Below the pieces are notes generated by a model. The model had not been told where the DNA came from and made no database searches. It was given only the letters and a program-made list of their open reading frames with translations. Below are positions 1 to 64,000 of a DNA stretch of 64,000 nucleotides, in pieces. The translations under genes were made by a program, and so were the position numbers. The stretch is from Anolis carolinensis. Its lineage: Eukaryota. Location: positions 259,624,525 through 259,688,524 of the forward strand of contig NC_085841.1 in the NCBI RefSeq assembly GCF_035594765.1. Reading direction: 5' to 3'. How positions within the stretch are numbered: the stretch's first letter is position 1; each line of letters opens with the position of its first letter.

Positions 1-977
1 ATATAGGATGTGTCTACCAACTGACATTTACCATGAAATCAAAGTAGGCTCCCTGTATATTATATCACTGAGGGACAGTTCTGGAGAAACAGTTTTGGGT
101 AAGGCATTTGTTCTTGACAGCTTTCTGGAACCATGTTTGGGTTAAATGAGTGTTCGGTGTGATCCAGAGTATTTTTAATGTTTAAATGTATGAGTCTCCA
201 AATCTGGTCTTAACAATGCTTACTTAGAAGAAAATCTGGATTTACTGAAATTTAATATGAGAATTTAGATAAGGTACTTTTCGATGATAACTCCCAGAAA
301 CTTCATAACCATGACCTCTAGCTCTGTTTAAGGTATTCTAAAGACTACAACCTTAGCTAATATAAGAATATATAAACATGTAATATTTGTCATGGGTTAG
401 AAAATTAGACATTTTATTTTATATATTGTGTTTGAAATTTGTTCTATTGGTAAAGTGGTTTTTTCTTTTTCAAAATGTTCAAAACAATTTTTAAAGGGTT
501 AGAAAGTAGCTCATTCATGCATTACGGCTTTGGGGGTTATACATGCATGTGTTCACTTCTTAATGACCAAATCTGAATGCATTGCAAGAATTGTTACATT
601 GTGTTTTCATCTCATACACCTGACTCCAGGACATATGAAAAGAGTACAATTCATTAAGTCTGTTTCTCCTACAGACCAAATCTGTTAAATTCAATCTGCA
701 CAGATATTCTCCTTTGCTTCTAGCAATGATTCTCTAACATTTTCAATCAAACCTGCATATTCTTTGTGACTTCAGTCTTGGTTGTCATTGCAGCCTTCTG
801 TGTCAAACCGACTTGAGGGAGAAAGGACAAACTTTTTTTCTAAACTGGTTGGGGAAAAGAGAGTTAATTCTTCCTTTCAAATTTGTGCCGCCTCCTTTTA
901 AGAGCTCTGAAACAATACAGCATGCATCTTAGATAAATAATTCCTAATGCTAGTAATATTGTGTTGTCTTCTCCTAG

Positions 978-1183
978 GAAATCAACTGACCCAAGCTGTC
1001 ATGCACCAATATTACAATCCATCTAATGTCAGGAGGTTATTTGGTGTTGTGAAAAGTCCAAACCTGGAAGAAATCTTCTATAAGAGCAAACCACGCTATT
1101 TTAAACGCACCAGTTCTGCAGTTTGGAACTCTCCACCATTCCCAGGCGGCAAATCTGTATCATCTAATTTCAAGAGATGGTGA
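978..1183 (+). CDS. INCENP: INCENP copy A, terminal coding exon (IN-box C-terminal half)
   Basis: Acceptor ctcctag|G at 977/978; encodes [15 protein letters not shown]...[19 protein letters not shown]...RW*, the Aurora-binding IN-box with the TSS motif; identical to 35751-35956. Confidence 0.95.
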
Positions 1184-1242
1184 TATATTTCAGAGCTGTT
1201 TGATATTTTAAACATGTACAACTGGTTTCACCTTATAATGTT

Positions 1243-1248
1243 AATAAA
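1243..1248 (+). terminator. Candidate polyadenylation signal of INCENP copy A (copy B: 36016-36021)
   Basis: AATAAA 60 nt after the stop codon, followed by T/GT-rich sequence. Confidence 0.6.
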
Positions 1249-2428
1249 ATTTTTTCTATTTGAAACTCTTAAGGTTTTCTATGATGTTTTGTCTTTATTT
1301 GTGAGAGGAAGAGAACAAGAGCCTTGTGTCCAGTTTAATTTTCAGGGATGAGTAACTAAAAATAGTATTACGACCCAAATTCAGTTCATTCAGCCCTCAT
1401 GGTATACAAGAGTATCTGATTAGTAGAGATAAATTAGGTTCAAATCTTCAGTCATGGTGTCTTATGGAACAGCTTTGGAGCAGTTGCATCTCCAAATGTA
1501 ATCCTTCGCACAGTTTGATAGATCAAAAACTAGGGCAAATATCCAATTCTATCATTTTAACAGAAAGACAGCAAAGTAGTTAGTTTAACTGAGAAAAATA
1601 CATACCCATTTCCCCACATTGCTCTTCTATAGCCATGTTTGTATTCTAAAATTGCACCGCTTCAGTTTTCTAATCTGGCTTCGTTTATCAGCTTCTAGGT
1701 TTGTCTTTAGATCCTCATTGTTGCTTGGGTCTAGTTCTTACAAAGACTTACTCTTTTTGAGAACTTCAAAAAGATCTTCACAACATGCTTTGGTTAGTTC
1801 ACATGAATTGAGCCTAAGATAAAAATAAGAACATGTTATTGCACGTCAATGAAAAAGCAAAATCTGCATAAAAATCTGCTGAAGATAACCCCCCAGAAAC
1901 CTTAATATCCTTCATAGGTTTCTTTGCAGCTCTGATCTTAAGAAAGCTTTTGTCACAATAAGTGTACTGTTTTTAGGGTACCACAATACACTTTGATTTT
2001 ACTTTTAGAAAAGGACCTTTGGAATCAAAGGTTTTCTATTTTCTAAACCTTGTGTTAATGAATTTTAAAGAATAGAATAATGATACAAAGATGCTGATAA
2101 ATTGGTGTAAGGTCCCCTATATGTTAGAGTCTGGTATATGGAAAAAGAAAAAAAGGAAGTTCTTCCAAGTATTTTGGAAGAATCTTGACTTCATTATTTT
2201 GTGATGTTAAAATTTTCATTGGCTGATTTTGGCCAGAAATTGACCAATGGGTCAATTTTAACTAATTCATTCTTGTGCCTATCTGTTTGAGCCTTCTGTT
2301 TTAAGGTCTAAATCATGCTGATTTAGGCATCCTTTCCAGCATTATATTTATGAACATGTTTTCCTAATATGTGTATCTTGGGGTACTGAAGAAGAACTAC
2401 TGTTCTAGTTTGCCTTTTGATACAGATA

Positions 2429-2524
2429 CAGGCAGTCCCCAAGTTACAAACATCTGACTTACAAATTACTCATAGTTAAGAACAGGGATGAGACAACAGG
2501 AAGTTGTAACTAGGAAACCACCTC
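2429..2524. mobile_element. Short Tc1/mariner(Tigger)-type MITE relic (unit 2: 37202-37297)
   Basis: TA|caggcagtccccaagttac left end; degenerate inverted end gtaactaggaaaccacct. Confidence 0.45.
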
Positions 2525-4125
2525 TTGAATATTTTTCACCTAAACTATGGAACTCATGGGAGTGTCATAGGTTTACGGGCAATTTAAAGGTACACAATGT
2601 TTTTCGATCTTAGGCCTTAGATTGGATCTTGAGACAATGCTGAAAAAGCTGTTATTATTTTTACGTAAAAAGACCCGATATGATCATGGCAGCTTATTCA
2701 ATTCCAATAGGATATAATTCTTCATGAAATTTCTTTTCAACAAAGCAAGAAATAATTTTCTTCCCCTATTCAGATCTTAAAGACTATTCATAATTTGGGA
2801 CTTATGCAGTGCAAAATTCCCATTGGATTTTCTGCATGGAAACAAATATTTTGACATAGAAATATGAATTATTCTGCAGAAAATGCTGTTTTTTTTAATA
2901 AAATTGAATATTTCAGAATAAAAATATAGCATCTCAACTGTGTGTAAATGTTACACAGAGCTAATTCCCAAACACATCTTTGTGAAGCTCTGCTTGTTTT
3001 GCCCTGGGATTTTTGGATCCATATTCTTCTCTCATTCCCTGAATTAGAGTAGGAAAAGATGTGAGAAGCAAGTCAGCTATACACTGGATGTATATCAAAG
3101 CTGCAGTGACTTCAAGATACATTGCTTACTGGTCACTTTTGATAATAAACCTTAAGAAGGAAGCAAAGGACTCAAACCTTACATTGACCCAGGACTGGGT
3201 AGTCCATAGACAGAGGAAATGGGCTCCTCCCCAAGCTACCCTCCTCTAGAGGAGCTAGAAAGTTACAATGCAACTGTTCTGGAAAATAACCCAGCGAAAT
3301 TGCAGGTTCTGCAATGTGCCTGAGACAGATTTCACCCACTTTACTGACAGAGGTAAAGGACAAAATCCTGACATATTCAGGGAGACTAGTACCTTCTGCT
3401 GCACCTCATATCAGAATAGATATGTAGGCATTGTAGTAGAACTATTTGGTTATATATACTTCTCTCCTTTAATACTTAGCCACTACTCTATTCACCCTCC
3501 TAGAGGATAAAAAGGTAAGCATTTTCCCAAGGGGAGCCATACAAAGTGAATAGAAATAACTGTCCTCTCCTGTCCAACATAGGATAGCTTTTTCTCATAT
3601 GATGCTAATAAAAAGGAACCAGGTTCTTACAGTAAATATATCAACAACTTTTGAGGTCATGCAGCGGGAAGGCTGGTGCTGCCTATGAACCATCAGCTGA
3701 GCACCTGCAGTTTGCAGTCAAGATGTATCAGTATTTCACAGAGCTTTGTCAGTCCATCTATATTGTTAAAGTCTCAAGTAGAGCTCTCTCAGGTTCTGGT
3801 TTTAGAATGACAGCAGCTAATTTCATGCATGACTTGGATTGGAGGTTACAGCAGCGCAACCTGAAAGTGCAAGACAAGTTGAAATAAATATGAATAAATT
3901 TTAGGATATTACATTGGATTTGAAAAAGAAACCCTACTTTTAAATATGTTCTGCAACAAATTTAATACATTCCAATGAATTATTTTGGCTTCCTCACTGG
4001 CAAGCAGCTTTCTCATCATGATCATATGCATGAACTTCCTTGTTAGTATGGATTGCTCTGTGGCAGAACATATGCTTGCTTGCAGAAGGTCACAGATTCA
4101 ATCCTTGACATGTCTAGTTAACATA

Positions 4126-4395
4126 GGAGCCTCCAGTGGCGCAGTGGATTAAACCCTTGTGCCAGGTTGCTAATCTGAAGGTTGCCGGTTCGAATTCAAC
4201 CCGGGAAGAGCATGGATGAGCCCCCTTTATCAGCTCCAGCTCCATACGAGAACATGACAGAAGCCTCCCACAAGGATGGTAAAAATATCAAAACATCCAG
4301 GCATCCCTTGGGCAAAGTCCTTGCAGAAGGCCAATTCTCTCACACCAGATCCGACTTGAAATTTCTCAAGTCACTCTTGACTCGAAAAAAAAAAT
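4126..4395 (+). mobile_element. tRNA-derived SINE, Anolis SINE2-like (unit 2: 38899-39168)
   Basis: ggagcctccagtggcgcagtgg head with A box, ggttcgaattc B box, gaagcctcccacaaggatggtaaaa body, A-rich tail. Confidence 0.75.
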
Positions 4396-4832
4396 CTAGT
4401 TAACATTAGGTATCTGATGACATATTTTTCTGAGGTTCTGGAAAGGGGATGCTTCTGGCAGGCAGACCCAATTTCATACCATTCACTGCTGGTTTTGTTT
4501 TGGTTACACCATCATGCAGTGTTCTCTGACCATGGAGCATACTCTCACCCCACTTTTTGATGCCTATAAACTATGTTGGCAATCAAAGGGAATGATATGG
4601 TGATAGACCAAATATTTTTGACATGGAATAAGGCAGCTTCCAGTGGTTCTAATATTCTAAAGATTATTGGGAAATGTTCTTTTAAAGGTCACAAATGTTA
4701 AACTGTTGCCATTTCTTTCTTAGAGTGCGATCTGTGCTTGTCTGCCATTTGACTAAACATGTACGGGAATGTGCTATAATAGTCTTCACCTGCGCACTTT
4801 AAGCACCCATTATTTTTGGGCTTCCTTTAAGA

Positions 4833-4967
4833 CAGTGGTTCTCAACCTAGGGTCCCCAGATATTTTTGGCCTACAACTCCCAGAAATCCTAGCCAGTTTA
4901 CTAGCCGTTAGGATTTCTGGGAGTTGAAGGCCAAAAACATATGGGGACCCCAGGTTGAGAACCACCG
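4833..4967. mobile_element. Palindromic hAT MITE with SPIN/Charlie-like ends (unit 2: 39606-39740)
   Basis: TIRs cagtggttctcaacct / aggttgagaaccaccg; internal fold-back; TA-centred 8-bp flanks ctttaaga / tcttagga. Confidence 0.85.
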
Positions 4968-5624
4968 TCTTAGGAGATGACGTTCTGACCCGATTATTAT
5001 TTTGTGAAATGACATGAGATCATCCTGAATAGCAGACAATATTCTAATTTGGGCAACTGTGGAAGATTTCTGAGTAAGGATATGAAAAAAAAATCAAGTA
5101 TTAAGTATCAAAAATCAAGTATCAAGTATTATCTTTTCGGAAGGCTATGAGAGTCTATGTAAAAAAATACTGTCTGGCTTTTTTTTTTTTTTGCACAGAA
5201 AACAATGTGTTGTATAGAGAAAACCTTTAAAATACATACGCACAATCGTTTTTGTGCCAAACATTTTTGCTTTAAAAATTTCCTTTAAATTTTGCATTAA
5301 AATTCCTTTCCAAAGCACTATTATTGAGAGGCAACAAACAAAAACAGATATTTTGTGACTTAATTGTTTCAGAGAGCTGTTTTGACATGTCAAACCATCA
5401 CTTCTCATTGAGGACTTAAAGAAATGTCAATATTTAGCCTTCGTGGTCATGGCCTCTCCAATGACTGTCAGAAATGCTGATTTGTGGCTTAGAGATAGCA
5501 ATGCAAGCTGAGAGCACTTTGCAGTAACTACATCATTTTGTGGCACATTAAGACTAACCTCTTATTTTCCATACGCTTTTTGCGACTGTAGACTTCTTAA
5601 TCAGTTATTCCTGAAAAGTGTTAA

Positions 5625-5750
5625 TTGTACATTGATGTGTTTATGGGCATTGAATGTTTGCCCTATGTGTGTATAATGTGATCCGCCCTGAGTCCCCTTC
5701 GGGGTGAGAAGGGCGGAATATAAATACTGTAAATAAATAAATAATAAATA
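5625..5750 (+). mobile_element. L2-type LINE 3' tail fragment
   Basis: ccgccctgagtccccttcggggtgagaagggcgg stem-loop followed by (aaat)n. Confidence 0.7.
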
Positions 5751-6176
5751 CATCAGCCTAAGATGCTGGCTGTCATTTGTGCAGGAAGATAAACCCGATG
5801 ATAAAGGTAACATGTGCTTCCTTTAAGACTAAGAGGGAAAACTGGAGAAACACTCACCGAAGTATCTGTAGGCTGCAATTGGGATGCCTGAGTGCTTGCA
5901 GAATTTACTTACTATTACTTCTCATAGATCACTATGTTGTAAATTGAATTCTCTAAAGTAAGACACTCAAAGAAGACAACATCTCTGAAGTTACACCTCT
6001 TCAGCCTGAGGAAAACAAATATAGATTGCCAGCCAGACTAATCTTATTGCTTGAAAGCAAAATCATCAGATATTTAGTTTACTCTCTTTGAATGATGCGA
6101 TAAAGGCTTATTAATAAGATGTGTCAGGGGACAGTTTGGGCAAAGAAGAGGACTTAGTCCAAATACGTAACAAAGT

Positions 6177-6313
6177 TGTGTTGTCGAAGGCTTTAATGGC
6201 CACAATCACTGGGTTGCTATGATTTTTTCCAGGCTGTATGGCCATGTTCCAGAAGCATTCTCTCCTGACATTTCACCCACATCTATGGCAGGCATCCTCA
6301 GAAGTTGTGAGGT
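6177..6313 (-). mobile_element. Penelope-like element fragment
   Basis: gtcgaaggcttt...gcattctctcctgac...atctatggcaggcatcctcaga motif shared with 8100-8412; family assignment by recognition. Confidence 0.6.
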
Positions 6314-6455
6314 ATCATACCAAAGTTATCTTTATTGCACTTCGGATCTTTTGGTCCTTCAAAGAGGAAAGGTGAGTTTTCATCCACCTTTCCATTAAAG
6401 TATAAGCTAAACAAACAAAATTGTAAGTTGAGTATGAGAAATTGTTGGATTGTAT

Positions 6456-6783
6456 AGGTAAAGGTAAAGGTTTTCCCCTAACATTAAGTCTAGTCATGTT
6501 TGACTCTGGGGGTTGGTGCTCATCTCCATTTCTAAGCCGAAGAGCTGGCGTTGTACCTAGACACTTCCAAGGTCATGTGGCTGGCATGACTGCATGGAGC
6601 GCAGTTACCTTCCTGCCTGAGTAGTACCTATTGATCTACTCACATTTGCATGTTTTCGAACTGCTAGGTTAGCCGAAGCTGGGGCTAACAATGGGAGCTT
6701 ACCCCATTCCCTGGATTTGAACCACCAACCTTTCGGTCAGCAAGTTCAGCAGCTCAGCGGTTTAACCTGCTGCGCCTCTGGGT
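6456..6783 (-). mobile_element. Sauria SINE (unit 2: 41229-41556)
   Basis: (aggtaa)n tail on +, i.e. acctttacct on -; reverse-complement match to 11890-12214. Confidence 0.85.
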
Positions 6784-7577
6784 CAATGATAGGGAGCAGT
6801 ATTTAGAAATTTAAGTCACATGGGACCAAAATGCTATAAAATATGTAAAGTGAAAGGCCCAAAGAGTCTTTAGATGTCTCCATTAATTTGGGAGCCAGTT
6901 CAGATAGGTGGATTGATGAATGGATGGATAGATAGATCTTGTCCATTAGCCTTCTTTAAATGATGGAGAAGTGGATTGAGTTTACATAACAGTTCATGGA
7001 ATCATTTCCTTCTGCTTCCTGATTCCAGGACTGACACTGTTGCGTAAGACCATTGCTTATTTCAATAGATCTTTATGTCAATATTTGTTGAATAAGAACA
7101 GTAAACATTAAACATTTTGAAGGGAAGCCAAAATCTAATGGTCAAAGGTCAAACCTTTTGCTGTCAAAAAAGTTTAATTAAAACATTTTTCTAACTTTGG
7201 GAATAACTGTTCCCAAATGCCAATTAGTTATTTCTTTCATGTCATTTGTACTCTGTTGATCACATTCTACCCAGGGCAAATTCTACTAATGCTATTGAAA
7301 TGTATTAATTTATAATAAGCCCCAATCTGGTGATTCCACTTACAGTGCTTTGCGGTGAAGAAGCAACCAATGAGCACCTTTCTACCATTAATGACAAAGT
7401 GCTTTCAAATTAGAGACGGTCGTTTCTTCAGTTTGGGGAGGTTGCATTGGACTCCCACAGTCCTTCTGAGGTCACACTCCATTTCACTGCTACCTAAATT
7501 TTGTAGCAACTGCAATAGCTCTATGATGTTGGAGGGTGAACAAGCGTACTCTAGTTCTAGAGAAGTCTTTAGTTCCA

Positions 7578-7712
7578 CAGTGGTTCTCAACCTATGGGTC
7601 CCCAGATATTTTGGCCTTCAACTCCCAGAAATCCTAACAGCTGGTAAACTGGCTGGGATTTCTGGGAGTTGTAGGCCAAAACACCTGAGGACCCACAGGT
7701 TGAGAACCACTG
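7578..7712. mobile_element. Palindromic hAT MITE, same family as 4833 (unit 2: 42351-42485)
   Basis: TIRs cagtggttctcaacct / aggttgagaaccactg. Confidence 0.85.
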
Positions 7713-7839
7713 CTTTAGGAAGAGTCTCATAGGATTTTAGATGAAACAGAGACCTTATTAGCAGGTTGATTTTTCAGTGCTAGGAAAGGAAGGTGGGTGC
7801 AATAAGGAGAGGGCTCAGTATTGGCTGGATTAGAAGAGG

Positions 7840-8056
7840 ACATCCGATGCATTTGAATGCAGTTTGATATCACTTGGACTGCCATGGCTCAACGCAATGG
7901 AATCACTGGAGTTGTAGTTCGTTGAGGCACTAGCACTGTTTCACAGAGAAGACTACAGGCCTTGTGAAAATATAATTCCGGGATTTTATAGCACTGAGCC
8001 AAGGCAGTTCAAGTGGTGTCAAACTGCATTCATTCTTCAGTGTGTAGGTGCACCCT
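7840..8056. mobile_element. Old fold-back MITE (PIF/Harbinger-like)
   Basis: Inverted arms gaatgcagtttgata...ggctca / tgagcc...tcaaactgcattc; ends in gtaggtgcaccc. Confidence 0.55.
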
Positions 8057-8099
8057 AACATAAAGAAACAAATTCGCTTCTTCAAGTGCAGCATTGATC

Positions 8100-8412
8100 A
8101 GTTGGTAAGTGGCTGTGACTTTTCCGGGCTGTATGGCCATGTTCCGGAAGCATTCTCTCCTGATGTATCGCCTGCATCTATGGCAGGCATCCTCAAAGGT
8201 TGTAAGGTATGTTGAAAACTAGACAAGTGGGGTTTACTGTATATATTTGTGGAAGGTCCAGTGTTCTTGTCTGTTTGAGGCAAGTGTGAATTGTGCAATT
8301 CACAGCATTGAATAGCCTTGCAGTTCAAGGTCTGTCTGTTTACTGCCCGGGGGAATCCTTTGTTGGGAGGTGTTAGCTGGCCCTGATTGTTTCTTACCTG
8401 CAATTCCCCTGT
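8100..8412 (-). mobile_element. Penelope-like element fragment (unit 2: 42873-43185)
   Basis: Same core as 6177-6313, extended through ctggccctgattgtttcttacctgcaattcccctg. Confidence 0.6.
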
Positions 8413-8417
8413 TTAAC

Positions 8418-8484
8418 TAGTAGAGTCTCACTTATCCAACCTTCGCTTATCCAACGTTCTGTATTATCCAACGCAGTTTGCCTT
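8418..8484. mobile_element. One end of a mariner-type MITE (body missing)
   Basis: agtagagtctcacttatccaac with repeated ttatccaac; matches the reverse complement of the terminus of the element at 20106-20714. Confidence 0.7.
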
Positions 8485-9890
8485 TATTATTTATTTATTT
8501 ATTTATTACATGCATTTATACCCCGCCCTTCTCCCCAAGGGGACTCAGAGCAGCTTACATTCTGCCACGAGGGCCAGCAACAAATATACTATAAAACAAA
8601 ACAATTAAAACATGATAAAAACATGATAAAAATGTGATAAAAAGTATATAAAAATTAAAACGCTGCAAGGCAGTGATATTACACCATCCTCAGTCATTCA
8701 CTACTGCTACAATTACAGATTTGCGACCCAATTACATCAGCCAGTGAGCTTATTCGCTGAATGCCTGGGCGCAGAGCCAAGTTTTTAGTTTTCTTCTAAA
8801 TCCCAGGAGGAAAGGGGTTTGCCGGATATCGCTGGGGAGGGAGTTCCACAGCCAGGGAGCCACCACCGAGAAGGCCCTGTCCCTCGTCCCCACCAGCCGC
8901 GCCTGCGAGGCAGGTGGGATCGAGAGCAGGGCCTCCCCGGAAGATCTTAAGGTTCTAACAGGCTCATAGGAGGAGATACGTTCGGATAGATAGGCAGGAC
9001 CAGAACCGTTTAGGGCAGGGGTCCTCAAACTTTTTAAGCCGAGGGCCGGTCCACAATCCTTCGGACTGTTGAGGGGCCGGATTATCATTTGAAAAAAAAC
9101 AACAAATAAATTCTGATGCACACTACACATGTCTTATTTGTAGTGCAAAAACAACAACAATGAAAGAACAATACAATATTTAAAAATAAAAATAATTTTA
9201 ACCAACATACATTTATCAGGATTTCAATGTTCCCATGTGCTCCTGCTTCTGGCCAATGAGATAGTCAAGTTAATTAGGGTTGTTGTTGTTGTTGTTGTGT
9301 GCCTTCAAGTCATTTCAGACTTTGGGTGAGCCTAAGTCTAAAATGTATTTATTTATTATTTATTTATTTACTGCATTTATTTACTACATTTGTATCATAC
9401 CCTTCTCACCCCAAAGGGGACTCAGAGTGGCTTACAAATTATATGTACATACAATATATTATATTATTAGCATAGCACAATATTAGCATTATATATTACT
9501 TTATTGAACTATACCACTATACTGTAATATTATTAGTAATATTATATGTAACATAGAATATATAACTAATATTATTATATGGTATTATTATTAGTGTTAT
9601 ATTGTATTACATTATAATATTATTATCAATATTATATGTATATCCAATATATTATATTATAAAACTGAGGGCGGGGGTCAGGTAAATGACCTCGGAGGGC
9701 CGCATCCGGCCCCCGGGCCTTAGTTTGGGGACCCCTGGTTTAGGGCTTTGTAGGTCAAAACCAGCACTTTGAATTGGGCTCGGTAGCATATCGGCAGCCA
9801 GTGGAGCTGGCTTAGCAGGGGGTTTGTATGCTCCCTGTAAGCCGCTCCCATTATTAACCTGGCTGCTGCCCGCTGCACCAGCTGGAGCTT
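8485..9890 (-). mobile_element. 5'-truncated L2-clade LINE interrupted by a hAT element (unit 2: 43258-44663)
   Basis: ORF2 C-terminus ALNGSGPAYLSE...RAFSVVAP(W/R)LWNSLP...RKLKTWLCAQAFSE* at 9015-8750; stem-loop and (aaat)n tail at 8485-8560; resumes at 9738. Confidence 0.9.
9016..9737. mobile_element. Non-autonomous Charlie-type hAT element, 722 bp (unit 2: 43789-44510)
   Basis: TIRs caggggtcctcaaact / agtttggggacccctg; perfect 8-bp TSD gtttaggg at 9008-9015 and 9738-9745. Confidence 0.95.
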
Positions 9891-9987
9891 TTAGGGATCT
9901 TTCTGGCTGGGCATTTTGAAGGCCCCTCCCCTAAACTACAAGCTCGGGGATTTCAGGAGGGATGCACACTTGCTTTTAACTCTAGTG

Positions 9988-10077
9988 CAGGCATGGGCCC
10001 TCCAGGTGTTTTGGACTTCAACTCCCACGGGAGTTGAAATCCAAAACACCTGGAGGGCCGGAGTTTACTCATTCCTG
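9988..10077. mobile_element. Short hAT MITE (caggcatggg family) abutting the promoter
   Basis: Internal palindrome ccctccaggtgttttgga / tccaaaacacctggaggg; near-TSD ctctagtg / ctccagtg. Confidence 0.8.
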
Positions 10078-10139
10078 CTCCAGTGTAACCCCGAGACTTC
10101 CCTTCCTTCCGTTGCGCCTAAGCCCAGCCCCTTCCTGGG

Positions 10140-10343
10140 CTTTACTTCGGTAGCTGCGTCTCAGCCAATAGCCGGCCCCGTCGTGGAGGCGCGCGCTGCT
10201 CATTGGACCGCGGGGAGTGACGTTGTTTGAAAAAAATATTTCAACGGCGACAAGCCTGGGCTGCGGGCGTTTAGAGCGCGGGTCGCTGTTAACAGTTGGC
10301 TGCGGAAATTTCGCCTCTGTAGGCTTGGATCCGCAAAGCAGCA
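10140..10343 (+). promoter_or_regulatory. INCENP copy B CpG-rich G2/M-type promoter and 5' leader
   Basis: CpG cluster; CCAAT 10165-10169; inverted CCAAT 10202-10206; TGACGT 10218-10223; CHR TTTGAA 10226-10231; MYB-type CAACGG 10242-10247; no TATA box. Confidence 0.8.
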
Positions 10344-13147
10344 ATGGCGGGGAACCCAAGGGGTGAGTCCCAGGGAAGGCTTTAAGGGTCGCCCGCCTCC
10401 GCCTCGCATCTTCCTTTTGTGCACAGCGAATCAGAATGGGAAAACTGGGTTGTTTGGGACTTTGGGGTGTTTGCGTGCCTTGGGGGGTATCTTCACGGGG
10501 CAATTCATTCAGTTCGGTACCGCATGTGATAGCCACTCCTTGGCTTCCTGATGATCAAAACATTCTGCCCCCAACGTTTTGGATATGCGATGCTCAACGT
10601 ATTGATATTGTGGTTGTTAGACTTTAAAGCAGGCATGGGCCAACTTGGGCCCTCCAGGTGTTTTGGACTCCAACTCCCACCATTCCTCACAGCCTCAGGC
10701 CCTTTCCTTTTTCCCCCTCAGCCGCTTAAGGAAAGGGCCTGAGGCTGTGAGGAATGGTGGGAGTTTGAGTCCAAAACACTTGGAGGGCCCAAGTTGGCCC
10801 ATGCCTGCTTTAAGGCATATTCAAGGAGTGTTACAGTTAGTGCACCCCTCCTTACTCACTTCCTCATCACTTGTTAATGTTGGAAGAAATGTGCTCCATT
10901 TGTTGACAGTTGTGGATTTTGTTCTTCTGTCATTTTAAGGTCTATGCATAAATCATGGATCTGTTCTCTAAAATTTTAATTGTGCATTCTCAAGTGTATA
11001 AAAAACTGTTAAGGTATAAAGAAAACGGGTCAGGTTTTGCAAGCATCAGCACCAAGGTGGATCAGTGATTCTCAGTCTTCGGGTACCCAGATGTTTTGGC
11101 CTTCAACTCTAAGAAATCCTAACAGCTGGTAAACTGGCAGGGATTTCTGGGAGTTGTATTTATTTATGTATTGCATTTATATACCGCTTTTCTCACTGCT
11201 AGGGGAGGACTCAAAGCAGTTCACAGCATAATCAATAACAAAATTAAATGCCTCACATATGTAAACATAAACGATTAAAACAACATTTAAAACTATGGAA
11301 TAAAAATGATTAAAATTATAAAACTGTGATAGCAATCACAGGTACAACACAAAACATTTAGGCCATTGTATCAATCCAGGGTGTTTTTCCATATTTTTGT
11401 CAATCGCCAAATGCCTGCTTGAATAACCAGTCTTGACTTGCTTCCTGGGGACCCACAGGTTGAGAACCACTGGAATAGAATATGTGTTAAGCGAAAAAAT
11501 CTCATTCTGGTGGTCATTATATGCAGGTGCTTGTTCAGGCCAGTAAGTTTGGTCCACACCTAGTGGAGTATAACTGGATGTGTTTTGAGATACATGGTGC
11601 TCTCTCCCTTGGGAGGTGGAGAAGCCATGCTCTCTGTGTTTATGTTATGCATGCAAGGACTTTGTTCATTTTGTTGCTCTTCAGGATTTATTTTTGATGT
11701 AATGCCACAAGTTTATGTTTTTGATTCTGCTGAATAAGTAAATTTATGTTTCCTCTTTCATCTGTGTGAAGCTACTGTGTCTTTGTTGTTGGATCAGATT
11801 CCGCATAAACGTCAACAAAAGCTACATTGTACGGGATGCTGTGGCCTCAATCTGCTCAATTTTATATTATTGCTTCCCCAAGGGCACTTGGAGCCCTGAA
11901 GTGCGCAGTGGGTTAAACCACTAAGCGGCTGACGCTGCTGACCGAAAGGTTGGTGGTTCATATCCGGGAAGTGGGGTGGGTGCCTGCTGTTAGCCCCAGC
12001 TTCTGTAAACCTAGCAGTTCGAAAACATGCAAATGTGACTACATCAATAGGTACTGCTCTGGCGGGAAGGTAACAGCACTCCATGCAGTCATGCCTGCCA
12101 CATGACTTTGGAGGTGTCTATGGACAACACCGGCTCTTTGGCACAGAAATGGAGATGAGCACCAACCCCCAGAGTCGGACATGACTAGAATGCCAGGGGA
12201 AAACCTTTACCTTTTGGGAGCTCTTGGTGGCACAGTGGATTAAACAGCTGAGCTTCTGAACTTGCTGATTGAAAAGTCAGCAGTTCAAATCTGGGAATCT
12301 GTTGCGGTTACTGTCAAAAATTATTTGCGATAACATTATAAAGCAGTCCAAGAAAATACAATAATGCAATTAGTGGGGAAATACTCAACAGTTTATAGCT
12401 AGGAGAAAAGCAAATGAAAAATCTGTTTCAAGAAATACTAAAAGTAAGCCAGCACCGAGACTTGGTGGTATACAAGAGGGGTGATTGTTTCATACGTTGG
12501 GTACCATTAGGAAAAAGACACTTCAATTCCTTGCTGCCAAATGAATATCTACAAACTCTAGCACAGTCAATAATACTTTTTTTCTGGAGATTGTATTGGG
12601 ATCTGTCAGTCATAATCTCCTTGTCCTTGAAATGGGATACAAGATGGTTAAAAATGCAAAATAAAACAATAATAATAATACATATTTATTTGTATCCCAC
12701 TTTTCTCCCTAAAACAAGACCTAAAGCGGCTCACAACATTGTGTAAAATAATATAAAACAATGTACATATATAAAACACAAACTATAAAAACAATTTTAC
12801 AATTTAGAGATAAGTATACATATTTAAAAACATTAATCTAATACAATTATTGCAAGCTACTCAACAAGACAGATAAAAGTTAGCCTTCCTGTCATTACAG
12901 CTCAGTGTCTTCATCAAAAGCTTGCACAAACAGGAAGGTTTTTAGCTGCTTTTTAGAAACAAAACTATTAAAAGACAGGCAAGAAATATCCACAGATAAA
13001 ATACAGATTGACAAGCCAGAAGTATTCCTACGTAGTGATATCTTGGCCCTTGATTGTGCATGTGCAGTCAGACCTCTATATTTGCTAGGGTTAGAAGCAC
13101 CGGGCCCCTGCAAAAGTGAAACACTGCAAATAAAGACAGTGGTTTTT

Positions 13148-13188
<41 letters not shown>

Positions 13189-16100
13189 CTAAGATAACAC
13201 CTCTCTAGCAATTTCTGGATTCTCCAGTGTGACTGAAGGAGGTTGACCACAGGCTCCTTATACACTGCCATATAATCCAGTTCTGAGTAGATAATCTCGA
13301 TTATATATGCAATGTAGAAGGGGCCAAGGACTCACTGGAAAACCTTGAAATTCCTTGAGAGAACATTTGAATAAAATCTGTGAATAATAAATCCTCAAAA
13401 GTCAAAGCTGCAAATGTTGTGGGCTGATCATATAAGGCATTGTATGCTACCAATATTTTACATTTATTTCTGGAGTTAACTAGTATAGCCAGTAGGGAAT
13501 TCTTCATCCTTACAGCAATAGATGTATGATTAGGGCCCCATCTGTGTATCTCAGAATCTGATCTCAGATTATTTGCTTTAAACTGGATTATATGAGTCTC
13601 CATTGTCAGATAACCTGGGATAAGAAGATAATATGTGTAGAAGGGGCCTAGGTTCCTGACTAGGTTGCCTTATCTAACAGAGCTTCCAAACTGTGTGTCA
13701 CAACATGTTAATGTGTTGGCTGCAGTGTGCACGTATGCCACAGCAATGTTACAGGAAATAACAAAATATTGGAAATATATGTTACTATCTTATAAATTGT
13801 GTATTTTAAATATATAAATGAAAGGTTTGATGAGATATGTTGCATCCCCAGACATTTCATTATTACAACTTATGTATATTTCCATGTCTCCAATTGGTTA
13901 ACACAGGCATTACTGGCTGTGAGGAATTGTGGGAGTTGAAGTCCAAAACACCTGGAGGGCCGAAGTTTGCCCATGCCTGGGTTAACACCTCCAATATGCT
14001 AGTAAAGCTGATTTACCGTGTTGCAAAATGATGAATGTCTAAAAAATGTGTCACCAAAACAAAATGTTTAGAAAGCTCTGCCCTATCGCTTTCAGACACA
14101 CACTACTTTCAAAATAGTTATATTTGACTTTAATTTAAAGTTAGGCTGCTGGCACTTGCCTGATTCTTGAGTATTTCGTTTCAACACAATCTAGTCTGTT
14201 TAAGGTTGTTTTGCTAAACCTTAGACAACATTATCAGGTATTTCTGTTACTTGAGCAAGAAGAACCTCTTTGTTTGTTTTTTGCAGACCGAGCAATGCCG
14301 AAGATGGTAAGCCTCATGAGGCTGGAAGAAGAATCGCAGAATCTATGGAGACAACTTCTTGATAATGTTGACAAGACAGACTTTTTGTGGATGGAGGAGA
14401 TTCTTGAAGAGGCGCAAAAGATGTTCAGCAGGTAAAATCTCACAATATGCTGGGAAAGGTGCCAAAAGCAAATATTTGGTTCTTTATATGTGTTGAAACT
14501 AACTGTTCCAAAACTGAATGAAAGATTGTCATCCTGGATATATTAGCTTTAAATCAGAGAAACTAAATCCTTTCTAAATTGTAACTAACTGAAATCAATA
14601 TTTTTCTTACTGGTATTGGTGGTCATAAGAAAACAGACTGGTTTGTAACTGAATTGTTTTTAATCAGTCTAGAGGCATAATCCTAAAACGTTTAGCTATG
14701 CAGCCTCTAATTATATTTCATGGAATTATATATTTTGGTTGGTACTTTCTATTCACATTGCTTATTTGAAGGCTGAGGCCTCATCAAGACACTCCTTTTT
14801 AAGGACTATTGTGATCTTACGTTATGTTTTTTTATATGCTCAATTTTATGAAATATGAATATCATATCTGATGGCTGAAGAAATGCAAAGTATAATGCCA
14901 CCAGATGTCTGTCCCTTAGACCAGGGCTTCTTAAACTTTTCCATTCATACTCCCTTTTGCCTGATAAATTTTACATGACTCCGGGTATATAGGTATATAT
15001 AAAATAAGTATGAAAATCTAACATTTACTGATAAGAAATCAGCATTTGTAAGGTTTGCTAAACAGGCTGATTTTCCTTTTTATGAAGTACAGCTGACGCA
15101 TCTGCATAGTCCACTGTAAACACTGCACAATAAATTTGTGTAAATGTCAAAAATAGCTACTATGTGGTGTTCAGAAAACTTATTGTTTCCAAATTTTTCA
15201 GTACCCCAACATTGAACTAAAGGGACCCCATTTGGGACCGGGAGCCACAGTTTAAGAAGCAGTGCCTTAGACTATGTGCAGAAAGCTTTCTCAAATTATA
15301 GATGAGTTTGGGTACATTGCCCAGGTCAGGAAACAGATAAGTATAGGTAAACATATTTTGGGTTCATCTACACACTGACCATTCACAGGATGGCATGGAG
15401 GAGCAATCCACCATGATTGGTTTAACCCCTGCATTTCACCCAGGAAAATCTGAGGTAACCCTTTACTGCGCTGCAGAAGATTTCAATTTTTCCACATTCC
15501 AGGGCAAAATTGGTTCCGCAGGATGCATTGTAGACACCTGGTCTTGCTGACATGCTTTGTAGGATTTGGAGTGAGGGGTTACTTAAAAATGCCTTAAAGG
15601 CATGCCTGGCTAGCAGCGGAGCTATTTGACCAGGGAGGGATAACCTCCTGTGCCTATGGAGCGCTTGTAAGTATGTTTCTCTGCACTTGGAACACACACA
15701 AACACACACACAATGAGCAAATTGAGGCCAGAAACATACTCACCTTCCTGGGCTTAAAATAGTTCCATACCTTTCAATGTAATAACCTCCACAGCAAAAC
15801 CATTTCCAAGATGCATTATAGTGTCCATGTATGTGGGCCCTTTGTTTTTGTAATACTGTATATCTAAATCTGAAATGCATCTTTTGTTACTGAAGTGTGT
15901 TAAAAATTGTAGCAATGGCCTAGGATTGTCCTGAAGGTGATTTAGAATGACGGCGTAATATCTGTCATTTTAACCAGAAGCTACTCAGGTTGCTCCTGAC
16001 ACGGAAAAAAAACCCTGTCAGCATGGCTCTTGATCTGCAGAAGATATTGTACCATAGAATAATAGCCAGGACACATGATTCTGGCCTTTTCAGTCCTGCA

Positions 16101-19100
16101 ACTTTTCATGCATGGATTGATTTTCAATAAGAAATAATTTAGCCATCTGTAACATGTGATAGATTATTTGTTCATTAAACAGCCTGGGCAAAGGCAATAA
16201 CAGGCTGGGATTTCAACTGTTAATGTTCTTATGTGTCTATGCAGCAGCTTCAATGGCAAACAGTTGCTGATGCCCAAAACTCCATCACAGAAAAATCGCC
16301 AGAAAAAGAGTCGTATTTCATCTGCTAAGCACGACCAGTTTGTCAAAAAGAGGTAGGGTGGAATATTATATGGAGGTCAAGTTGACAATGAGTGATGGGA
16401 TAATTTACAATTGACATTCTAAGTTGACATTTGGGGAAAATATTGAGATTGGAAGAAAGCCGGCATCATGTAATGCTTGAGTGTTAAAAAAAAAAAAAAG
16501 GTTCTTGAACAACCAGAGTTGGAATCTTCGCTTGTTCGTGGAAACTCACTAGGTGCCCTTGGGCAAATAACACATTTTCAACCTCAGGAAAGTAATGGCA
16601 AACTCCTTTTGGGGGAAAAATGTGATGGGGCCACATCAGTTACCCACACAAATCAGTGCTTCTGAAAACAACTGGGAAACTTTGTACAGATTTATTTGGA
16701 TACCAAAGCTTAATGCTCCATTAAGATTCAACTGCACACTGAAAATTCCAGGTTCTGATCTATCTGAAATTTCTTTGACCTTAGAAGGGTTTTGAAGCTT
16801 ACCTGCTGTCTGCAGTGAATTAAAAATTCTTCAATATATCTACTATCTTTTCTGAAAAGAAAAGAAATAAAGAAGAAACAGTGATATAAGATAATGGTGC
16901 AACTGCCTGTCCTTTAAATATCTTGTTTTACATGTATAGAGCTTTCAGACATTAACAAACTACCAGTTTAGTTCTCCATGCATCAGATATCATGTGCAGA
17001 AGAAGGCAGTAATGGAAAGCCTCATTCAAGTCTATACAAAATTTCCCATTTTGATCATAGTGAGATTTACGAGTGATGTGTAATGTGTGAGGTTGTGGGT
17101 TCATTATCATGTTGGGACTGACAACAGCAGGATTTTGTTAAGTTTCATATTGAAACATCTATCAGTTCAATTAATGAAAAATGTATCAAAAACTTCATGT
17201 AGATAAATAGAGAAGTTGGTACTTCTCCAAGATCTTCCAGGGAGGCCCTCCTCTCACTTCCATCTTCCTCACAATTAGGTCTGGTGGGGACGAAAGAGGG
17301 GGGCCTTCTCAGCCATGGCCTCCAGACTCTGGAAATCCCTCACCAGGGAGATTAGGTTAGCTCCCTCGCTTTCTTCCTTCAGGAAACAGTTAAAGACCTG
17401 GATGTTTCAGTTGGCCTTTGGTTAGACAGTCATTAGATAATCAGTCCCAGATGGTATTATTCTATCCTGTATTTTATTAGGTCCTTATTATCTATGCACT
17501 TAACTCATTATTTTATTCTTGCATTGCTGCTCCAGTTTCTCCACCTAAGTAGATGATAGAACTGCGCCTGGTGGTTGACTGATAACTATCAACTGTTTTA
17601 GTATTCTTGTTTTATACTGTATTACTGTATTTATCTTTTATACTATGAATTGTATTTATATTGTTGTTTATTTTGTCAATGTTGTTTGGGCCTTTGCACC
17701 ATGTAAGCCGCCCCAAGTCCCCACGGGGAGATGGTGGCGGGGTATAAATAAAGTTGTTGTTGTTATTATTATTATCTCGTAATATCTATTAGCTTTACTT
17801 TTCAGTACACTTGTACCCTATCATTTTTCTGACAATGTCTTCCTTTTATTAGATTATCAAAAAGAAATGGTAACCAGGCAAGTCTGCAACATGAAAGAGA
17901 TCTGACTATTTTTGCAGAGAATATATCACCTTGTTGCCGTGTGACTAGGTCTCGTGCTGCCAGGTCAGCCAGGACCTCAGAAAATTCTGTTCAGAAAGCT
18001 ACTGTTCCTTTAGCTAAAGGGAGAATAGCACTAGTGGAAATTAGTGCTAATGAGAGGCACAGTGCTGAATTGCACTTTAAAAAAACACCACCCCCGGAAA
18101 AGAAGGTTTCACTGAGCATCCCATTGTCATCTCAAGAGACCTCTACAAACAGAGAGCAACCTCTGTCCAGAGTTTCTTTGATTGTGATCCCAGATACCCC
18201 TGAAGCACAAATAAAAAAAGAGGAGCGAGGAGCTTCCAAGCTGAAAATTGCTAATGGGTCAATTGCCAAAACCACTAAAAGTAAAGAACCCATCACAGAT
18301 GAGAAGACTGCATGTGCTCAACAACAAGAGAATTGTCAACCTTCTGATATGGAAGTCAAGTTGAACCTCAGTGAAGATCCATGGACACCCCGAGTACCAA
18401 AAGAAAAACGTCAGTCAGTGCGGCGAAGCCTAATGGGTAGGCCATCCCTAAAATGCAGCACCTCTTTGGTTGCACGGTGCTCACTAAGTGCCAAAAGGAA
18501 AAGAGCTGTCCAGAAATCTATGTTGAAGCGTAAAGCATCCCAGCAGTCATCCAGTGCTTCTGGGCACCCAAGCTGTAAGTTTGTACACCATGAGATAGTA
18601 TTACTTTTCTTCGCTCCCTCTATTTTATCTGCCTGTCCATTGATGTGTTGAATCAAAATGTTGGGAAACTGAAATTATTATTATTATGTTTTAAGTAACC
18701 ATGGATTTTTCAAGGAAGAGAATCCTCGTGTTAAAATATCTGTCTCAGTTCAAGGTCTTTGAAGCACTTTCAAAAGTAGAAAAAAATGAGGCCTGATAAA
18801 TAGAGAAAGTCTTAATTTTTGGCAGGTTTGAGTGAAATGTGTGCATTTAACTTGCTGCTGCATTCTGCAACATAATGGGAACCATTAGATTTCACAGCAT
18901 TCACATTCTAATATTCTAGAGTGCTAATAAGAAACATGAATTAGGATAAGATGTGTTAGAGGACAGAAGTCTTTTTGAAATAGGAATCCACCTACTGATC
19001 TATGATTTCAGAATAATCACAGTTTGTGATATATAATTTTTATTAAATGATTTTATATCAAGTGTACAGGGAAAGAGTGAGAACATAATTTATAGAAAAG

Positions 19101-22100
19101 TCCAGAAAAGAGTAGAATAGATAGGGAACTACATCTAGAAAAAGAATTAGAATAATCACAATTTAGTCATATTTTCTACTGCAGCTTGCTCCATTCAAAT
19201 TTCTCTCAAGAAGAGAGGTCTTAATCTAAGTGATGGATATAATGTGTGTGTAAATTAGGAAGAAAGTTGCTGGGTTTTTTTTCTAATTGTAGAGTTGTGT
19301 CCATTCACTAGTCTTGGAAAATATTTTCTTTTCTTTCAATTGGACCTTTTTTGTGCTTAAAAGCATTGTGACTAGCGTTGTAATCAAGATTCTACAGATC
19401 AAGAAAACAAATGTTTAAGTCTGTTACTAGTTTATTTTGTGTTTCCCTAACTTCCATCGGTTTTTTGGTTGGAAATTTAGAAAATTAGCATTTTGTTTCC
19501 CTTTTGGGGAGGACAGAACATCCAAACTGGATTGATTTGCTTGCTTCTCTGGAGGCATAAAACTGTGAGGTCACTCTAGCCCCTTCTACATTGCCATATA
19601 AAATCCAGATTATCTGTTTTTAACTGGATTATTTGGCAATGTAGACTAATACAGTCCAGTTCAAAGTAATTTATGTAGATTATTGGATTTGATAATTTGG
19701 ATTATATGACAGTGTAGAAGGGGCTTCTGTAGGCAGAATACTCCTACTTGCCAATTCAGTTTTGTCCCTGCCTTCTCTCTATTGGCATGTTGTGGCTAGT
19801 CTCCGCTCTGCCCTTTTACTTTATTTGATTTCCCTTTGTTCTATTTCCTTTCTATCCTTTCAAAGGAAACCTTTTCTGCGTCCGCCTCTCTTGAGTAGCC
19901 TTTTAAAGGTCTTTTTCTTAGCCTCATTCATTCACCCCCTTCCTCCCTCATCTGTCTGGGTTGCTACATGGATAAGGAAAAATAAGTCTATATGTGGAGT
20001 TGTTTCCTAAAAGTACCAAATCCATCTGAACACATTTTACAGGAATTAAAACCACATACTGAGGATATGCATTCTTTTGCTATAAATTCCTTTTTCCAAG
20101 CCCTGTATAGTAGTCTCGCTTATCCAAAGTAAATGGATAAATAATAAATTAATAATAATAAATAATAATAATGGATAAATAATAAATGGATAATAAGGAG
20201 ATATTAAGGAAAAGCCTATTAAACATTAAATTAGGTTATGATTTTACAAATTAAGCACCAAAACTTCGTGTTATACAACAAATTTGACAGTAAAAGTAAT
20301 TCAACATACAGTAATGCTATGTAGTAATTACTATATTTACGAATTTAGCACCAAAATATCACGATGTATTGAAAAATGCGTTGGATAATCCAGAATGTTG
20401 GATAAACGAGTGTTGGATAAGTGAGATTCAGGGCCGTAGCCAGAAAAAAATTTCAGGGGGGGTGTAAATTTGGGGAGGGTGAACCCCTAGCACCCCCCAC
20501 CCCCGCTACAAACCTGTCAATATCTGCTGGAGATAGTGCCTGGAGGGGACTCTTAATGTTTTGCGTCTCATAGATTTAGCATGGGGATTTGGTTAACCAG
20601 TTAAAATTCATGAGTAAACCAGATTTTTTTTTAATAACCTGAAAAATTTCGGGGGGGGGGGGAACCCCTAAATCCCCCCCCCCCCTCGCTACAGGCCTGG
20701 TGAGACTCTATTGTAATTTGATATATGCTCATAGTTTTGAGCTGTTCATAACATTTTACACTCCTAGCCAACAATGTGCTGCAGTCTGTAACTCATTTTC
20801 CAATTTATTTGGATTTGATACCATTGGGAAGCAAACTCCACATATGAGTTTCTTGTGTTTTTCTTGCATAGGCCAATGTGGTCCAACCTTTAGTTACCCA
20901 AGGGCCAATCAAACTTTAGTATAGGAATTTGAAGGCCAGAAACATTCCAGAAAGTAAACGAATTCTTAAAAACTTAAAGCAGTAAGAAGGGTAAACGATT
21001 TTTTTTCCAAATGTTAAATTAAAATATTTTTCCAGTAAAAAGGGCAAGGGCCAATAGAAATGAATTGGTGGGCCGCATGTGGCCCGTCGGTTGGACCACA
21101 CTGGCTATGATAGAAATGAACATATTTATGTTTCTTGACCTATAGCCCCAGCAGCTGTGCATTCAGAAGATGAGGAAACAGCAACCGAATCTACGTAAGT
21201 TGACTAAAATTTTCAGATTGTATCTAAAGTCTACAATAAAACTGCTGGCAACATTGTTCTCCCCTCTTTGCAGCCTTTTCAAGCCAACTCCCCAAGCTGC
21301 AAAAGCAGAATCACTGGGCTATAAGAGGGAGGGGGCTAAAGAAATGTGCTGTTGGATAAACTAACATCTGCTTGTGCACTGCTGAATGTAATCCGTTGAC
21401 TTCTGAGAGTTCCAAATTCCCACATGAAAACAGGACAGCTGTTGAGCTTTTATAGGGCTTTGTGTAGTCTAATACAGAATGTGGGTAAGAGTTTAGCTGA
21501 CAACGCTGGTCACTTCATTTCATTGCGTTAATGTATTTAGTGACAGAATGATAAAAAGGAAATAGTACTGTTTTATTTATATATTTATGTCTTATGTTTT
21601 TTCTCCCTAGGTCAGAGCTAGATCCCTCTTCTGATTCTCAAGGGGTAAGTTCTGAAAAGAGGTAAAGTAAAGCCTAAAGATATAATTCTATATTGTACCT
21701 CCTTACCTAGAAGAATCAGATTAATCTAATCTTTTTAAAAATAAAATAGAATTACAAGCTTGGTAGATGAAGGGAGTTCTATGGCTATAGCATAACTTGA
21801 TTTCAGTAAGGCCTTTGACAAGGTTCTCTATGATATTCTCATGAAGAAACAGTAAAACGTGGGCTAAACAATGCTTCCCAATGCTTCCTCATCATCCTGG
21901 AAAGAAGTGACTAGTGTGGTACCACAGGGATCTGTCCCGGGCTATGCTATGGAATCATGGGAGTTGTAGTGTTGCAAAGTCTTTCCTCTTCTCTGCCAAA
22001 GAGTGCTGCTGTCTCACCAAACTACAAATCCCAAGATTCAGTGGCATTGAACAATGGCAGTTAACATATCAAATTCCATTCATTCTATGCATCCTTGGAC

Positions 22101-25100
22101 ACAGAGCAACAGTTTCAAATTGAGAAAAACACGCCACCTAAACATTAGAAAGAATTTGTTAGAGTTGTTCAACAGCAGCATTTGGACTCTCAGAATATGA
22201 TGGAGTGGTTTAGGAAGCTGGGTATGTTTAGCTTGGAGAAGAAAAGGCTAAGGGCACATGTTAGCCACCTTTCAATATTTGAAAGGCTGTCACATTGAGG
22301 ATGTGGCAAGTCGTTTTCTGCTGCTTTTGGAGACTAGGACATGAGCAATTCATTCAAAATTCAGGAAAATATTCTGCCTAAACATTATGAAGAACTTCCT
22401 GACCTGGTTGGCAGTGGAATATGCTGCCTCGGAGTGTAGTGGAGTCTCCTTCTCTGGGGGTTTTTAACAGTCTGGGTGGCCATCTGTTGGGAGTGCTTTG
22501 ATTGTGTCTTGCTGCGTAGAATCATAGAATAATAGATGGCAAAGGTTTGACTAGTCTTTTCCAAGTATGATTCTATGATCATTATTGGAACAGGATTCAT
22601 TTCTAAGTTGATACACATAGGTTTCTTCTGTCAAAGGCTGCTTCTTTAAAGGTGGCAGGCAAATATTCTACATAAATAAAATTATGGTTGAGTAGCAGGG
22701 ACGATACCTGAAATCCACAGGTTACATTGAGCCTAACAGGCCATTTGTCCTGTTCACTAGAATTGCTGTATGGGAGTCATACAGCATTTGAGTATTACAG
22801 CTATCAGAAGTTCTCTTCAATAAACTGTGCTGGATTGGGCTTCTGGGAATTGTAGTTCAACAAGCATGAAGACTACGTCCGCTCTTGGGCAGTAAATAAT
22901 CATATGACAAAACAACTAAACTAGAAAACTCTCCTGAAAGAGTGTTTAATATTTCTTTCTTTTTTAAGGTTCCTTGCATTCTTAATTTAAGAGTAAAATT
23001 GTTTTTATAACAAGTTTTGATCTGTCATAAGATTGTGTTTAACTATGTTTCACTTTATATGGGGCTATGCTGAGAATGTGTTTGCCTTACAGCATGCTAT
23101 TGAAACCATGAGGACAACACCAAATTCACAGAAGGCCAGCATGACTGCAAATCTCCAGGCTCAAGAAGATCCGCAAAAAGGAGAACACAAGGGTCAGTGG
23201 ATCAGGAATAATGGAGTTCACTGAGTAACGGAGAACTACAACTTGAGTTAAAAGAGCATCTTTAAGGAAGGGGAAGCTTGATATTTCCTAGAAGATGCTG
23301 GTTTGATAGTTAGGGGAAAGGATACATGTTGTTCACAGCTAGGACACAGATGGCGGATACACAGCCTTGTACATGTTGATCAGGTACTATTTCTCATCAT
23401 TCCACATTTATATTCAAGCTGGCTGCTGCTGATGAGAATTGGAATCCACTGGTAGCCTTTAATTGTAGAATCTTGACTGAGTACTTACCTTGTTCTTGAA
23501 GTTGACTATGTAAAATGGAGCCAGTTGCTGTCTCAGCTGAAACTTTTGCAGAACTTTTTAAATCAGTGTGGACTGCTATGAATTCTAGAAAGAGATAGAT
23601 AAACATGTAATAAAATCTCTACTATCATGTTTCACTAGGAAATAGTAATACTTTTCATTCCTTTTTTCTGGCTGAAAAGGTGAGTGTGTGACTATTGATG
23701 CCCTGGGTTCCCCAATTTGTTTTTTTTTAACTGTCTTACCTCTGAGACAAAGAAGAAGGGGGGAGATATCAGTGCTTGATTAAGCAAGGAAAGGGTGAAA
23801 AAAACCATTTTGGGACCCAAAAAGGGGTGCAAATATTATAGAATCAGAGTTGGAAGAGACCACATAGGCCATTTAGTCCAATCCCCTGCCATGCAGGAAA
23901 TGAGCACTCAAAGTACGCTTGACAGATGGCCATCCAGCCTCTTGTTTAAAAGCTTCCAAGGGAGGAGCTTCTACCACAGTCCGAGAAAGAGAGTTCCACT
24001 GTTGGACAGTTCTCTTGGTCAGGAAGTTCACCCTAATGGGTGAATCTCCTTTCCTATAATTTTCTCAGACTCATTGCTCTGAGTCCTGGTCTCCAGGGCA
24101 GCAGAAGACAAGCCTTCTCCTTCTCCTTTATGTCAGCCTTTCAAATGCGGTAAAATATGGTATATGCCACCCAAATAATAGAGGAATAACTGCACTGAGC
24201 CTATTCACTTCCTTCATATACATAATCATAACTCATATATTTGAATATGTAACTTAATCAAAATTCAATTCTATTTATGGGTGAATCAGTTTTTAGGATT
24301 GCATCTTCTAAACATGGCATTGATCTGAATCTTCAGAAGTGGATGAACTGTTTTTCCCTTTATAATGTTTGCTAACATAAAATGTGTTGCTGGTTTTTTT
24401 TTAAGTAATCGTAGCCCAGTTGCTTTTCTTTGTTTGCCTTATAAACACTTAGGTAAAGGGATTAAAATAAGTTTTTTAAAAACCTCTGTAAAATAGTAAA
24501 TTATAAGCATATCTGTCCTGGTAATTACAAATGTTCATCGTCTTGATGATACAGTTTTCACCTCATGCTTTTATCACATAAAATAGTTCAGTGACCAGTA
24601 ACTGTAGTTGCTTTTCTCTATGCAGTGGGCAGCCCTGAAAAGAGTGAAGAAATTCGAAAACCATCCCAGAACGTTGGGTATGTTGTCTGTTGGGTCTTTT
24701 GACAAACTTCATGACCAGTATTCTTTTCTTAACCTTGGTATATTTACTCTTGTATCTATTGTTTGTGTATATGCCTGTGCATCACCTATGAGTAAGACTA
24801 CCAGACCATTTCTATTTGTTTGTTACTGGGAGCAGGAACAAAGCTTCATTGCTTGTTATCTCACATGAGTGACAAAAAGAGTGACCCAGTCATACACAGG
24901 TTCAAAGTGTTGGAAAATAAGATGAATGGAGGTACAGGGAAAGAAAAGAATGGGAAAAAACATAAAATAGTATTCCTCTTTGTAGTTGAGGAAGGGAGAA
25001 TTTTCAGGCTGGGTTACAAATAAGAGATAATGCCAAATTAGGTTCATGGATTTGAATCCCCTTCTATGTAAGGGAGACTTGGCTCCTTCTACACAACTGT

Positions 25101-28100
25101 ATAAAATCCACATTGAACTGGATGATATGGCAGTGTGGACTCAGATAATCCAGGACCCTTCCACACAGCCATATAACCCAGAATATCAAGGCAGAAAATC
25201 CCACAGTATCGGCTTTGAACTACACATATGCCATATATTCCTGCTCAAAGCAGATAATGTGAGATTTTATTCAGCTGTGTGGAAGGGGACCCAGTTCAAA
25301 GCAGATATTGTAGGTTATCACTAAGGGCCCTTAGTGAAATCGAGATATATCCTTGAGCTGACATCTTGGTTGGGTTGCTGACCTGAAGGCTGCCAGGTTC
25401 AAATCCAGAGAAGCCTCCCACAAGGATGGTAAAAACATCAGGGTGTCCCCTGGGCAACATCCTTGCAGACGGCCAATTTTCTCACTCCAGAAGCAACTCC
25501 GGTTGCTCCTGACACACACACACACACACACACACAAAAGCTGACATCTTGCCTAAGGATTCTTTTAAGCCCCTTAAAGGACTCAGAAAGAAGCCAAGGG
25601 ATGGAAGATGCGTGGTGCTTTCAAGAGGACCGATGATAGAATATTGTACTGGTGTGTTCTGTATAATGAGTCCTCCGTTAATTTTTATATACAAAACTAA
25701 ATTTACAGGAGACAAGCAAGTTATAAAAGAGCGCTTGGTGATCTAGAGGATGAACAAGAGAAGCTCTCTCCACCAAGAAAAAAGGTTCCGTCTCCTTACC
25801 TTGCCAGCAAGGTGAGACAAGTATTGTATCCTAGAGAACATGTTAAGTTTATTAATGGTTTCCCAAGGACTGATTATATTTTGTACTCTTTAGGTTGTCC
25901 GGCCATTCAAGACATTCTTGCACACAGTGCAGAAGAACCAAATGCTTATGGGAACCCCAAGCTCTGTGAGCCGAAGCTGTACAGTAAAATCATTCCTCAA
26001 GCAAAACACTCCTTTAAGGACCACTCCCCAGGTAACATGAGATCTTTTTATAGGTGGAAAGGGGGGAAGAGCAGCTTCTGAACTAAAATTTACCTGCTCA
26101 GGTGTAGTGCAGGGGGAGAAAGTAATAATAAATATGCAAATTGTCAGGGGGATTCTTGGTATGGATGGGAGGACCAATCCACAATGCCTGGGTTTTCCCT
26201 ACATGCCAAACCTAACTAGCAGGAGCTCAATGTTCTTTTTCTGTTTTCACTATTATGTTTTTTCATCATTAATAATCTTGCAAAAGTCTTCAGACTTGAC
26301 AGGCATTTTTACATCCGTTTCATTTAAAATTTATTTATTTATTTACCCCATTTATACCCTGCCTTCTCCACCCCAAAGGGGACTCAAGGCAAGGTTACAT
26401 ATGGCAACCATTTGATACCTCACACATACAAATAAGCTTAAAATAGGATTAAATAAAAACAATTCATATTAACGTTTAAAAACATTACATTAATATTAAA
26501 AAAGATCAATGAAAAGGGTTGGGGGTGTATGCAAACAAATGCAAAATTACTGTGTTTTGCCCTTTTAAAGAAAAACTTGATTGGGTTTAGGGACCCAAGG
26601 GACTGAATGATGTTAAGTGCTGGCATGAGACAGTGTGACAGAATAGACAGGCAAAGGGACTGATTAATTTTATTAATATTTTATCTATTTATAAGACCAA
26701 ATTATCAAAATATGCACATTGATTTGAACTATTTTATCTTACCATTAAGATTCTGGCGTGTTTGTTTAATTTGCAGACTATGTATTCAGTATCCCAGCAT
26801 AAGTCTCTTGAAAGTGGTGAAGTCCATTGCTGCTTCTTGGGTTAACAGAATGGTAGTACAGGTCTTATGAAGTGTAGGTAAAGGTACAGTTGACCCAGCA
26901 AAGCTTTATGGCAATAGGGTGGAATGCTAGATGCAAGTCTATTTCGGTCATATTGTTAACAATAGATATCGAGTTAACAATACGATTCACTTTTCAAAGG
27001 TATTAACTATATCATAACTTTCTCTTCATACAGGGAGGGTTTGTTGTAAGTAACAAGATTGATCTTAGATTAGATGTGTTTGCACATAATTAACAGTGTG
27101 TCATCCAATGGCATCCCTAACATGCATAGCAACATCCATTCTTTGAAGGGGCTGCCTGGCCTTTGCAACAAACCTTACTAAAATGTAGACTACTTGCACA
27201 ATTTCTAGTGGCATTTCACTGTTTTCTCAATGTTGTACAAGAACCATGGGCATTTCATTTCAGAATGTGATTATTCATATTTATCATTTCATTCATCCAA
27301 TGTTTCAGTTTATTTACACTACCCACTTAATTTAATTTAGATTAGAAGGATCAAGACAGGCAACAAAGTGCAAAAGACAAACTATAATATTATTGAACAT
27401 TGCTTCGAGGAGCTTTGTTGTCTTTTTTAGATCTTGCCCATTTTATTTTAATAATGTAGCTGTTCATAGTTAATTCTAGTCTTTTTAGCTGCCCAGATCA
27501 ACCCATCTAACAGTTTCTACCTGAACTAAACATACAAAAAAGGAGGAGGAAAATAATGTTGAAAAGTGCATAGTCTGCATCCTTACTTAGAAGTAAGTCC
27601 CACAGACTTCAGTGAGACTTTCTCTCCACCAAAATAAGTGTGTTAGACTCCTTCCTCAATGTAACAGTTGTATTCAGCAGATGTCTGCTTAGTTAGAAAG
27701 AAAACCCTGGCATGGAAGTTATTCAAGTTACTGGGAAAACTAATTGATTATTCCATTTTATATCAAATCATTTTGCTTATAGACCCTAGTAGAAATGTTA
27801 GTGTTTGTGTGTTGACAGGTTTGAGATCAGAAAAATAAGCTTAAGAAAAATATCCCTACTTCAAAAGGACTAATGGATCAATGTCCCATCTCACATTACT
27901 AGATTTGGTTGATACTTACCGGTATATATATTTGAAAACGCAGACCAAAGAGAAGGCTGTAACACCTGGTATTGATTTCCAATTTACTGGTCTCTTTAAG
28001 TAAATAAAACTTCTCTGGGGTGATCTATGCCTAATTTGGCCCAGGTTTTGTTCCTCTGCAGTAAGTTTGTTGGCCAGTTAAAATTCAAATCAATTTGTGA

Positions 28101-31100
28101 AAATCTCTCTTTAGTTGCCACTCAGTACTTTGTACTTGCACATGCTACTTCAACTTCATTGGGGAAACAATAAACAAACCTTTCTAACATTGAGACTTCA
28201 TTCTCTTCCTCCTCCTTCATGCTTCTTAGTGTATGTGTGGCATCTTGGCAGAAAATTTCATTTATTTATTAGTTATCAAGACTTGTTTCCTATTTAGGAA
28301 AGACGTGTTGTGATGACAGTTGGCAGAACATAATCTTTTTCAAGTGACAAAGCAATGCTTTAAGTACATATCTAGAAATTACTGTTGCTTTGAATAGATG
28401 AAAATCCAATGTGCATCCTACCCCAGCACCTGGAAAAGGTTACTTTAAAAACAATCCACTTCCATTGCTAATTATGCTGTTTGAAGACTAATTCATAGAC
28501 ATTATTTGTTGCAATGATGCATTGTTGATTGCTCATAGGACTGGAACAAGTAAAGATGGTGCTAGCAGAATGTGGCTTTATGACTGATAAGAGAAGGACA
28601 TAACATTAGCCTCTTTTAAAAGATTAAAAACAGAATAATGATAATATTTTGTAACAATTCTAGGAATAAATGCCTTTGAAAAGTAACTGGAAGCTTACTT
28701 GTTGCACCAATGGAGTGACTTTCCAGTTGTTTCCAGTTGTTGTGTAGCTTTTACATGTGGCTTGGTTATGCTCTTGTCAATGGGAAAAATAGCAGTTCTA
28801 TGTGCTTGTGACATGTTATTTCCAAGCTCCCTCTCTTGTAACACAATATTACATCACAACCCTATTTGAAAATGAGAAAAGATTCATATTTCATGACTGA
28901 TAGAAGTCTCAGGATATTGTAGTGTTTATATTTTAATTAATAATTGATAGTAGTGGCTGCTGTTGGCAGTGCTGGGATTGAGATTGGTCACATTGATCTG
29001 TCATATTGCCATCTTCTTGGAAAACATTGCATTGACACTGGGATTCTTTCTGGTCGCTGTTCCACTTTAGTTATCATGGCCAATGTCACCGTTAAATGGA
29101 TTTGCCCCAAAGGAAAGCAGGGAAGTGGAGGGAAAGCTCTTCTTTCCTTGACTAGAAGTGCAGCTGAATTGGTTGCCTTTTAGCTATTGGAGCAAGCACA
29201 CCTATTACGATGTGTGCTAATGAGTTTCATGTTGTCTAGGAAAAGGAAAAGCAACGGTTGGAAAACCTTCGGAAAAAGGAAGAAGCTGAAAAATATCGAA
29301 AACAGAAACTGGAAGAACAGAAGAGGAAGCAACAAGAAGAGATGAGGCGGTATGTGAGTGCTTCCACTTGCTTCTTTTCTAGTTTGTCGTGGATACCATT
29401 TCTAAATAGAGTTTAATGTGTCCTCAGGAAACGTGAAGAACGCCTTCGCAAGGTGCAACAGGCTCGAGAGCGGGCAGAACAGATGGAGGAGGAGAAGAAA
29501 AAGAGGCTTGAGCAAAAGCTGGCTCAACATGAGGAGAAAAATGAGAAGGTAAGTCTGAATGTAGCAACAAGGCTACATTACATTATCAAGACTTGTATTC
29601 CAAATGTCAGGATACAATTCTCTTACCAATTTAATGAACTCTTTCCCTGTGTTGGTAATATCTGTTTGAGCAGTAGACCTATGAGTACCGTTGGTCCTCC
29701 ATATTTGCAGGCTTAATTTTTTCAGATTTGATTATTTGTGGACTTGATAACTATGTTCTCTTATGCAATTCTACTGTCAAGCTCTGACAAAAGTTGACCA
29801 TAGAGTCACTCTGGGAGTCATTCTATCTCTCAGATAGAATAGTGGATTTCTTTATTCCCACTTTTGCAAGGGTCTTGTGCTTCTAAACCCCATCAAAGGG
29901 GAGTGCCTATTGTAGTCTTGCTATTGAAAATTATTAAGATTTTTCAGTCTGGTATAAAAAAGGCATATACAGAATTCAATGAAATGGGAATTCTATAAGG
30001 AAAGATAGTGTACCTCATAAATTGCCAAGAGATGACTAACCAAGAGCCGGGCTGATATGATGACTTAAGTGCCAGTTCTGTGGAGACCCAGATTCTGCCA
30101 TGCAACAATATCCCTGTGAGACTAATCGCTGCCTGTCCATTGACCAACCTATAGTGTAGTCATCAGGATAAAAACAAGGAAGGGGAGAGAAGCCTTGAGC
30201 TCTTTTAAGGAAAGATGTAGGTGTAAATAAATCAATATTCTAGGTACGAGAGGAAAAATTAGCAGAAGACAAAGTTAAGAAGAAAGTGGCTGCTAAGAAG
30301 CTGGAGGAAATTGAAGCCCGGCGCAAACAAGATGAAGAAGCCCGCAAACAGAAAGCTCTGCAGCTGGTAAGGTGAAAAGTGTTTGGGCAAGACTGGAGCA
30401 TGGGATGGTGGCTTTCTCCAGAGATGGGGCCAAGGAGAAAGTAAACTTTCTTGTAGAGCAGAGTTGAGACTCATACAGCCTTCTAGCTGTGGGACTACAA
30501 ATCCCATTAGTTCTAAACAATAGTGAATAATGCTCGGAATTGCTGTTGAATTGCTGCATGATTCGTAACTTGCTGTAGAAGCCCACTGCAATCAGCAAAG
30601 TTTTGCAAAAACATTCCATGAATCTTCTCAGGCTTATTAAATATTAAGTAACTTTGATTAAACTTTATTGCTATTTTAAGCCTGTAAGATTCTTCAGGGA
30701 AAATGTATGTCTTGTGGTTCAGTTCAGCTTTGACATGAAAGGTCAGGCAATTTTGACAAATTTTTGAAAAACAGTCTTTCTCGATTTAATTATATAAATA
30801 TGTTTAGGATTCTGTGGTGAAAGAGGATACTGAATATTTAAGTTTCCCTTTCACAGCTGAAAGTAACAAACATGTTATGTGGACTTGTGGAAATTTGGTG
30901 CAGGCCTTCATCTGATTAGTCTTGAGCCACTTGGCTAGGATATAGGCTGTATGAAGCCCACTTGGATTGTAACCTCTTCTTTCGTAGGAGGAGGAGGAAC
31001 GTAGGCACAGGGAGTTAATGCAGAAGAGGAAAGAGGAGGAGGAGCAGGAGAAAGCACGAAAGGCTGCAGAGCAGCGCCAGGCAGAACTAGAGAGGGAGAA

Positions 31101-31601
31101 AAATCTGGCTGCTGAGAGAGAACTGCAGAAGAAGAAGGAGCAGGAAAAGCTGCGGGCACAACGGTAAGGACAAAAGGGCCCAGAAGGCTTTCATTCATTT
31201 CATGATGTCTTGGGCCCTATTGCATGCGTTATTTTGAAGAATTAAGCCTCAGAAATGTGTGATTATATGTGGTGGTGTTACTCTGCCTAAAGCATTCCTC
31301 CTTTTCAATTCAGATAGTAACGGAGCTTGTCTGTTTGTAGGGAATATGAACGACAAGAGAAAGAGAAGGTGACACGCTTGCAGAAAGAGGTTATAGCAGC
31401 AGCGAAAGAGAAGGAGCGTCTTAGAAAAGAGGAAGAGGAGAATGAAAGGAAAAGGGTGAGATGCTTGTCGGCCTCAGAGTTATTGTCTTGCTTGCTTTCA
31501 TTTGTCATATTGAAAGTTAAAGTTGTGGAAAACAGGTAGGAAAATGTAGGCCTACTGAGGGGAGAGTGTTAGCCTCTCAGTCCCTGAAACATCAATTAGA
31601 A

Positions 31602-31647
<46 letters not shown>

Positions 31648-34600
31648 CCCCCCCCCAAAAAAAATTGGTAAAATCACAAGCCAAAGGTTTAAAGAACCCA
31701 GCCTCAAAAGTGATCTGAAAAGAATTTCTGATTTCATTTTTTGTACAATTCTCAAGCAAGATATCCTTGCAGTCAATAGAAAATTGGCCTTCTTGCCCTT
31801 TGCTTTACCACCTTTGAGCTTGGAGCTGGTGCCTTTAACTAGCAATGTGTCGCCTTCTCTTTTTAAAGAAAGAACAATTGAAGCAAGAAGAGGAACAAAA
31901 GGCAGCAGAGGCCAAGACGGCTAGCAAACAACTGAATGTGACGGTAGATATTCAGGTGAGTTCTGAAAAACAGACATCAGAAGTTGGAAGAAATAATCAC
32001 CCTATGAACTTGTTCAGCGAAGGAATATGTACTGTACTATACAAGGGCAGAGAGCTATGCAGACAAACAGGTAACCTAATTATTTTGCTGTTCCTCCACA
32101 TTTCTTCAAACACCGCACCATATCCTGTAGTAACTCTTTAGGATTCGAAAGAGTTGTGCCCTATGCATGTGGTAAAGGACAACACTGCACAAACTTTTCT
32201 AAATGGAAAATGTATGTCATGCATTCATTTTTCTATATGATCATTCTCTCGCAACGCTACATAAACACTTTATTTTTATTATATCTGTGTGGGAATGAAT
32301 GAAAGCAGAGATTTTGGCAAATATCTGAAAATGTTTGTACTGTGTAACATAGGACCATTCTCTTGAATATTATATGTAGAAAATATAGATCTGCAGTCTG
32401 TGTATTGAATGTAATATGTGAACACCTGTAGGGAGAATAATGCTCCTGAAAGCCTCGAGTAGAGGCAGTTGCACTCTAAGGCAAAGCACAGATTTTGCTT
32501 GATTGAAAGAATTCCTTTTCAGGTTTTCCCTTTTAAAAAAACAAAAACTAATAGTGATCTTTGAGTTGCAGTTTTCAAAAACAAAACCAAACATTTTGGT
32601 TGTGTTTGTTGATCCTGTGTGTCTCTCAGAACTGGCCCCATATCTGCCAATGTTTCCCACTCCTACGGTTGCGTGTGTGAATGTATGTTTCTCTTTACAC
32701 TGTGTCTGGCCTCAGTAACACAAGTCAGCATTTGATATTTATTTATTTATTTTATTTCCAATATTTATATCCCGCCCTTTTCACCCGAAGGGACTCAGGG
32801 TGGCTTACAACCCTGGCACAATTAGATGCCTATACAAAATCAATCAACAGTACATAAAATCAGTTAAAAAGCAATTAAATACAATATAAAATTACAATAT
32901 ATAAATTTTAAAATAACCAAATCTGAATGCATTGCAAGAATTGTTACATTGTGTTTTCATCTCATACACCTGACTCCAGGACATATGAAAAGAGTACAAT
33001 TCATTAAGTCTGTTTCTCCTACAGACCAAATCTGTTAAATTCAATCGGCACAGATATTCTCCTTTGCTTCTAGCAATGATTCTCTAACATTTTCAGTCAA
33101 ACCTGCATATTCTTTGTGACTTCAGTCTTGGTTGTCATTGCAGCCTTCTGTGTCAAACCGACTTGAGGGGAAAAGGACAAACTTTTTTTCTAAACTGGTT
33201 GGGGAAAAGAGAGACTGCAGATTAGGACGCGGAACAATGGCTTCAAACTATAGGAAATGAGATTCCACCTGGACATCAGGAGGAACTTCCTGACTGAGAA
33301 GTGTTTGGCAGTGGAACTCTCTGCCCCGGACTGTGGTGGAGGCTCCTCCTTTGGAGGCTTTTAAACAGGCTGGATGGCCATCTGTCGGGGGTGCTTTGAA
33401 TGCGATTTCCTGCTTCTTGGCAGGGGGTGGACTGGATGGCCCATGAGGTCTTTTCCAACTCTACTATTCTATGATTCTATGCAATAGGTATCAAAAATAA
33501 CAATTGCCAATCTGTTAGGGTTTTTGCTTTTCTCTGATTTGTTGATAGCAGATATGTTAGCCTATCCATATTCATGATTTCCATTATTTTCAAAATCCAT
33601 TGATCCATTGCCAGTACTTCTTTGTCTCTCCACAATTTGGCATAAACTATCCTTGCATAAACTATCATTGTTCAAAGACTACTTAAAAATGAAAAGATGA
33701 AAATATTAATTTGAAACAAGAAAGAATGAGGATAGAAGAAAAATAGTTGTTCCTTAAGTGAAATGGTTAAAGAAAAGGGATGCCCGAAGGAATAATATCA
33801 AATATACCAGGACTATGGAAAGTTTTTACCCAACACCATAAAGTAGATGGAAGTCAATAAGTATATCCTTTTTTAATTTTTTATTGTTATTACCACTGCT
33901 TTTTTGTAACACTCAGCAACTTCTTTTCTTTTTTGTTTTTCTTTTCTCTTTTTTTTCTCCCTTTCTCTTCTTTTTTTCTAAGCACTTGGGTTTTTATATT
34001 TTATTTATTTGGAAAATTTCACTCTAATAAAAATATTTCAAAAAAGGTATCAAAAATAAAAACATCAACTTAATTCCATTAATGTCATTAAAATGGGGCA
34101 AGATGCATGTAGTCATTGGCTTATGGAACAAGAATGCCACTAGCAGACTACCTATAAAGATTGTGTATAAAGTCTAAAAGAAGGTATGCTTTTCTCAGAT
34201 TTGAATGCTTGGAACATTGAAAGATACATCTTTCAACACACACACATACAAGCACAAAAATTAGCAATATCCAGCACAAAGTGTAAGGTGTGTCTTATAT
34301 AGTCACTCATGAAATGCCTGTTGGAATAGAAAATACTTTATTTGCCTTTTAAAAGAAAGTAGCGGTGGTGTCAGTCTAACTTTACTGGAAGAGAAAATAA
34401 GTAACTTATTGTTTGAAAAATGATGGAACCTCTCAGAAGCATGCTTGAGATTCTACCATGTTGCTACAACTTATCTAAGATTATCTGGTCTTAAATACAG
34501 TAATCAAATGTACCTTTCTGTCCAGAACTCACCTTGTAATTCATATGAGATGACACCACAGAGCCACAAGCACCCCAAGGTTAACATTGACGATTATGGG

Positions 34601-35956
34601 ATGGATTTGAATAGTGATGACTCAACAGATGATGAAAGCCGGCCACGCAAGCCAATCCCTGCATGGGCTTCTGGTAAGTTTTTAATTCATCTGGTACTCA
34701 TTTGCATGGTGGCAGAGCATTTCCCTATTTTTATTGTTGCTGCAATAACCACAATCTGATGATAGACAGATTCATATAGGATGTGTCTACCAACTGACAT
34801 TTACCATGAAATCAAAGTAGGCTCCCTGTATATTATATCACTGAGGGACAGTTCTGGAGAAACAGTTTTGGGTAAGGCATTTGTTCTTGACAGCTTTCTG
34901 GAACCATGTTTGGGTTAAATGAGTGTTCGGTGTGATCCAGAGTATTTTTAATGTTTAAATGTATGAGTCTCCAAATCTGGTCTTAACAATGCTTACTTAG
35001 AAGAAAATCTGGATTTACTGAAATTTAATATGAGAATTTAGATAAGGTACTTTTCGATGATAACTCCCAGAAACTTCATAACCATGACCTCTAGCTCTGT
35101 TTAAGGTATTCTAAAGACTACAACCTTAGCTAATATAAGAATATATAAACATGTAATATTTGTCATGGGTTAGAAAATTAGACATTTTATTTTATATATT
35201 GTGTTTGAAATTTGTTCTATTGGTAAAGTGGTTTTTTCTTTTTCAAAATTTTCAAAACAATTTTTAAAGGGTTAGAAAGTAGCTCATTCATGCATTACGG
35301 CTTTGGGGGTTATACATGCATGTGTTCACTTCTTAATGACCAAATCTGAATGCATTGCAAGAATTGTTACATTGTGTTTTCATCTCATACACCTGACTCC
35401 AGGACATATGAAAAGAGTACAATTCATTAAGTCTGTTTCTCCTACAGACCAAATCTGTTAAATTCAATCTGCACAGATATTCTCCTTTGCTTCTAGCAAT
35501 GATTCTCTAACATTTTCAATCAAACCTGCATATTCTTTGTGACTTCAGTCTTGGTTGTCATTGCAGCCTTCTGTGTCAAACCGACTTGAGGGAGAAAGGA
35601 CAAACTTTTTTTCTAAACTGGTTGGGGAAAAGAGAGTTAATTCTTCCTTTCAAATTTGTGCCGCCTCCTTTTAAGAGCTCTGAAACAATACAGCATGCAT
35701 CTTAGATAAATAATTCCTAATGCTAGTAATATTGTGTTGTCTTCTCCTAGGAAATCAACTGACCCAAGCTGTCATGCACCAATATTACAATCCATCTAAT
35801 GTCAGGAGGTTATTTGGTGTTGTGAAAAGTCCAAACCTGGAAGAAATCTTCTATAAGAGCAAACCACGCTATTTTAAACGCACCAGTTCTGCAGTTTGGA
35901 ACTCTCCACCATTCCCAGGCGGCAAATCTGTATCATCTAATTTCAAGAGATGGTGA
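10344..35956 (+). CDS. INCENP: INCENP copy B, complete 19-exon gene, about 855 aa (846 aa if the exon-2 ATG at 14295 is used)
   Basis: Exons with ag/gt and matching phases: 10344-10362, 14287-14431, 16245-16352, 17853-18574, 21146-21194, 21611-21644, 23093-23192, 24626-24677, 25709-25811, 25894-26031, 27034-27045, 29240-29349, 29428-29548, 30244-30366, 30988-31163, 31341-31455, 31869-31955, 34526-34673, 35751-35956 (sum 2568 nt, no internal stop). Motifs: [47 protein letters not shown]-rich [36 protein letters not shown]. Confidence 0.95.
10630..10807. mobile_element. Near-perfect palindromic hAT MITE in intron 1 (unit 2: 45403-45580)
   Basis: TIRs caggcatgggccaactt / aagttggcccatgcctg; arms of about 78 bp; near-TSD ctttaaag / ctttaagg. 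Confidence 0.9.
11063..11472. mobile_element. hAT MITE (cagtggttctcaacct family) split by an L2 3' fragment (about 11158-11444, - strand)
   Basis: Left part cagtgattctc...tctgggagttgta; (tatt)n plus ggactcaaagcagtt insert; right part ggggacccacaggttgagaaccactg. Confidence 0.75.
11890..12296 (+). mobile_element. Sauria SINE (11890-12214) followed by a second SINE head fragment (unit 2: 46663-47069)
   Basis: ggagccctg..gcgcagtgggttaaacc head, ggagatgagcaccaacccccagagtcggac core, acctttacct tail; second head ggagctcttggtggcacagtgg at about 12217. Confidence 0.85.
13149..13188. repeat. (TA)n(CA)n microsatellite
   Basis: Directly visible; same length in unit 2. Confidence 0.9.
13678..14080. mobile_element. 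hAT non-autonomous element with a nested 76-bp MITE (13904-13979)
   Basis: Outer TIRs cagagcttccaaac / gtttagaaagctctg; inner caggcat...atgcctg flanked by perfect TSD ggttaaca (13896-13903, 13980-13987). Confidence 0.75.
14922..15264. mobile_element. hAT non-autonomous element, 343 bp (unit 2: 49695-50037)
   Basis: TIRs cagggcttcttaaact / agtttaagaagcagtg; perfect TSD ccttagac at 14914-14921 and 15265-15272. Confidence 0.9.
17226..17775 (+). mobile_element. L2-clade LINE 3' fragment (unit 2: 51999-52548)
   Basis: Homologous to the L2 ORF2 end (agatcttccagggaggccctcctctc...ctctggaaatccct); tgtaagccgccccaagtccccacggggag stem-loop; (gtt)n(att)n tail. Confidence 0.85.
19579..19725. mobile_element. 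PIF/Harbinger-like MITE; related copies at about 13253-13326, 13537-13650 and 25081-25330
   Basis: TIRs gccccttctaca(t/c)tgccatata / tatatgacagtgtagaaggggc. Confidence 0.7.
20106..20714. mobile_element. Mariner-type MITE with a nested insertion in its right terminus
   Basis: Left end tagtagtctcgcttatccaa; repeated tggataa; right end ttggataagtgaga[insert]gtgagactctattgta. Confidence 0.75.
20429..20699. mobile_element. hAT (Tip100-like) MITE with G/C tracts (unit 2: 55928-56198)
   Basis: Ends cagggccgtagc / gctacaggcctg; near-TSD gtgagatt / gtgagact. Confidence 0.75.
20874..21103. mobile_element. Old hAT MITE ending 42 bp upstream of exon 5
   Basis: TIRs caatgtggtccaacc / ggttggaccacactg; ggccgcatgtggccc subterminal motif; TSD eroded. 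Confidence 0.65.
21755..22535 (+). mobile_element. Decayed CR1 LINE fragments (with a MITE piece inside)
   Basis: cttgatttcagtaaggcctttgacaaggt ([10 protein letters not shown]-like), gaagctgggtatgtttagcttggagaaga, and CR1 3' end gaagaacttcctgac...ggccatctgttgggagtgctttg. Confidence 0.75.
23838..24145 (-). mobile_element. CR1 LINE 3' fragment
   Basis: tagaatcagagttggaagagacc...gacagatggccatccagcct; reverse complement of the CR1 end at 33214-33481. Confidence 0.75.
25360..25538 (+). mobile_element. Internally deleted SINE2-like copy ending in a (CA)n tail
   Basis: gaagcctcccacaaggatggtaaaaacatc...ggttgctcctgacac shared with 4126-4395; the (CA)n is 2 bp shorter in unit 2. Confidence 0.7.
31607..31642. 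repeat. (TG)n microsatellite, intron 16
   Basis: Directly visible. Confidence 0.9.
32740..32915 (-). mobile_element. L2 3' tail fragment (similar tails at about 12680-12960 and 26328-26500)
   Basis: (ttta)n, cccgcccttttcacccgaagggactcagggtggcttac. Confidence 0.7.
32916..33213 (+). repeat. 298-bp local duplication of intron-18 sequence (35339-35636, also 566-863)
   Basis: accaaatctgaatgc...ggggaaaagagag present on both sides of exon 18 with about 4 mismatches. Confidence 0.92.
33214..33481 (+). mobile_element. 5'-truncated CR1 LINE 3' end
   Basis: aggacgcggaacaatggcttcaaacta...gaacttcctgact...ttccaactctactattctatgattctatg tail. Confidence 0.85.
33501..34044 (+). mobile_element. L1-clade insertion with 5' inversion
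   Basis: 15-bp TSD aggtatcaaaaataa (33486-33500, 34045-34059); inverted ORF2 end on - strand 33668-33501 ([11 protein letters not shown]...LTDWQL) continues on + strand from about 33668 ([10 protein letters not shown]), then T-rich 3' UTR, aataaa and A tail. Confidence 0.85.
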
Positions 35957-36399
35957 TATATTTCAGAGCTGTTTGATATTTTAAACATGTACAACTGGTT
36001 TCACCTTATAATGTTAATAAAATTTTTTCTATTTGAAACTCTTAAGGTTTTCTATGATGTTTTGTCTTTATTTGTGAGAGGAAGAGAACAAGAGCCTTGT
36101 GTCCAGTTTAATTTTCAGGGATGAGTAACTAAAAATAGTATTACGACCCAAATTCAGTTCATTCAGCCCTCATGGTATACAAGAGTATCTGATTAGTAGA
36201 GATAAATTAGGTTCAAATCTTCAGTCATGGTGTCTTATGGAACAGCTTTGGAGCAGTTGCATCTCCAAATGTAATCCTTCGCACAGTTTGATAGATCAAA
36301 AACTAGGGCAAATATCCAATTCTATCATTTTAACAGAAAGACAGCAAAGTAGTTAGTTTAACTGAGAAAAATACATACCCATTTCCCCACATTGCTCTT

Positions 36400-39300
36400 C
36401 TATAGCCATGTTTGTATTCTAAAATTGCACCGCTTCAGTTTTCTAATCTGGCTTCGTTTATCAGCTTCTAGGTTTGTCTTTAGATCCTCATTGTTGCTTG
36501 GGTCTAGTTCTTACAAAGACTTACTCTTTTTGAGAACTTCAAAAAGATCTTCACAACATGCTTTGGTTAGTTCACATGAATTGAGCCTAAGATAAAAATA
36601 AGAACATGTTATTGCACGTCAATGAAAAAGCAAAATCTGCATAAAAATCTGCTGAAGATAACCCCCCAGAAACCTTAATATCCTTCATAGGTTTCTTTGC
36701 AGCTCTGATCTTAAGAAAGCTTTTGTCACAATAAGTGTACTGTTTTTAGGGTACCACAATACACTTTGATTTTACTTTTAGAAAAGGACCTTTGGAATCA
36801 AAGGTTTTCTATTTTCTAAACCTTGTGTTAATGAATTTTAAAGAATAGAATAATGATACAAAGATGCTGATAAATTGGTGTAAGGTCCCCTATATGTTAG
36901 AGTCTGGTATATGGAAAAAGAAAAAAAGGAAGTTCTTCCAAGTATTTTGGAAGAATCTTGACTTCATTATTTTGTGATGTTAAAATTTTCATTGGCTGAT
37001 TTTGGCCAGAAATTGACCAATGGGTCAATTTTAACTAATTCATTCTTGTGCCTATCTGTTTGAGCCTTCTGTTTTAAGGTCTAAATCATGCTGATTTAGG
37101 CATCCTTTCCAGCATTATATTTATGAACATGTTTTCCTAATATGTGTATCTTGGGGTACTGAAGAAGAACTACTGTTCTAGTTTGCCTTTTGATACAGAT
37201 ACAGGCAGTCCCCAAGTTACAAACATCTGACTTACAAATTACTCATAGTTAAGAACAGGGATGAGACAACAGGAAGTTGTAACTAGGAAACCACCTCTTG
37301 AATATTTTTCACCTAAACTATGGAACTCATGGGAGTGTCATAGGTTTACGGGCAATTTAAAGGTACACAATGTTTTTCGATCTTAGGCCTTAGATTGGAT
37401 CTTGAGACAATGCTGAAAAAGCTGTTATTATTTTTACGTAAAAAGACCCGATATGATCATGGCAGCTTATTCAATTCCAATAGGATATAATTCTTCATGA
37501 AATTTCTTTTCAACAAAGCAAGAAATAATTTTCTTCCCCTATTCAGATCTTAAAGACTATTCATAATTTGGGACTTATGCAGTGCAAAATTCCCATTGGA
37601 TTTTCTGCATGGAAACAAATATTTTGACATAGAAATATGAATTATTCTGCAGAAAATGCTGTTTTTTTTAATAAAATTGAATATTTCAGAATAAAAATAT
37701 AGCATCTCAACTGTGTGTAAATGTTACACAGAGCTAATTCCCAAACACATCTTTGTGAAGCTCTGCTTGTTTTGCCCTGGGATTTTTGGATCCATATTCT
37801 TCTCTCATTCCCTGAATTAGAGTAGGAAAAGATGTGAGAAGCAAGTCAGCTATACACTGGATGTATATCAAAGCTGCAGTGACTTCAAGATACATTGCTT
37901 ACTGGTCACTTTTGATAATAAACCTTAAGAAGGAAGCAAAGGACTCAAACCTTACATTGACCCAGGACTGGGTAGTCCATAGACAGAGGAAATGGGCTCC
38001 TCCCCAAGCTACCCTCCTCTAGAGGAGCTAGAAAGTTACAATGCAACTGTTCTGGAAAATAACCCAGCGAAATTGCAGGTTCTGCAATGTGCCTGAGACA
38101 GATTTCACCCACTTTACTGACAGAGGTAAAGGACAAAATCCTGACATATTCAGGGAGACTAGTACCTTCTGCTGCACCTCATATCAGAATAGATATGTAG
38201 GCATTGTAGTAGAACTATTTGGTTATATATACTTCTCTCCTTTAATACTTAGCCACTACTCTATTCACCCTCCTAGAGGATAAAAAGGTAAGCATTTTCC
38301 CAAGGGGAGCCATACAAAGTGAATAGAAATAACTGTCCTCTCCTGTCCAACATAGGATAGCTTTTTCTCATATGATGCTAATAAAAAGGAACCAGGTTCT
38401 TACAGTAAATATATCAACAACTTTTGAGGTCATGCAGCGGGAAGGCTGGTGCTGCCTATGAACCATCAGCTGAGCACCTGCAGTTTGCAGTCAAGATGTA
38501 TCAGTATTTCACAGAGCTTTGTCAGTCCATCTATATTGTTAAAGTCTCAAGTAGAGCTCTCTCAGGTTCTGGTTTTAGAATGACAGCAGCTAATTTCATG
38601 CATGACTTGGATTGGAGGTTACAGCAGCGCAACCTGAAAGTGCAAGACAAGTTGAAATAAATATGAATAAATTTTAGGATATTACATTGGATTTGAAAAA
38701 GAAACCCTACTTTTAAATATGTTCTGCAACAAATTTAATACATTCCAATGAATTATTTTGGCTTCCTCACTGGCAAGCAGCTTTCTCATCATGATCATAT
38801 GCATGAACTTCCTTGTTAGTATGGATTGCTCTGTGGCAGAACATATGCTTGCTTGCAGAAGGTCACAGATTCAATCCTTGACATGTCTAGTTAACATAGG
38901 AGCCTCCAGTGGCGCAGTGGATTAAACCCTTGTGCCAGGTTGCTAATCTGAAGGTTGCCGGTTCGAATTCAACCCGGGAAGAGCATGGATGAGCCCCCTT
39001 TATCAGCTCCAGCTCCATACGAGAACATGACAGAAGCCTCCCACAAGGATGGTAAAAATATCAAAACATCCAGGCATCCCTTGGGCAAAGTCCTTGCAGA
39101 AGGCCAATTCTCTCACACCAGATCCGACTTGAAATTTCTCAAGTCACTCTTGACTCGAAAAAAAAAATCTAGTTAACATTAGGTATCTGATGACATATTT
39201 TTCTGAGGTTCTGGAAAGGGGATGCTTCTGGCAGGCAGACCCAATTTCATACCATTCACTGCTGGTTTTGTTTTGGTTACACCATCATGCAGTGTTCTCT

Positions 39301-41179
39301 GACCATGGAGCATACTCTCACCCCACTTTTTGATGCCTATAAACTATGTTGGCAATCAAAGGGAATGATATGGTGATAGACCAAATATTTTTGACATGGA
39401 ATAAGGCAGCTTCCAGTGGTTCTAATATTCTAAAGATTATTGGGAAATGTTCTTTTAAAGGTCACAAATGTTAAACTGTTGCCATTTCTTTCTTAGAGTG
39501 CGATCTGTGCTTGTCTGCCATTTGACTAAACATGTACGGGAATGTGCTATAATAGTCTTCACCTGCGCACTTTAAGCACCCATTATTTTTGGGCTTCCTT
39601 TAAGACAGTGGTTCTCAACCTAGGGTCCCCAGATATTTTTGGCCTACAACTCCCAGAAATCCTAGCCAGTTTACTAGCCGTTAGGATTTCTGGGAGTTGA
39701 AGGCCAAAAACATATGGGGACCCCAGGTTGAGAACCACCGTCTTAGGAGATGACGTTCTGACCCGATTATTATTTTGTGAAATGACATGAGATCATCCTG
39801 AATAGCAGACAATATTCTAATTTGGGCAACTGTGGAAGATTTCTGAGTAAGGATATGAAAAAAAAATCAAGTATTAAGTATCAAAAATCAAGTATCAAGT
39901 ATTATCTTTTCGGAAGGCTATGAGAGTCTATGTAAAAAAATACTGTCTGGCTTTTTTTTTTTTTTGCACAGAAAACAATGTGTTGTATAGAGAAAACCTT
40001 TAAAATACATACGCACAATCGTTTTTGTGCCAAACATTTTTGCTTTAAAAATTTCCTTTAAATTTTGCATTAAAATTCCTTTCCAAAGCACTATTATTGA
40101 GAGGCAACAAACAAAAACAGATATTTTGTGACTTAATTGTTTCAGAGAGCTGTTTTGACATGTCAAACCATCACTTCTCATTGAGGACTTAAAGAAATGT
40201 CAATATTTAGCCTTCGTGGTCATGGCCTCTCCAATGACTGTCAGAAATGCTGATTTGTGGCTTAGAGATAGCAATGCAAGCTGAGAGCACTTTGCAGTAA
40301 CTACATCATTTTGTGGCACATTAAGACTAACCTCTTATTTTCCATACGCTTTTTGCGACTGTAGACTTCTTAATCAGTTATTCCTGAAAAGTGTTAATTG
40401 TACATTGATGTGTTTATGGGCATTGAATGTTTGCCCTATGTGTGTATAATGTGATCCGCCCTGAGTCCCCTTCGGGGTGAGAAGGGCGGAATATAAATAC
40501 TGTAAATAAATAAATAATAAATACATCAGCCTAAGATGCTGGCTGTCATTTGTGCAGGAAGATAAACCCGATGATAAAGGTAACATGTGCTTCCTTTAAG
40601 ACTAAGAGGGAAAACTGGAGAAACACTCACCGAAGTATCTGTAGGCTGCAATTGGGATGCCTGAGTGCTTGCAGAATTTACTTACTATTACTTCTCATAG
40701 ATCACTATGTTGTAAATTGAATTCTCTAAAGTAAGACACTCAAAGAAGACAACATCTCTGAAGTTACACCTCTTCAGCCTGAGGAAAACAAATATAGATT
40801 GCCAGCCAGACTAATCTTATTGCTTGAAAGCAAAATCATCAGATATTTAGTTTACTCTCTTTGAATGATGCGATAAAGGCTTATTAATAAGATGTGTCAG
40901 GGGACAGTTTGGGCAAAGAAGAGGACTTAGTCCAAATACGTAACAAAGTTGTGTTGTCGAAGGCTTTAATGGCCACAATCACTGGGTTGCTATGATTTTT
41001 TCCAGGCTGTATGGCCATGTTCCAGAAGCATTCTCTCCTGACATTTCACCCACATCTATGGCAGGCATCCTCAGAAGTTGTGAGGTATCATACCAAAGTT
41101 ATCTTTATTGCACTTCGGATCTTTTGGTCCTTCAAAGAGGAAAGGTGAGTTTTCATCCACCTTTCCATTAAAGTATAAG
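36400..41179 (-). pseudogene. NLRP-like LRR pseudogene remnant; unit 2
   Basis: Exon relics 41179-41094, 40778-40631, 38633-38470, 36586-36400; same lesions as unit 1 (e.g. TAA at 36513-36511). Confidence 0.8.
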
Positions 41180-44100
41180 CTAAACAAACAAAATTGTAAG
41201 TTGAGTATGAGAAATTGTTGGATTGTATAGGTAAAGGTAAAGGTTTTCCCCTAACATTAAGTCTAGTCATGTTTGACTCTGGGGGTTGGTGCTCATCTCC
41301 ATTTCTAAGCCGAAGAGCTGGCGTTGTACCTAGACACTTCCAAGGTCATGTGGCTGGCATGACTGCATGGAGCGCAGTTACCTTCCTGCCTGAGTAGTAC
41401 CTATTGATCTACTCACATTTGCATGTTTTCGAACTGCTAGGTTAGCCGAAGCTGGGGCTAACAATGGGAGCTTACCCCATTCCCTGGATTTGAACCACCA
41501 ACCTTTCGGTCAGCAAGTTCAGCAGCTCAGCGGTTTAACCTGCTGCGCCTCTGGGTCAATGATAGGGAGCAGTATTTAGAAATTTAAGTCACATGGGACC
41601 AAAATGCTATAAAATATGTAAAGTGAAAGGCCCAAAGAGTCTTTAGATGTCTCCATTAATTTGGGAGCCAGTTCAGATAGGTGGATTGATGAATGGATGG
41701 ATAGATAGATCTTGTCCATTAGCCTTCTTTAAATGATGGAGAAGTGGATTGAGTTTACATAACAGTTCATGGAATCATTTCCTTCTGCTTCCTGATTCCA
41801 GGACTGACACTGTTGCGTAAGACCATTGCTTATTTCAATAGATCTTTATGTCAATATTTGTTGAATAAGAACAGTAAACATTAAACATTTTGAAGGGAAG
41901 CCAAAATCTAATGGTCAAAGGTCAAACCTTTTGCTGTCAAAAAAGTTTAATTAAAACATTTTTCTAACTTTGGGAATAACTGTTCCCAAATGCCAATTAG
42001 TTATTTCTTTCATGTCATTTGTACTCTGTTGATCACATTCTACCCAGGGCAAATTCTACTAATGCTATTGAAATGTATTAATTTATAATAAGCCCCAATC
42101 TGGTGATTCCACTTACAGTGCTTTGCGGTGAAGAAGCAACCAATGAGCACCTTTCTACCATTAATGACAAAGTGCTTTCAAATTAGAGACGGTCGTTTCT
42201 TCAGTTTGGGGAGGTTGCATTGGACTCCCACAGTCCTTCTGAGGTCACACTCCATTTCACTGCTACCTAAATTTTGTAGCAACTGCAATAGCTCTATGAT
42301 GTTGGAGGGTGAACAAGCGTACTCTAGTTCTAGAGAAGTCTTTAGTTCCACAGTGGTTCTCAACCTATGGGTCCCCAGATATTTTGGCCTTCAACTCCCA
42401 GAAATCCTAACAGCTGGTAAACTGGCTGGGATTTCTGGGAGTTGTAGGCCAAAACACCTGAGGACCCACAGGTTGAGAACCACTGCTTTAGGAAGAGTCT
42501 CATAGGATTTTAGATGAAACAGAGACCTTATTAGCAGGTTGATTTTTCAGTGCTAGGAAAGGAAGGTGGGTGCAATAAGGAGAGGGCTCAGTATTGGCTG
42601 GATTAGAAGAAGACATCCGATGCATTTGAATGCAGTTTGATATCACTTGGACTGCCATGGCTCAACGCAATGGAATCACTGGAGTTGTAGTTCGTTGAGG
42701 CACTAGCACTGTTTCACAGAGAAGACTACAGGCCTTGTGAAAATATAATTCCGGGATTTTATAGCACTGAGCCAAGGCAGTTCAAGTGGTGTCAAACTGC
42801 ATTCATTCTTCAGTGTGTAGGTGCACCCTAACATAAAGAAACAAATTCGCTTCTTCAAGTGCAGCATTGATCAGTTGGTAAGTGGCTGTGACTTTTCCGG
42901 GCTGTATGGCCATGTTCCGGAAGCATTCTCTCCTGATGTATCGCCTGCATCTATGGCAGGCATCCTCAAAGGTTGTAAGGTATGTTGAAAACTAGACAAG
43001 TGGGGTTTACTGTATATATTTGTGGAAGGTCCAGTGTTCTTGTCTGTTTGAGGCAAGTGTGAATTGTGCAATTCACAGCATTGAATAGCCTTGCAGTTCA
43101 AGGTCTGTCTGTTTACTGCCCGGGGGAATCCTTTGTTGGGAGGTGTTAGCTGGCCCTGATTGTTTCTTACCTGCAATTCCCCTGTTTAACTAGTAGAGTC
43201 TCACTTATCCAACCTTCGCTTATCCAACGTTCTGTATTATCCAACGCAGTTTGCCTTTATTATTTATTTATTTATTTATTACATGCATTTATACCCCGCC
43301 CTTCTCCCCAAGGGGACTCAGAGCAGCTTACATTCTGCCACGAGGGCCAGCAACAAATATACTATAAAACAAAACAATTAAAACATGATAAAAACATGAT
43401 AAAAATGTGATAAAAAGTATATAAAAATTAAAACGCTGCAAGGCAGTGATATTACACCATCCTCAGTCATTCACTACTGCTACAATTACAGATTTGCGAC
43501 CCAATTACATCAGCCAGTGAGCTTATTCGCTGAATGCCTGGGCGCAGAGCCAAGTTTTTAGTTTTCTTCTAAATCCCAGGAGGAAAGGGGTTTGCCGGAT
43601 ATCGCTGGGGAGGGAGTTCCACAGCCGGGGAGCCACCACCGAGAAGGCCCTGTCCCTCGTCCCCACCAGCCGCGCCTGCGAGGCAGGTGGGATCGAGAGC
43701 AGGGCCTCCCCGGAAGATCTTAAGGTTCTAACAGGCTCATAGGAGGAGATACGTTCGGATAGATAGGCAGGACCAGAACCGTTTAGGGCAGGGGTCCTCA
43801 AACTTTTTAAGCCGAGGGCCGGTCCACAATCCTTCGGACTGTTGAGGGGCCGGATTATCATTTGAAAAAAAACAACAAATAAATTCTGATGCACACTACA
43901 CATGTCTTATTTGTAGTGCAAAAACAACAACAATGAAAGAACAATACAATATTTAAAAATAAAAATAATTTTAACCAACATACATTTATCAGGATTTCAA
44001 TGTTCCCATGTGCTCCTGCTTCTGGCCAATGAGATAGTCAAGTTAATTAGGGTTGTTGTTGTTGTTGTTGTGTGCCTTCAAGTCATTTCAGACTTTGGGT

Positions 44101-44912
44101 GAGCCTAAGTCTAAAATGTATTTATTTATTATTTATTTATTTACTGCATTTATTTACTACATTTGTATCATACCCTTCTCACCCCAAAGGGGACTCAGAG
44201 TGGCTTACAAATTATATGTACATACAATATATTATATTATTAGCATAGCACAATATTAGCATTATATATTACTTTATTGAACTATACCACTATACTGTAA
44301 TATTATTAGTAATATTATATGTAACATAGAATATATAACTAATATTATTATATGGTATTATTATTAGTGTTATATTGTATTACATTATAATATTATTATC
44401 AATATTATATGTATATCCAATATATTATATTATAAAACTGAGGGCGGGGGTCAGGTAAATGACCTCGGAGGGCCGCATCCGGCCCCCGGGCCTTAGTTTG
44501 GGGACCCCTGGTTTAGGGCTTTGTAGGTCAAAACCAGCACTTTGAATTGGGCTCGGTAGCATATCGGCAGCCAGTGGAGCTGGCTTAGCAGGGGGTTTGT
44601 ATGCTCCCTGTAAGCCGCTCCCATTATTAACCTGGCTGCTGCCCGCTGCACCAGCTGGAGCTTTTAGGGATCTTTCTGGCTGGGCATTTTGAAGGCCCCT
44701 CCCCTAAACTACAAGCTCGGGGATTTCAGGAGGGATGCACACTTGCTTTTAACTCTAGTGCAGGCATGGGCCCTCCAGGTGTTTTGGACTTCAACTCCCA
44801 CGGGAGTTGAAATCCAAAACACCTGGAGGGCCGGAGTTTACTCATTCCTGCTCCAGTGTAACCCCGAGACTTCCCTTCCTTCCGTTGCGCCTAAGCCCAG
44901 CCCCTTCCTGGG

Positions 44913-45116
44913 CTTTACTTCGGTAGCTGCGTCTCAGCCAATAGCCGGCCCCGTCGTGGAGGCGCGCGCTGCTCATTGGACCGCGGGGAGTGACGTTGTT
45001 TGAAAAAAATATTTCAACGGCGACAAGCCTGGGCTGCGGGCGTTTAGAGCGCGGGTCGCTGTTAACAGTTGGCTGCGGAAATTTCGCCTCTGTAGGCTTG
45101 GATCCGCAAAGCAGCA
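44913..45116 (+). promoter_or_regulatory. INCENP copy C promoter and 5' leader
   Basis: Appears identical to 10140-10343 (CCAAT 44938, CHR TTTGAA 44999-45004). Confidence 0.8.
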
Positions 45117-47920
45117 ATGGCGGGGAACCCAAGGGGTGAGTCCCAGGGAAGGCTTTAAGGGTCGCCCGCCTCCGCCTCGCATCTTCCTTTTGTGCACAGC
45201 GAATCAGAATGGGAAAACTGGGTTGTTTGGGACTTTGGGGTGTTTGCGTGCCTTGGGGGGTATCTTCACGGGGCAATTCATTCAGTTCGGTACCGCATGT
45301 GATAGCCACTCCTTGGCTTCCTGATGATCAAAACATTCTGCCCCCAACGTTTTGGATATGCGATGCTCAACGTATTGATATTGTGGTTGTTAGACTTTAA
45401 AGCAGGCATGGGCCAACTTGGGCCCTCCAGGTGTTTTGGACTCCAACTCCCACCATTCCTCACAGCCTCAGGCCCTTTCCTTTTTCCCCCTCAGCCGCTT
45501 AAGGAAAGGGCCTGAGGCTGTGAGGAATGGTGGGAGTTTGAGTCCAAAACACTTGGAGGGCCCAAGTTGGCCCATGCCTGCTTTAAGGCATATTCAAGGA
45601 GTGTTACAGTTAGTGCACCCCTCCTTACTCACTTCCTCATCACTTGTTAATGTTGGAAGAAATGTGCTCCATTTGTTGACAGTTGTGGATTTTGTTCTTC
45701 TGTCATTTTAAGGTCTATGCATAAATCATGGATCTGTTCTCTAAAATTTTAATTGTGCATTCTCAAGTGTATAAAAAACTGTTAAGGTATAAAGAAAACG
45801 GGTCAGGTTTTGCAAGCATCAGCACCAAGGTGGATCAGTGATTCTCAGTCTTCGGGTACCCAGATGTTTTGGCCTTCAACTCTAAGAAATCCTAACAGCT
45901 GGTAAACTGGCAGGGATTTCTGGGAGTTGTATTTATTTATGTATTGCATTTATATACCGCTTTTCTCACTGCTAGGGGAGGACTCAAAGCAGTTCACAGC
46001 ATAATCAATAACAAAATTAAATGCCTCACATATGTAAACATAAACGATTAAAACAACATTTAAAACTATGGAATAAAAATGATTAAAATTATAAAACTGT
46101 GATAGCAATCACAGGTACAACACAAAACATTTAGGCCATTGTATCAATCCAGGGTGTTTTTCCATATTTTTGTCAATCGCCAAATGCCTGCTTGAATAAC
46201 CAGTCTTGACTTGCTTCCTGGGGACCCACAGGTTGAGAACCACTGGAATAGAATATGTGTTAAGCGAAAAAATCTCATTCTGGTGGTCATTATATGCAGG
46301 TGCTTGTTCAGGCCAGTAAGTTTGGTCCACACCTAGTGGAGTATAACTGGATGTGTTTTGAGATACATGGTGCTCTCTCCCTTGGGAGGTGGAGAAGCCA
46401 TGCTCTCTGTGTTTATGTTATGCATGCAAGGACTTTGTTCATTTTGTTGCTCTTCAGGATTTATTTTTGATGTAATGCCACAAGTTTATGTTTTTGATTC
46501 TGCTGAATAAGTAAATTTATGTTTCCTCTTTCATCTGTGTGAAGCTACTGTGTCTTTGTTGTTGGATCAGATTCCGCATAAACGTCAACAAAAGCTACAT
46601 TGTACGGGATGCTGTGGCCTCAATCTGCTCAATTTTATATTATTGCTTCCCCAAGGGCACTTGGAGCCCTGAAGTGCGCAGTGGGTTAAACCACTAAGCG
46701 GCTGACGCTGCTGACCGAAAGGTTGGTGGTTCATATCCGGGAAGTGGGGTGGGTGCCTGCTGTTAGCCCCAGCTTCTGTAAACCTAGCAGTTCGAAAACA
46801 TGCAAATGTGACTACATCAATAGGTACTGCTCTGGCGGGAAGGTAACAGCACTCCATGCAGTCATGCCTGCCACATGACTTTGGAGGTGTCTATGGACAA
46901 CACCGGCTCTTTGGCACAGAAATGGAGATGAGCACCAACCCCCAGAGTCGGACATGACTAGAATGCCAGGGGAAAACCTTTACCTTTTGGGAGCTCTTGG
47001 TGGCACAGTGGATTAAACAGCTGAGCTTCTGAACTTGCTGATTGAAAAGTCAGCAGTTCAAATCTGGGAATCTGTTGCGGTTACTGTCAAAAATTATTTG
47101 CGATAACATTATAAAGCAGTCCAAGAAAATACAATAATGCAATTAGTGGGGAAATACTCAACAGTTTATAGCTAGGAGAAAAGCAAATGAAAAATCTGTT
47201 TCAAGAAATACTAAAAGTAAGCCAGCACCGAGACTTGGTGGTATACAAGAGGGGTGATTGTTTCATACGTTGGGTACCATTAGGAAAAAGACACTTCAAT
47301 TCCTTGCTGCCAAATGAATATCTACAAACTCTAGCACAGTCAATAATACTTTTTTTCTGGAGATTGTATTGGGATCTGTCAGTCATAATCTCCTTGTCCT
47401 TGAAATGGGATACAAGATGGTTAAAAATGCAAAATAAAACAATAATAATAATACATATTTATTTGTATCCCACTTTTCTCCCTAAAACAAGACCTAAAGC
47501 GGCTCACAACATTGTGTAAAATAATATAAAACAATGTACATATATAAAACACAAACTATAAAAACAATTTTACAATTTAGAGATAAGTATACATATTTAA
47601 AAACATTAATCTAATACAATTATTGCAAGCTACTCAACAAGACAGATAAAAGTTAGCCTTCCTGTCATTACAGCTCAGTGTCTTCATCAAAAGCTTGCAC
47701 AAACAGGAAGGTTTTTAGCTGCTTTTTAGAAACAAAACTATTAAAAGACAGGCAAGAAATATCCACAGATAAAATACAGATTGACAAGCCAGAAGTATTC
47801 CTACGTAGTGATATCTTGGCCCTTGATTGTGCATGTGCAGTCAGACCTCTATATTTGCTAGGGTTAGAAGCACCGGGCCCCTGCAAAAGTGAAACACTGC
47901 AAATAAAGACAGTGGTTTTT

Positions 47921-47961
<41 letters not shown>

Positions 47962-50900
47962 CTAAGATAACACCTCTCTAGCAATTTCTGGATTCTCCAG
48001 TGTGACTGAAGGAGGTTGACCACAGGCTCCTTATACACTGCCATATAATCCAGTTCTGAGTAGATAATCTCGATTATATATGCAATGTAGAAGGGGCCAA
48101 GGACTCACTGGAAAACCTTGAAATTCCTTGAGAGAACATTTGAATAAAATCTGTGAATAATAAATCCTCAAAAGTCAAAGCTGCAAATGTTGTGGGCTGA
48201 TCATATAAGGCATTGTATGCTACCAATATTTTACATTTATTTCTGGAGTTAACTAGTATAGCCAGTAGGGAATTCTTCATCCTTACAGCAATAGATGTAT
48301 GATTAGGGCCCCATCTGTGTATCTCAGAATCTGATCTCAGATTATTTGCTTTAAACTGGATTATATGAGTCTCCATTGTCAGATAACCTGGGATAAGAAG
48401 ATAATATGTGTAGAAGGGGCCTAGGTTCCTGACTAGGTTGCCTTATCTAACAGAGCTTCCAAACTGTGTGTCACAACATGTTAATGTGTTGGCTGCAGTG
48501 TGCACGTATGCCACAGCAATGTTACAGGAAATAACAAAATATTGGAAATATATGTTACTATCTTATAAATTGTGTATTTTAAATATATAAATGAAAGGTT
48601 TGATGAGATATGTTGCATCCCCAGACATTTCATTATTACAACTTATGTATATTTCCATGTCTCCAATTGGTTAACACAGGCATTACTGGCTGTGAGGAAT
48701 TGTGGGAGTTGAAGTCCAAAACACCTGGAGGGCCGAAGTTTGCCCATGCCTGGGTTAACACCTCCAATATGCTAGTAAAGCTGATTTACCGTGTTGCAAA
48801 ATGATGAATGTCTAAAAAATGTGTCACCAAAACAAAATGTTTAGAAAGCTCTGCCCTATCGCTTTCAGACACACACTACTTTCAAAATAGTTATATTTGA
48901 CTTTAATTTAAAGTTAGGCTGCTGGCACTTGCCTGATTCTTGAGTATTTCGTTTCAACACAATCTAGTCTGTTTAAGGTTGTTTTGCTAAACCTTAGACA
49001 ACATTATCAGGTATTTCTGTTACTTGAGCAAGAAGAACCTCTTTGTTTGTTTTTTGCAGACCGAGCAATGCCGAAGATGGTAAGCCTCATGAGGCTGGAA
49101 GAAGAATCGCAGAATCTATGGAGACAACTTCTTGATAATGTTGACAAGACAGACTTTTTGTGGATGGAGGAGATTCTTGAAGAGGCGCAAAAGATGTTCA
49201 GCAGGTAAAATCTCACAATATGCTGGGAAAGGTGCCAAAAGCAAATATTTGGTTCTTTATATGTGTTGAAACTAACTGTTCCAAAACTGAATGAAAGATT
49301 GTCATCCTGGATATATTAGCTTTAAATCAGAGAAACTAAATCCTTTCTAAATTGTAACTAACTGAAATCAATATTTTTCTTACTGGTATTGGTGGTCATA
49401 AGAAAACAGACTGGTTTGTAACTGAATTGTTTTTAATCAGTCTAGAGGCATAATCCTAAAACGTTTAGCTATGCAGCCTCTAATTATATTTCATGGAATT
49501 ATATATTTTGGTTGGTACTTTCTATTCACATTGCTTATTTGAAGGCTGAGGCCTCATCAAGACACTCCTTTTTAAGGACTATTGTGATCTTACGTTATGT
49601 TTTTTTATATGCTCAATTTTATGAAATATGAATATCATATCTGATGGCTGAAGAAATGCAAAGTATAATGCCACCAGATGTCTGTCCCTTAGACCAGGGC
49701 TTCTTAAACTTTTCCATTCATACTCCCTTTTGCCTGATAAATTTTACATGACTCCGGGTATATAGGTATATATAAAATAAGTATGAAAATCTAACATTTA
49801 CTGATAAGAAATCAGCATTTGTAAGGTTTGCTAAACAGGCTGATTTTCCTTTTTATGAAGTACAGCTGACGCATCTGCATAGTCCACTGTAAACACTGCA
49901 CAATAAATTTGTGTAAATGTCAAAAATAGCTACTATGTGGTGTTCAGAAAACTTATTGTTTCCAAATTTTTCAGTACCCCAACATTGAACTAAAGGGACC
50001 CCATTTGGGACCGGGAGCCACAGTTTAAGAAGCAGTGCCTTAGACTATGTGCAGAAAGCTTTCTCAAATTATAGATGAGTTTGGGTACATTGCCCAGGTC
50101 AGGAAACAGATAAGTATAGGTAAACATATTTTGGGTTCATCTACACACTGACCATTCACAGGATGGCATGGAGGAGCAATCCACCATGATTGGTTTAACC
50201 CCTGCATTTCACCCAGGAAAATCTGAGGTAACCCTTTACTGCGCTGCAGAAGATTTCAATTTTTCCACATTCCAGGGCAAAATTGGTTCCGCAGGATGCA
50301 TTGTAGACACCTGGTCTTGCTGACATGCTTTGTAGGATTTGGAGTGAGGGGTTACTTAAAAATGCCTTAAAGGCATGCCTGGCTAGCAGCGGAGCTATTT
50401 GACCAGGGAGGGATAACCTCCTGTGCCTATGGAGCGCTTGTAAGTATGTTTCTCTGCACTTGGAACACACACAAACACACACACAATGAGCAAATTGAGG
50501 CCAGAAACATACTCACCTTCCTGGGCTTAAAATAGTTCCATACCTTTCAATGTAATAACCTCCACAGCAAAACCATTTCCAAGATGCATTATAGTGTCCA
50601 TGTATGTGGGCCCTTTGTTTTTGTAATACTGTATATCTAAATCTGAAATGCATCTTTTGTTACTGAAGTGTGTTAAAAATTGTAGCAATGGCCTAGGATT
50701 GTCCTGAAGGTGATTTAGAATGACGGCGTAATATCTGTCATTTTAACCAGAAGCTACTCAGGTTGCTCCTGACACGGAAAAAAAACCCTGTCAGCATGGC
50801 TCTTGATCTGCAGAAGATATTGTACCATAGAATAATAGCCAGGACACATGATTCTGGCCTTTTCAGTCCTGCAACTTTTCATGCATGGATTGATTTTCAA

Positions 50901-53900
50901 TAAGAAATAATTTAGCCATCTGTAACATGTGATAGATTATTTGTTCATTAAACAGCCTGGGCAAAGGCAATAACAGGCTGGGATTTCAACTGTTAATGTT
51001 CTTATGTGTCTATGCAGCAGCTTCAATGGCAAACAGTTGCTGATGCCCAAAACTCCATCACAGAAAAATCGCCAGAAAAAGAGTCGTATTTCATCTGCTA
51101 AGCACGACCAGTTTGTCAAAAAGAGGTAGGGTGGAATATTATATGGAGGTCAAGTTGACAATGAGTGATGGGATAATTTACAATTGACATTCTAAGTTGA
51201 CATTTGGGGAAAATATTGAGATTGGAAGAAAGCCGGCATCATGTAATGCTTGAGTGTTAAAAAAAAAAAAAAGGTTCTTGAACAACCAGAGTTGGAATCT
51301 TCGCTTGTTCGTGGAAACTCACTAGGTGCCCTTGGGCAAATAACACATTTTCAACCTCAGGAAAGTAATGGCAAACTCCTTTTGGGGGAAAAATGTGATG
51401 GGGCCACATCAGTTACCCACACAAATCAGTGCTTCTGAAAACAACTGGGAAACTTTGTACAGATTTATTTGGATACCAAAGCTTAATGCTCCATTAAGAT
51501 TCAACTGCACACTGAAAATTCCAGGTTCTGATCTATCTGAAATTTCTTTGACCTTAGAAGGGTTTTGAAGCTTACCTGCTGTCTGCAGTGAATTAAAAAT
51601 TCTTCAATATATCTACTATCTTTTCTGAAAAGAAAAGAAATAAAGAAGAAACAGTGATATAAGATAATGGTGCAACTGCCTGTCCTTTAAATATCTTGTT
51701 TTACATGTATAGAGCTTTCAGACATTAACAAACTACCAGTTTAGTTCTCCATGCATCAGATATCATGTGCAGAAGAAGGCAGTAATGGAAAGCCTCATTC
51801 AAGTCTATACAAAATTTCCCATTTTGATCATAGTGAGATTTACGAGTGATGTGTAATGTGTGAGGTTGTGGGTTCATTATCATGTTGGGACTGACAACAG
51901 CAGGATTTTGTTAAGTTTCATATTGAAACATCTATCAGTTCAATTAATGAAAAATGTATCAAAAACTTCATGTAGATAAATAGAGAAGTTGGTACTTCTC
52001 CAAGATCTTCCAGGGAGGCCCTCCTCTCACTTCCATCTTCCTCACAATTAGGTCTGGTGGGGACGAAAGAGGGGGGCCTTCTCAGCCATGGCCTCCAGAC
52101 TCTGGAAATCCCTCACCAGGGAGATTAGGTTAGCTCCCTCGCTTTCTTCCTTCAGGAAACAGTTAAAGACCTGGATGTTTCAGTTGGCCTTTGGTTAGAC
52201 AGTCATTAGATAATCAGTCCCAGATGGTATTATTCTATCCTGTATTTTATTAGGTCCTTATTATCTATGCACTTAACTCATTATTTTATTCTTGCATTGC
52301 TGCTCCAGTTTCTCCACCTAAGTAGATGATAGAACTGCGCCTGGTGGTTGACTGATAACTATCAACTGTTTTAGTATTCTTGTTTTATACTGTATTACTG
52401 TATTTATCTTTTATACTATGAATTGTATTTATATTGTTGTTTATTTTGTCAATGTTGTTTGGGCCTTTGCACCATGTAAGCCGCCCCAAGTCCCCACGGG
52501 GAGATGGTGGCGGGGTATAAATAAAGTTGTTGTTGTTATTATTATTATCTCGTAATATCTATTAGCTTTACTTTTCAGTACACTTGTACCCTATCATTTT
52601 TCTGACAATGTCTTCCTTTTATTAGATTATCAAAAAGAAATGGTAACCAGGCAAGTCTGCAACATGAAAGAGATCTGACTATTTTTGCAGAGAATATATC
52701 ACCTTGTTGCCGTGTGACTAGGTCTCGTGCTGCCAGGTCAGCCAGGACCTCAGAAAATTCTGTTCAGAAAGCTACTGTTCCTTTAGCTAAAGGGAGAATA
52801 GCACTAGTGGAAATTAGTGCTAATGAGAGGCACAGTGCTGAATTGCACTTTAAAAAAACACCACCCCCGGAAAAGAAGGTTTCACTGAGCATCCCATTGT
52901 CATCTCAAGAGACCTCTACAAACAGAGAGCAACCTCTGTCCAGAGTTTCTTTGATTGTGATCCCAGATACCCCTGAAGCACAAATAAAAAAAGAGGAGCG
53001 AGGAGCTTCCAAGCTGAAAATTGCTAATGGGTCAATTGCCAAAACCACTAAAAGTAAAGAACCCATCACAGATGAGAAGACTGCATGTGCTCAACAACAA
53101 GAGAATTGTCAACCTTCTGATATGGAAGTCAAGTTGAACCTCAGTGAAGATCCATGGACACCCCGAGTACCAAAAGAAAAACGTCAGTCAGTGCGGCGAA
53201 GCCTAATGGGTAGGCCATCCCTAAAATGCAGCACCTCTTTGGTTGCACGGTGCTCACTAAGTGCCAAAAGGAAAAGAGCTGTCCAGAAATCTATGTTGAA
53301 GCGTAAAGCATCCCAGCAGTCATCCAGTGCTTCTGGGCACCCAAGCTGTAAGTTTGTACACCATGAGATAGTATTACTTTTCTTCGCTCCCTCTATTTTA
53401 TCTGCCTGTCCATTGATGTGTTGAATCAAAATGTTGGGAAACTGAAATTATTATTATTATGTTTTAAGTAACCATGGATTTTTCAAGGAAGAGAATCCTC
53501 GTGTTAAAATATCTGTCTCAGTTCAAGGTCTTTGAAGCACTTTCAAAAGTAGAAAAAAATGAGGCCTGATAAATAGAGAAAGTCTTAATTTTTGGCAGGT
53601 TTGAGTGAAATGTGTGCATTTAACTTGCTGCTGCATTCTGCAACATAATGGGAACCATTAGATTTCACAGCATTCACATTCTAATATTCTAGAGTGCTAA
53701 TAAGAAACATGAATTAGGATAAGATGTGTTAGAGGACAGAAGTCTTTTTGAAATAGGAATCCACCTACTGATCTATGATTTCAGAATAATCACAGTTTGT
53801 GATATATAATTTTTATTAAATGATTTTATATCAAGTGTACAGGGAAAGAGTGAGAACATAATTTATAGAAAAGTCCAGAAAAGAGTAGAATAGATAGGGA

Positions 53901-56900
53901 ACTACATCTAGAAAAAGAATTAGAATAATCACAATTTAGTCATATTTTCTACTGCAGCTTGCTCCATTCAAATTTCTCTCAAGAAGAGAGGTCTTAATCT
54001 AAGTGATGGATATAATGTGTGTGTAAATTAGGAAGAAAGTTGCTGGGTTTTTTTTCTAATTGTAGAGTTGTGTCCATTCACTAGTCTTGGAAAATATTTT
54101 CTTTTCTTTCAATTGGACCTTTTTTGTGCTTAAAAGCATTGTGACTAGCGTTGTAATCAAGATTCTACAGATCAAGAAAACAAATGTTTAAGTCTGTTAC
54201 TAGTTTATTTTGTGTTTCCCTAACTTCCATCGGTTTTTTGGTTGGAAATTTAGAAAATTAGCATTTTGTTTCCCTTTTGGGGAGGACAGAACATCCAAAC
54301 TGGATTGATTTGCTTGCTTCTCTGGAGGCATAAAACTGTGAGGTCACTCTAGCCCAGGGGTCCCCAAACTAAGGCCCGGGGGCCGGATGAGGCCCTCCAA
54401 GGTCATTTACCTGGCCCCCGCCCTCAGTTTTATAATATAATATTTTTATATCAGTTTTAATAATATAAAATATTGTATATACATATAATATTGATAATAA
54501 TCTTATGTTATACAATATAATACTAATAGTAATATCATATAATAATATTAATTATCTGTTATATATTACATATTATATAATAGTATAGTGGTATAGTTCA
54601 ATATAGTAATATATAATGCTAATATTGTGTTAAGCTAATAATATAATATATTGTATGTACATATAGCTGCTCTGAGTCCCCTTCGGGGTGAGAAGGGTGG
54701 GATATAAATGTAGTAAATAAATGCAATAAATAAATAACTAATTTTAGACTTAGGCTTGGCCAAAGTCTGACATGACTTGAAGGCACACAACAGCAACAAC
54801 AACAATCTTAATTAACTTGACTATCTCATTGGCCAGTAGAAGGTCCACACTTTCCATTGAAATCCTGATATGTTTATGTTGGTTAAAATTGTTTTCATTT
54901 TTAAATATTGTATTGTTCGTTTGTTGTTGTTGTTGTTGTTGCACTACAAAGAAGACATGTGCAGTGTGCATAGGAATTTGTTTGGATTTTTTTTTTCAAA
55001 TGATAATTCGGCCCCTCAACAGTCTGAAGGATTGTGGACCGGCCCTCTGCTTAAAAAGTTTGGGGACCCCTGCTCTAGCCCCTTCTACATTGCCATATAA
55101 AATCCAGATTATCTGTTTTTAACTGGATTATTTGGCAATGTAGACTAATACAGTCCAGTTCAAAGTAATTTATGTAGATTATTGGATTTGATAATTTGGA
55201 TTATATGACAGTGTAGAAGGGGCTTCTGTAGGCAGAATACTCCTACTTGCCAATTCAGTTTTGTCCCTGCCTTCTCTCTATTGGCATGTTGTGGCTAGTC
55301 TCCGCTCTGCCCTTTTACTTTATTTGATTTCCCTTTGTTCTATTTCCTTTCTATCCTTTCAAAGGAAACCTTTTCTGCGTCCGCCTCTCTTGAGTAGCCT
55401 TTTAAAGGTCTTTTTCTTAGCCTCATTCATTCACCCCCTTCCTCCCTCATCTGTCTGGGTTGCTACATGGATAAGGAAAAATAAGTCTATATGTGGAGTT
55501 GTTTCCTAAAAGTACCAAATCCATCTGAACACATTTTACAGGAATTAAAACCACATACTGAGGATATGCATTCTTTTGCTATAAATTCCTTTTTCCAAGC
55601 CCTGTATAGTAGTCTCGCTTATCCAAAGTAAATGGATAAATAATAAATTAATAATAATAAATAATAATAATGGATAAATAATAAATGGATAATAAGGAGA
55701 TATTAAGGAAAAGCCTATTAAACATTAAATTAGGTTATGATTTTACAAATTAAGCACCAAAACTTCGTGTTATACAACAAATTTGACAGTAAAAGTAATT
55801 CAACATACAGTAATGCTATGTAGTAATTACTATATTTACGAATTTAGCACCAAAATATCACGATGTATTGAAAAATGCGTTGGATAATCCAGAATGTTGG
55901 ATAAACGAGTGTTGGATAAGTGAGATTCAGGGCCGTAGCCAGAAAAAAATTTCAGGGGGGGTGTAAATTTGGGGAGGGTGAACCCCTAGCACCCCCCACC
56001 CCCGCTACAAACCTGTCAATATCTGCTGGAGATAGTGCCTGGAGGGGACTCTTAATGTTTTGCGTCTCATAGATTTAGCATGGGGATTTGGTTAACCAGT
56101 TAAAATTCATGAGTAAACCAGATTTTTTTTTAATAACCTGAAAAATTTCGGGGGGGGGGGGAACCCCTAAATCCCCCCCCCCCCTCGCTACAGGCCTGGT
56201 GAGACTCTATTGTAATTTGATATATGCTCATAGTTTTGAGCTGTTCATAACATTTTACACTCCTAGCCAACAATGTGCTGCAGTCTGTAACTCATTTTCC
56301 AATTTATTTGGATTTGATACCATTGGGAAGCAAACTCCACATATGAGTTTCTTGTGTTTTTCTTGCATAGGCCAATGTGGTCCAACCTTTAGTTACCCAA
56401 GGGCCAATCAAACTTTAGTATAGGAATTTGAAGGCCAGAAACATTCCAGAAAGTAAACGAATTCTTAAAAACTTAAAGCAGTAAGAAGGGTAAACGATTT
56501 TTTTTCCAAATGTTAAATTAAAATATTTTTCCAGTAAAAAGGGCAAGGGCCAATAGAAATGAATTGGTGGGCCGCATGTGGCCCGTCGGTTGGACCACAC
56601 TGGCTATGATAGAAATGAACATATTTATGTTTCTTGACCTATAGCCCCAGCAGCTGTGCATTCAGAAGATGAGGAAACAGCAACCGAATCTACGTAAGTT
56701 GACTAAAATTTTCAGATTGTATCTAAAGTCTACAATAAAACTGCTGGCAACATTGTTCTCCCCTCTTTGCAGCCTTTTCAAGCCAACTCCCCAAGCTGCA
56801 AAAGCAGAATCACTGGGCTATAAGAGGGAGGGGGCTAAAGAAATGTGCTGTTGGATAAACTAACATCTGCTTGTGCACTGCTGAATGTAATCCGTTGACT

Positions 56901-59900
56901 TCTGAGAGTTCCAAATTCCCACATGAAAACAGGACAGCTGTTGAGCTTTTATAGGGCTTTGTGTAGTCTAATACAGAATGTGGGTAAGAGTTTAGCTGAC
57001 AACGCTGGTCACTTCATTTCATTGCGTTAATGTATTTAGTGACAGAATGATAAAAAGGAAATAGTACTGTTTTATTTATATATTTATGTCTTATGTTTTT
57101 TCTCCCTAGGTCAGAGCTAGATCCCTCTTCTGATTCTCAAGGGGTAAGTTCTGAAAAGAGGTAAAGTAAAGCCTAAAGATATAATTCTATATTGTACCTC
57201 CTTACCTAGAAGAATCAGATTAATCTAATCTTTTTAAAAATAAAATAGAATTACAAGCTTGGTAGATGAAGGGAGTTCTATGGCTATAGCATAACTTGAT
57301 TTCAGTAAGGCCTTTGACAAGGTTCTCTATGATATTCTCATGAAGAAACAGTAAAACGTGGGCTAAACAATGCTTCCCAATGCTTCCTCATCATCCTGGA
57401 AAGAAGTGACTAGTGTGGTACCACAGGGATCTGTCCCGGGCTATGCTATGGAATCATGGGAGTTGTAGTGTTGCAAAGTCTTTCCTCTTCTCTGCCAAAG
57501 AGTGCTGCTGTCTCACCAAACTACAAATCCCAAGATTCAGTGGCATTGAACAATGGCAGTTAACATATCAAATTCCATTCATTCTATGCATCCTTGGACA
57601 CAGAGCAACAGTTTCAAATTGAGAAAAACACGCCACCTAAACATTAGAAAGAATTTGTTAGAGTTGTTCAACAGCAGCATTTGGACTCTCAGAATATGAT
57701 GGAGTGGTTTAGGAAGCTGGGTATGTTTAGCTTGGAGAAGAAAAGGCTAAGGGCACATGTTAGCCACCTTTCAATATTTGAAAGGCTGTCACATTGAGGA
57801 TGTGGCAAGTCGTTTTCTGCTGCTTTTGGAGACTAGGACATGAGCAATTCATTCAAAATTCAGGAAAATATTCTGCCTAAACATTATGAAGAACTTCCTG
57901 ACCTGGTTGGCAGTGGAATATGCTGCCTCGGAGTGTAGTGGAGTCTCCTTCTCTGGGGGTTTTTAACAGTCTGGGTGGCCATCTGTTGGGAGTGCTTTGA
58001 TTGTGTCTTGCTGCGTAGAATCATAGAATAATAGATGGCAAAGGTTTGACTAGTCTTTTCCAAGTATGATTCTATGATCATTATTGGAACAGGATTCATT
58101 TCTAAGTTGATACACATAGGTTTCTTCTGTCAAAGGCTGCTTCTTTAAAGGTGGCAGGCAAATATTCTACATAAATAAAATTATGGTTGAGTAGCAGGGA
58201 CGATACCTGAAATCCACAGGTTACATTGAGCCTAACAGGCCATTTGTCCTGTTCACTAGAATTGCTGTATGGGAGTCATACAGCATTTGAGTATTACAGC
58301 TATCAGAAGTTCTCTTCAATAAACTGTGCTGGATTGGGCTTCTGGGAATTGTAGTTCAACAAGCATGAAGACTACGTCCGCTCTTGGGCAGTAAATAATC
58401 ATATGACAAAACAACTAAACTAGAAAACTCTCCTGAAAGAGTGTTTAATATTTCTTTCTTTTTTAAGGTTCCTTGCATTCTTAATTTAAGAGTAAAATTG
58501 TTTTTATAACAAGTTTTGATCTGTCATAAGATTGTGTTTAACTATGTTTCACTTTATATGGGGCTATGCTGAGAATGTGTTTGCCTTACAGCATGCTATT
58601 GAAACCATGAGGACAACACCAAATTCACAGAAGGCCAGCATGACTGCAAATCTCCAGGCTCAAGAAGATCCGCAAAAAGGAGAACACAAGGGTCAGTGGA
58701 TCAGGAATAATGGAGTTCACTGAGTAACGGAGAACTACAACTTGAGTTAAAAGAGCATCTTTAAGGAAGGGGAAGCTTGATATTTCCTAGAAGATGCTGG
58801 TTTGATAGTTAGGGGAAAGGATACATGTTGTTCACAGCTAGGACACAGATGGCGGATACACAGCCTTGTACATGTTGATCAGGTACTATTTCTCATCATT
58901 CCACATTTATATTCAAGCTGGCTGCTGCTGATGAGAATTGGAATCCACTGGTAGCCTTTAATTGTAGAATCTTGACTGAGTACTTACCTTGTTCTTGAAG
59001 TTGACTATGTAAAATGGAGCCAGTTGCTGTCTCAGCTGAAACTTTTGCAGAACTTTTTAAATCAGTGTGGACTGCTATGAATTCTAGAAAGAGATAGATA
59101 AACATGTAATAAAATCTCTACTATCATGTTTCACTAGGAAATAGTAATACTTTTCATTCCTTTTTTCTGGCTGAAAAGGTGAGTGTGTGACTATTGATGC
59201 CCTGGGTTCCCCAATTTGTTTTTTTTTAACTGTCTTACCTCTGAGACAAAGAAGAAGGGGGGAGATATCAGTGCTTGATTAAGCAAGGAAAGGGTGAAAA
59301 AAACCATTTTGGGACCCAAAAAGGGGTGCAAATATTATAGAATCAGAGTTGGAAGAGACCACATAGGCCATTTAGTCCAATCCCCTGCCATGCAGGAAAT
59401 GAGCACTCAAAGTACGCTTGACAGATGGCCATCCAGCCTCTTGTTTAAAAGCTTCCAAGGGAGGAGCTTCTACCACAGTCCGAGAAAGAGAGTTCCACTG
59501 TTGGACAGTTCTCTTGGTCAGGAAGTTCACCCTAATGGGTGAATCTCCTTTCCTATAATTTTCTCAGACTCATTGCTCTGAGTCCTGGTCTCCAGGGCAG
59601 CAGAAGACAAGCCTTCTCCTTCTCCTTTATGTCAGCCTTTCAAATGCGGTAAAATATGGTATATGCCACCCAAATAATAGAGGAATAACTGCACTGAGCC
59701 TATTCACTTCCTTCATATACATAATCATAACTCATATATTTGAATATGTAACTTAATCAAAATTCAATTCTATTTATGGGTGAATCAGTTTTTAGGATTG
59801 CATCTTCTAAACATGGCATTGATCTGAATCTTCAGAAGTGGATGAACTGTTTTTCCCTTTATAATGTTTGCTAACATAAAATGTGTTGCTGGTTTTTTTT

Positions 59901-62542
59901 TAAGTAATCGTAGCCCAGTTGCTTTTCTTTGTTTGCCTTATAAACACTTAGGTAAAGGGATTAAAATAAGTTTTTTAAAAACCTCTGTAAAATAGTAAAT
60001 TATAAGCATATCTGTCCTGGTAATTACAAATGTTCATCGTCTTGATGATACAGTTTTCACCTCATGCTTTTATCACATAAAATAGTTCAGTGACCAGTAA
60101 CTGTAGTTGCTTTTCTCTATGCAGTGGGCAGCCCTGAAAAGAGTGAAGAAATTCGAAAACCATCCCAGAACGTTGGGTATGTTGTCTGTTGGGTCTTTTG
60201 ACAAACTTCATGACCAGTATTCTTTTCTTAACCTTGGTATATTTACTCTTGTATCTATTGTTTGTGTATATGCCTGTGCATCACCTATGAGTAAGACTAC
60301 CAGACCATTTCTATTTGTTTGTTACTGGGAGCAGGAACAAAGCTTCATTGCTTGTTATCTCACATGAGTGACAAAAAGAGTGACCCAGTCATACACAGGT
60401 TCAAAGTGTTGGAAAATAAGATGAATGGAGGTACAGGGAAAGAAAAGAATGGGAAAAAACATAAAATAGTATTCCTCTTTGTAGTTGAGGAAGGGAGAAT
60501 TTTCAGGCTGGGTTACAAATAAGAGATAATGCCAAATTAGGTTCATGGATTTGAATCCCCTTCTATGTAAGGGAGACTTGGCTCCTTCTACACAACTGTA
60601 TAAAATCCACATTGAACTGGATGATATGGCAGTGTGGACTCAGATAATCCAGGACCCTTCCACACAGCCATATAACCCAGAATATCAAGGCAGAAAATCC
60701 CACAGTATCGGCTTTGAACTACACATATGCCATATATTCCTGCTCAAAGCAGATAATGTGAGATTTTATTCAGCTGTGTGGAAGGGGACCCAGTTCAAAG
60801 CAGATATTGTAGGTTATCACTAAGGGCCCTTAGTGAAATCGAGATATATCCTTGAGCTGACATCTTGGTTGGGTTGCTGACCTGAAGGCTGCCAGGTTCA
60901 AATCCAGAGAAGCCTCCCACAAGGATGGTAAAAACATCAGGGTGTCCCCTGGGCAACATCCTTGCAGACGGCCAATTTTCTCACTCCAGAAGCAACTCCG
61001 GTTGCTCCTGACACACACACACACACACACACAAAAGCTGACATCTTGCCTAAGGATTCTTTTAAGCCCCTTAAAGGACTCAGAAAGAAGCCAAGGGATG
61101 GAAGATGCGTGGTGCTTTCAAGAGGACCGATGATAGAATATTGTACTGGTGTGTTCTGTATAATGAGTCCTCCGTTAATTTTTATATACAAAACTAAATT
61201 TACAGGAGACAAGCAAGTTATAAAAGAGCGCTTGGTGATCTAGAGGATGAACAAGAGAAGCTCTCTCCACCAAGAAAAAAGGTTCCGTCTCCTTACCTTG
61301 CCAGCAAGGTGAGACAAGTATTGTATCCTAGAGAACATGTTAAGTTTATTAATGGTTTCCCAAGGACTGATTATATTTTGTACTCTTTAGGTTGTCCGGC
61401 CATTCAAGACATTCTTGCACACAGTGCAGAAGAACCAAATGCTTATGGGAACCCCAAGCTCTGTGAGCCGAAGCTGTACAGTAAAATCATTCCTCAAGCA
61501 AAACACTCCTTTAAGGACCACTCCCCAGGTAACATGAGATCTTTTTATAGGTGGAAAGGGGGGAAGAGCAGCTTCTGAACTAAAATTTACCTGCTCAGGT
61601 GTAGTGCAGGGGGAGAAAGTAATAATAAATATGCAAATTGTCAGGGGGATTCTTGGTATGGATGGGAGGACCAATCCACAATGCCTGGGTTTTCCCTACA
61701 TGCCAAACCTAACTAGCAGGAGCTCAATGTTCTTTTTCTGTTTTCACTATTATGTTTTTTCATCATTAATAATCTTGCAAAAGTCTTCAGACTTGACAGG
61801 CATTTTTACATCCGTTTCATTTAAAATTTATTTATTTATTTACCCCATTTATACCCTGCCTTCTCCACCCCAAAGGGGACTCAAGGCAAGGTTACATATG
61901 GCAACCATTTGATACCTCACACATACAAATAAGCTTAAAATAGGATTAAATAAAAACAATTCATATTAACGTTTAAAAACATTACATTAATATTAAAAAA
62001 GATCAATGAAAAGGGTTGGGGGTGTATGCAAACAAATGCAAAATTACTGTGTTTTGCCCTTTTAAAGAAAAACTTGATTGGGTTTAGGGACCCAAGGGAC
62101 TGAATGATGTTAAGTGCTGGCATGAGACAGTGTGACAGAATAGACAGGCAAAGGGACTGATTAATTTTATTAATATTTTATCTATTTATAAGACCAAATT
62201 ATCAAAATATGCACATTGATTTGAACTATTTTATCTTACCATTAAGATTCTGGCGTGTTTGTTTAATTTGCAGACTATGTATTCAGTATCCCAGCATAAG
62301 TCTCTTGAAAGTGGTGAAGTCCATTGCTGCTTCTTGGGTTAACAGAATGGTAGTACAGGTCTTATGAAGTGTAGGTAAAGGTACAGTTGACCCAGCAAAG
62401 CTTTATGGCAATAGGGTGGAATGCTAGATGCAAGTCTATTTCGGTCATATTGTTAACAATAGATATCGAGTTAACAATACGATTCACTTTTCAAAGGTAT
62501 TAACTATATCATAACTTTCTCTTCATACAGGGAGGGTTTGTT
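45117..62542 (+). CDS. INCENP: INCENP copy C, exons 1-11 (3' part beyond window)
   Basis: Exons 45117-45135, 49060-49204, 51018-51125, 52626-53347, 56645-56693, 57110-57143, 58592-58691, 60125-60176, 61206-61308, 61391-61528, 62531-62542; no coding difference from copy B seen. Confidence 0.93.
54355..55072. mobile_element. Non-autonomous Charlie-type hAT element, 718 bp, private to copy C intron 4
   Basis: Perfect 16-bp TIRs caggggtccccaaact / agtttggggacccctg; perfect TSD ctctagcc (54347-54354, 55073-55080); single empty site at 19574-19581; 718+8 equals the 726-bp offset jump. Confidence 0.97.
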
Positions 62543-64000
62543 GTAAGTAACAAGATTGATCTTAGATTAGATGTGTTTGCACATAATTAACAGTGTGTCA
62601 TCCAATGGCATCCCTAACATGCATAGCAACATCCATTCTTTGAAGGGGCTGCCTGGCCTTTGCAACAAACCTTACTAAAATGTAGACTACTTGCACAATT
62701 TCTAGTGGCATTTCACTGTTTTCTCAATGTTGTACAAGAACCATGGGCATTTCATTTCAGAATGTGATTATTCATATTTATCATTTCATTCATCCAATGT
62801 TTCAGTTTATTTACACTACCCACTTAATTTAATTTAGATTAGAAGGATCAAGACAGGCAACAAAGTGCAAAAGACAAACTATAATATTATTGAACATTGC
62901 TTCGAGGAGCTTTGTTGTCTTTTTTAGATCTTGCCCATTTTATTTTAATAATGTAGCTGTTCATAGTTAATTCTAGTCTTTTTAGCTGCCCAGATCAACC
63001 CATCTAACAGTTTCTACCTGAACTAAACATACAAAAAAGGAGGAGGAAAATAATGTTGAAAAGTGCATAGTCTGCATCCTTACTTAGAAGTAAGTCCCAC
63101 AGACTTCAGTGAGACTTTCTCTCCACCAAAATAAGTGTGTTAGACTCCTTCCTCAATGTAACAGTTGTATTCAGCAGATGTCTGCTTAGTTAGAAAGAAA
63201 ACCCTGGCATGGAAGTTATTCAAGTTACTGGGAAAACTAATTGATTATTCCATTTTATATCAAATCATTTTGCTTATAGACCCTAGTAGAAATGTTAGTG
63301 TTTGTGTGTTGACAGGTTTGAGATCAGAAAAATAAGCTTAAGAAAAATATCCCTACTTCAAAAGGACTAATGGATCAATGTCCCATCTCACATTACTAGA
63401 TTTGGTTGATACTTACCGGTATATATATTTGAAAACGCAGACCAAAGAGAAGGCTGTAACACCTGGTATTGATTTCCAATTTACTGGTCTCTTTAAGTAA
63501 ATAAAACTTCTCTGGGGTGATCTATGCCTAATTTGGCCCAGGTTTTGTTCCTCTGCAGTAAGTTTGTTGGCCAGTTAAAATTCAAATCAATTTGTGAAAA
63601 TCTCTCTTTAGTTGCCACTCAGTACTTTGTACTTGCACATGCTACTTCAACTTCATTGGGGAAACAATAAACAAACCTTTCTAACATTGAGACTTCATTC
63701 TCTTCCTCCTCCTTCATGCTTCTTAGTGTATGTGTGGCATCTTGGCAGAAAATTTCATTTATTTATTAGTTATCAAGACTTGTTTCCTATTTAGGAAAGA
63801 CGTGTTGTGATGACAGTTGGCAGAACATAATCTTTTTCAAGTGACAAAGCAATGCTTTAAGTACATATCTAGAAATTACTGTTGCTTTGAATAGATGAAA
63901 ATCCAATGTGCATCCTACCCCAGCACCTGGAAAAGGTTACTTTAAAAACAATCCACTTCCATTGCTAATTATGCTGTTTGAAGACTAATTCATAGACATT

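Follow-up and report, generated by a model that had tools for sequence, protein, structure and literature searches.

Parts of three nearly identical INCENP genes lie close together in the genome of the lizard Anolis carolinensis, and we asked whether this repetition is real and, if so, how and when it arose. The product of INCENP scaffolds the chromosomal passenger complex, and amplification of this gene is, to our knowledge, unusual. We analyzed a window of 64,000 bp (assembly rAnoCar3.1, CM069367.1:259,624,525-259,688,524), which contains no N. An initial annotation had described a 34.8-kb head-to-tail periodicity with few differences, and this was borne out: the repeat is direct, its period is 34,773 bp, and the window spans 1.84 units. 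Positions 1-19,582 align with 34,774-54,355 at exactly this period with three mismatches (477, 7838, and 8854), and 19,574-28,503 corresponds to 55,073-64,000 beyond a 718-bp insertion, with a single 2-bp (AC)n difference (25,535/61,034). In total, the two copies in the window differ by three SNPs, one 718-bp, putatively hAT-type, MITE, and one AC unit. A search of the window against Rfam gave no match, and the sole find of Tandem Repeats Finder was one small AT-rich repeat.

Self-alignment of a merged 202-kb region, which is gapless and free of N, revealed an array of exactly five head-to-tail units (35,506, 34,773, 35,483, 35,459, and 49,781 bp for units 1 to 5) covering about 191 kb between unique flanks; this count comes from one assembly. 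The earlier estimate of at least three genes is thus corrected to five; the window itself holds parts of three. The host record is a 368.75-Mb chromosome that is syntenic with a 345-Mb record of A. sagrei. The features of the window are listed in Table 1.

Table 1. Features of the INCENP array within the 64,000-bp window
Feature	Position	Strand	Remarks
Tail of array unit 1	1-7853	+	Unit boundaries from self-alignment of the merged 202-kb region
INCENP gene 1, last coding exon (IN-box and stop codon)	978-1183	+	Exact copy of exon 18
Unit 1/unit 2 join, 7853|7854	7852-7855	.	Unit end ...GATGCATT meets unit start TGAATGCAG..., 2-bp TG microhomology
Complete array unit 2	7854-42626	+	34,773 bp
CpG-rich putative promoter and first exon region, gene 2	9750-10500	+	GC 0.55-0.58, CpG observed/expected 0.6-0.8
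INCENP gene 2, coding exons 1-9	10344-10362, 14287-14431, 16245-16352, 17853-18574, 21146-21194, 21611-21644, 23093-23192, 24626-24677, 25709-25811	+	
INCENP gene 2, coding exons 10-18	25894-26031, 29240-29349, 29428-29548, 30244-30366, 30988-31163, 31341-31455, 31869-31955, 34526-34673, 35751-35956	+	
Coding variants P11L and L46R	14,299 and 14,404		Private to unit 4
Coding variant site	18224	+	Glu215 (units 2 and 3) or Gly215 (units 1, 4, and 5)
Empty MITE target site, unit 2	19574-19581	.	CTCTAGCC
Unit 2/unit 3 join, 42626|42627	42625-42628	.	Join examined in independent runs
Array unit 3, first 21.4 kb	42627-64000	+	
Putative promoter region, gene 3	44,523-45,273	+	Identical to that of gene 2
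INCENP gene 3, exons 1-10	45,117-61,528	+	
Non-autonomous DNA transposon (MITE), hAT-like, 718 bp	54355-55072	.	16-bp terminal inverted repeat CAGGGGTCCCCAAACT; 8-bp target-site duplication 54,347-54,354 and 55,073-55,080

Each of the five units contains an intact INCENP gene of 18 exons with an intact coding sequence, and all five array genes are already annotated in RefSeq (XP_062823539-557). Gene 2 (10,344-35,956) translates exactly to the 851-residue RefSeq protein XP_062823547/551, and its introns are all GT-AG; its annotated start codon is at 10,344. With exon 18 of gene 1, the whole of gene 2, and exons 1-10 of gene 3, the description of parts of three copies, one of them complete, held. 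The tail of unit 1 contains the last coding exon of gene 1 and 3' spacer. The CpG-rich region at the first exon of gene 2 probably acts as a promoter. As the initial annotation had noted, gene 2 and gene 3 have identical promoter regions, since the copies agree throughout 8,855-19,573.

The IN-box, the C-terminal part of INCENP that binds and activates Aurora B, was readily recognized. The IN-box exons scored 33.6 and 26.9 bits (cut-off 22) with the Pfam family INCENP_ARK-bind (PF03941), and they matched solved INCENP chains in the PDB with E-values of about 1e-19 to 1e-20 (6.5e-20), including the region of the TSS motif. Exon 2 scored 16.6 bits against the N-terminal, Survivin/Borealin-binding family PF12178 (cut-off 25). 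Precomputed domains of the Anolis INCENP proteins comprise PF03941 alone, while PF12178 is kept in many other squamate orthologues, and the region of PF12178 had the highest dN/dS (0.51) between A. carolinensis and A. sagrei. The overall dN/dS of 0.27, with a dS of 0.25, between the two anoles indicates that the INCENP lineage is under constraint. In a phylogenetic tree the array protein grouped with A. sagrei, other iguanians, and squamate INCENP (SH-aLRT 97-100). Judged by their sequences, the array genes are full-length orthologues of annotated vertebrate INCENP.

All four unit-to-unit joins are identical and non-homologous, with 2 bp (TG) of microhomology. A comparison of the two breakpoints showed no extended homology beyond the TG, and homologous recombination between breakpoint repeats was rejected as the origin for this reason. 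The left breakpoint lies at the edge of an inverted-repeat element of ~200 bp. The join arose once and is known to the base; therefore, a single PCR or k-mer across it is enough to genotype any given animal or set of reads.

The 24 runs considered were all in the form of Logan contigs, whose depth is not a copy number. A 202-nt contig of a 2017 run (X1) crossed the join between units 2 and 3 without a mismatch, covering 42,589-42,790 with 38 nt on one side and 164 nt on the other. At 40,031, X1 has a letter found in none of the five reference units and thus comes from another individual. Contigs of run X6 forked at the join, ending at 42,628 and starting at 42,627. In runs X3 and X14, contigs with unit-5-type alleles departed from the unit at 42,628, and no bridging contig was among those listed, where contigs show presence and not absence. 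This contig topology suggests that copy number may be polymorphic between individuals. Over the unique parts compared, three of four independent runs differed from the window by ~0.2-0.5%, which is more than the units differ from each other. None of the runs is recorded as RNA, and those that had been guessed to be RNA contain introns too and are probably DNA.

A. sagrei has one copy of the array gene, and its DNA is colinear with both array flanks: the left flank leads into the unit start, and the unit end leads into the right flank. Hence, the array arose in place after the species split, and the ancestral state is a single copy of the amplified INCENP paralogue. Sex linkage of the amplicon, as the initial annotation had envisaged, is unlikely, since the array occupies its ancestral position on a chromosome of 368.75 Mb and the anole sex chromosomes (X) are presumably microchromosomes. 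A second INCENP paralogue lies head-to-head with array gene 1, 6.4 kb upstream, as it does in A. sagrei, and only one of the two sauropsid paralogues is amplified in A. carolinensis. The tree contained two INCENP clades, each with turtles, crocodilians, birds, and squamates, and in the large exon the two paralogues are about 33% identical. It was therefore wrong to take INCENP as normally single-copy in amniotes, and a common assumption has to be corrected: sauropsids have two old INCENP genes, not one. We left the strict orthologue of mammalian INCENP unassigned between the two sauropsid clades because platypus alone is insufficient to root the tree. A second chicken INCENP is noted in PMC6681789. 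Like the array, the sauropsid pair of INCENP and INCENP-like genes places more than one INCENP gene at one locus, but it is ancient and inverted, whereas the units of the anole array are in direct orientation and diverge by <0.2%, and in our analysis such an array was seen only in A. carolinensis.

The difference between units is only 0.02-0.17%, compared with the dS of 0.25 between the two species. Across the five units there are 80 variable columns, with 6-59 differences between any two units. Variants found only in unit 1 are concentrated at its start and those found only in unit 5 in its 3' part, an edge effect that unequal exchange would be expected to produce. Of the 34 variants private to unit 4, 33 fall inside 5.8 kb, a cluster that resembles an imported allele. 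Coding changes among the copies are three non-synonymous and one synonymous, too few to detect selection, and the five proteins differ at three residues only.

We conclude that the array is very probably a real and very recent tandem amplification of INCENP at its ancestral locus, the copy number of which is probably still polymorphic. The novel join, the unique flanks, and the presence of the join outside the assembly establish that the tandem segmental duplication is real. The amplification would be very recent because the units differ less than alleles of different individuals, and the near-identical units, intact genes, and independently seen join support the initial annotation in its view of a very young or conversion-homogenized head-to-tail amplicon of complete INCENP genes. 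It would have started with one non-homologous join, in which the end of a 34.8-kb segment was linked to its own start at the 2-bp TG microhomology. This founder segment comprises the putative promoter, the full set of 18 coding exons, and ~6.7 kb of spacer on the 3' side. The duplicate would then have been expanded and homogenized through unequal crossing-over and gene conversion among the units, resulting in five intact copies in the reference haplotype. The amplification most likely does no more than raise INCENP gene dosage; with five proteins differing at just three residues, there is no sign of a new function.

It is extremely unlikely that haplotypes or overlapping contigs were falsely set in tandem during assembly and that the true state is one copy. 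The five events that separate the copies in the window could, taken alone, look like heterozygosity, but there are no gaps in the 202-kb region, and its five units are told apart by their indels, by three protein variants, and by a retrotransposon confined to one unit. Differences between units are at most ~11 kb apart, which by our estimate ought to fall within HiFi read length, so that resolving the units would be expected. The initial annotation had itself named a false duplication as the refutation of the array; it fails, as the same novel join occurs four times between differing units, a contig from another individual bridges it exactly, and a second independent run forks at it. The array could also be old in the carolinensis lineage and owe its near-identity to continuing gene conversion (concerted evolution). 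Indeed, variant mosaics across units and the edge effect point to active exchange between units, and the comparison with A. sagrei dates the origin only to after the species split. We nevertheless regard great age as quite improbable: the outer edges of the terminal units escape homogenization, yet they have only a few dozen differences from inner units, and the divergence of three of the four runs from the window exceeds that between units. In addition, two runs had no join-bridging contig among those listed, and one unit lacks the MITE, as does A. sagrei as far as can be seen in the alignment.

A recent amplification in place would be compatible with a further reading that adds a function, in which the amplicon has a link to the selfish B chromosome of this species. 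The 34.8-kb unit could have been captured by the B chromosome or derived from it, and extra INCENP dosage could aid a transmission advantage of the B chromosome or a centromere, or suppress it. INCENP has been reported on the A. carolinensis B chromosome (Kichigin et al. 2019, Mol Genet Genomics 294:13; cited in PMC6406668 and PMC11573200), which lends indirect support to the drive hypothesis of the initial annotation. Reportedly, a small segment of autosomal origin is present there in additional copies and has LTR-retrotransposon insertions; this resembles our array in species and gene, and an intron of unit 5, and of no other unit, contains a young Ty3/Gypsy insertion. Genes for cell division located on B chromosomes are seen as candidates for drive (PMC8695967). 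We nevertheless consider such a tie unlikely. The reported copies come from a flow-sorted supernumerary chromosome, whereas the array lies on a standard chromosome between ancestral A-chromosome flanks in one gapless sequence, and reviews (PMC7835784) mention signs of pseudogenization in B-located copies, whereas all five copies here are intact. It is likewise doubtful, though conceivable, that the 34.8-kb unit with its TG join is the amplified B segment, that the array on the standard chromosome is the birthplace of this cargo or a host response, and that INCENP dosage affects non-Mendelian transmission of the B chromosome or centromeres. Because INCENP was independently reported on the B chromosome, the array makes the origin of B cargo directly testable in a vertebrate, and with it the idea that cell-division genes help B chromosomes to cheat.

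Ordinary tandem copy-number variants, for example those of the human amylase genes, arise by a microhomology join followed by unequal crossing-over. The INCENP array resembles them in its one founder join, whole-gene units, probably variable copy number, homogenized inner units, and divergent outer edges, but differs in its cargo, the scaffold of the chromosomal passenger complex. Genes for this scaffold are expected to be dosage-sensitive. Five intact and near-identical copies, whose number probably varies between animals, thus constitute a natural series of dosages of a gene central to segregation. Our literature search found no paper describing an INCENP array. Expansion of incenp, along with further meiosis genes, has been described for the unisexual gibel carp and discussed in relation to oocyte meiosis (PMC9439954). 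These extra incenp copies are also lineage-specific, but most of them lie scattered at a great distance from the parent gene in a polyploid genome, whereas the anole array is local and tandem in a diploid sexual lizard. Oikopleura dioica has two INCENP paralogues with divided mitotic roles (noted in PMC6681789), an example of a duplicated INCENP that can be kept and used; those paralogues have diverged and subfunctionalized, whereas no more than three residues separate the anole copies.

The 718-bp MITE, which in the window lies in intron 4 of gene 3, is present in units 1, 3, 4, and 5 and missing only from unit 2. A new insertion in one copy was therefore rejected. The length of its target-site duplication and its repeat ends suggest that the element is hAT-like. 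A relative with 84% similarity is located at 9,011-9,738.

At an offset of 34,773 bp, the N-free window repeats itself. Positions 1-19,582 equal 34,774-54,355 with three mismatches (477, 7838, and 8854), the second copy then carries an additional 718 bp, and 19,574-28,503 differs from 55,073-64,000 only by one AC unit at 25,535/61,034. The 34,773-bp periodicity that the initial annotation had claimed from the sequence alone is thus real. We located the array copies by exact look-up of three 855-aa protein variants in GCA_035594765.1, which matched five genomic places, all on CM069367.1 (368,751,108 bp). Where the five loci overlap they agree, and together they make up 201,835 gapless bases; on CM069367.1 the window occupies 259,624,525-259,688,524. 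Self-alignment of the merged region gave exactly five direct units, flanked on both sides by unique sequence. The look-ups and the self-alignment confirmed the proposed tandem array and enlarged its count of at least three INCENP copies to five.

Units of the INCENP array and neighboring features (coding starts from exact protein look-ups, unit lengths from self-alignment)
Feature	Coding start on CM069367.1	Length	Other coordinates	Strand or orientation	Remarks
Unit 1	259,599,365	35,506 bp	ends at window 7,853		
Unit 2	259,634,868	34,773 bp	window 7,854-42,626		
Unit 3	259,669,641	35,483 bp	starts at window 42,627		
Unit 4	259,705,125	35,459 bp			
Unit 5	259,740,583	49,781 bp			
Diverged INCENP paralogue		743 aa (annotated)	L002 (locus left of the array):1-3,631, outside window	minus	INCENP_N and IN-box matches
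Ty3/Gypsy retrotransposon			L001 (unit 5 locus):32,742-44,281, outside window; ~ window 32,363	antisense	in INCENP intron of unit 5

The joins between consecutive units are alike in all four cases. At each of them the end of one unit (...GATGCATT) is followed by the start of the next (TGAATGCAG...), with a TG dinucleotide at the join that is common to both parental contexts; apart from this TG, we found no further homology between the two breakpoints in the 400 bp around them. The unit start sits within a ∼200-bp element resembling its own reverse complement, so that the founder duplication has its left breakpoint at the margin of a repeat able to form a hairpin. One founder join present four times points to a single non-homologous, microhomology-mediated duplication that would have created it, and from this we infer that further copies were gained later through unequal exchange between units. 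An origin by a founder microhomology join followed by unequal exchange is well supported by the structure of the array. The first ∼200 bp of the units (7,854-8,050 and 42,627-42,830) show 68% identity to their own reverse complement.

The examined stretch is contained in 20 sequencing runs of the same organism from eight studies, all as Logan contigs, and we compared four runs from four studies with window positions 39,650-45,649. In run X1 (2017), a 202-nt contig covers 42,589-42,790 with zero mismatches and bridges the join, with 38 and 164 letters on either side. Position 40,031 is A in this run but C in all five reference units, so the run comes from a different animal; it is otherwise near-identical to the reference (∼1 difference per 3.4 kb of unique aligned sequence). 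In run X6 (2019), one contig stops at 42,628 and another begins at 42,627, a fork that is the de Bruijn graph result of two continuations at the unit end and two predecessors at the unit start. Contigs of runs X3 (2025) and X14 (2023) extend from 42,464/42,466 to 42,628, followed by 797 and 449 unlike letters. They probably continue past 42,628 in the same way that the last unit passes into the right flank. At 40,728 and 41,846 the alleles of both runs are of the unit-5 type, and no bridging contig was among the contigs listed for either. Divergence of X3, X6, and X14 from the window is roughly 0.2-0.5% over their unique aligned parts, which exceeds the divergence between units. We read these contigs as evidence for a genuine join that occurs beyond the reference animal, and for an amplified haplotype of more recent origin than ordinary allelic variation; an assembly artefact is very unlikely as the source of the array. 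Copy number is probably polymorphic, as judged from contigs that indicate presence only, among those listed. The bridging contig of X1 has a depth of 15.4, compared with 17-20 in neighboring unit contigs, which is weak evidence for several copies, contig depth being unreliable for copy number. Several runs with small contig sets (256-770 Mb) contained 71-94% of the words of the 6-kb stretch, with its introns, which may be due either to high copy number in those samples or to selection by the search.

Anolis sagrei has one orthologous gene. Upstream of it, in head-to-head orientation, is the same divergent INCENP paralogue, and the 10 kb downstream of the gene yielded no call of a further copy. 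Its DNA is colinear from the left flank into the unit start and also spans the right boundary, from the unit end into the right flank and beyond (49,680-49,890 of the A. sagrei locus L006 versus 198,366-198,572 of the merged region, 88% identity). With a single copy colinear with both flanks in A. sagrei, the array occupies the ancestral site and postdates the divergence of the two anoles.

Across the five units 80 columns vary, and pairs of units differ at 6-59 sites (0.02-0.17%). The inner units are the most similar (6 sites between units 2 and 3), the private variants of unit 1 are clustered within its first 1.2 kb, and all 19 of those in unit 5 fall in its 3′ part. This distribution is the edge effect expected of an array homogenised by unequal exchange. 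In unit 4, 33 of the 34 private variants are packed into 5.8 kb (0.6%), as if exchange between homologues had introduced a tract from another allele. The cluster occupies window-equivalent positions 11,039-16,842 (116.4-122.3 kb of the merged region, outside the window) and includes the P11L and L46R changes.

The additional 718 bp form a hAT-like element bounded by 16-bp terminal inverted repeats, with a target duplication of 8 bp; units 1, 3, 4, and 5 carry it. As only unit 2 is without it and the alignment contains nothing at its site in A. sagrei, the empty site is probably ancestral and the element probably spread through unit exchange. The introns of unit 5 contain an 11.5-kb Ty3/Gypsy insertion and a separate 2.7-kb insertion. 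The Ty3/Gypsy element, found in one of the five units, has the layout LTR-internal-LTR-internal-LTR with a period of 5,192 bp, copies that are 99.97% alike, and open frames for gag (266 aa) and pol (1,201 aa); it is very young. Introns 16 and 17 of one gene share a 302-bp direct repeat (98.3% identical), at 562-863 and 32,912-33,213 and also at 35,335-35,636; a solo LTR or a short interspersed element of young age is its probable nature. Directly upstream of each probable promoter, at 8,753-9,738 and 43,526-44,511, a squamate SINE-like element, which on translation imitates a protein-like frame, adjoins a relative of the 718-bp MITE that is older (84% identity).

To identify the gene, we searched the exons individually and made full-length comparisons with database proteins. 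The two IN-box exons match Pfam INCENP_ARK-bind above the cut-off, exon 2 matches INCENP_N weakly, and the last exon matches solved human and Xenopus INCENP chains (∼1e-19 to 1e-20). A profile-free search with the large exon retrieved full-length relatives, and a word-index search with Candoia INCENP found an A. carolinensis cluster of 12 distinct sequences under 19 RefSeq accessions (XP_062823539 to XP_062823557), which amount to three or four isoforms for each of five genes. These genes were known before, in RefSeq as INCENP and INCENP-like, and the window exons are identical to XP_062823546/550 and XP_062823547/551. We used joined coding sequences to check translation against the RefSeq proteins and for the calculation of substitution rates. 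An intact isoform of 18 exons and 851 aa, with GT-AG introns, is encoded in each of the five units. Three residues vary among the five proteins (P11L and L46R in unit 4, G215E in units 2 and 3) and there is one synonymous difference, so selection among the copies cannot be judged. Compared with A. sagrei, the array gene has a dS of 0.25 and a dN/dS of 0.27, the latter being 0.51 in the N-terminal 90 residues and 0.15-0.25 in conserved C-terminal parts. By these rates, the array lineage is a constrained, functional gene. The synonymous distance between A. carolinensis and A. sagrei is 150 to 1,500 times the divergence between units. The default reading of the biological effect would be a raised dosage of an unchanged protein.

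The minus-strand paralogue lies head-to-head with array gene 1, 6.4 kb apart, a layout shared by A. sagrei (L006:1-5,041). Its large exon is only ∼33% identical to its best relatives, crocodilian 'INCENP-like' proteins, and a search with the alligator protein found 'INCENP-like' genes in turtles, crocodilians, birds, and squamates, often on the 'INCENP' contig. A quick maximum-likelihood tree of 41 proteins resolved two clades, each with all four groups (SH-aLRT 100), and placed the array protein beside A. sagrei within the squamate 'INCENP' clade; under midpoint rooting, platypus joins the 'INCENP' side on a long branch and with an open fork. The minus-strand paralogue belongs to a sauropsid-wide 'INCENP-like' clade. 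Chicken has one INCENP paralogue that, according to PMC6681789, is weakly expressed and cannot replace the canonical gene. With two clades across these groups and the chicken paralogue, the initial statement that INCENP is normally single-copy in amniotes was wrong. Five-fold amplification of one paralogue occurs only in A. carolinensis among the genomes examined.

Our literature search found no published description of this INCENP array. New here are the recognition of a young, probably polymorphic array, its exact join, and its coincidence with reported B-chromosome cargo. In PMC6406668 and PMC11573200, both citing Kichigin et al. 2019, sequenced flow-sorted A. carolinensis B chromosomes are described as containing INCENP and SPIRE2, small autosome-derived regions, and LTR-retrotransposon insertions, and reviews regard cell-division genes as candidates for B-chromosome drive (PMC8695967). 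A connection of the array with the B chromosome or with drive is a live hypothesis, but nothing measured in this analysis supports it. As in A. carolinensis, incenp is expanded in the gibel carp, in that case as one of the expanded meiosis genes of a unisexual fish (PMC9439954).

Follow-up and report, generated by a model that had tools for sequence, protein, structure and literature searches.

INCENP scaffolds the chromosomal passenger complex (CPC), and its targeting motifs are usually discussed from the human, chicken and frog proteins. In human INCENP the basic patch reads RRKKRR (PMC7337490). The SSH module of vertebrate INCENP combines an HP1-binding PVI beta-strand with an adjacent alpha-helix (Sako et al. 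2024); the PVI residues of the human protein are P167, V169 and I171, the triple mutant P167A/V169A/I171A abolishes HP1 binding, and the activity of Aurora B in human cells is tuned by HP1 binding (PMC11116813). In chicken DT40 cells, expression of an INCENP-like gene reaches 1.4% of the canonical INCENP level (Xu et al. 2009, PMC2806593), and in Oikopleura dioica two diverged paralogs, INCENPa and INCENPb, divide CPC localisation and timing (PMC6681789). Here we analyze a 64,000-nucleotide stretch of Anolis carolinensis DNA (the window) that carries part of an INCENP array. An earlier reading made from its letters alone (the sequence-only reading) had proposed that the amplified protein combines eroded N-terminal targeting motifs with a conserved IN-box and could act as a specialised or interfering paralog. 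Our results make it likely that this is an ordinary canonical INCENP present in five copies, and that its N-terminal differences represent layered lineage divergence together with a single substitution confined to this species.

The region from 14287 to 18574 makes up the 5' third of the canonical A. carolinensis INCENP gene, the whole coding part of which spans 10344-35956 on the forward strand of the window, as 18 exons separated by 17 introns that all follow the GT..AG rule. Homology searches were run per exon, or with database proteins, and exons were joined only to check RefSeq identity; after splicing, the window copy exactly reproduced RefSeq isoform X2 of 851 residues (matching proteins XP_062823547/551; P0186). 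Upstream lie a predicted CpG-rich promoter region and 5' UTR (10000..10343; GC 0.58 and CpG observed/expected 0.82 at 10000-10499), which align with the promoter region of A. sagrei INCENP (L002:9802-10111). The coding part of exon 1 (10344..10362) holds an upstream ATG that puts MAGNPR(D) ahead of the conserved start; the RefSeq proteins of A. carolinensis INCENP begin MAGNPRDRAMPKM, and this N-terminal extension is shared by A. sagrei. Exon 2 (14287..14431) carries the conserved Met at 14295 and the CEN-box helix, exon 3 (16245..16352) the CDK1 site and basic patch, and exon 4 (17853..18574) a disordered region with the HP1-binding SSH module, which was located by motif alignment. The middle region, recovered as an exact reproduction of RefSeq, consists of exons 5-7 (21146-21194, 21611-21644, 23093-23192) and 8-10 (24626-24677, 25709-25811, 25894-26031). 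An extra exon between exons 3 and 4, suggested by an acceptor at 17918 that is out of phase, was rejected because RefSeq models and RNA joints alike place the true acceptor at 17853, with no intermediate exon. An apparent frameshift at 25811/25894 was likewise rejected, the gap being an 82-nt GT..AG intron.

Sequencing runs were examined as contigs, and the RNA-like runs show INCENP correctly spliced: the GT..AG joints 14431>16245 and 16352>17853 are present in runs X17 and X20, and in X17 the exons reach a depth of 220-430 versus 16 in introns. Four runs, drawn from four studies, have contigs that cover exon 4 with only 1-3 differences each, so the Ala codon at 18028-18030, discussed below, is not an assembly slip; position 18224 is the sole exon-4 difference listed in all four. 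Short contigs approximately 85-88% like exon 4 were also seen in three runs.

On CM069367.1 there are five INCENP loci, arranged head-to-tail about 35 kb apart, all intact and encoding proteins that differ solely at residues 11, 46 and 215. Within the window the complete copy is flanked, on the same strand, by the last exon of the previous copy (1..1183, with the second half of its IN-box at about 977-1183) and by the next copy (45117..64000), whose exon 1 ATG is at 45117, exon 2 at 49060 and exon 4 at 52626 and which runs off the window end. The array is a set of five near-identical, intact, transcribed copies at the ancestral locus, beside an old paralog, INCENP-like. Literature searches for amplified INCENP in lizards found nothing relevant.

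The position of the array gene was resolved by a gene tree, which recovered two old sauropsid INCENP families, canonical (SH-aLRT 99) and INCENP-like (SH-aLRT 100), each with turtles, archosaurs and squamates. These labels follow a published chicken incenp-like primer that encodes NQAILHQ (Xu et al. 2009, PMC2806593): this string is found in the Gallus protein of the INCENP-like family, whereas galliforms of the canonical family read SQAVIRQ. The array gene sits inside the canonical family and pairs with A. sagrei as its sister (terminal branches, 0.069 vs 0.074); by this placement it is the ortholog of canonical INCENP, the family of classical chicken INCENP. As no other canonical-family gene was found for A. 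carolinensis, which adds one 90% cluster to that family, we take the array to be the canonical INCENP of the species and not an added paralog. The INCENP-like gene adjoins the array just upstream, head-to-head, and also has a CEN helix, a TPSQ site, a basic patch and an IN-box, but it belongs to the separate old family and differs in a strong INCENP_N match of 72 bits and a patch that reads (H/Y)RKKKR. That strong match made the neighbour a candidate for the canonical gene, with the array as divergent paralog, an arrangement rejected on the evidence of the tree and the chicken primer. In RefSeq, INCENP-like is named 'INCENP A-like', and the naming of the two families is inconsistent. Sauropsids thus carry two INCENP families side by side, and motif comparison needs the right paralog.

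The CEN helix lies at 14295-14372, and exon 2 matches the human INCENP helix in 2QFA chain C (E 3.1e-5) and in 6YIF (E 3e-5). The score against the INCENP_N profile (PF12178) is 17.3-17.9 bits with a cut-off of 25, only profile positions 15-36 being matched, and is the lowest of ten tested (A. sagrei, 22.9; other squamates, about 27-36 bits). In the alignment the helix retains its hydrophobic positions, with W/L/L/V for human L/F/L/V, and the first third reads LEEES where the human protein has LLELC. The A. sagrei helix reads RLEEEIQNQCRQFLDNAD and that of Phrynosoma, which includes RLEEESQ, reads RLEEESQKKLDEFLQNID; the signature RLEEE.QN..RQ.LDN is common to both anoles. In the comparisons made, LEEE in place of human LL.LC is squamate-wide and QN..RQ.LDN Anolis-wide. 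Between the two anoles no domain is less conserved than the helix (70% identity; 14 of 47 residues differ from A. sagrei); in most other species pairs its conservation equals or exceeds that of exon 4. There may have been some relaxation or adaptive remodelling of the CEN helix in Anolis.

Exon 3 matches residues 50-75 of human INCENP (6yih_C, E 3.4e-5). Here the CDK1 site MPKTPSQK is kept, with TPSQK at 16279-16293, and together with the basic patch it spans 16270-16314. The patch, RQKKSR at 16297-16314, has four basic residues of six, a state shared with others of the 121 orthologs compared, among which 3 basic residues occur in 8, 4 in 48, 5 in 51 and 6 in 14. The A. sagrei patch is identical and that of Phrynosoma reads RQKKKR; the R-to-Q change is iguanian-wide and KKSR Anolis-wide.

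Within exon 4 the HP1 box reads IALVEI (18025-18042), the Ala codon being GCA at 18028-18030, such that the PVI strand (P-x-V-x-I) becomes A-L-V-E-I, with Val and Ile kept and Pro replaced. Both A. sagrei and Phrynosoma read IPLVEI. The motif was located in 118 database proteins, of which 101 have Pro at the PVI site. The 17 exceptions comprise 14 A. carolinensis INCENP models, one snake, also with P-to-A, and two tinamous with P-to-L; no amplification is known in the snake or the tinamous, and the PVI proline is therefore dispensable at times. The SSH block is otherwise invariant from geckos to anoles and equals that of A. sagrei except for P-to-A and one K/R exchange. The adjacent SSH helix (18043-18075) is identical to A. 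sagrei, its pattern matches human ..SERQNAEQH.., and the Glu equivalent to human E180 is kept. A phmmer search of the PDB with the HP1 region gave no matches, as the region is too diverged for this method, and a multiple alignment was used instead. The P-to-A change is specific to A. carolinensis and, among a handful of changes confined to this species, the only one to fall on an otherwise almost invariant site; we infer that it would at most weaken HP1 binding.

The C-terminal part of the protein is encoded by exons 11-13 (29240-29349, 29428-29548, 30244-30366) and 14-16 (30988-31163, 31341-31455, 31869-31955), which are E/K/R-rich, 83-93% identical to other iguanians and predicted to form the single alpha-helix (SAH; coiled-coil), and by exons 17 (34526..34673) and 18 (35751..35956, with the stop codon), which hold the two halves of the IN-box. 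These last two exons match Pfam PF03941 (E 3.8e-8 and 1.9e-4, respectively) and align to residues 800-848 (E 1.7e-18) and 851-910 (E 1.9e-19) of human INCENP; exon 18 also matches 4af3_D (E about 2e-19). SDDSTDDE lies at 34613-34636, PIPAWA with the Aurora-binding Trp at 34652-34669 and KRTSSAVW with the TSS motif at 35876-35899, and the motif residues of this copy occur again in the following unit, at +34,773. Judged by its motifs, array INCENP has probably kept its binding functions: the N-terminal helix would bundle with Survivin and Borealin, the Thr of TPSQK would be the CDK1 target, the basic patch could bind DNA and MKLP2 electrostatically, the SSH module could bind the HP1 chromoshadow dimer, the SAH may bind microtubules, and the IN-box with its TSS motif would activate Aurora B.

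In a relative-rate test, A. carolinensis carried 36 unique changes versus 44 for A. sagrei (p = 0.43), with no domain significant and 3 vs 4 in the CEN helix; in none of its domains does A. carolinensis INCENP show acceleration over A. sagrei. Pairwise dN/dS between the two was 0.26 overall, 0.56 for the CEN exon, 0.25 for the IN-box and 0.16 for exons 11-16, below 1 in every domain, and the array INCENP is under purifying selection. Non-synonymous changes are in borderline excess in the CEN exon (Fisher p = 0.057), and the N-terminus is faster than the IN-box in most other species pairs too. Much of what the sequence-only reading had described was borne out: the residues it quoted are all present on the forward strand, including the patch at exactly its coordinates, the CDK1 site and the IN-box, and the human states it gave agree with the 2QFA chain C alignment for the CEN helix, with PMC7337490 for RRKKRR and with PMC11116813 for P167/V169/I171. 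Two of its positions needed correction, as 18028-18042, given for the HP1 box, covers ALVEI and not the full motif, and the IN-box, although kept, has its motifs at 34613-35899, outside 14287-18574. Its view that the N-terminus is most diverged and the IN-box well kept also holds (17.3 bits for INCENP_N; dN/dS as above). It had reasoned that the same residues in single-copy relatives would mark ordinary lineage divergence; this is what we found for the CEN helix and the patch, in A. sagrei (one annotated locus) and Phrynosoma, but not for the HP1 P-to-A. Domain-wise dN/dS, one of the checks it had proposed, lent no support to a specialised paralog.

It is extremely unlikely that the assembly produced the array artificially, by collapse or expansion of a duplicate, from a gene that is really single-copy, which would void the premise of an amplified protein. 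In a self-alignment of the window, neighbouring units offset by 34,773 show 99.98% identity, the type of repeat that assemblers can miscount, but the units are distinguished by a 720-bp insertion besides the coding variants at residues 11, 46 and 215, their periods are unequal (34,773, 35,458, 35,484 and 35,503), position 18224 exists as A (window, P0182) and as G (reads, P0183), and the older AnoCar2 annotation already had two different partial models (P0001, P0002). We also consider it very improbable that the array gene is the specialised or interfering paralog of the sequence-only reading, one that activates Aurora B or C, has lost its Survivin/Borealin, chromatin/MKLP2 and HP1 targeting and localises unlike a coexisting canonical INCENP. 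The lowest INCENP_N score, the loss of the PVI proline and an adjoining INCENP-type gene with a high profile score and an RKKKR patch would fit such a protein; against it, the adjoining gene is a member of the old INCENP-like family of all sauropsids and no canonical copy, no canonical-family gene besides the array was found, A. sagrei and other lizards share two of the three motif states, neither acceleration nor dN/dS above 1 was seen in any domain, and the CDK site, SSH helix and hydrophobic helix positions are retained. As all five copies are intact and near-identical, no copy looks like a diverged interfering one.

An adaptive or compensatory shift has in its favour that the P-to-A substitution is the one change in an otherwise invariant SSH block and falls on the same branch as the amplification. 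Under this explanation P-to-A lowers HP1 affinity and the five-fold dosage accompanies or compensates it, possibly in response to a centromere or heterochromatin change, while the anole CEN helix co-evolves fast with Survivin and Borealin; dN/dS is highest in the CEN exon, with its borderline excess, and the tuning of Aurora B by HP1 binding (PMC11116813) also fits. However, the proline was lost in the snake and the tinamous without known amplification, the CEN helix is equally fast on the A. sagrei branch, dN/dS nowhere exceeds 1, and a single substitution on a single branch is indistinguishable from drift. We therefore regard this shift as unlikely, and hold the same low expectation of a link in which proline loss and amplification together alter CPC coupling to HP1 and heterochromatin, dosage acting either to compensate or as the driver, with a CEN helix unusually fast in anoles. 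Taken together, these comparisons favour an ordinary canonical INCENP in five copies. Across squamates, the CEN helix in its first third and the precise composition of the patch are free to vary while the IN-box, CDK site and SSH helix are fixed, which helps in assessing motifs that look "eroded" in other genomes. The PVI Pro-to-Ala change alone leaves existing knowledge of the passenger complex unchanged; an Ala at this site in an amplified essential gene is a cheap natural variant for the INCENP-HP1 interface.

Compared with canonical vertebrate INCENP (human; chicken class I/II), the A. carolinensis protein has the CEN helix, TPSQK, basic patch, PVI/SSH module, SAH and IN-box with TSS in the same order, and differs in a patch with four of six basic residues, the replacement of the PVI Pro by Ala, a nine-residue extension from the exon-1 ATG and five tandem copies. 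A. sagrei INCENP (XP_060626457) is closer, with 87% identity, RQKKSR, QN..RQ.LDN, the N-terminal extension and a head-to-head INCENP-like neighbour, but it keeps IPLVEI and is annotated as one locus with no second copy within 10 kb downstream. Unlike INCENPa and INCENPb of Oikopleura (PMC6681789), which are diverged, the five A. carolinensis copies are near-identical, with no division of labour visible among them.

Self-alignment revealed that the window consists of units repeated in tandem every 34,773 bp, and that positions 1-28503 and 34774-64000 are 99.98% identical aside from a 720-bp insertion. The insertion (54355-55073) is present in just one of the two units and was therefore acquired after the duplication; its sequence is 84% similar to an inverted element found at 9011-9738 and 43784-44511. 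Every unit contains a whole INCENP gene with a CpG-rich promoter, and the window copy comprises exon 1 (ATG at 10344), exon 2 (14287-14431), exon 3 (16245-16352), exon 4 (17853-18574), and 14 further exons, the last of which ends at 35956. When the window exons were joined across 17 GT..AG introns, the translation matched exactly P0186 (RefSeq isoform X2, 851 aa), which is named Anolis carolinensis "inner centromere protein(-like)"; the full exon join was used solely for this comparison, while single exons or database proteins served as database queries. Five such loci were found in A. carolinensis, spaced approximately 35 kb from one another on CM069367.1, and the genes start at 259,599,365, 259,634,868, 259,669,641, 259,705,125, and 259,740,583. 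Of these, copy 2 is complete in the window, which also includes the end of copy 1 and the greater part of copy 3. The proteins encoded by the five copies differ solely at residues 11, 46, and 215. Introns 16 and 17 are much longer in the fifth, last copy (L003:32337-50614), in which exons 17 and 18 lie at 46426 and 50411 versus 34895 and 36137 in copy 1, although the same protein is encoded by both.

Several features of the gene models were also observed. The acceptor of exon 3 is a NAGNAG tandem (cagcag; 16243-16248), at which use of the alternative site would remove one Ser. The exon-1 ATG (10344-10362 joined to 14287-14294) places a predicted MAGNPRDRA before the INCENP start Met of other squamates, and the equivalent extension in A. 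sagrei is MAGSTKDQA. Among the predicted RefSeq isoforms, X3 skips exons 14-15 of the single alpha-helix (SAH) region, and X4 (P0184, 741 aa) stops just past exon 16 (31955 onward) and lacks the IN-box.

The IN-box exons gave hits to Pfam PF03941 and could be aligned with residues 800-910 of human INCENP; the human INCENP chain in 2QFA aligned with the second half of the CEN helix. A word search returned two old partial A. carolinensis models together with ORFs from other squamates containing IPLVEI, and full-length searches returned named INCENPs from approximately 30 squamates, as well as turtles, crocodilians, and birds. A single 90% cluster from A. carolinensis contained 12 sequences, namely isoforms X1-X4 of the five loci (XP_062823539 to XP_062823557). 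Immediately upstream of copy 1, and head to head with it, lies a second INCENP-type gene on the minus strand (L004:1-3631), an arrangement also found at the A. sagrei locus (L002:1-5041). A search with its product, P0051, identified a second family, whose members are called "INCENP-like" or "A-like" and come from squamates, turtles, crocodilians, and birds, with both families usually on one contig in a given species. RefSeq naming of the two families is inconsistent, and the chicken INCENP-like product is labelled 'inner centromere protein isoform X2'. In a tree of 58 proteins both families were recovered with support of 99-100 and the species tree was mirrored within each, while mammals were unresolved relative to both. 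The chicken INCENP-like gene was reported by Xu et al. 2009, with expression in DT40 cells at 1.4% of that of canonical INCENP (PMC2806593). The string NQAILHQ, encoded by the incenp-like primer of that study, is present in the Gallus protein of the second family, whereas canonical-family galliforms have SQAVIRQ. Together, the tree and the primer match place the array gene in the canonical family, and no further canonical-family A. carolinensis gene was found among the database search results.

Four runs from four studies cover this stretch of the window. The GT..AG joints 14431>16245 and 16352>17853 were present in two of the four, the RNA-like runs X17 and X20, and depth in X17 was 220-430 over exons and about 16 over introns; as the runs exist as assembled contigs only, these data show splicing rather than levels, tissue, or copy number. 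Exon-4 contigs of all four runs share one difference from the window, at 18224, the position of the E215/G215 difference between array copies. The window has A (Glu215) here, while G (Gly215) is found in each of the four runs as well as in copies 1, 4, and 5, making Glu215 specific to copies 2 and 3. In three runs there were also short, low-depth contigs with approximately 85-88% similarity to the 3' half of exon 4 (18208-18572), for which no match was found in the window or in the retrieved loci.

Using Phrynosoma as the outgroup, we counted 36 unique changes in A. carolinensis and 44 in A. sagrei (p = 0.43), and found no domain-level rate difference between the two anoles (CEN helix, 3 versus 4; exon 4, 12 versus 17). 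Compared exon by exon with the A. sagrei gene (L002) by the Nei-Gojobori method, dN/dS was 0.26 for the whole gene, 0.56 for the CEN exon, 0.30 for exon 3, 0.29 for exon 4, 0.16 for the SAH, and 0.25 for the IN-box, with a borderline non-synonymous excess in the CEN exon (p = 0.057). Between the two anoles, conservation is lowest in the CEN helix (70%), while in most other species pairs the helix is conserved as well as exon 4 or better; this helix thus evolves fast across anoles rather than in the array-bearing species alone. The 10 kb downstream of A. sagrei INCENP contain no second promoter or exon, in agreement with its single annotated locus. The array gene is the canonical INCENP of A. 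carolinensis, intact, spliced, and under purifying selection throughout, and the specialised or interfering paralog proposed in the sequence-only reading is not supported.

That proposal rested on residues described as eroded targeting motifs; the observation itself is correct, and every residue cited lies in the window no more than three bases from where it had been placed. Two of the three motifs are common to A. sagrei INCENP, and in part to that of other lizards; such sharing with a related single-locus lizard had been named by the sequence-only reading itself as evidence against its proposal. In the CEN helix, alignment revealed L-E-E-(E/Q/N) in all squamates versus L-(L/P)-x-(L/V)-C in turtles, birds, and mammals. 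The helix reads RLEEESQKKLDEFLQNID in Phrynosoma and RLEEEIQNQCRQFLDNAD in A. sagrei, and its hydrophobic positions are W/L/L/V in the window copy and L/F/L/V in snakes. INCENP_N scores follow the same layered pattern, at 62.6 bits for a turtle (Caretta), 26.7-35.6 for six other squamates, 22.9 for A. sagrei, and 17.3 for the array INCENP; A. carolinensis INCENP-like scores 72.2. The basic patch RQKKSR has the same six residues in A. sagrei (P0187), and its R-to-Q change is iguanian-wide. Across 121 canonical-family proteins, the six patch positions hold three K/R residues in 8, four in 48, five in 51, and six in 14, so four of six is ordinary. In human cells the patch works via low-affinity DNA binding and MKLP2 binding, and has been tested only as a hexa-alanine mutant (PMC7337490; PMC12420818).

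In the remaining motif, the HP1 box, the substitution of the PVI proline is species-specific. IALVEI is found in the window and in all A. carolinensis copies, while the proline is kept in A. sagrei and in nearly every other sauropsid; the exceptions are a single snake, Erythrolamprus reginae, with Ala, and two tinamous, with Leu. These losses, in database proteins P0065, P0140, and P0155, are independent, and kangaroo rat INCENP has VTVKI at the aligned site. What is left over is one species-specific substitution in an otherwise invariant module, on the branch that also bears the five-fold amplification, and it may reflect either drift or a tuned HP1 interaction. The remainder of the HP1-binding (SSH) module is identical in the two anoles and, by alignment, includes the Glu equivalent to human E180 (PMC11116813). 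In human INCENP, the sole HP1-motif mutant tested is the triple P167A/V169A/I171A variant (PMC11116813), compared with the single proline position changed in A. carolinensis.
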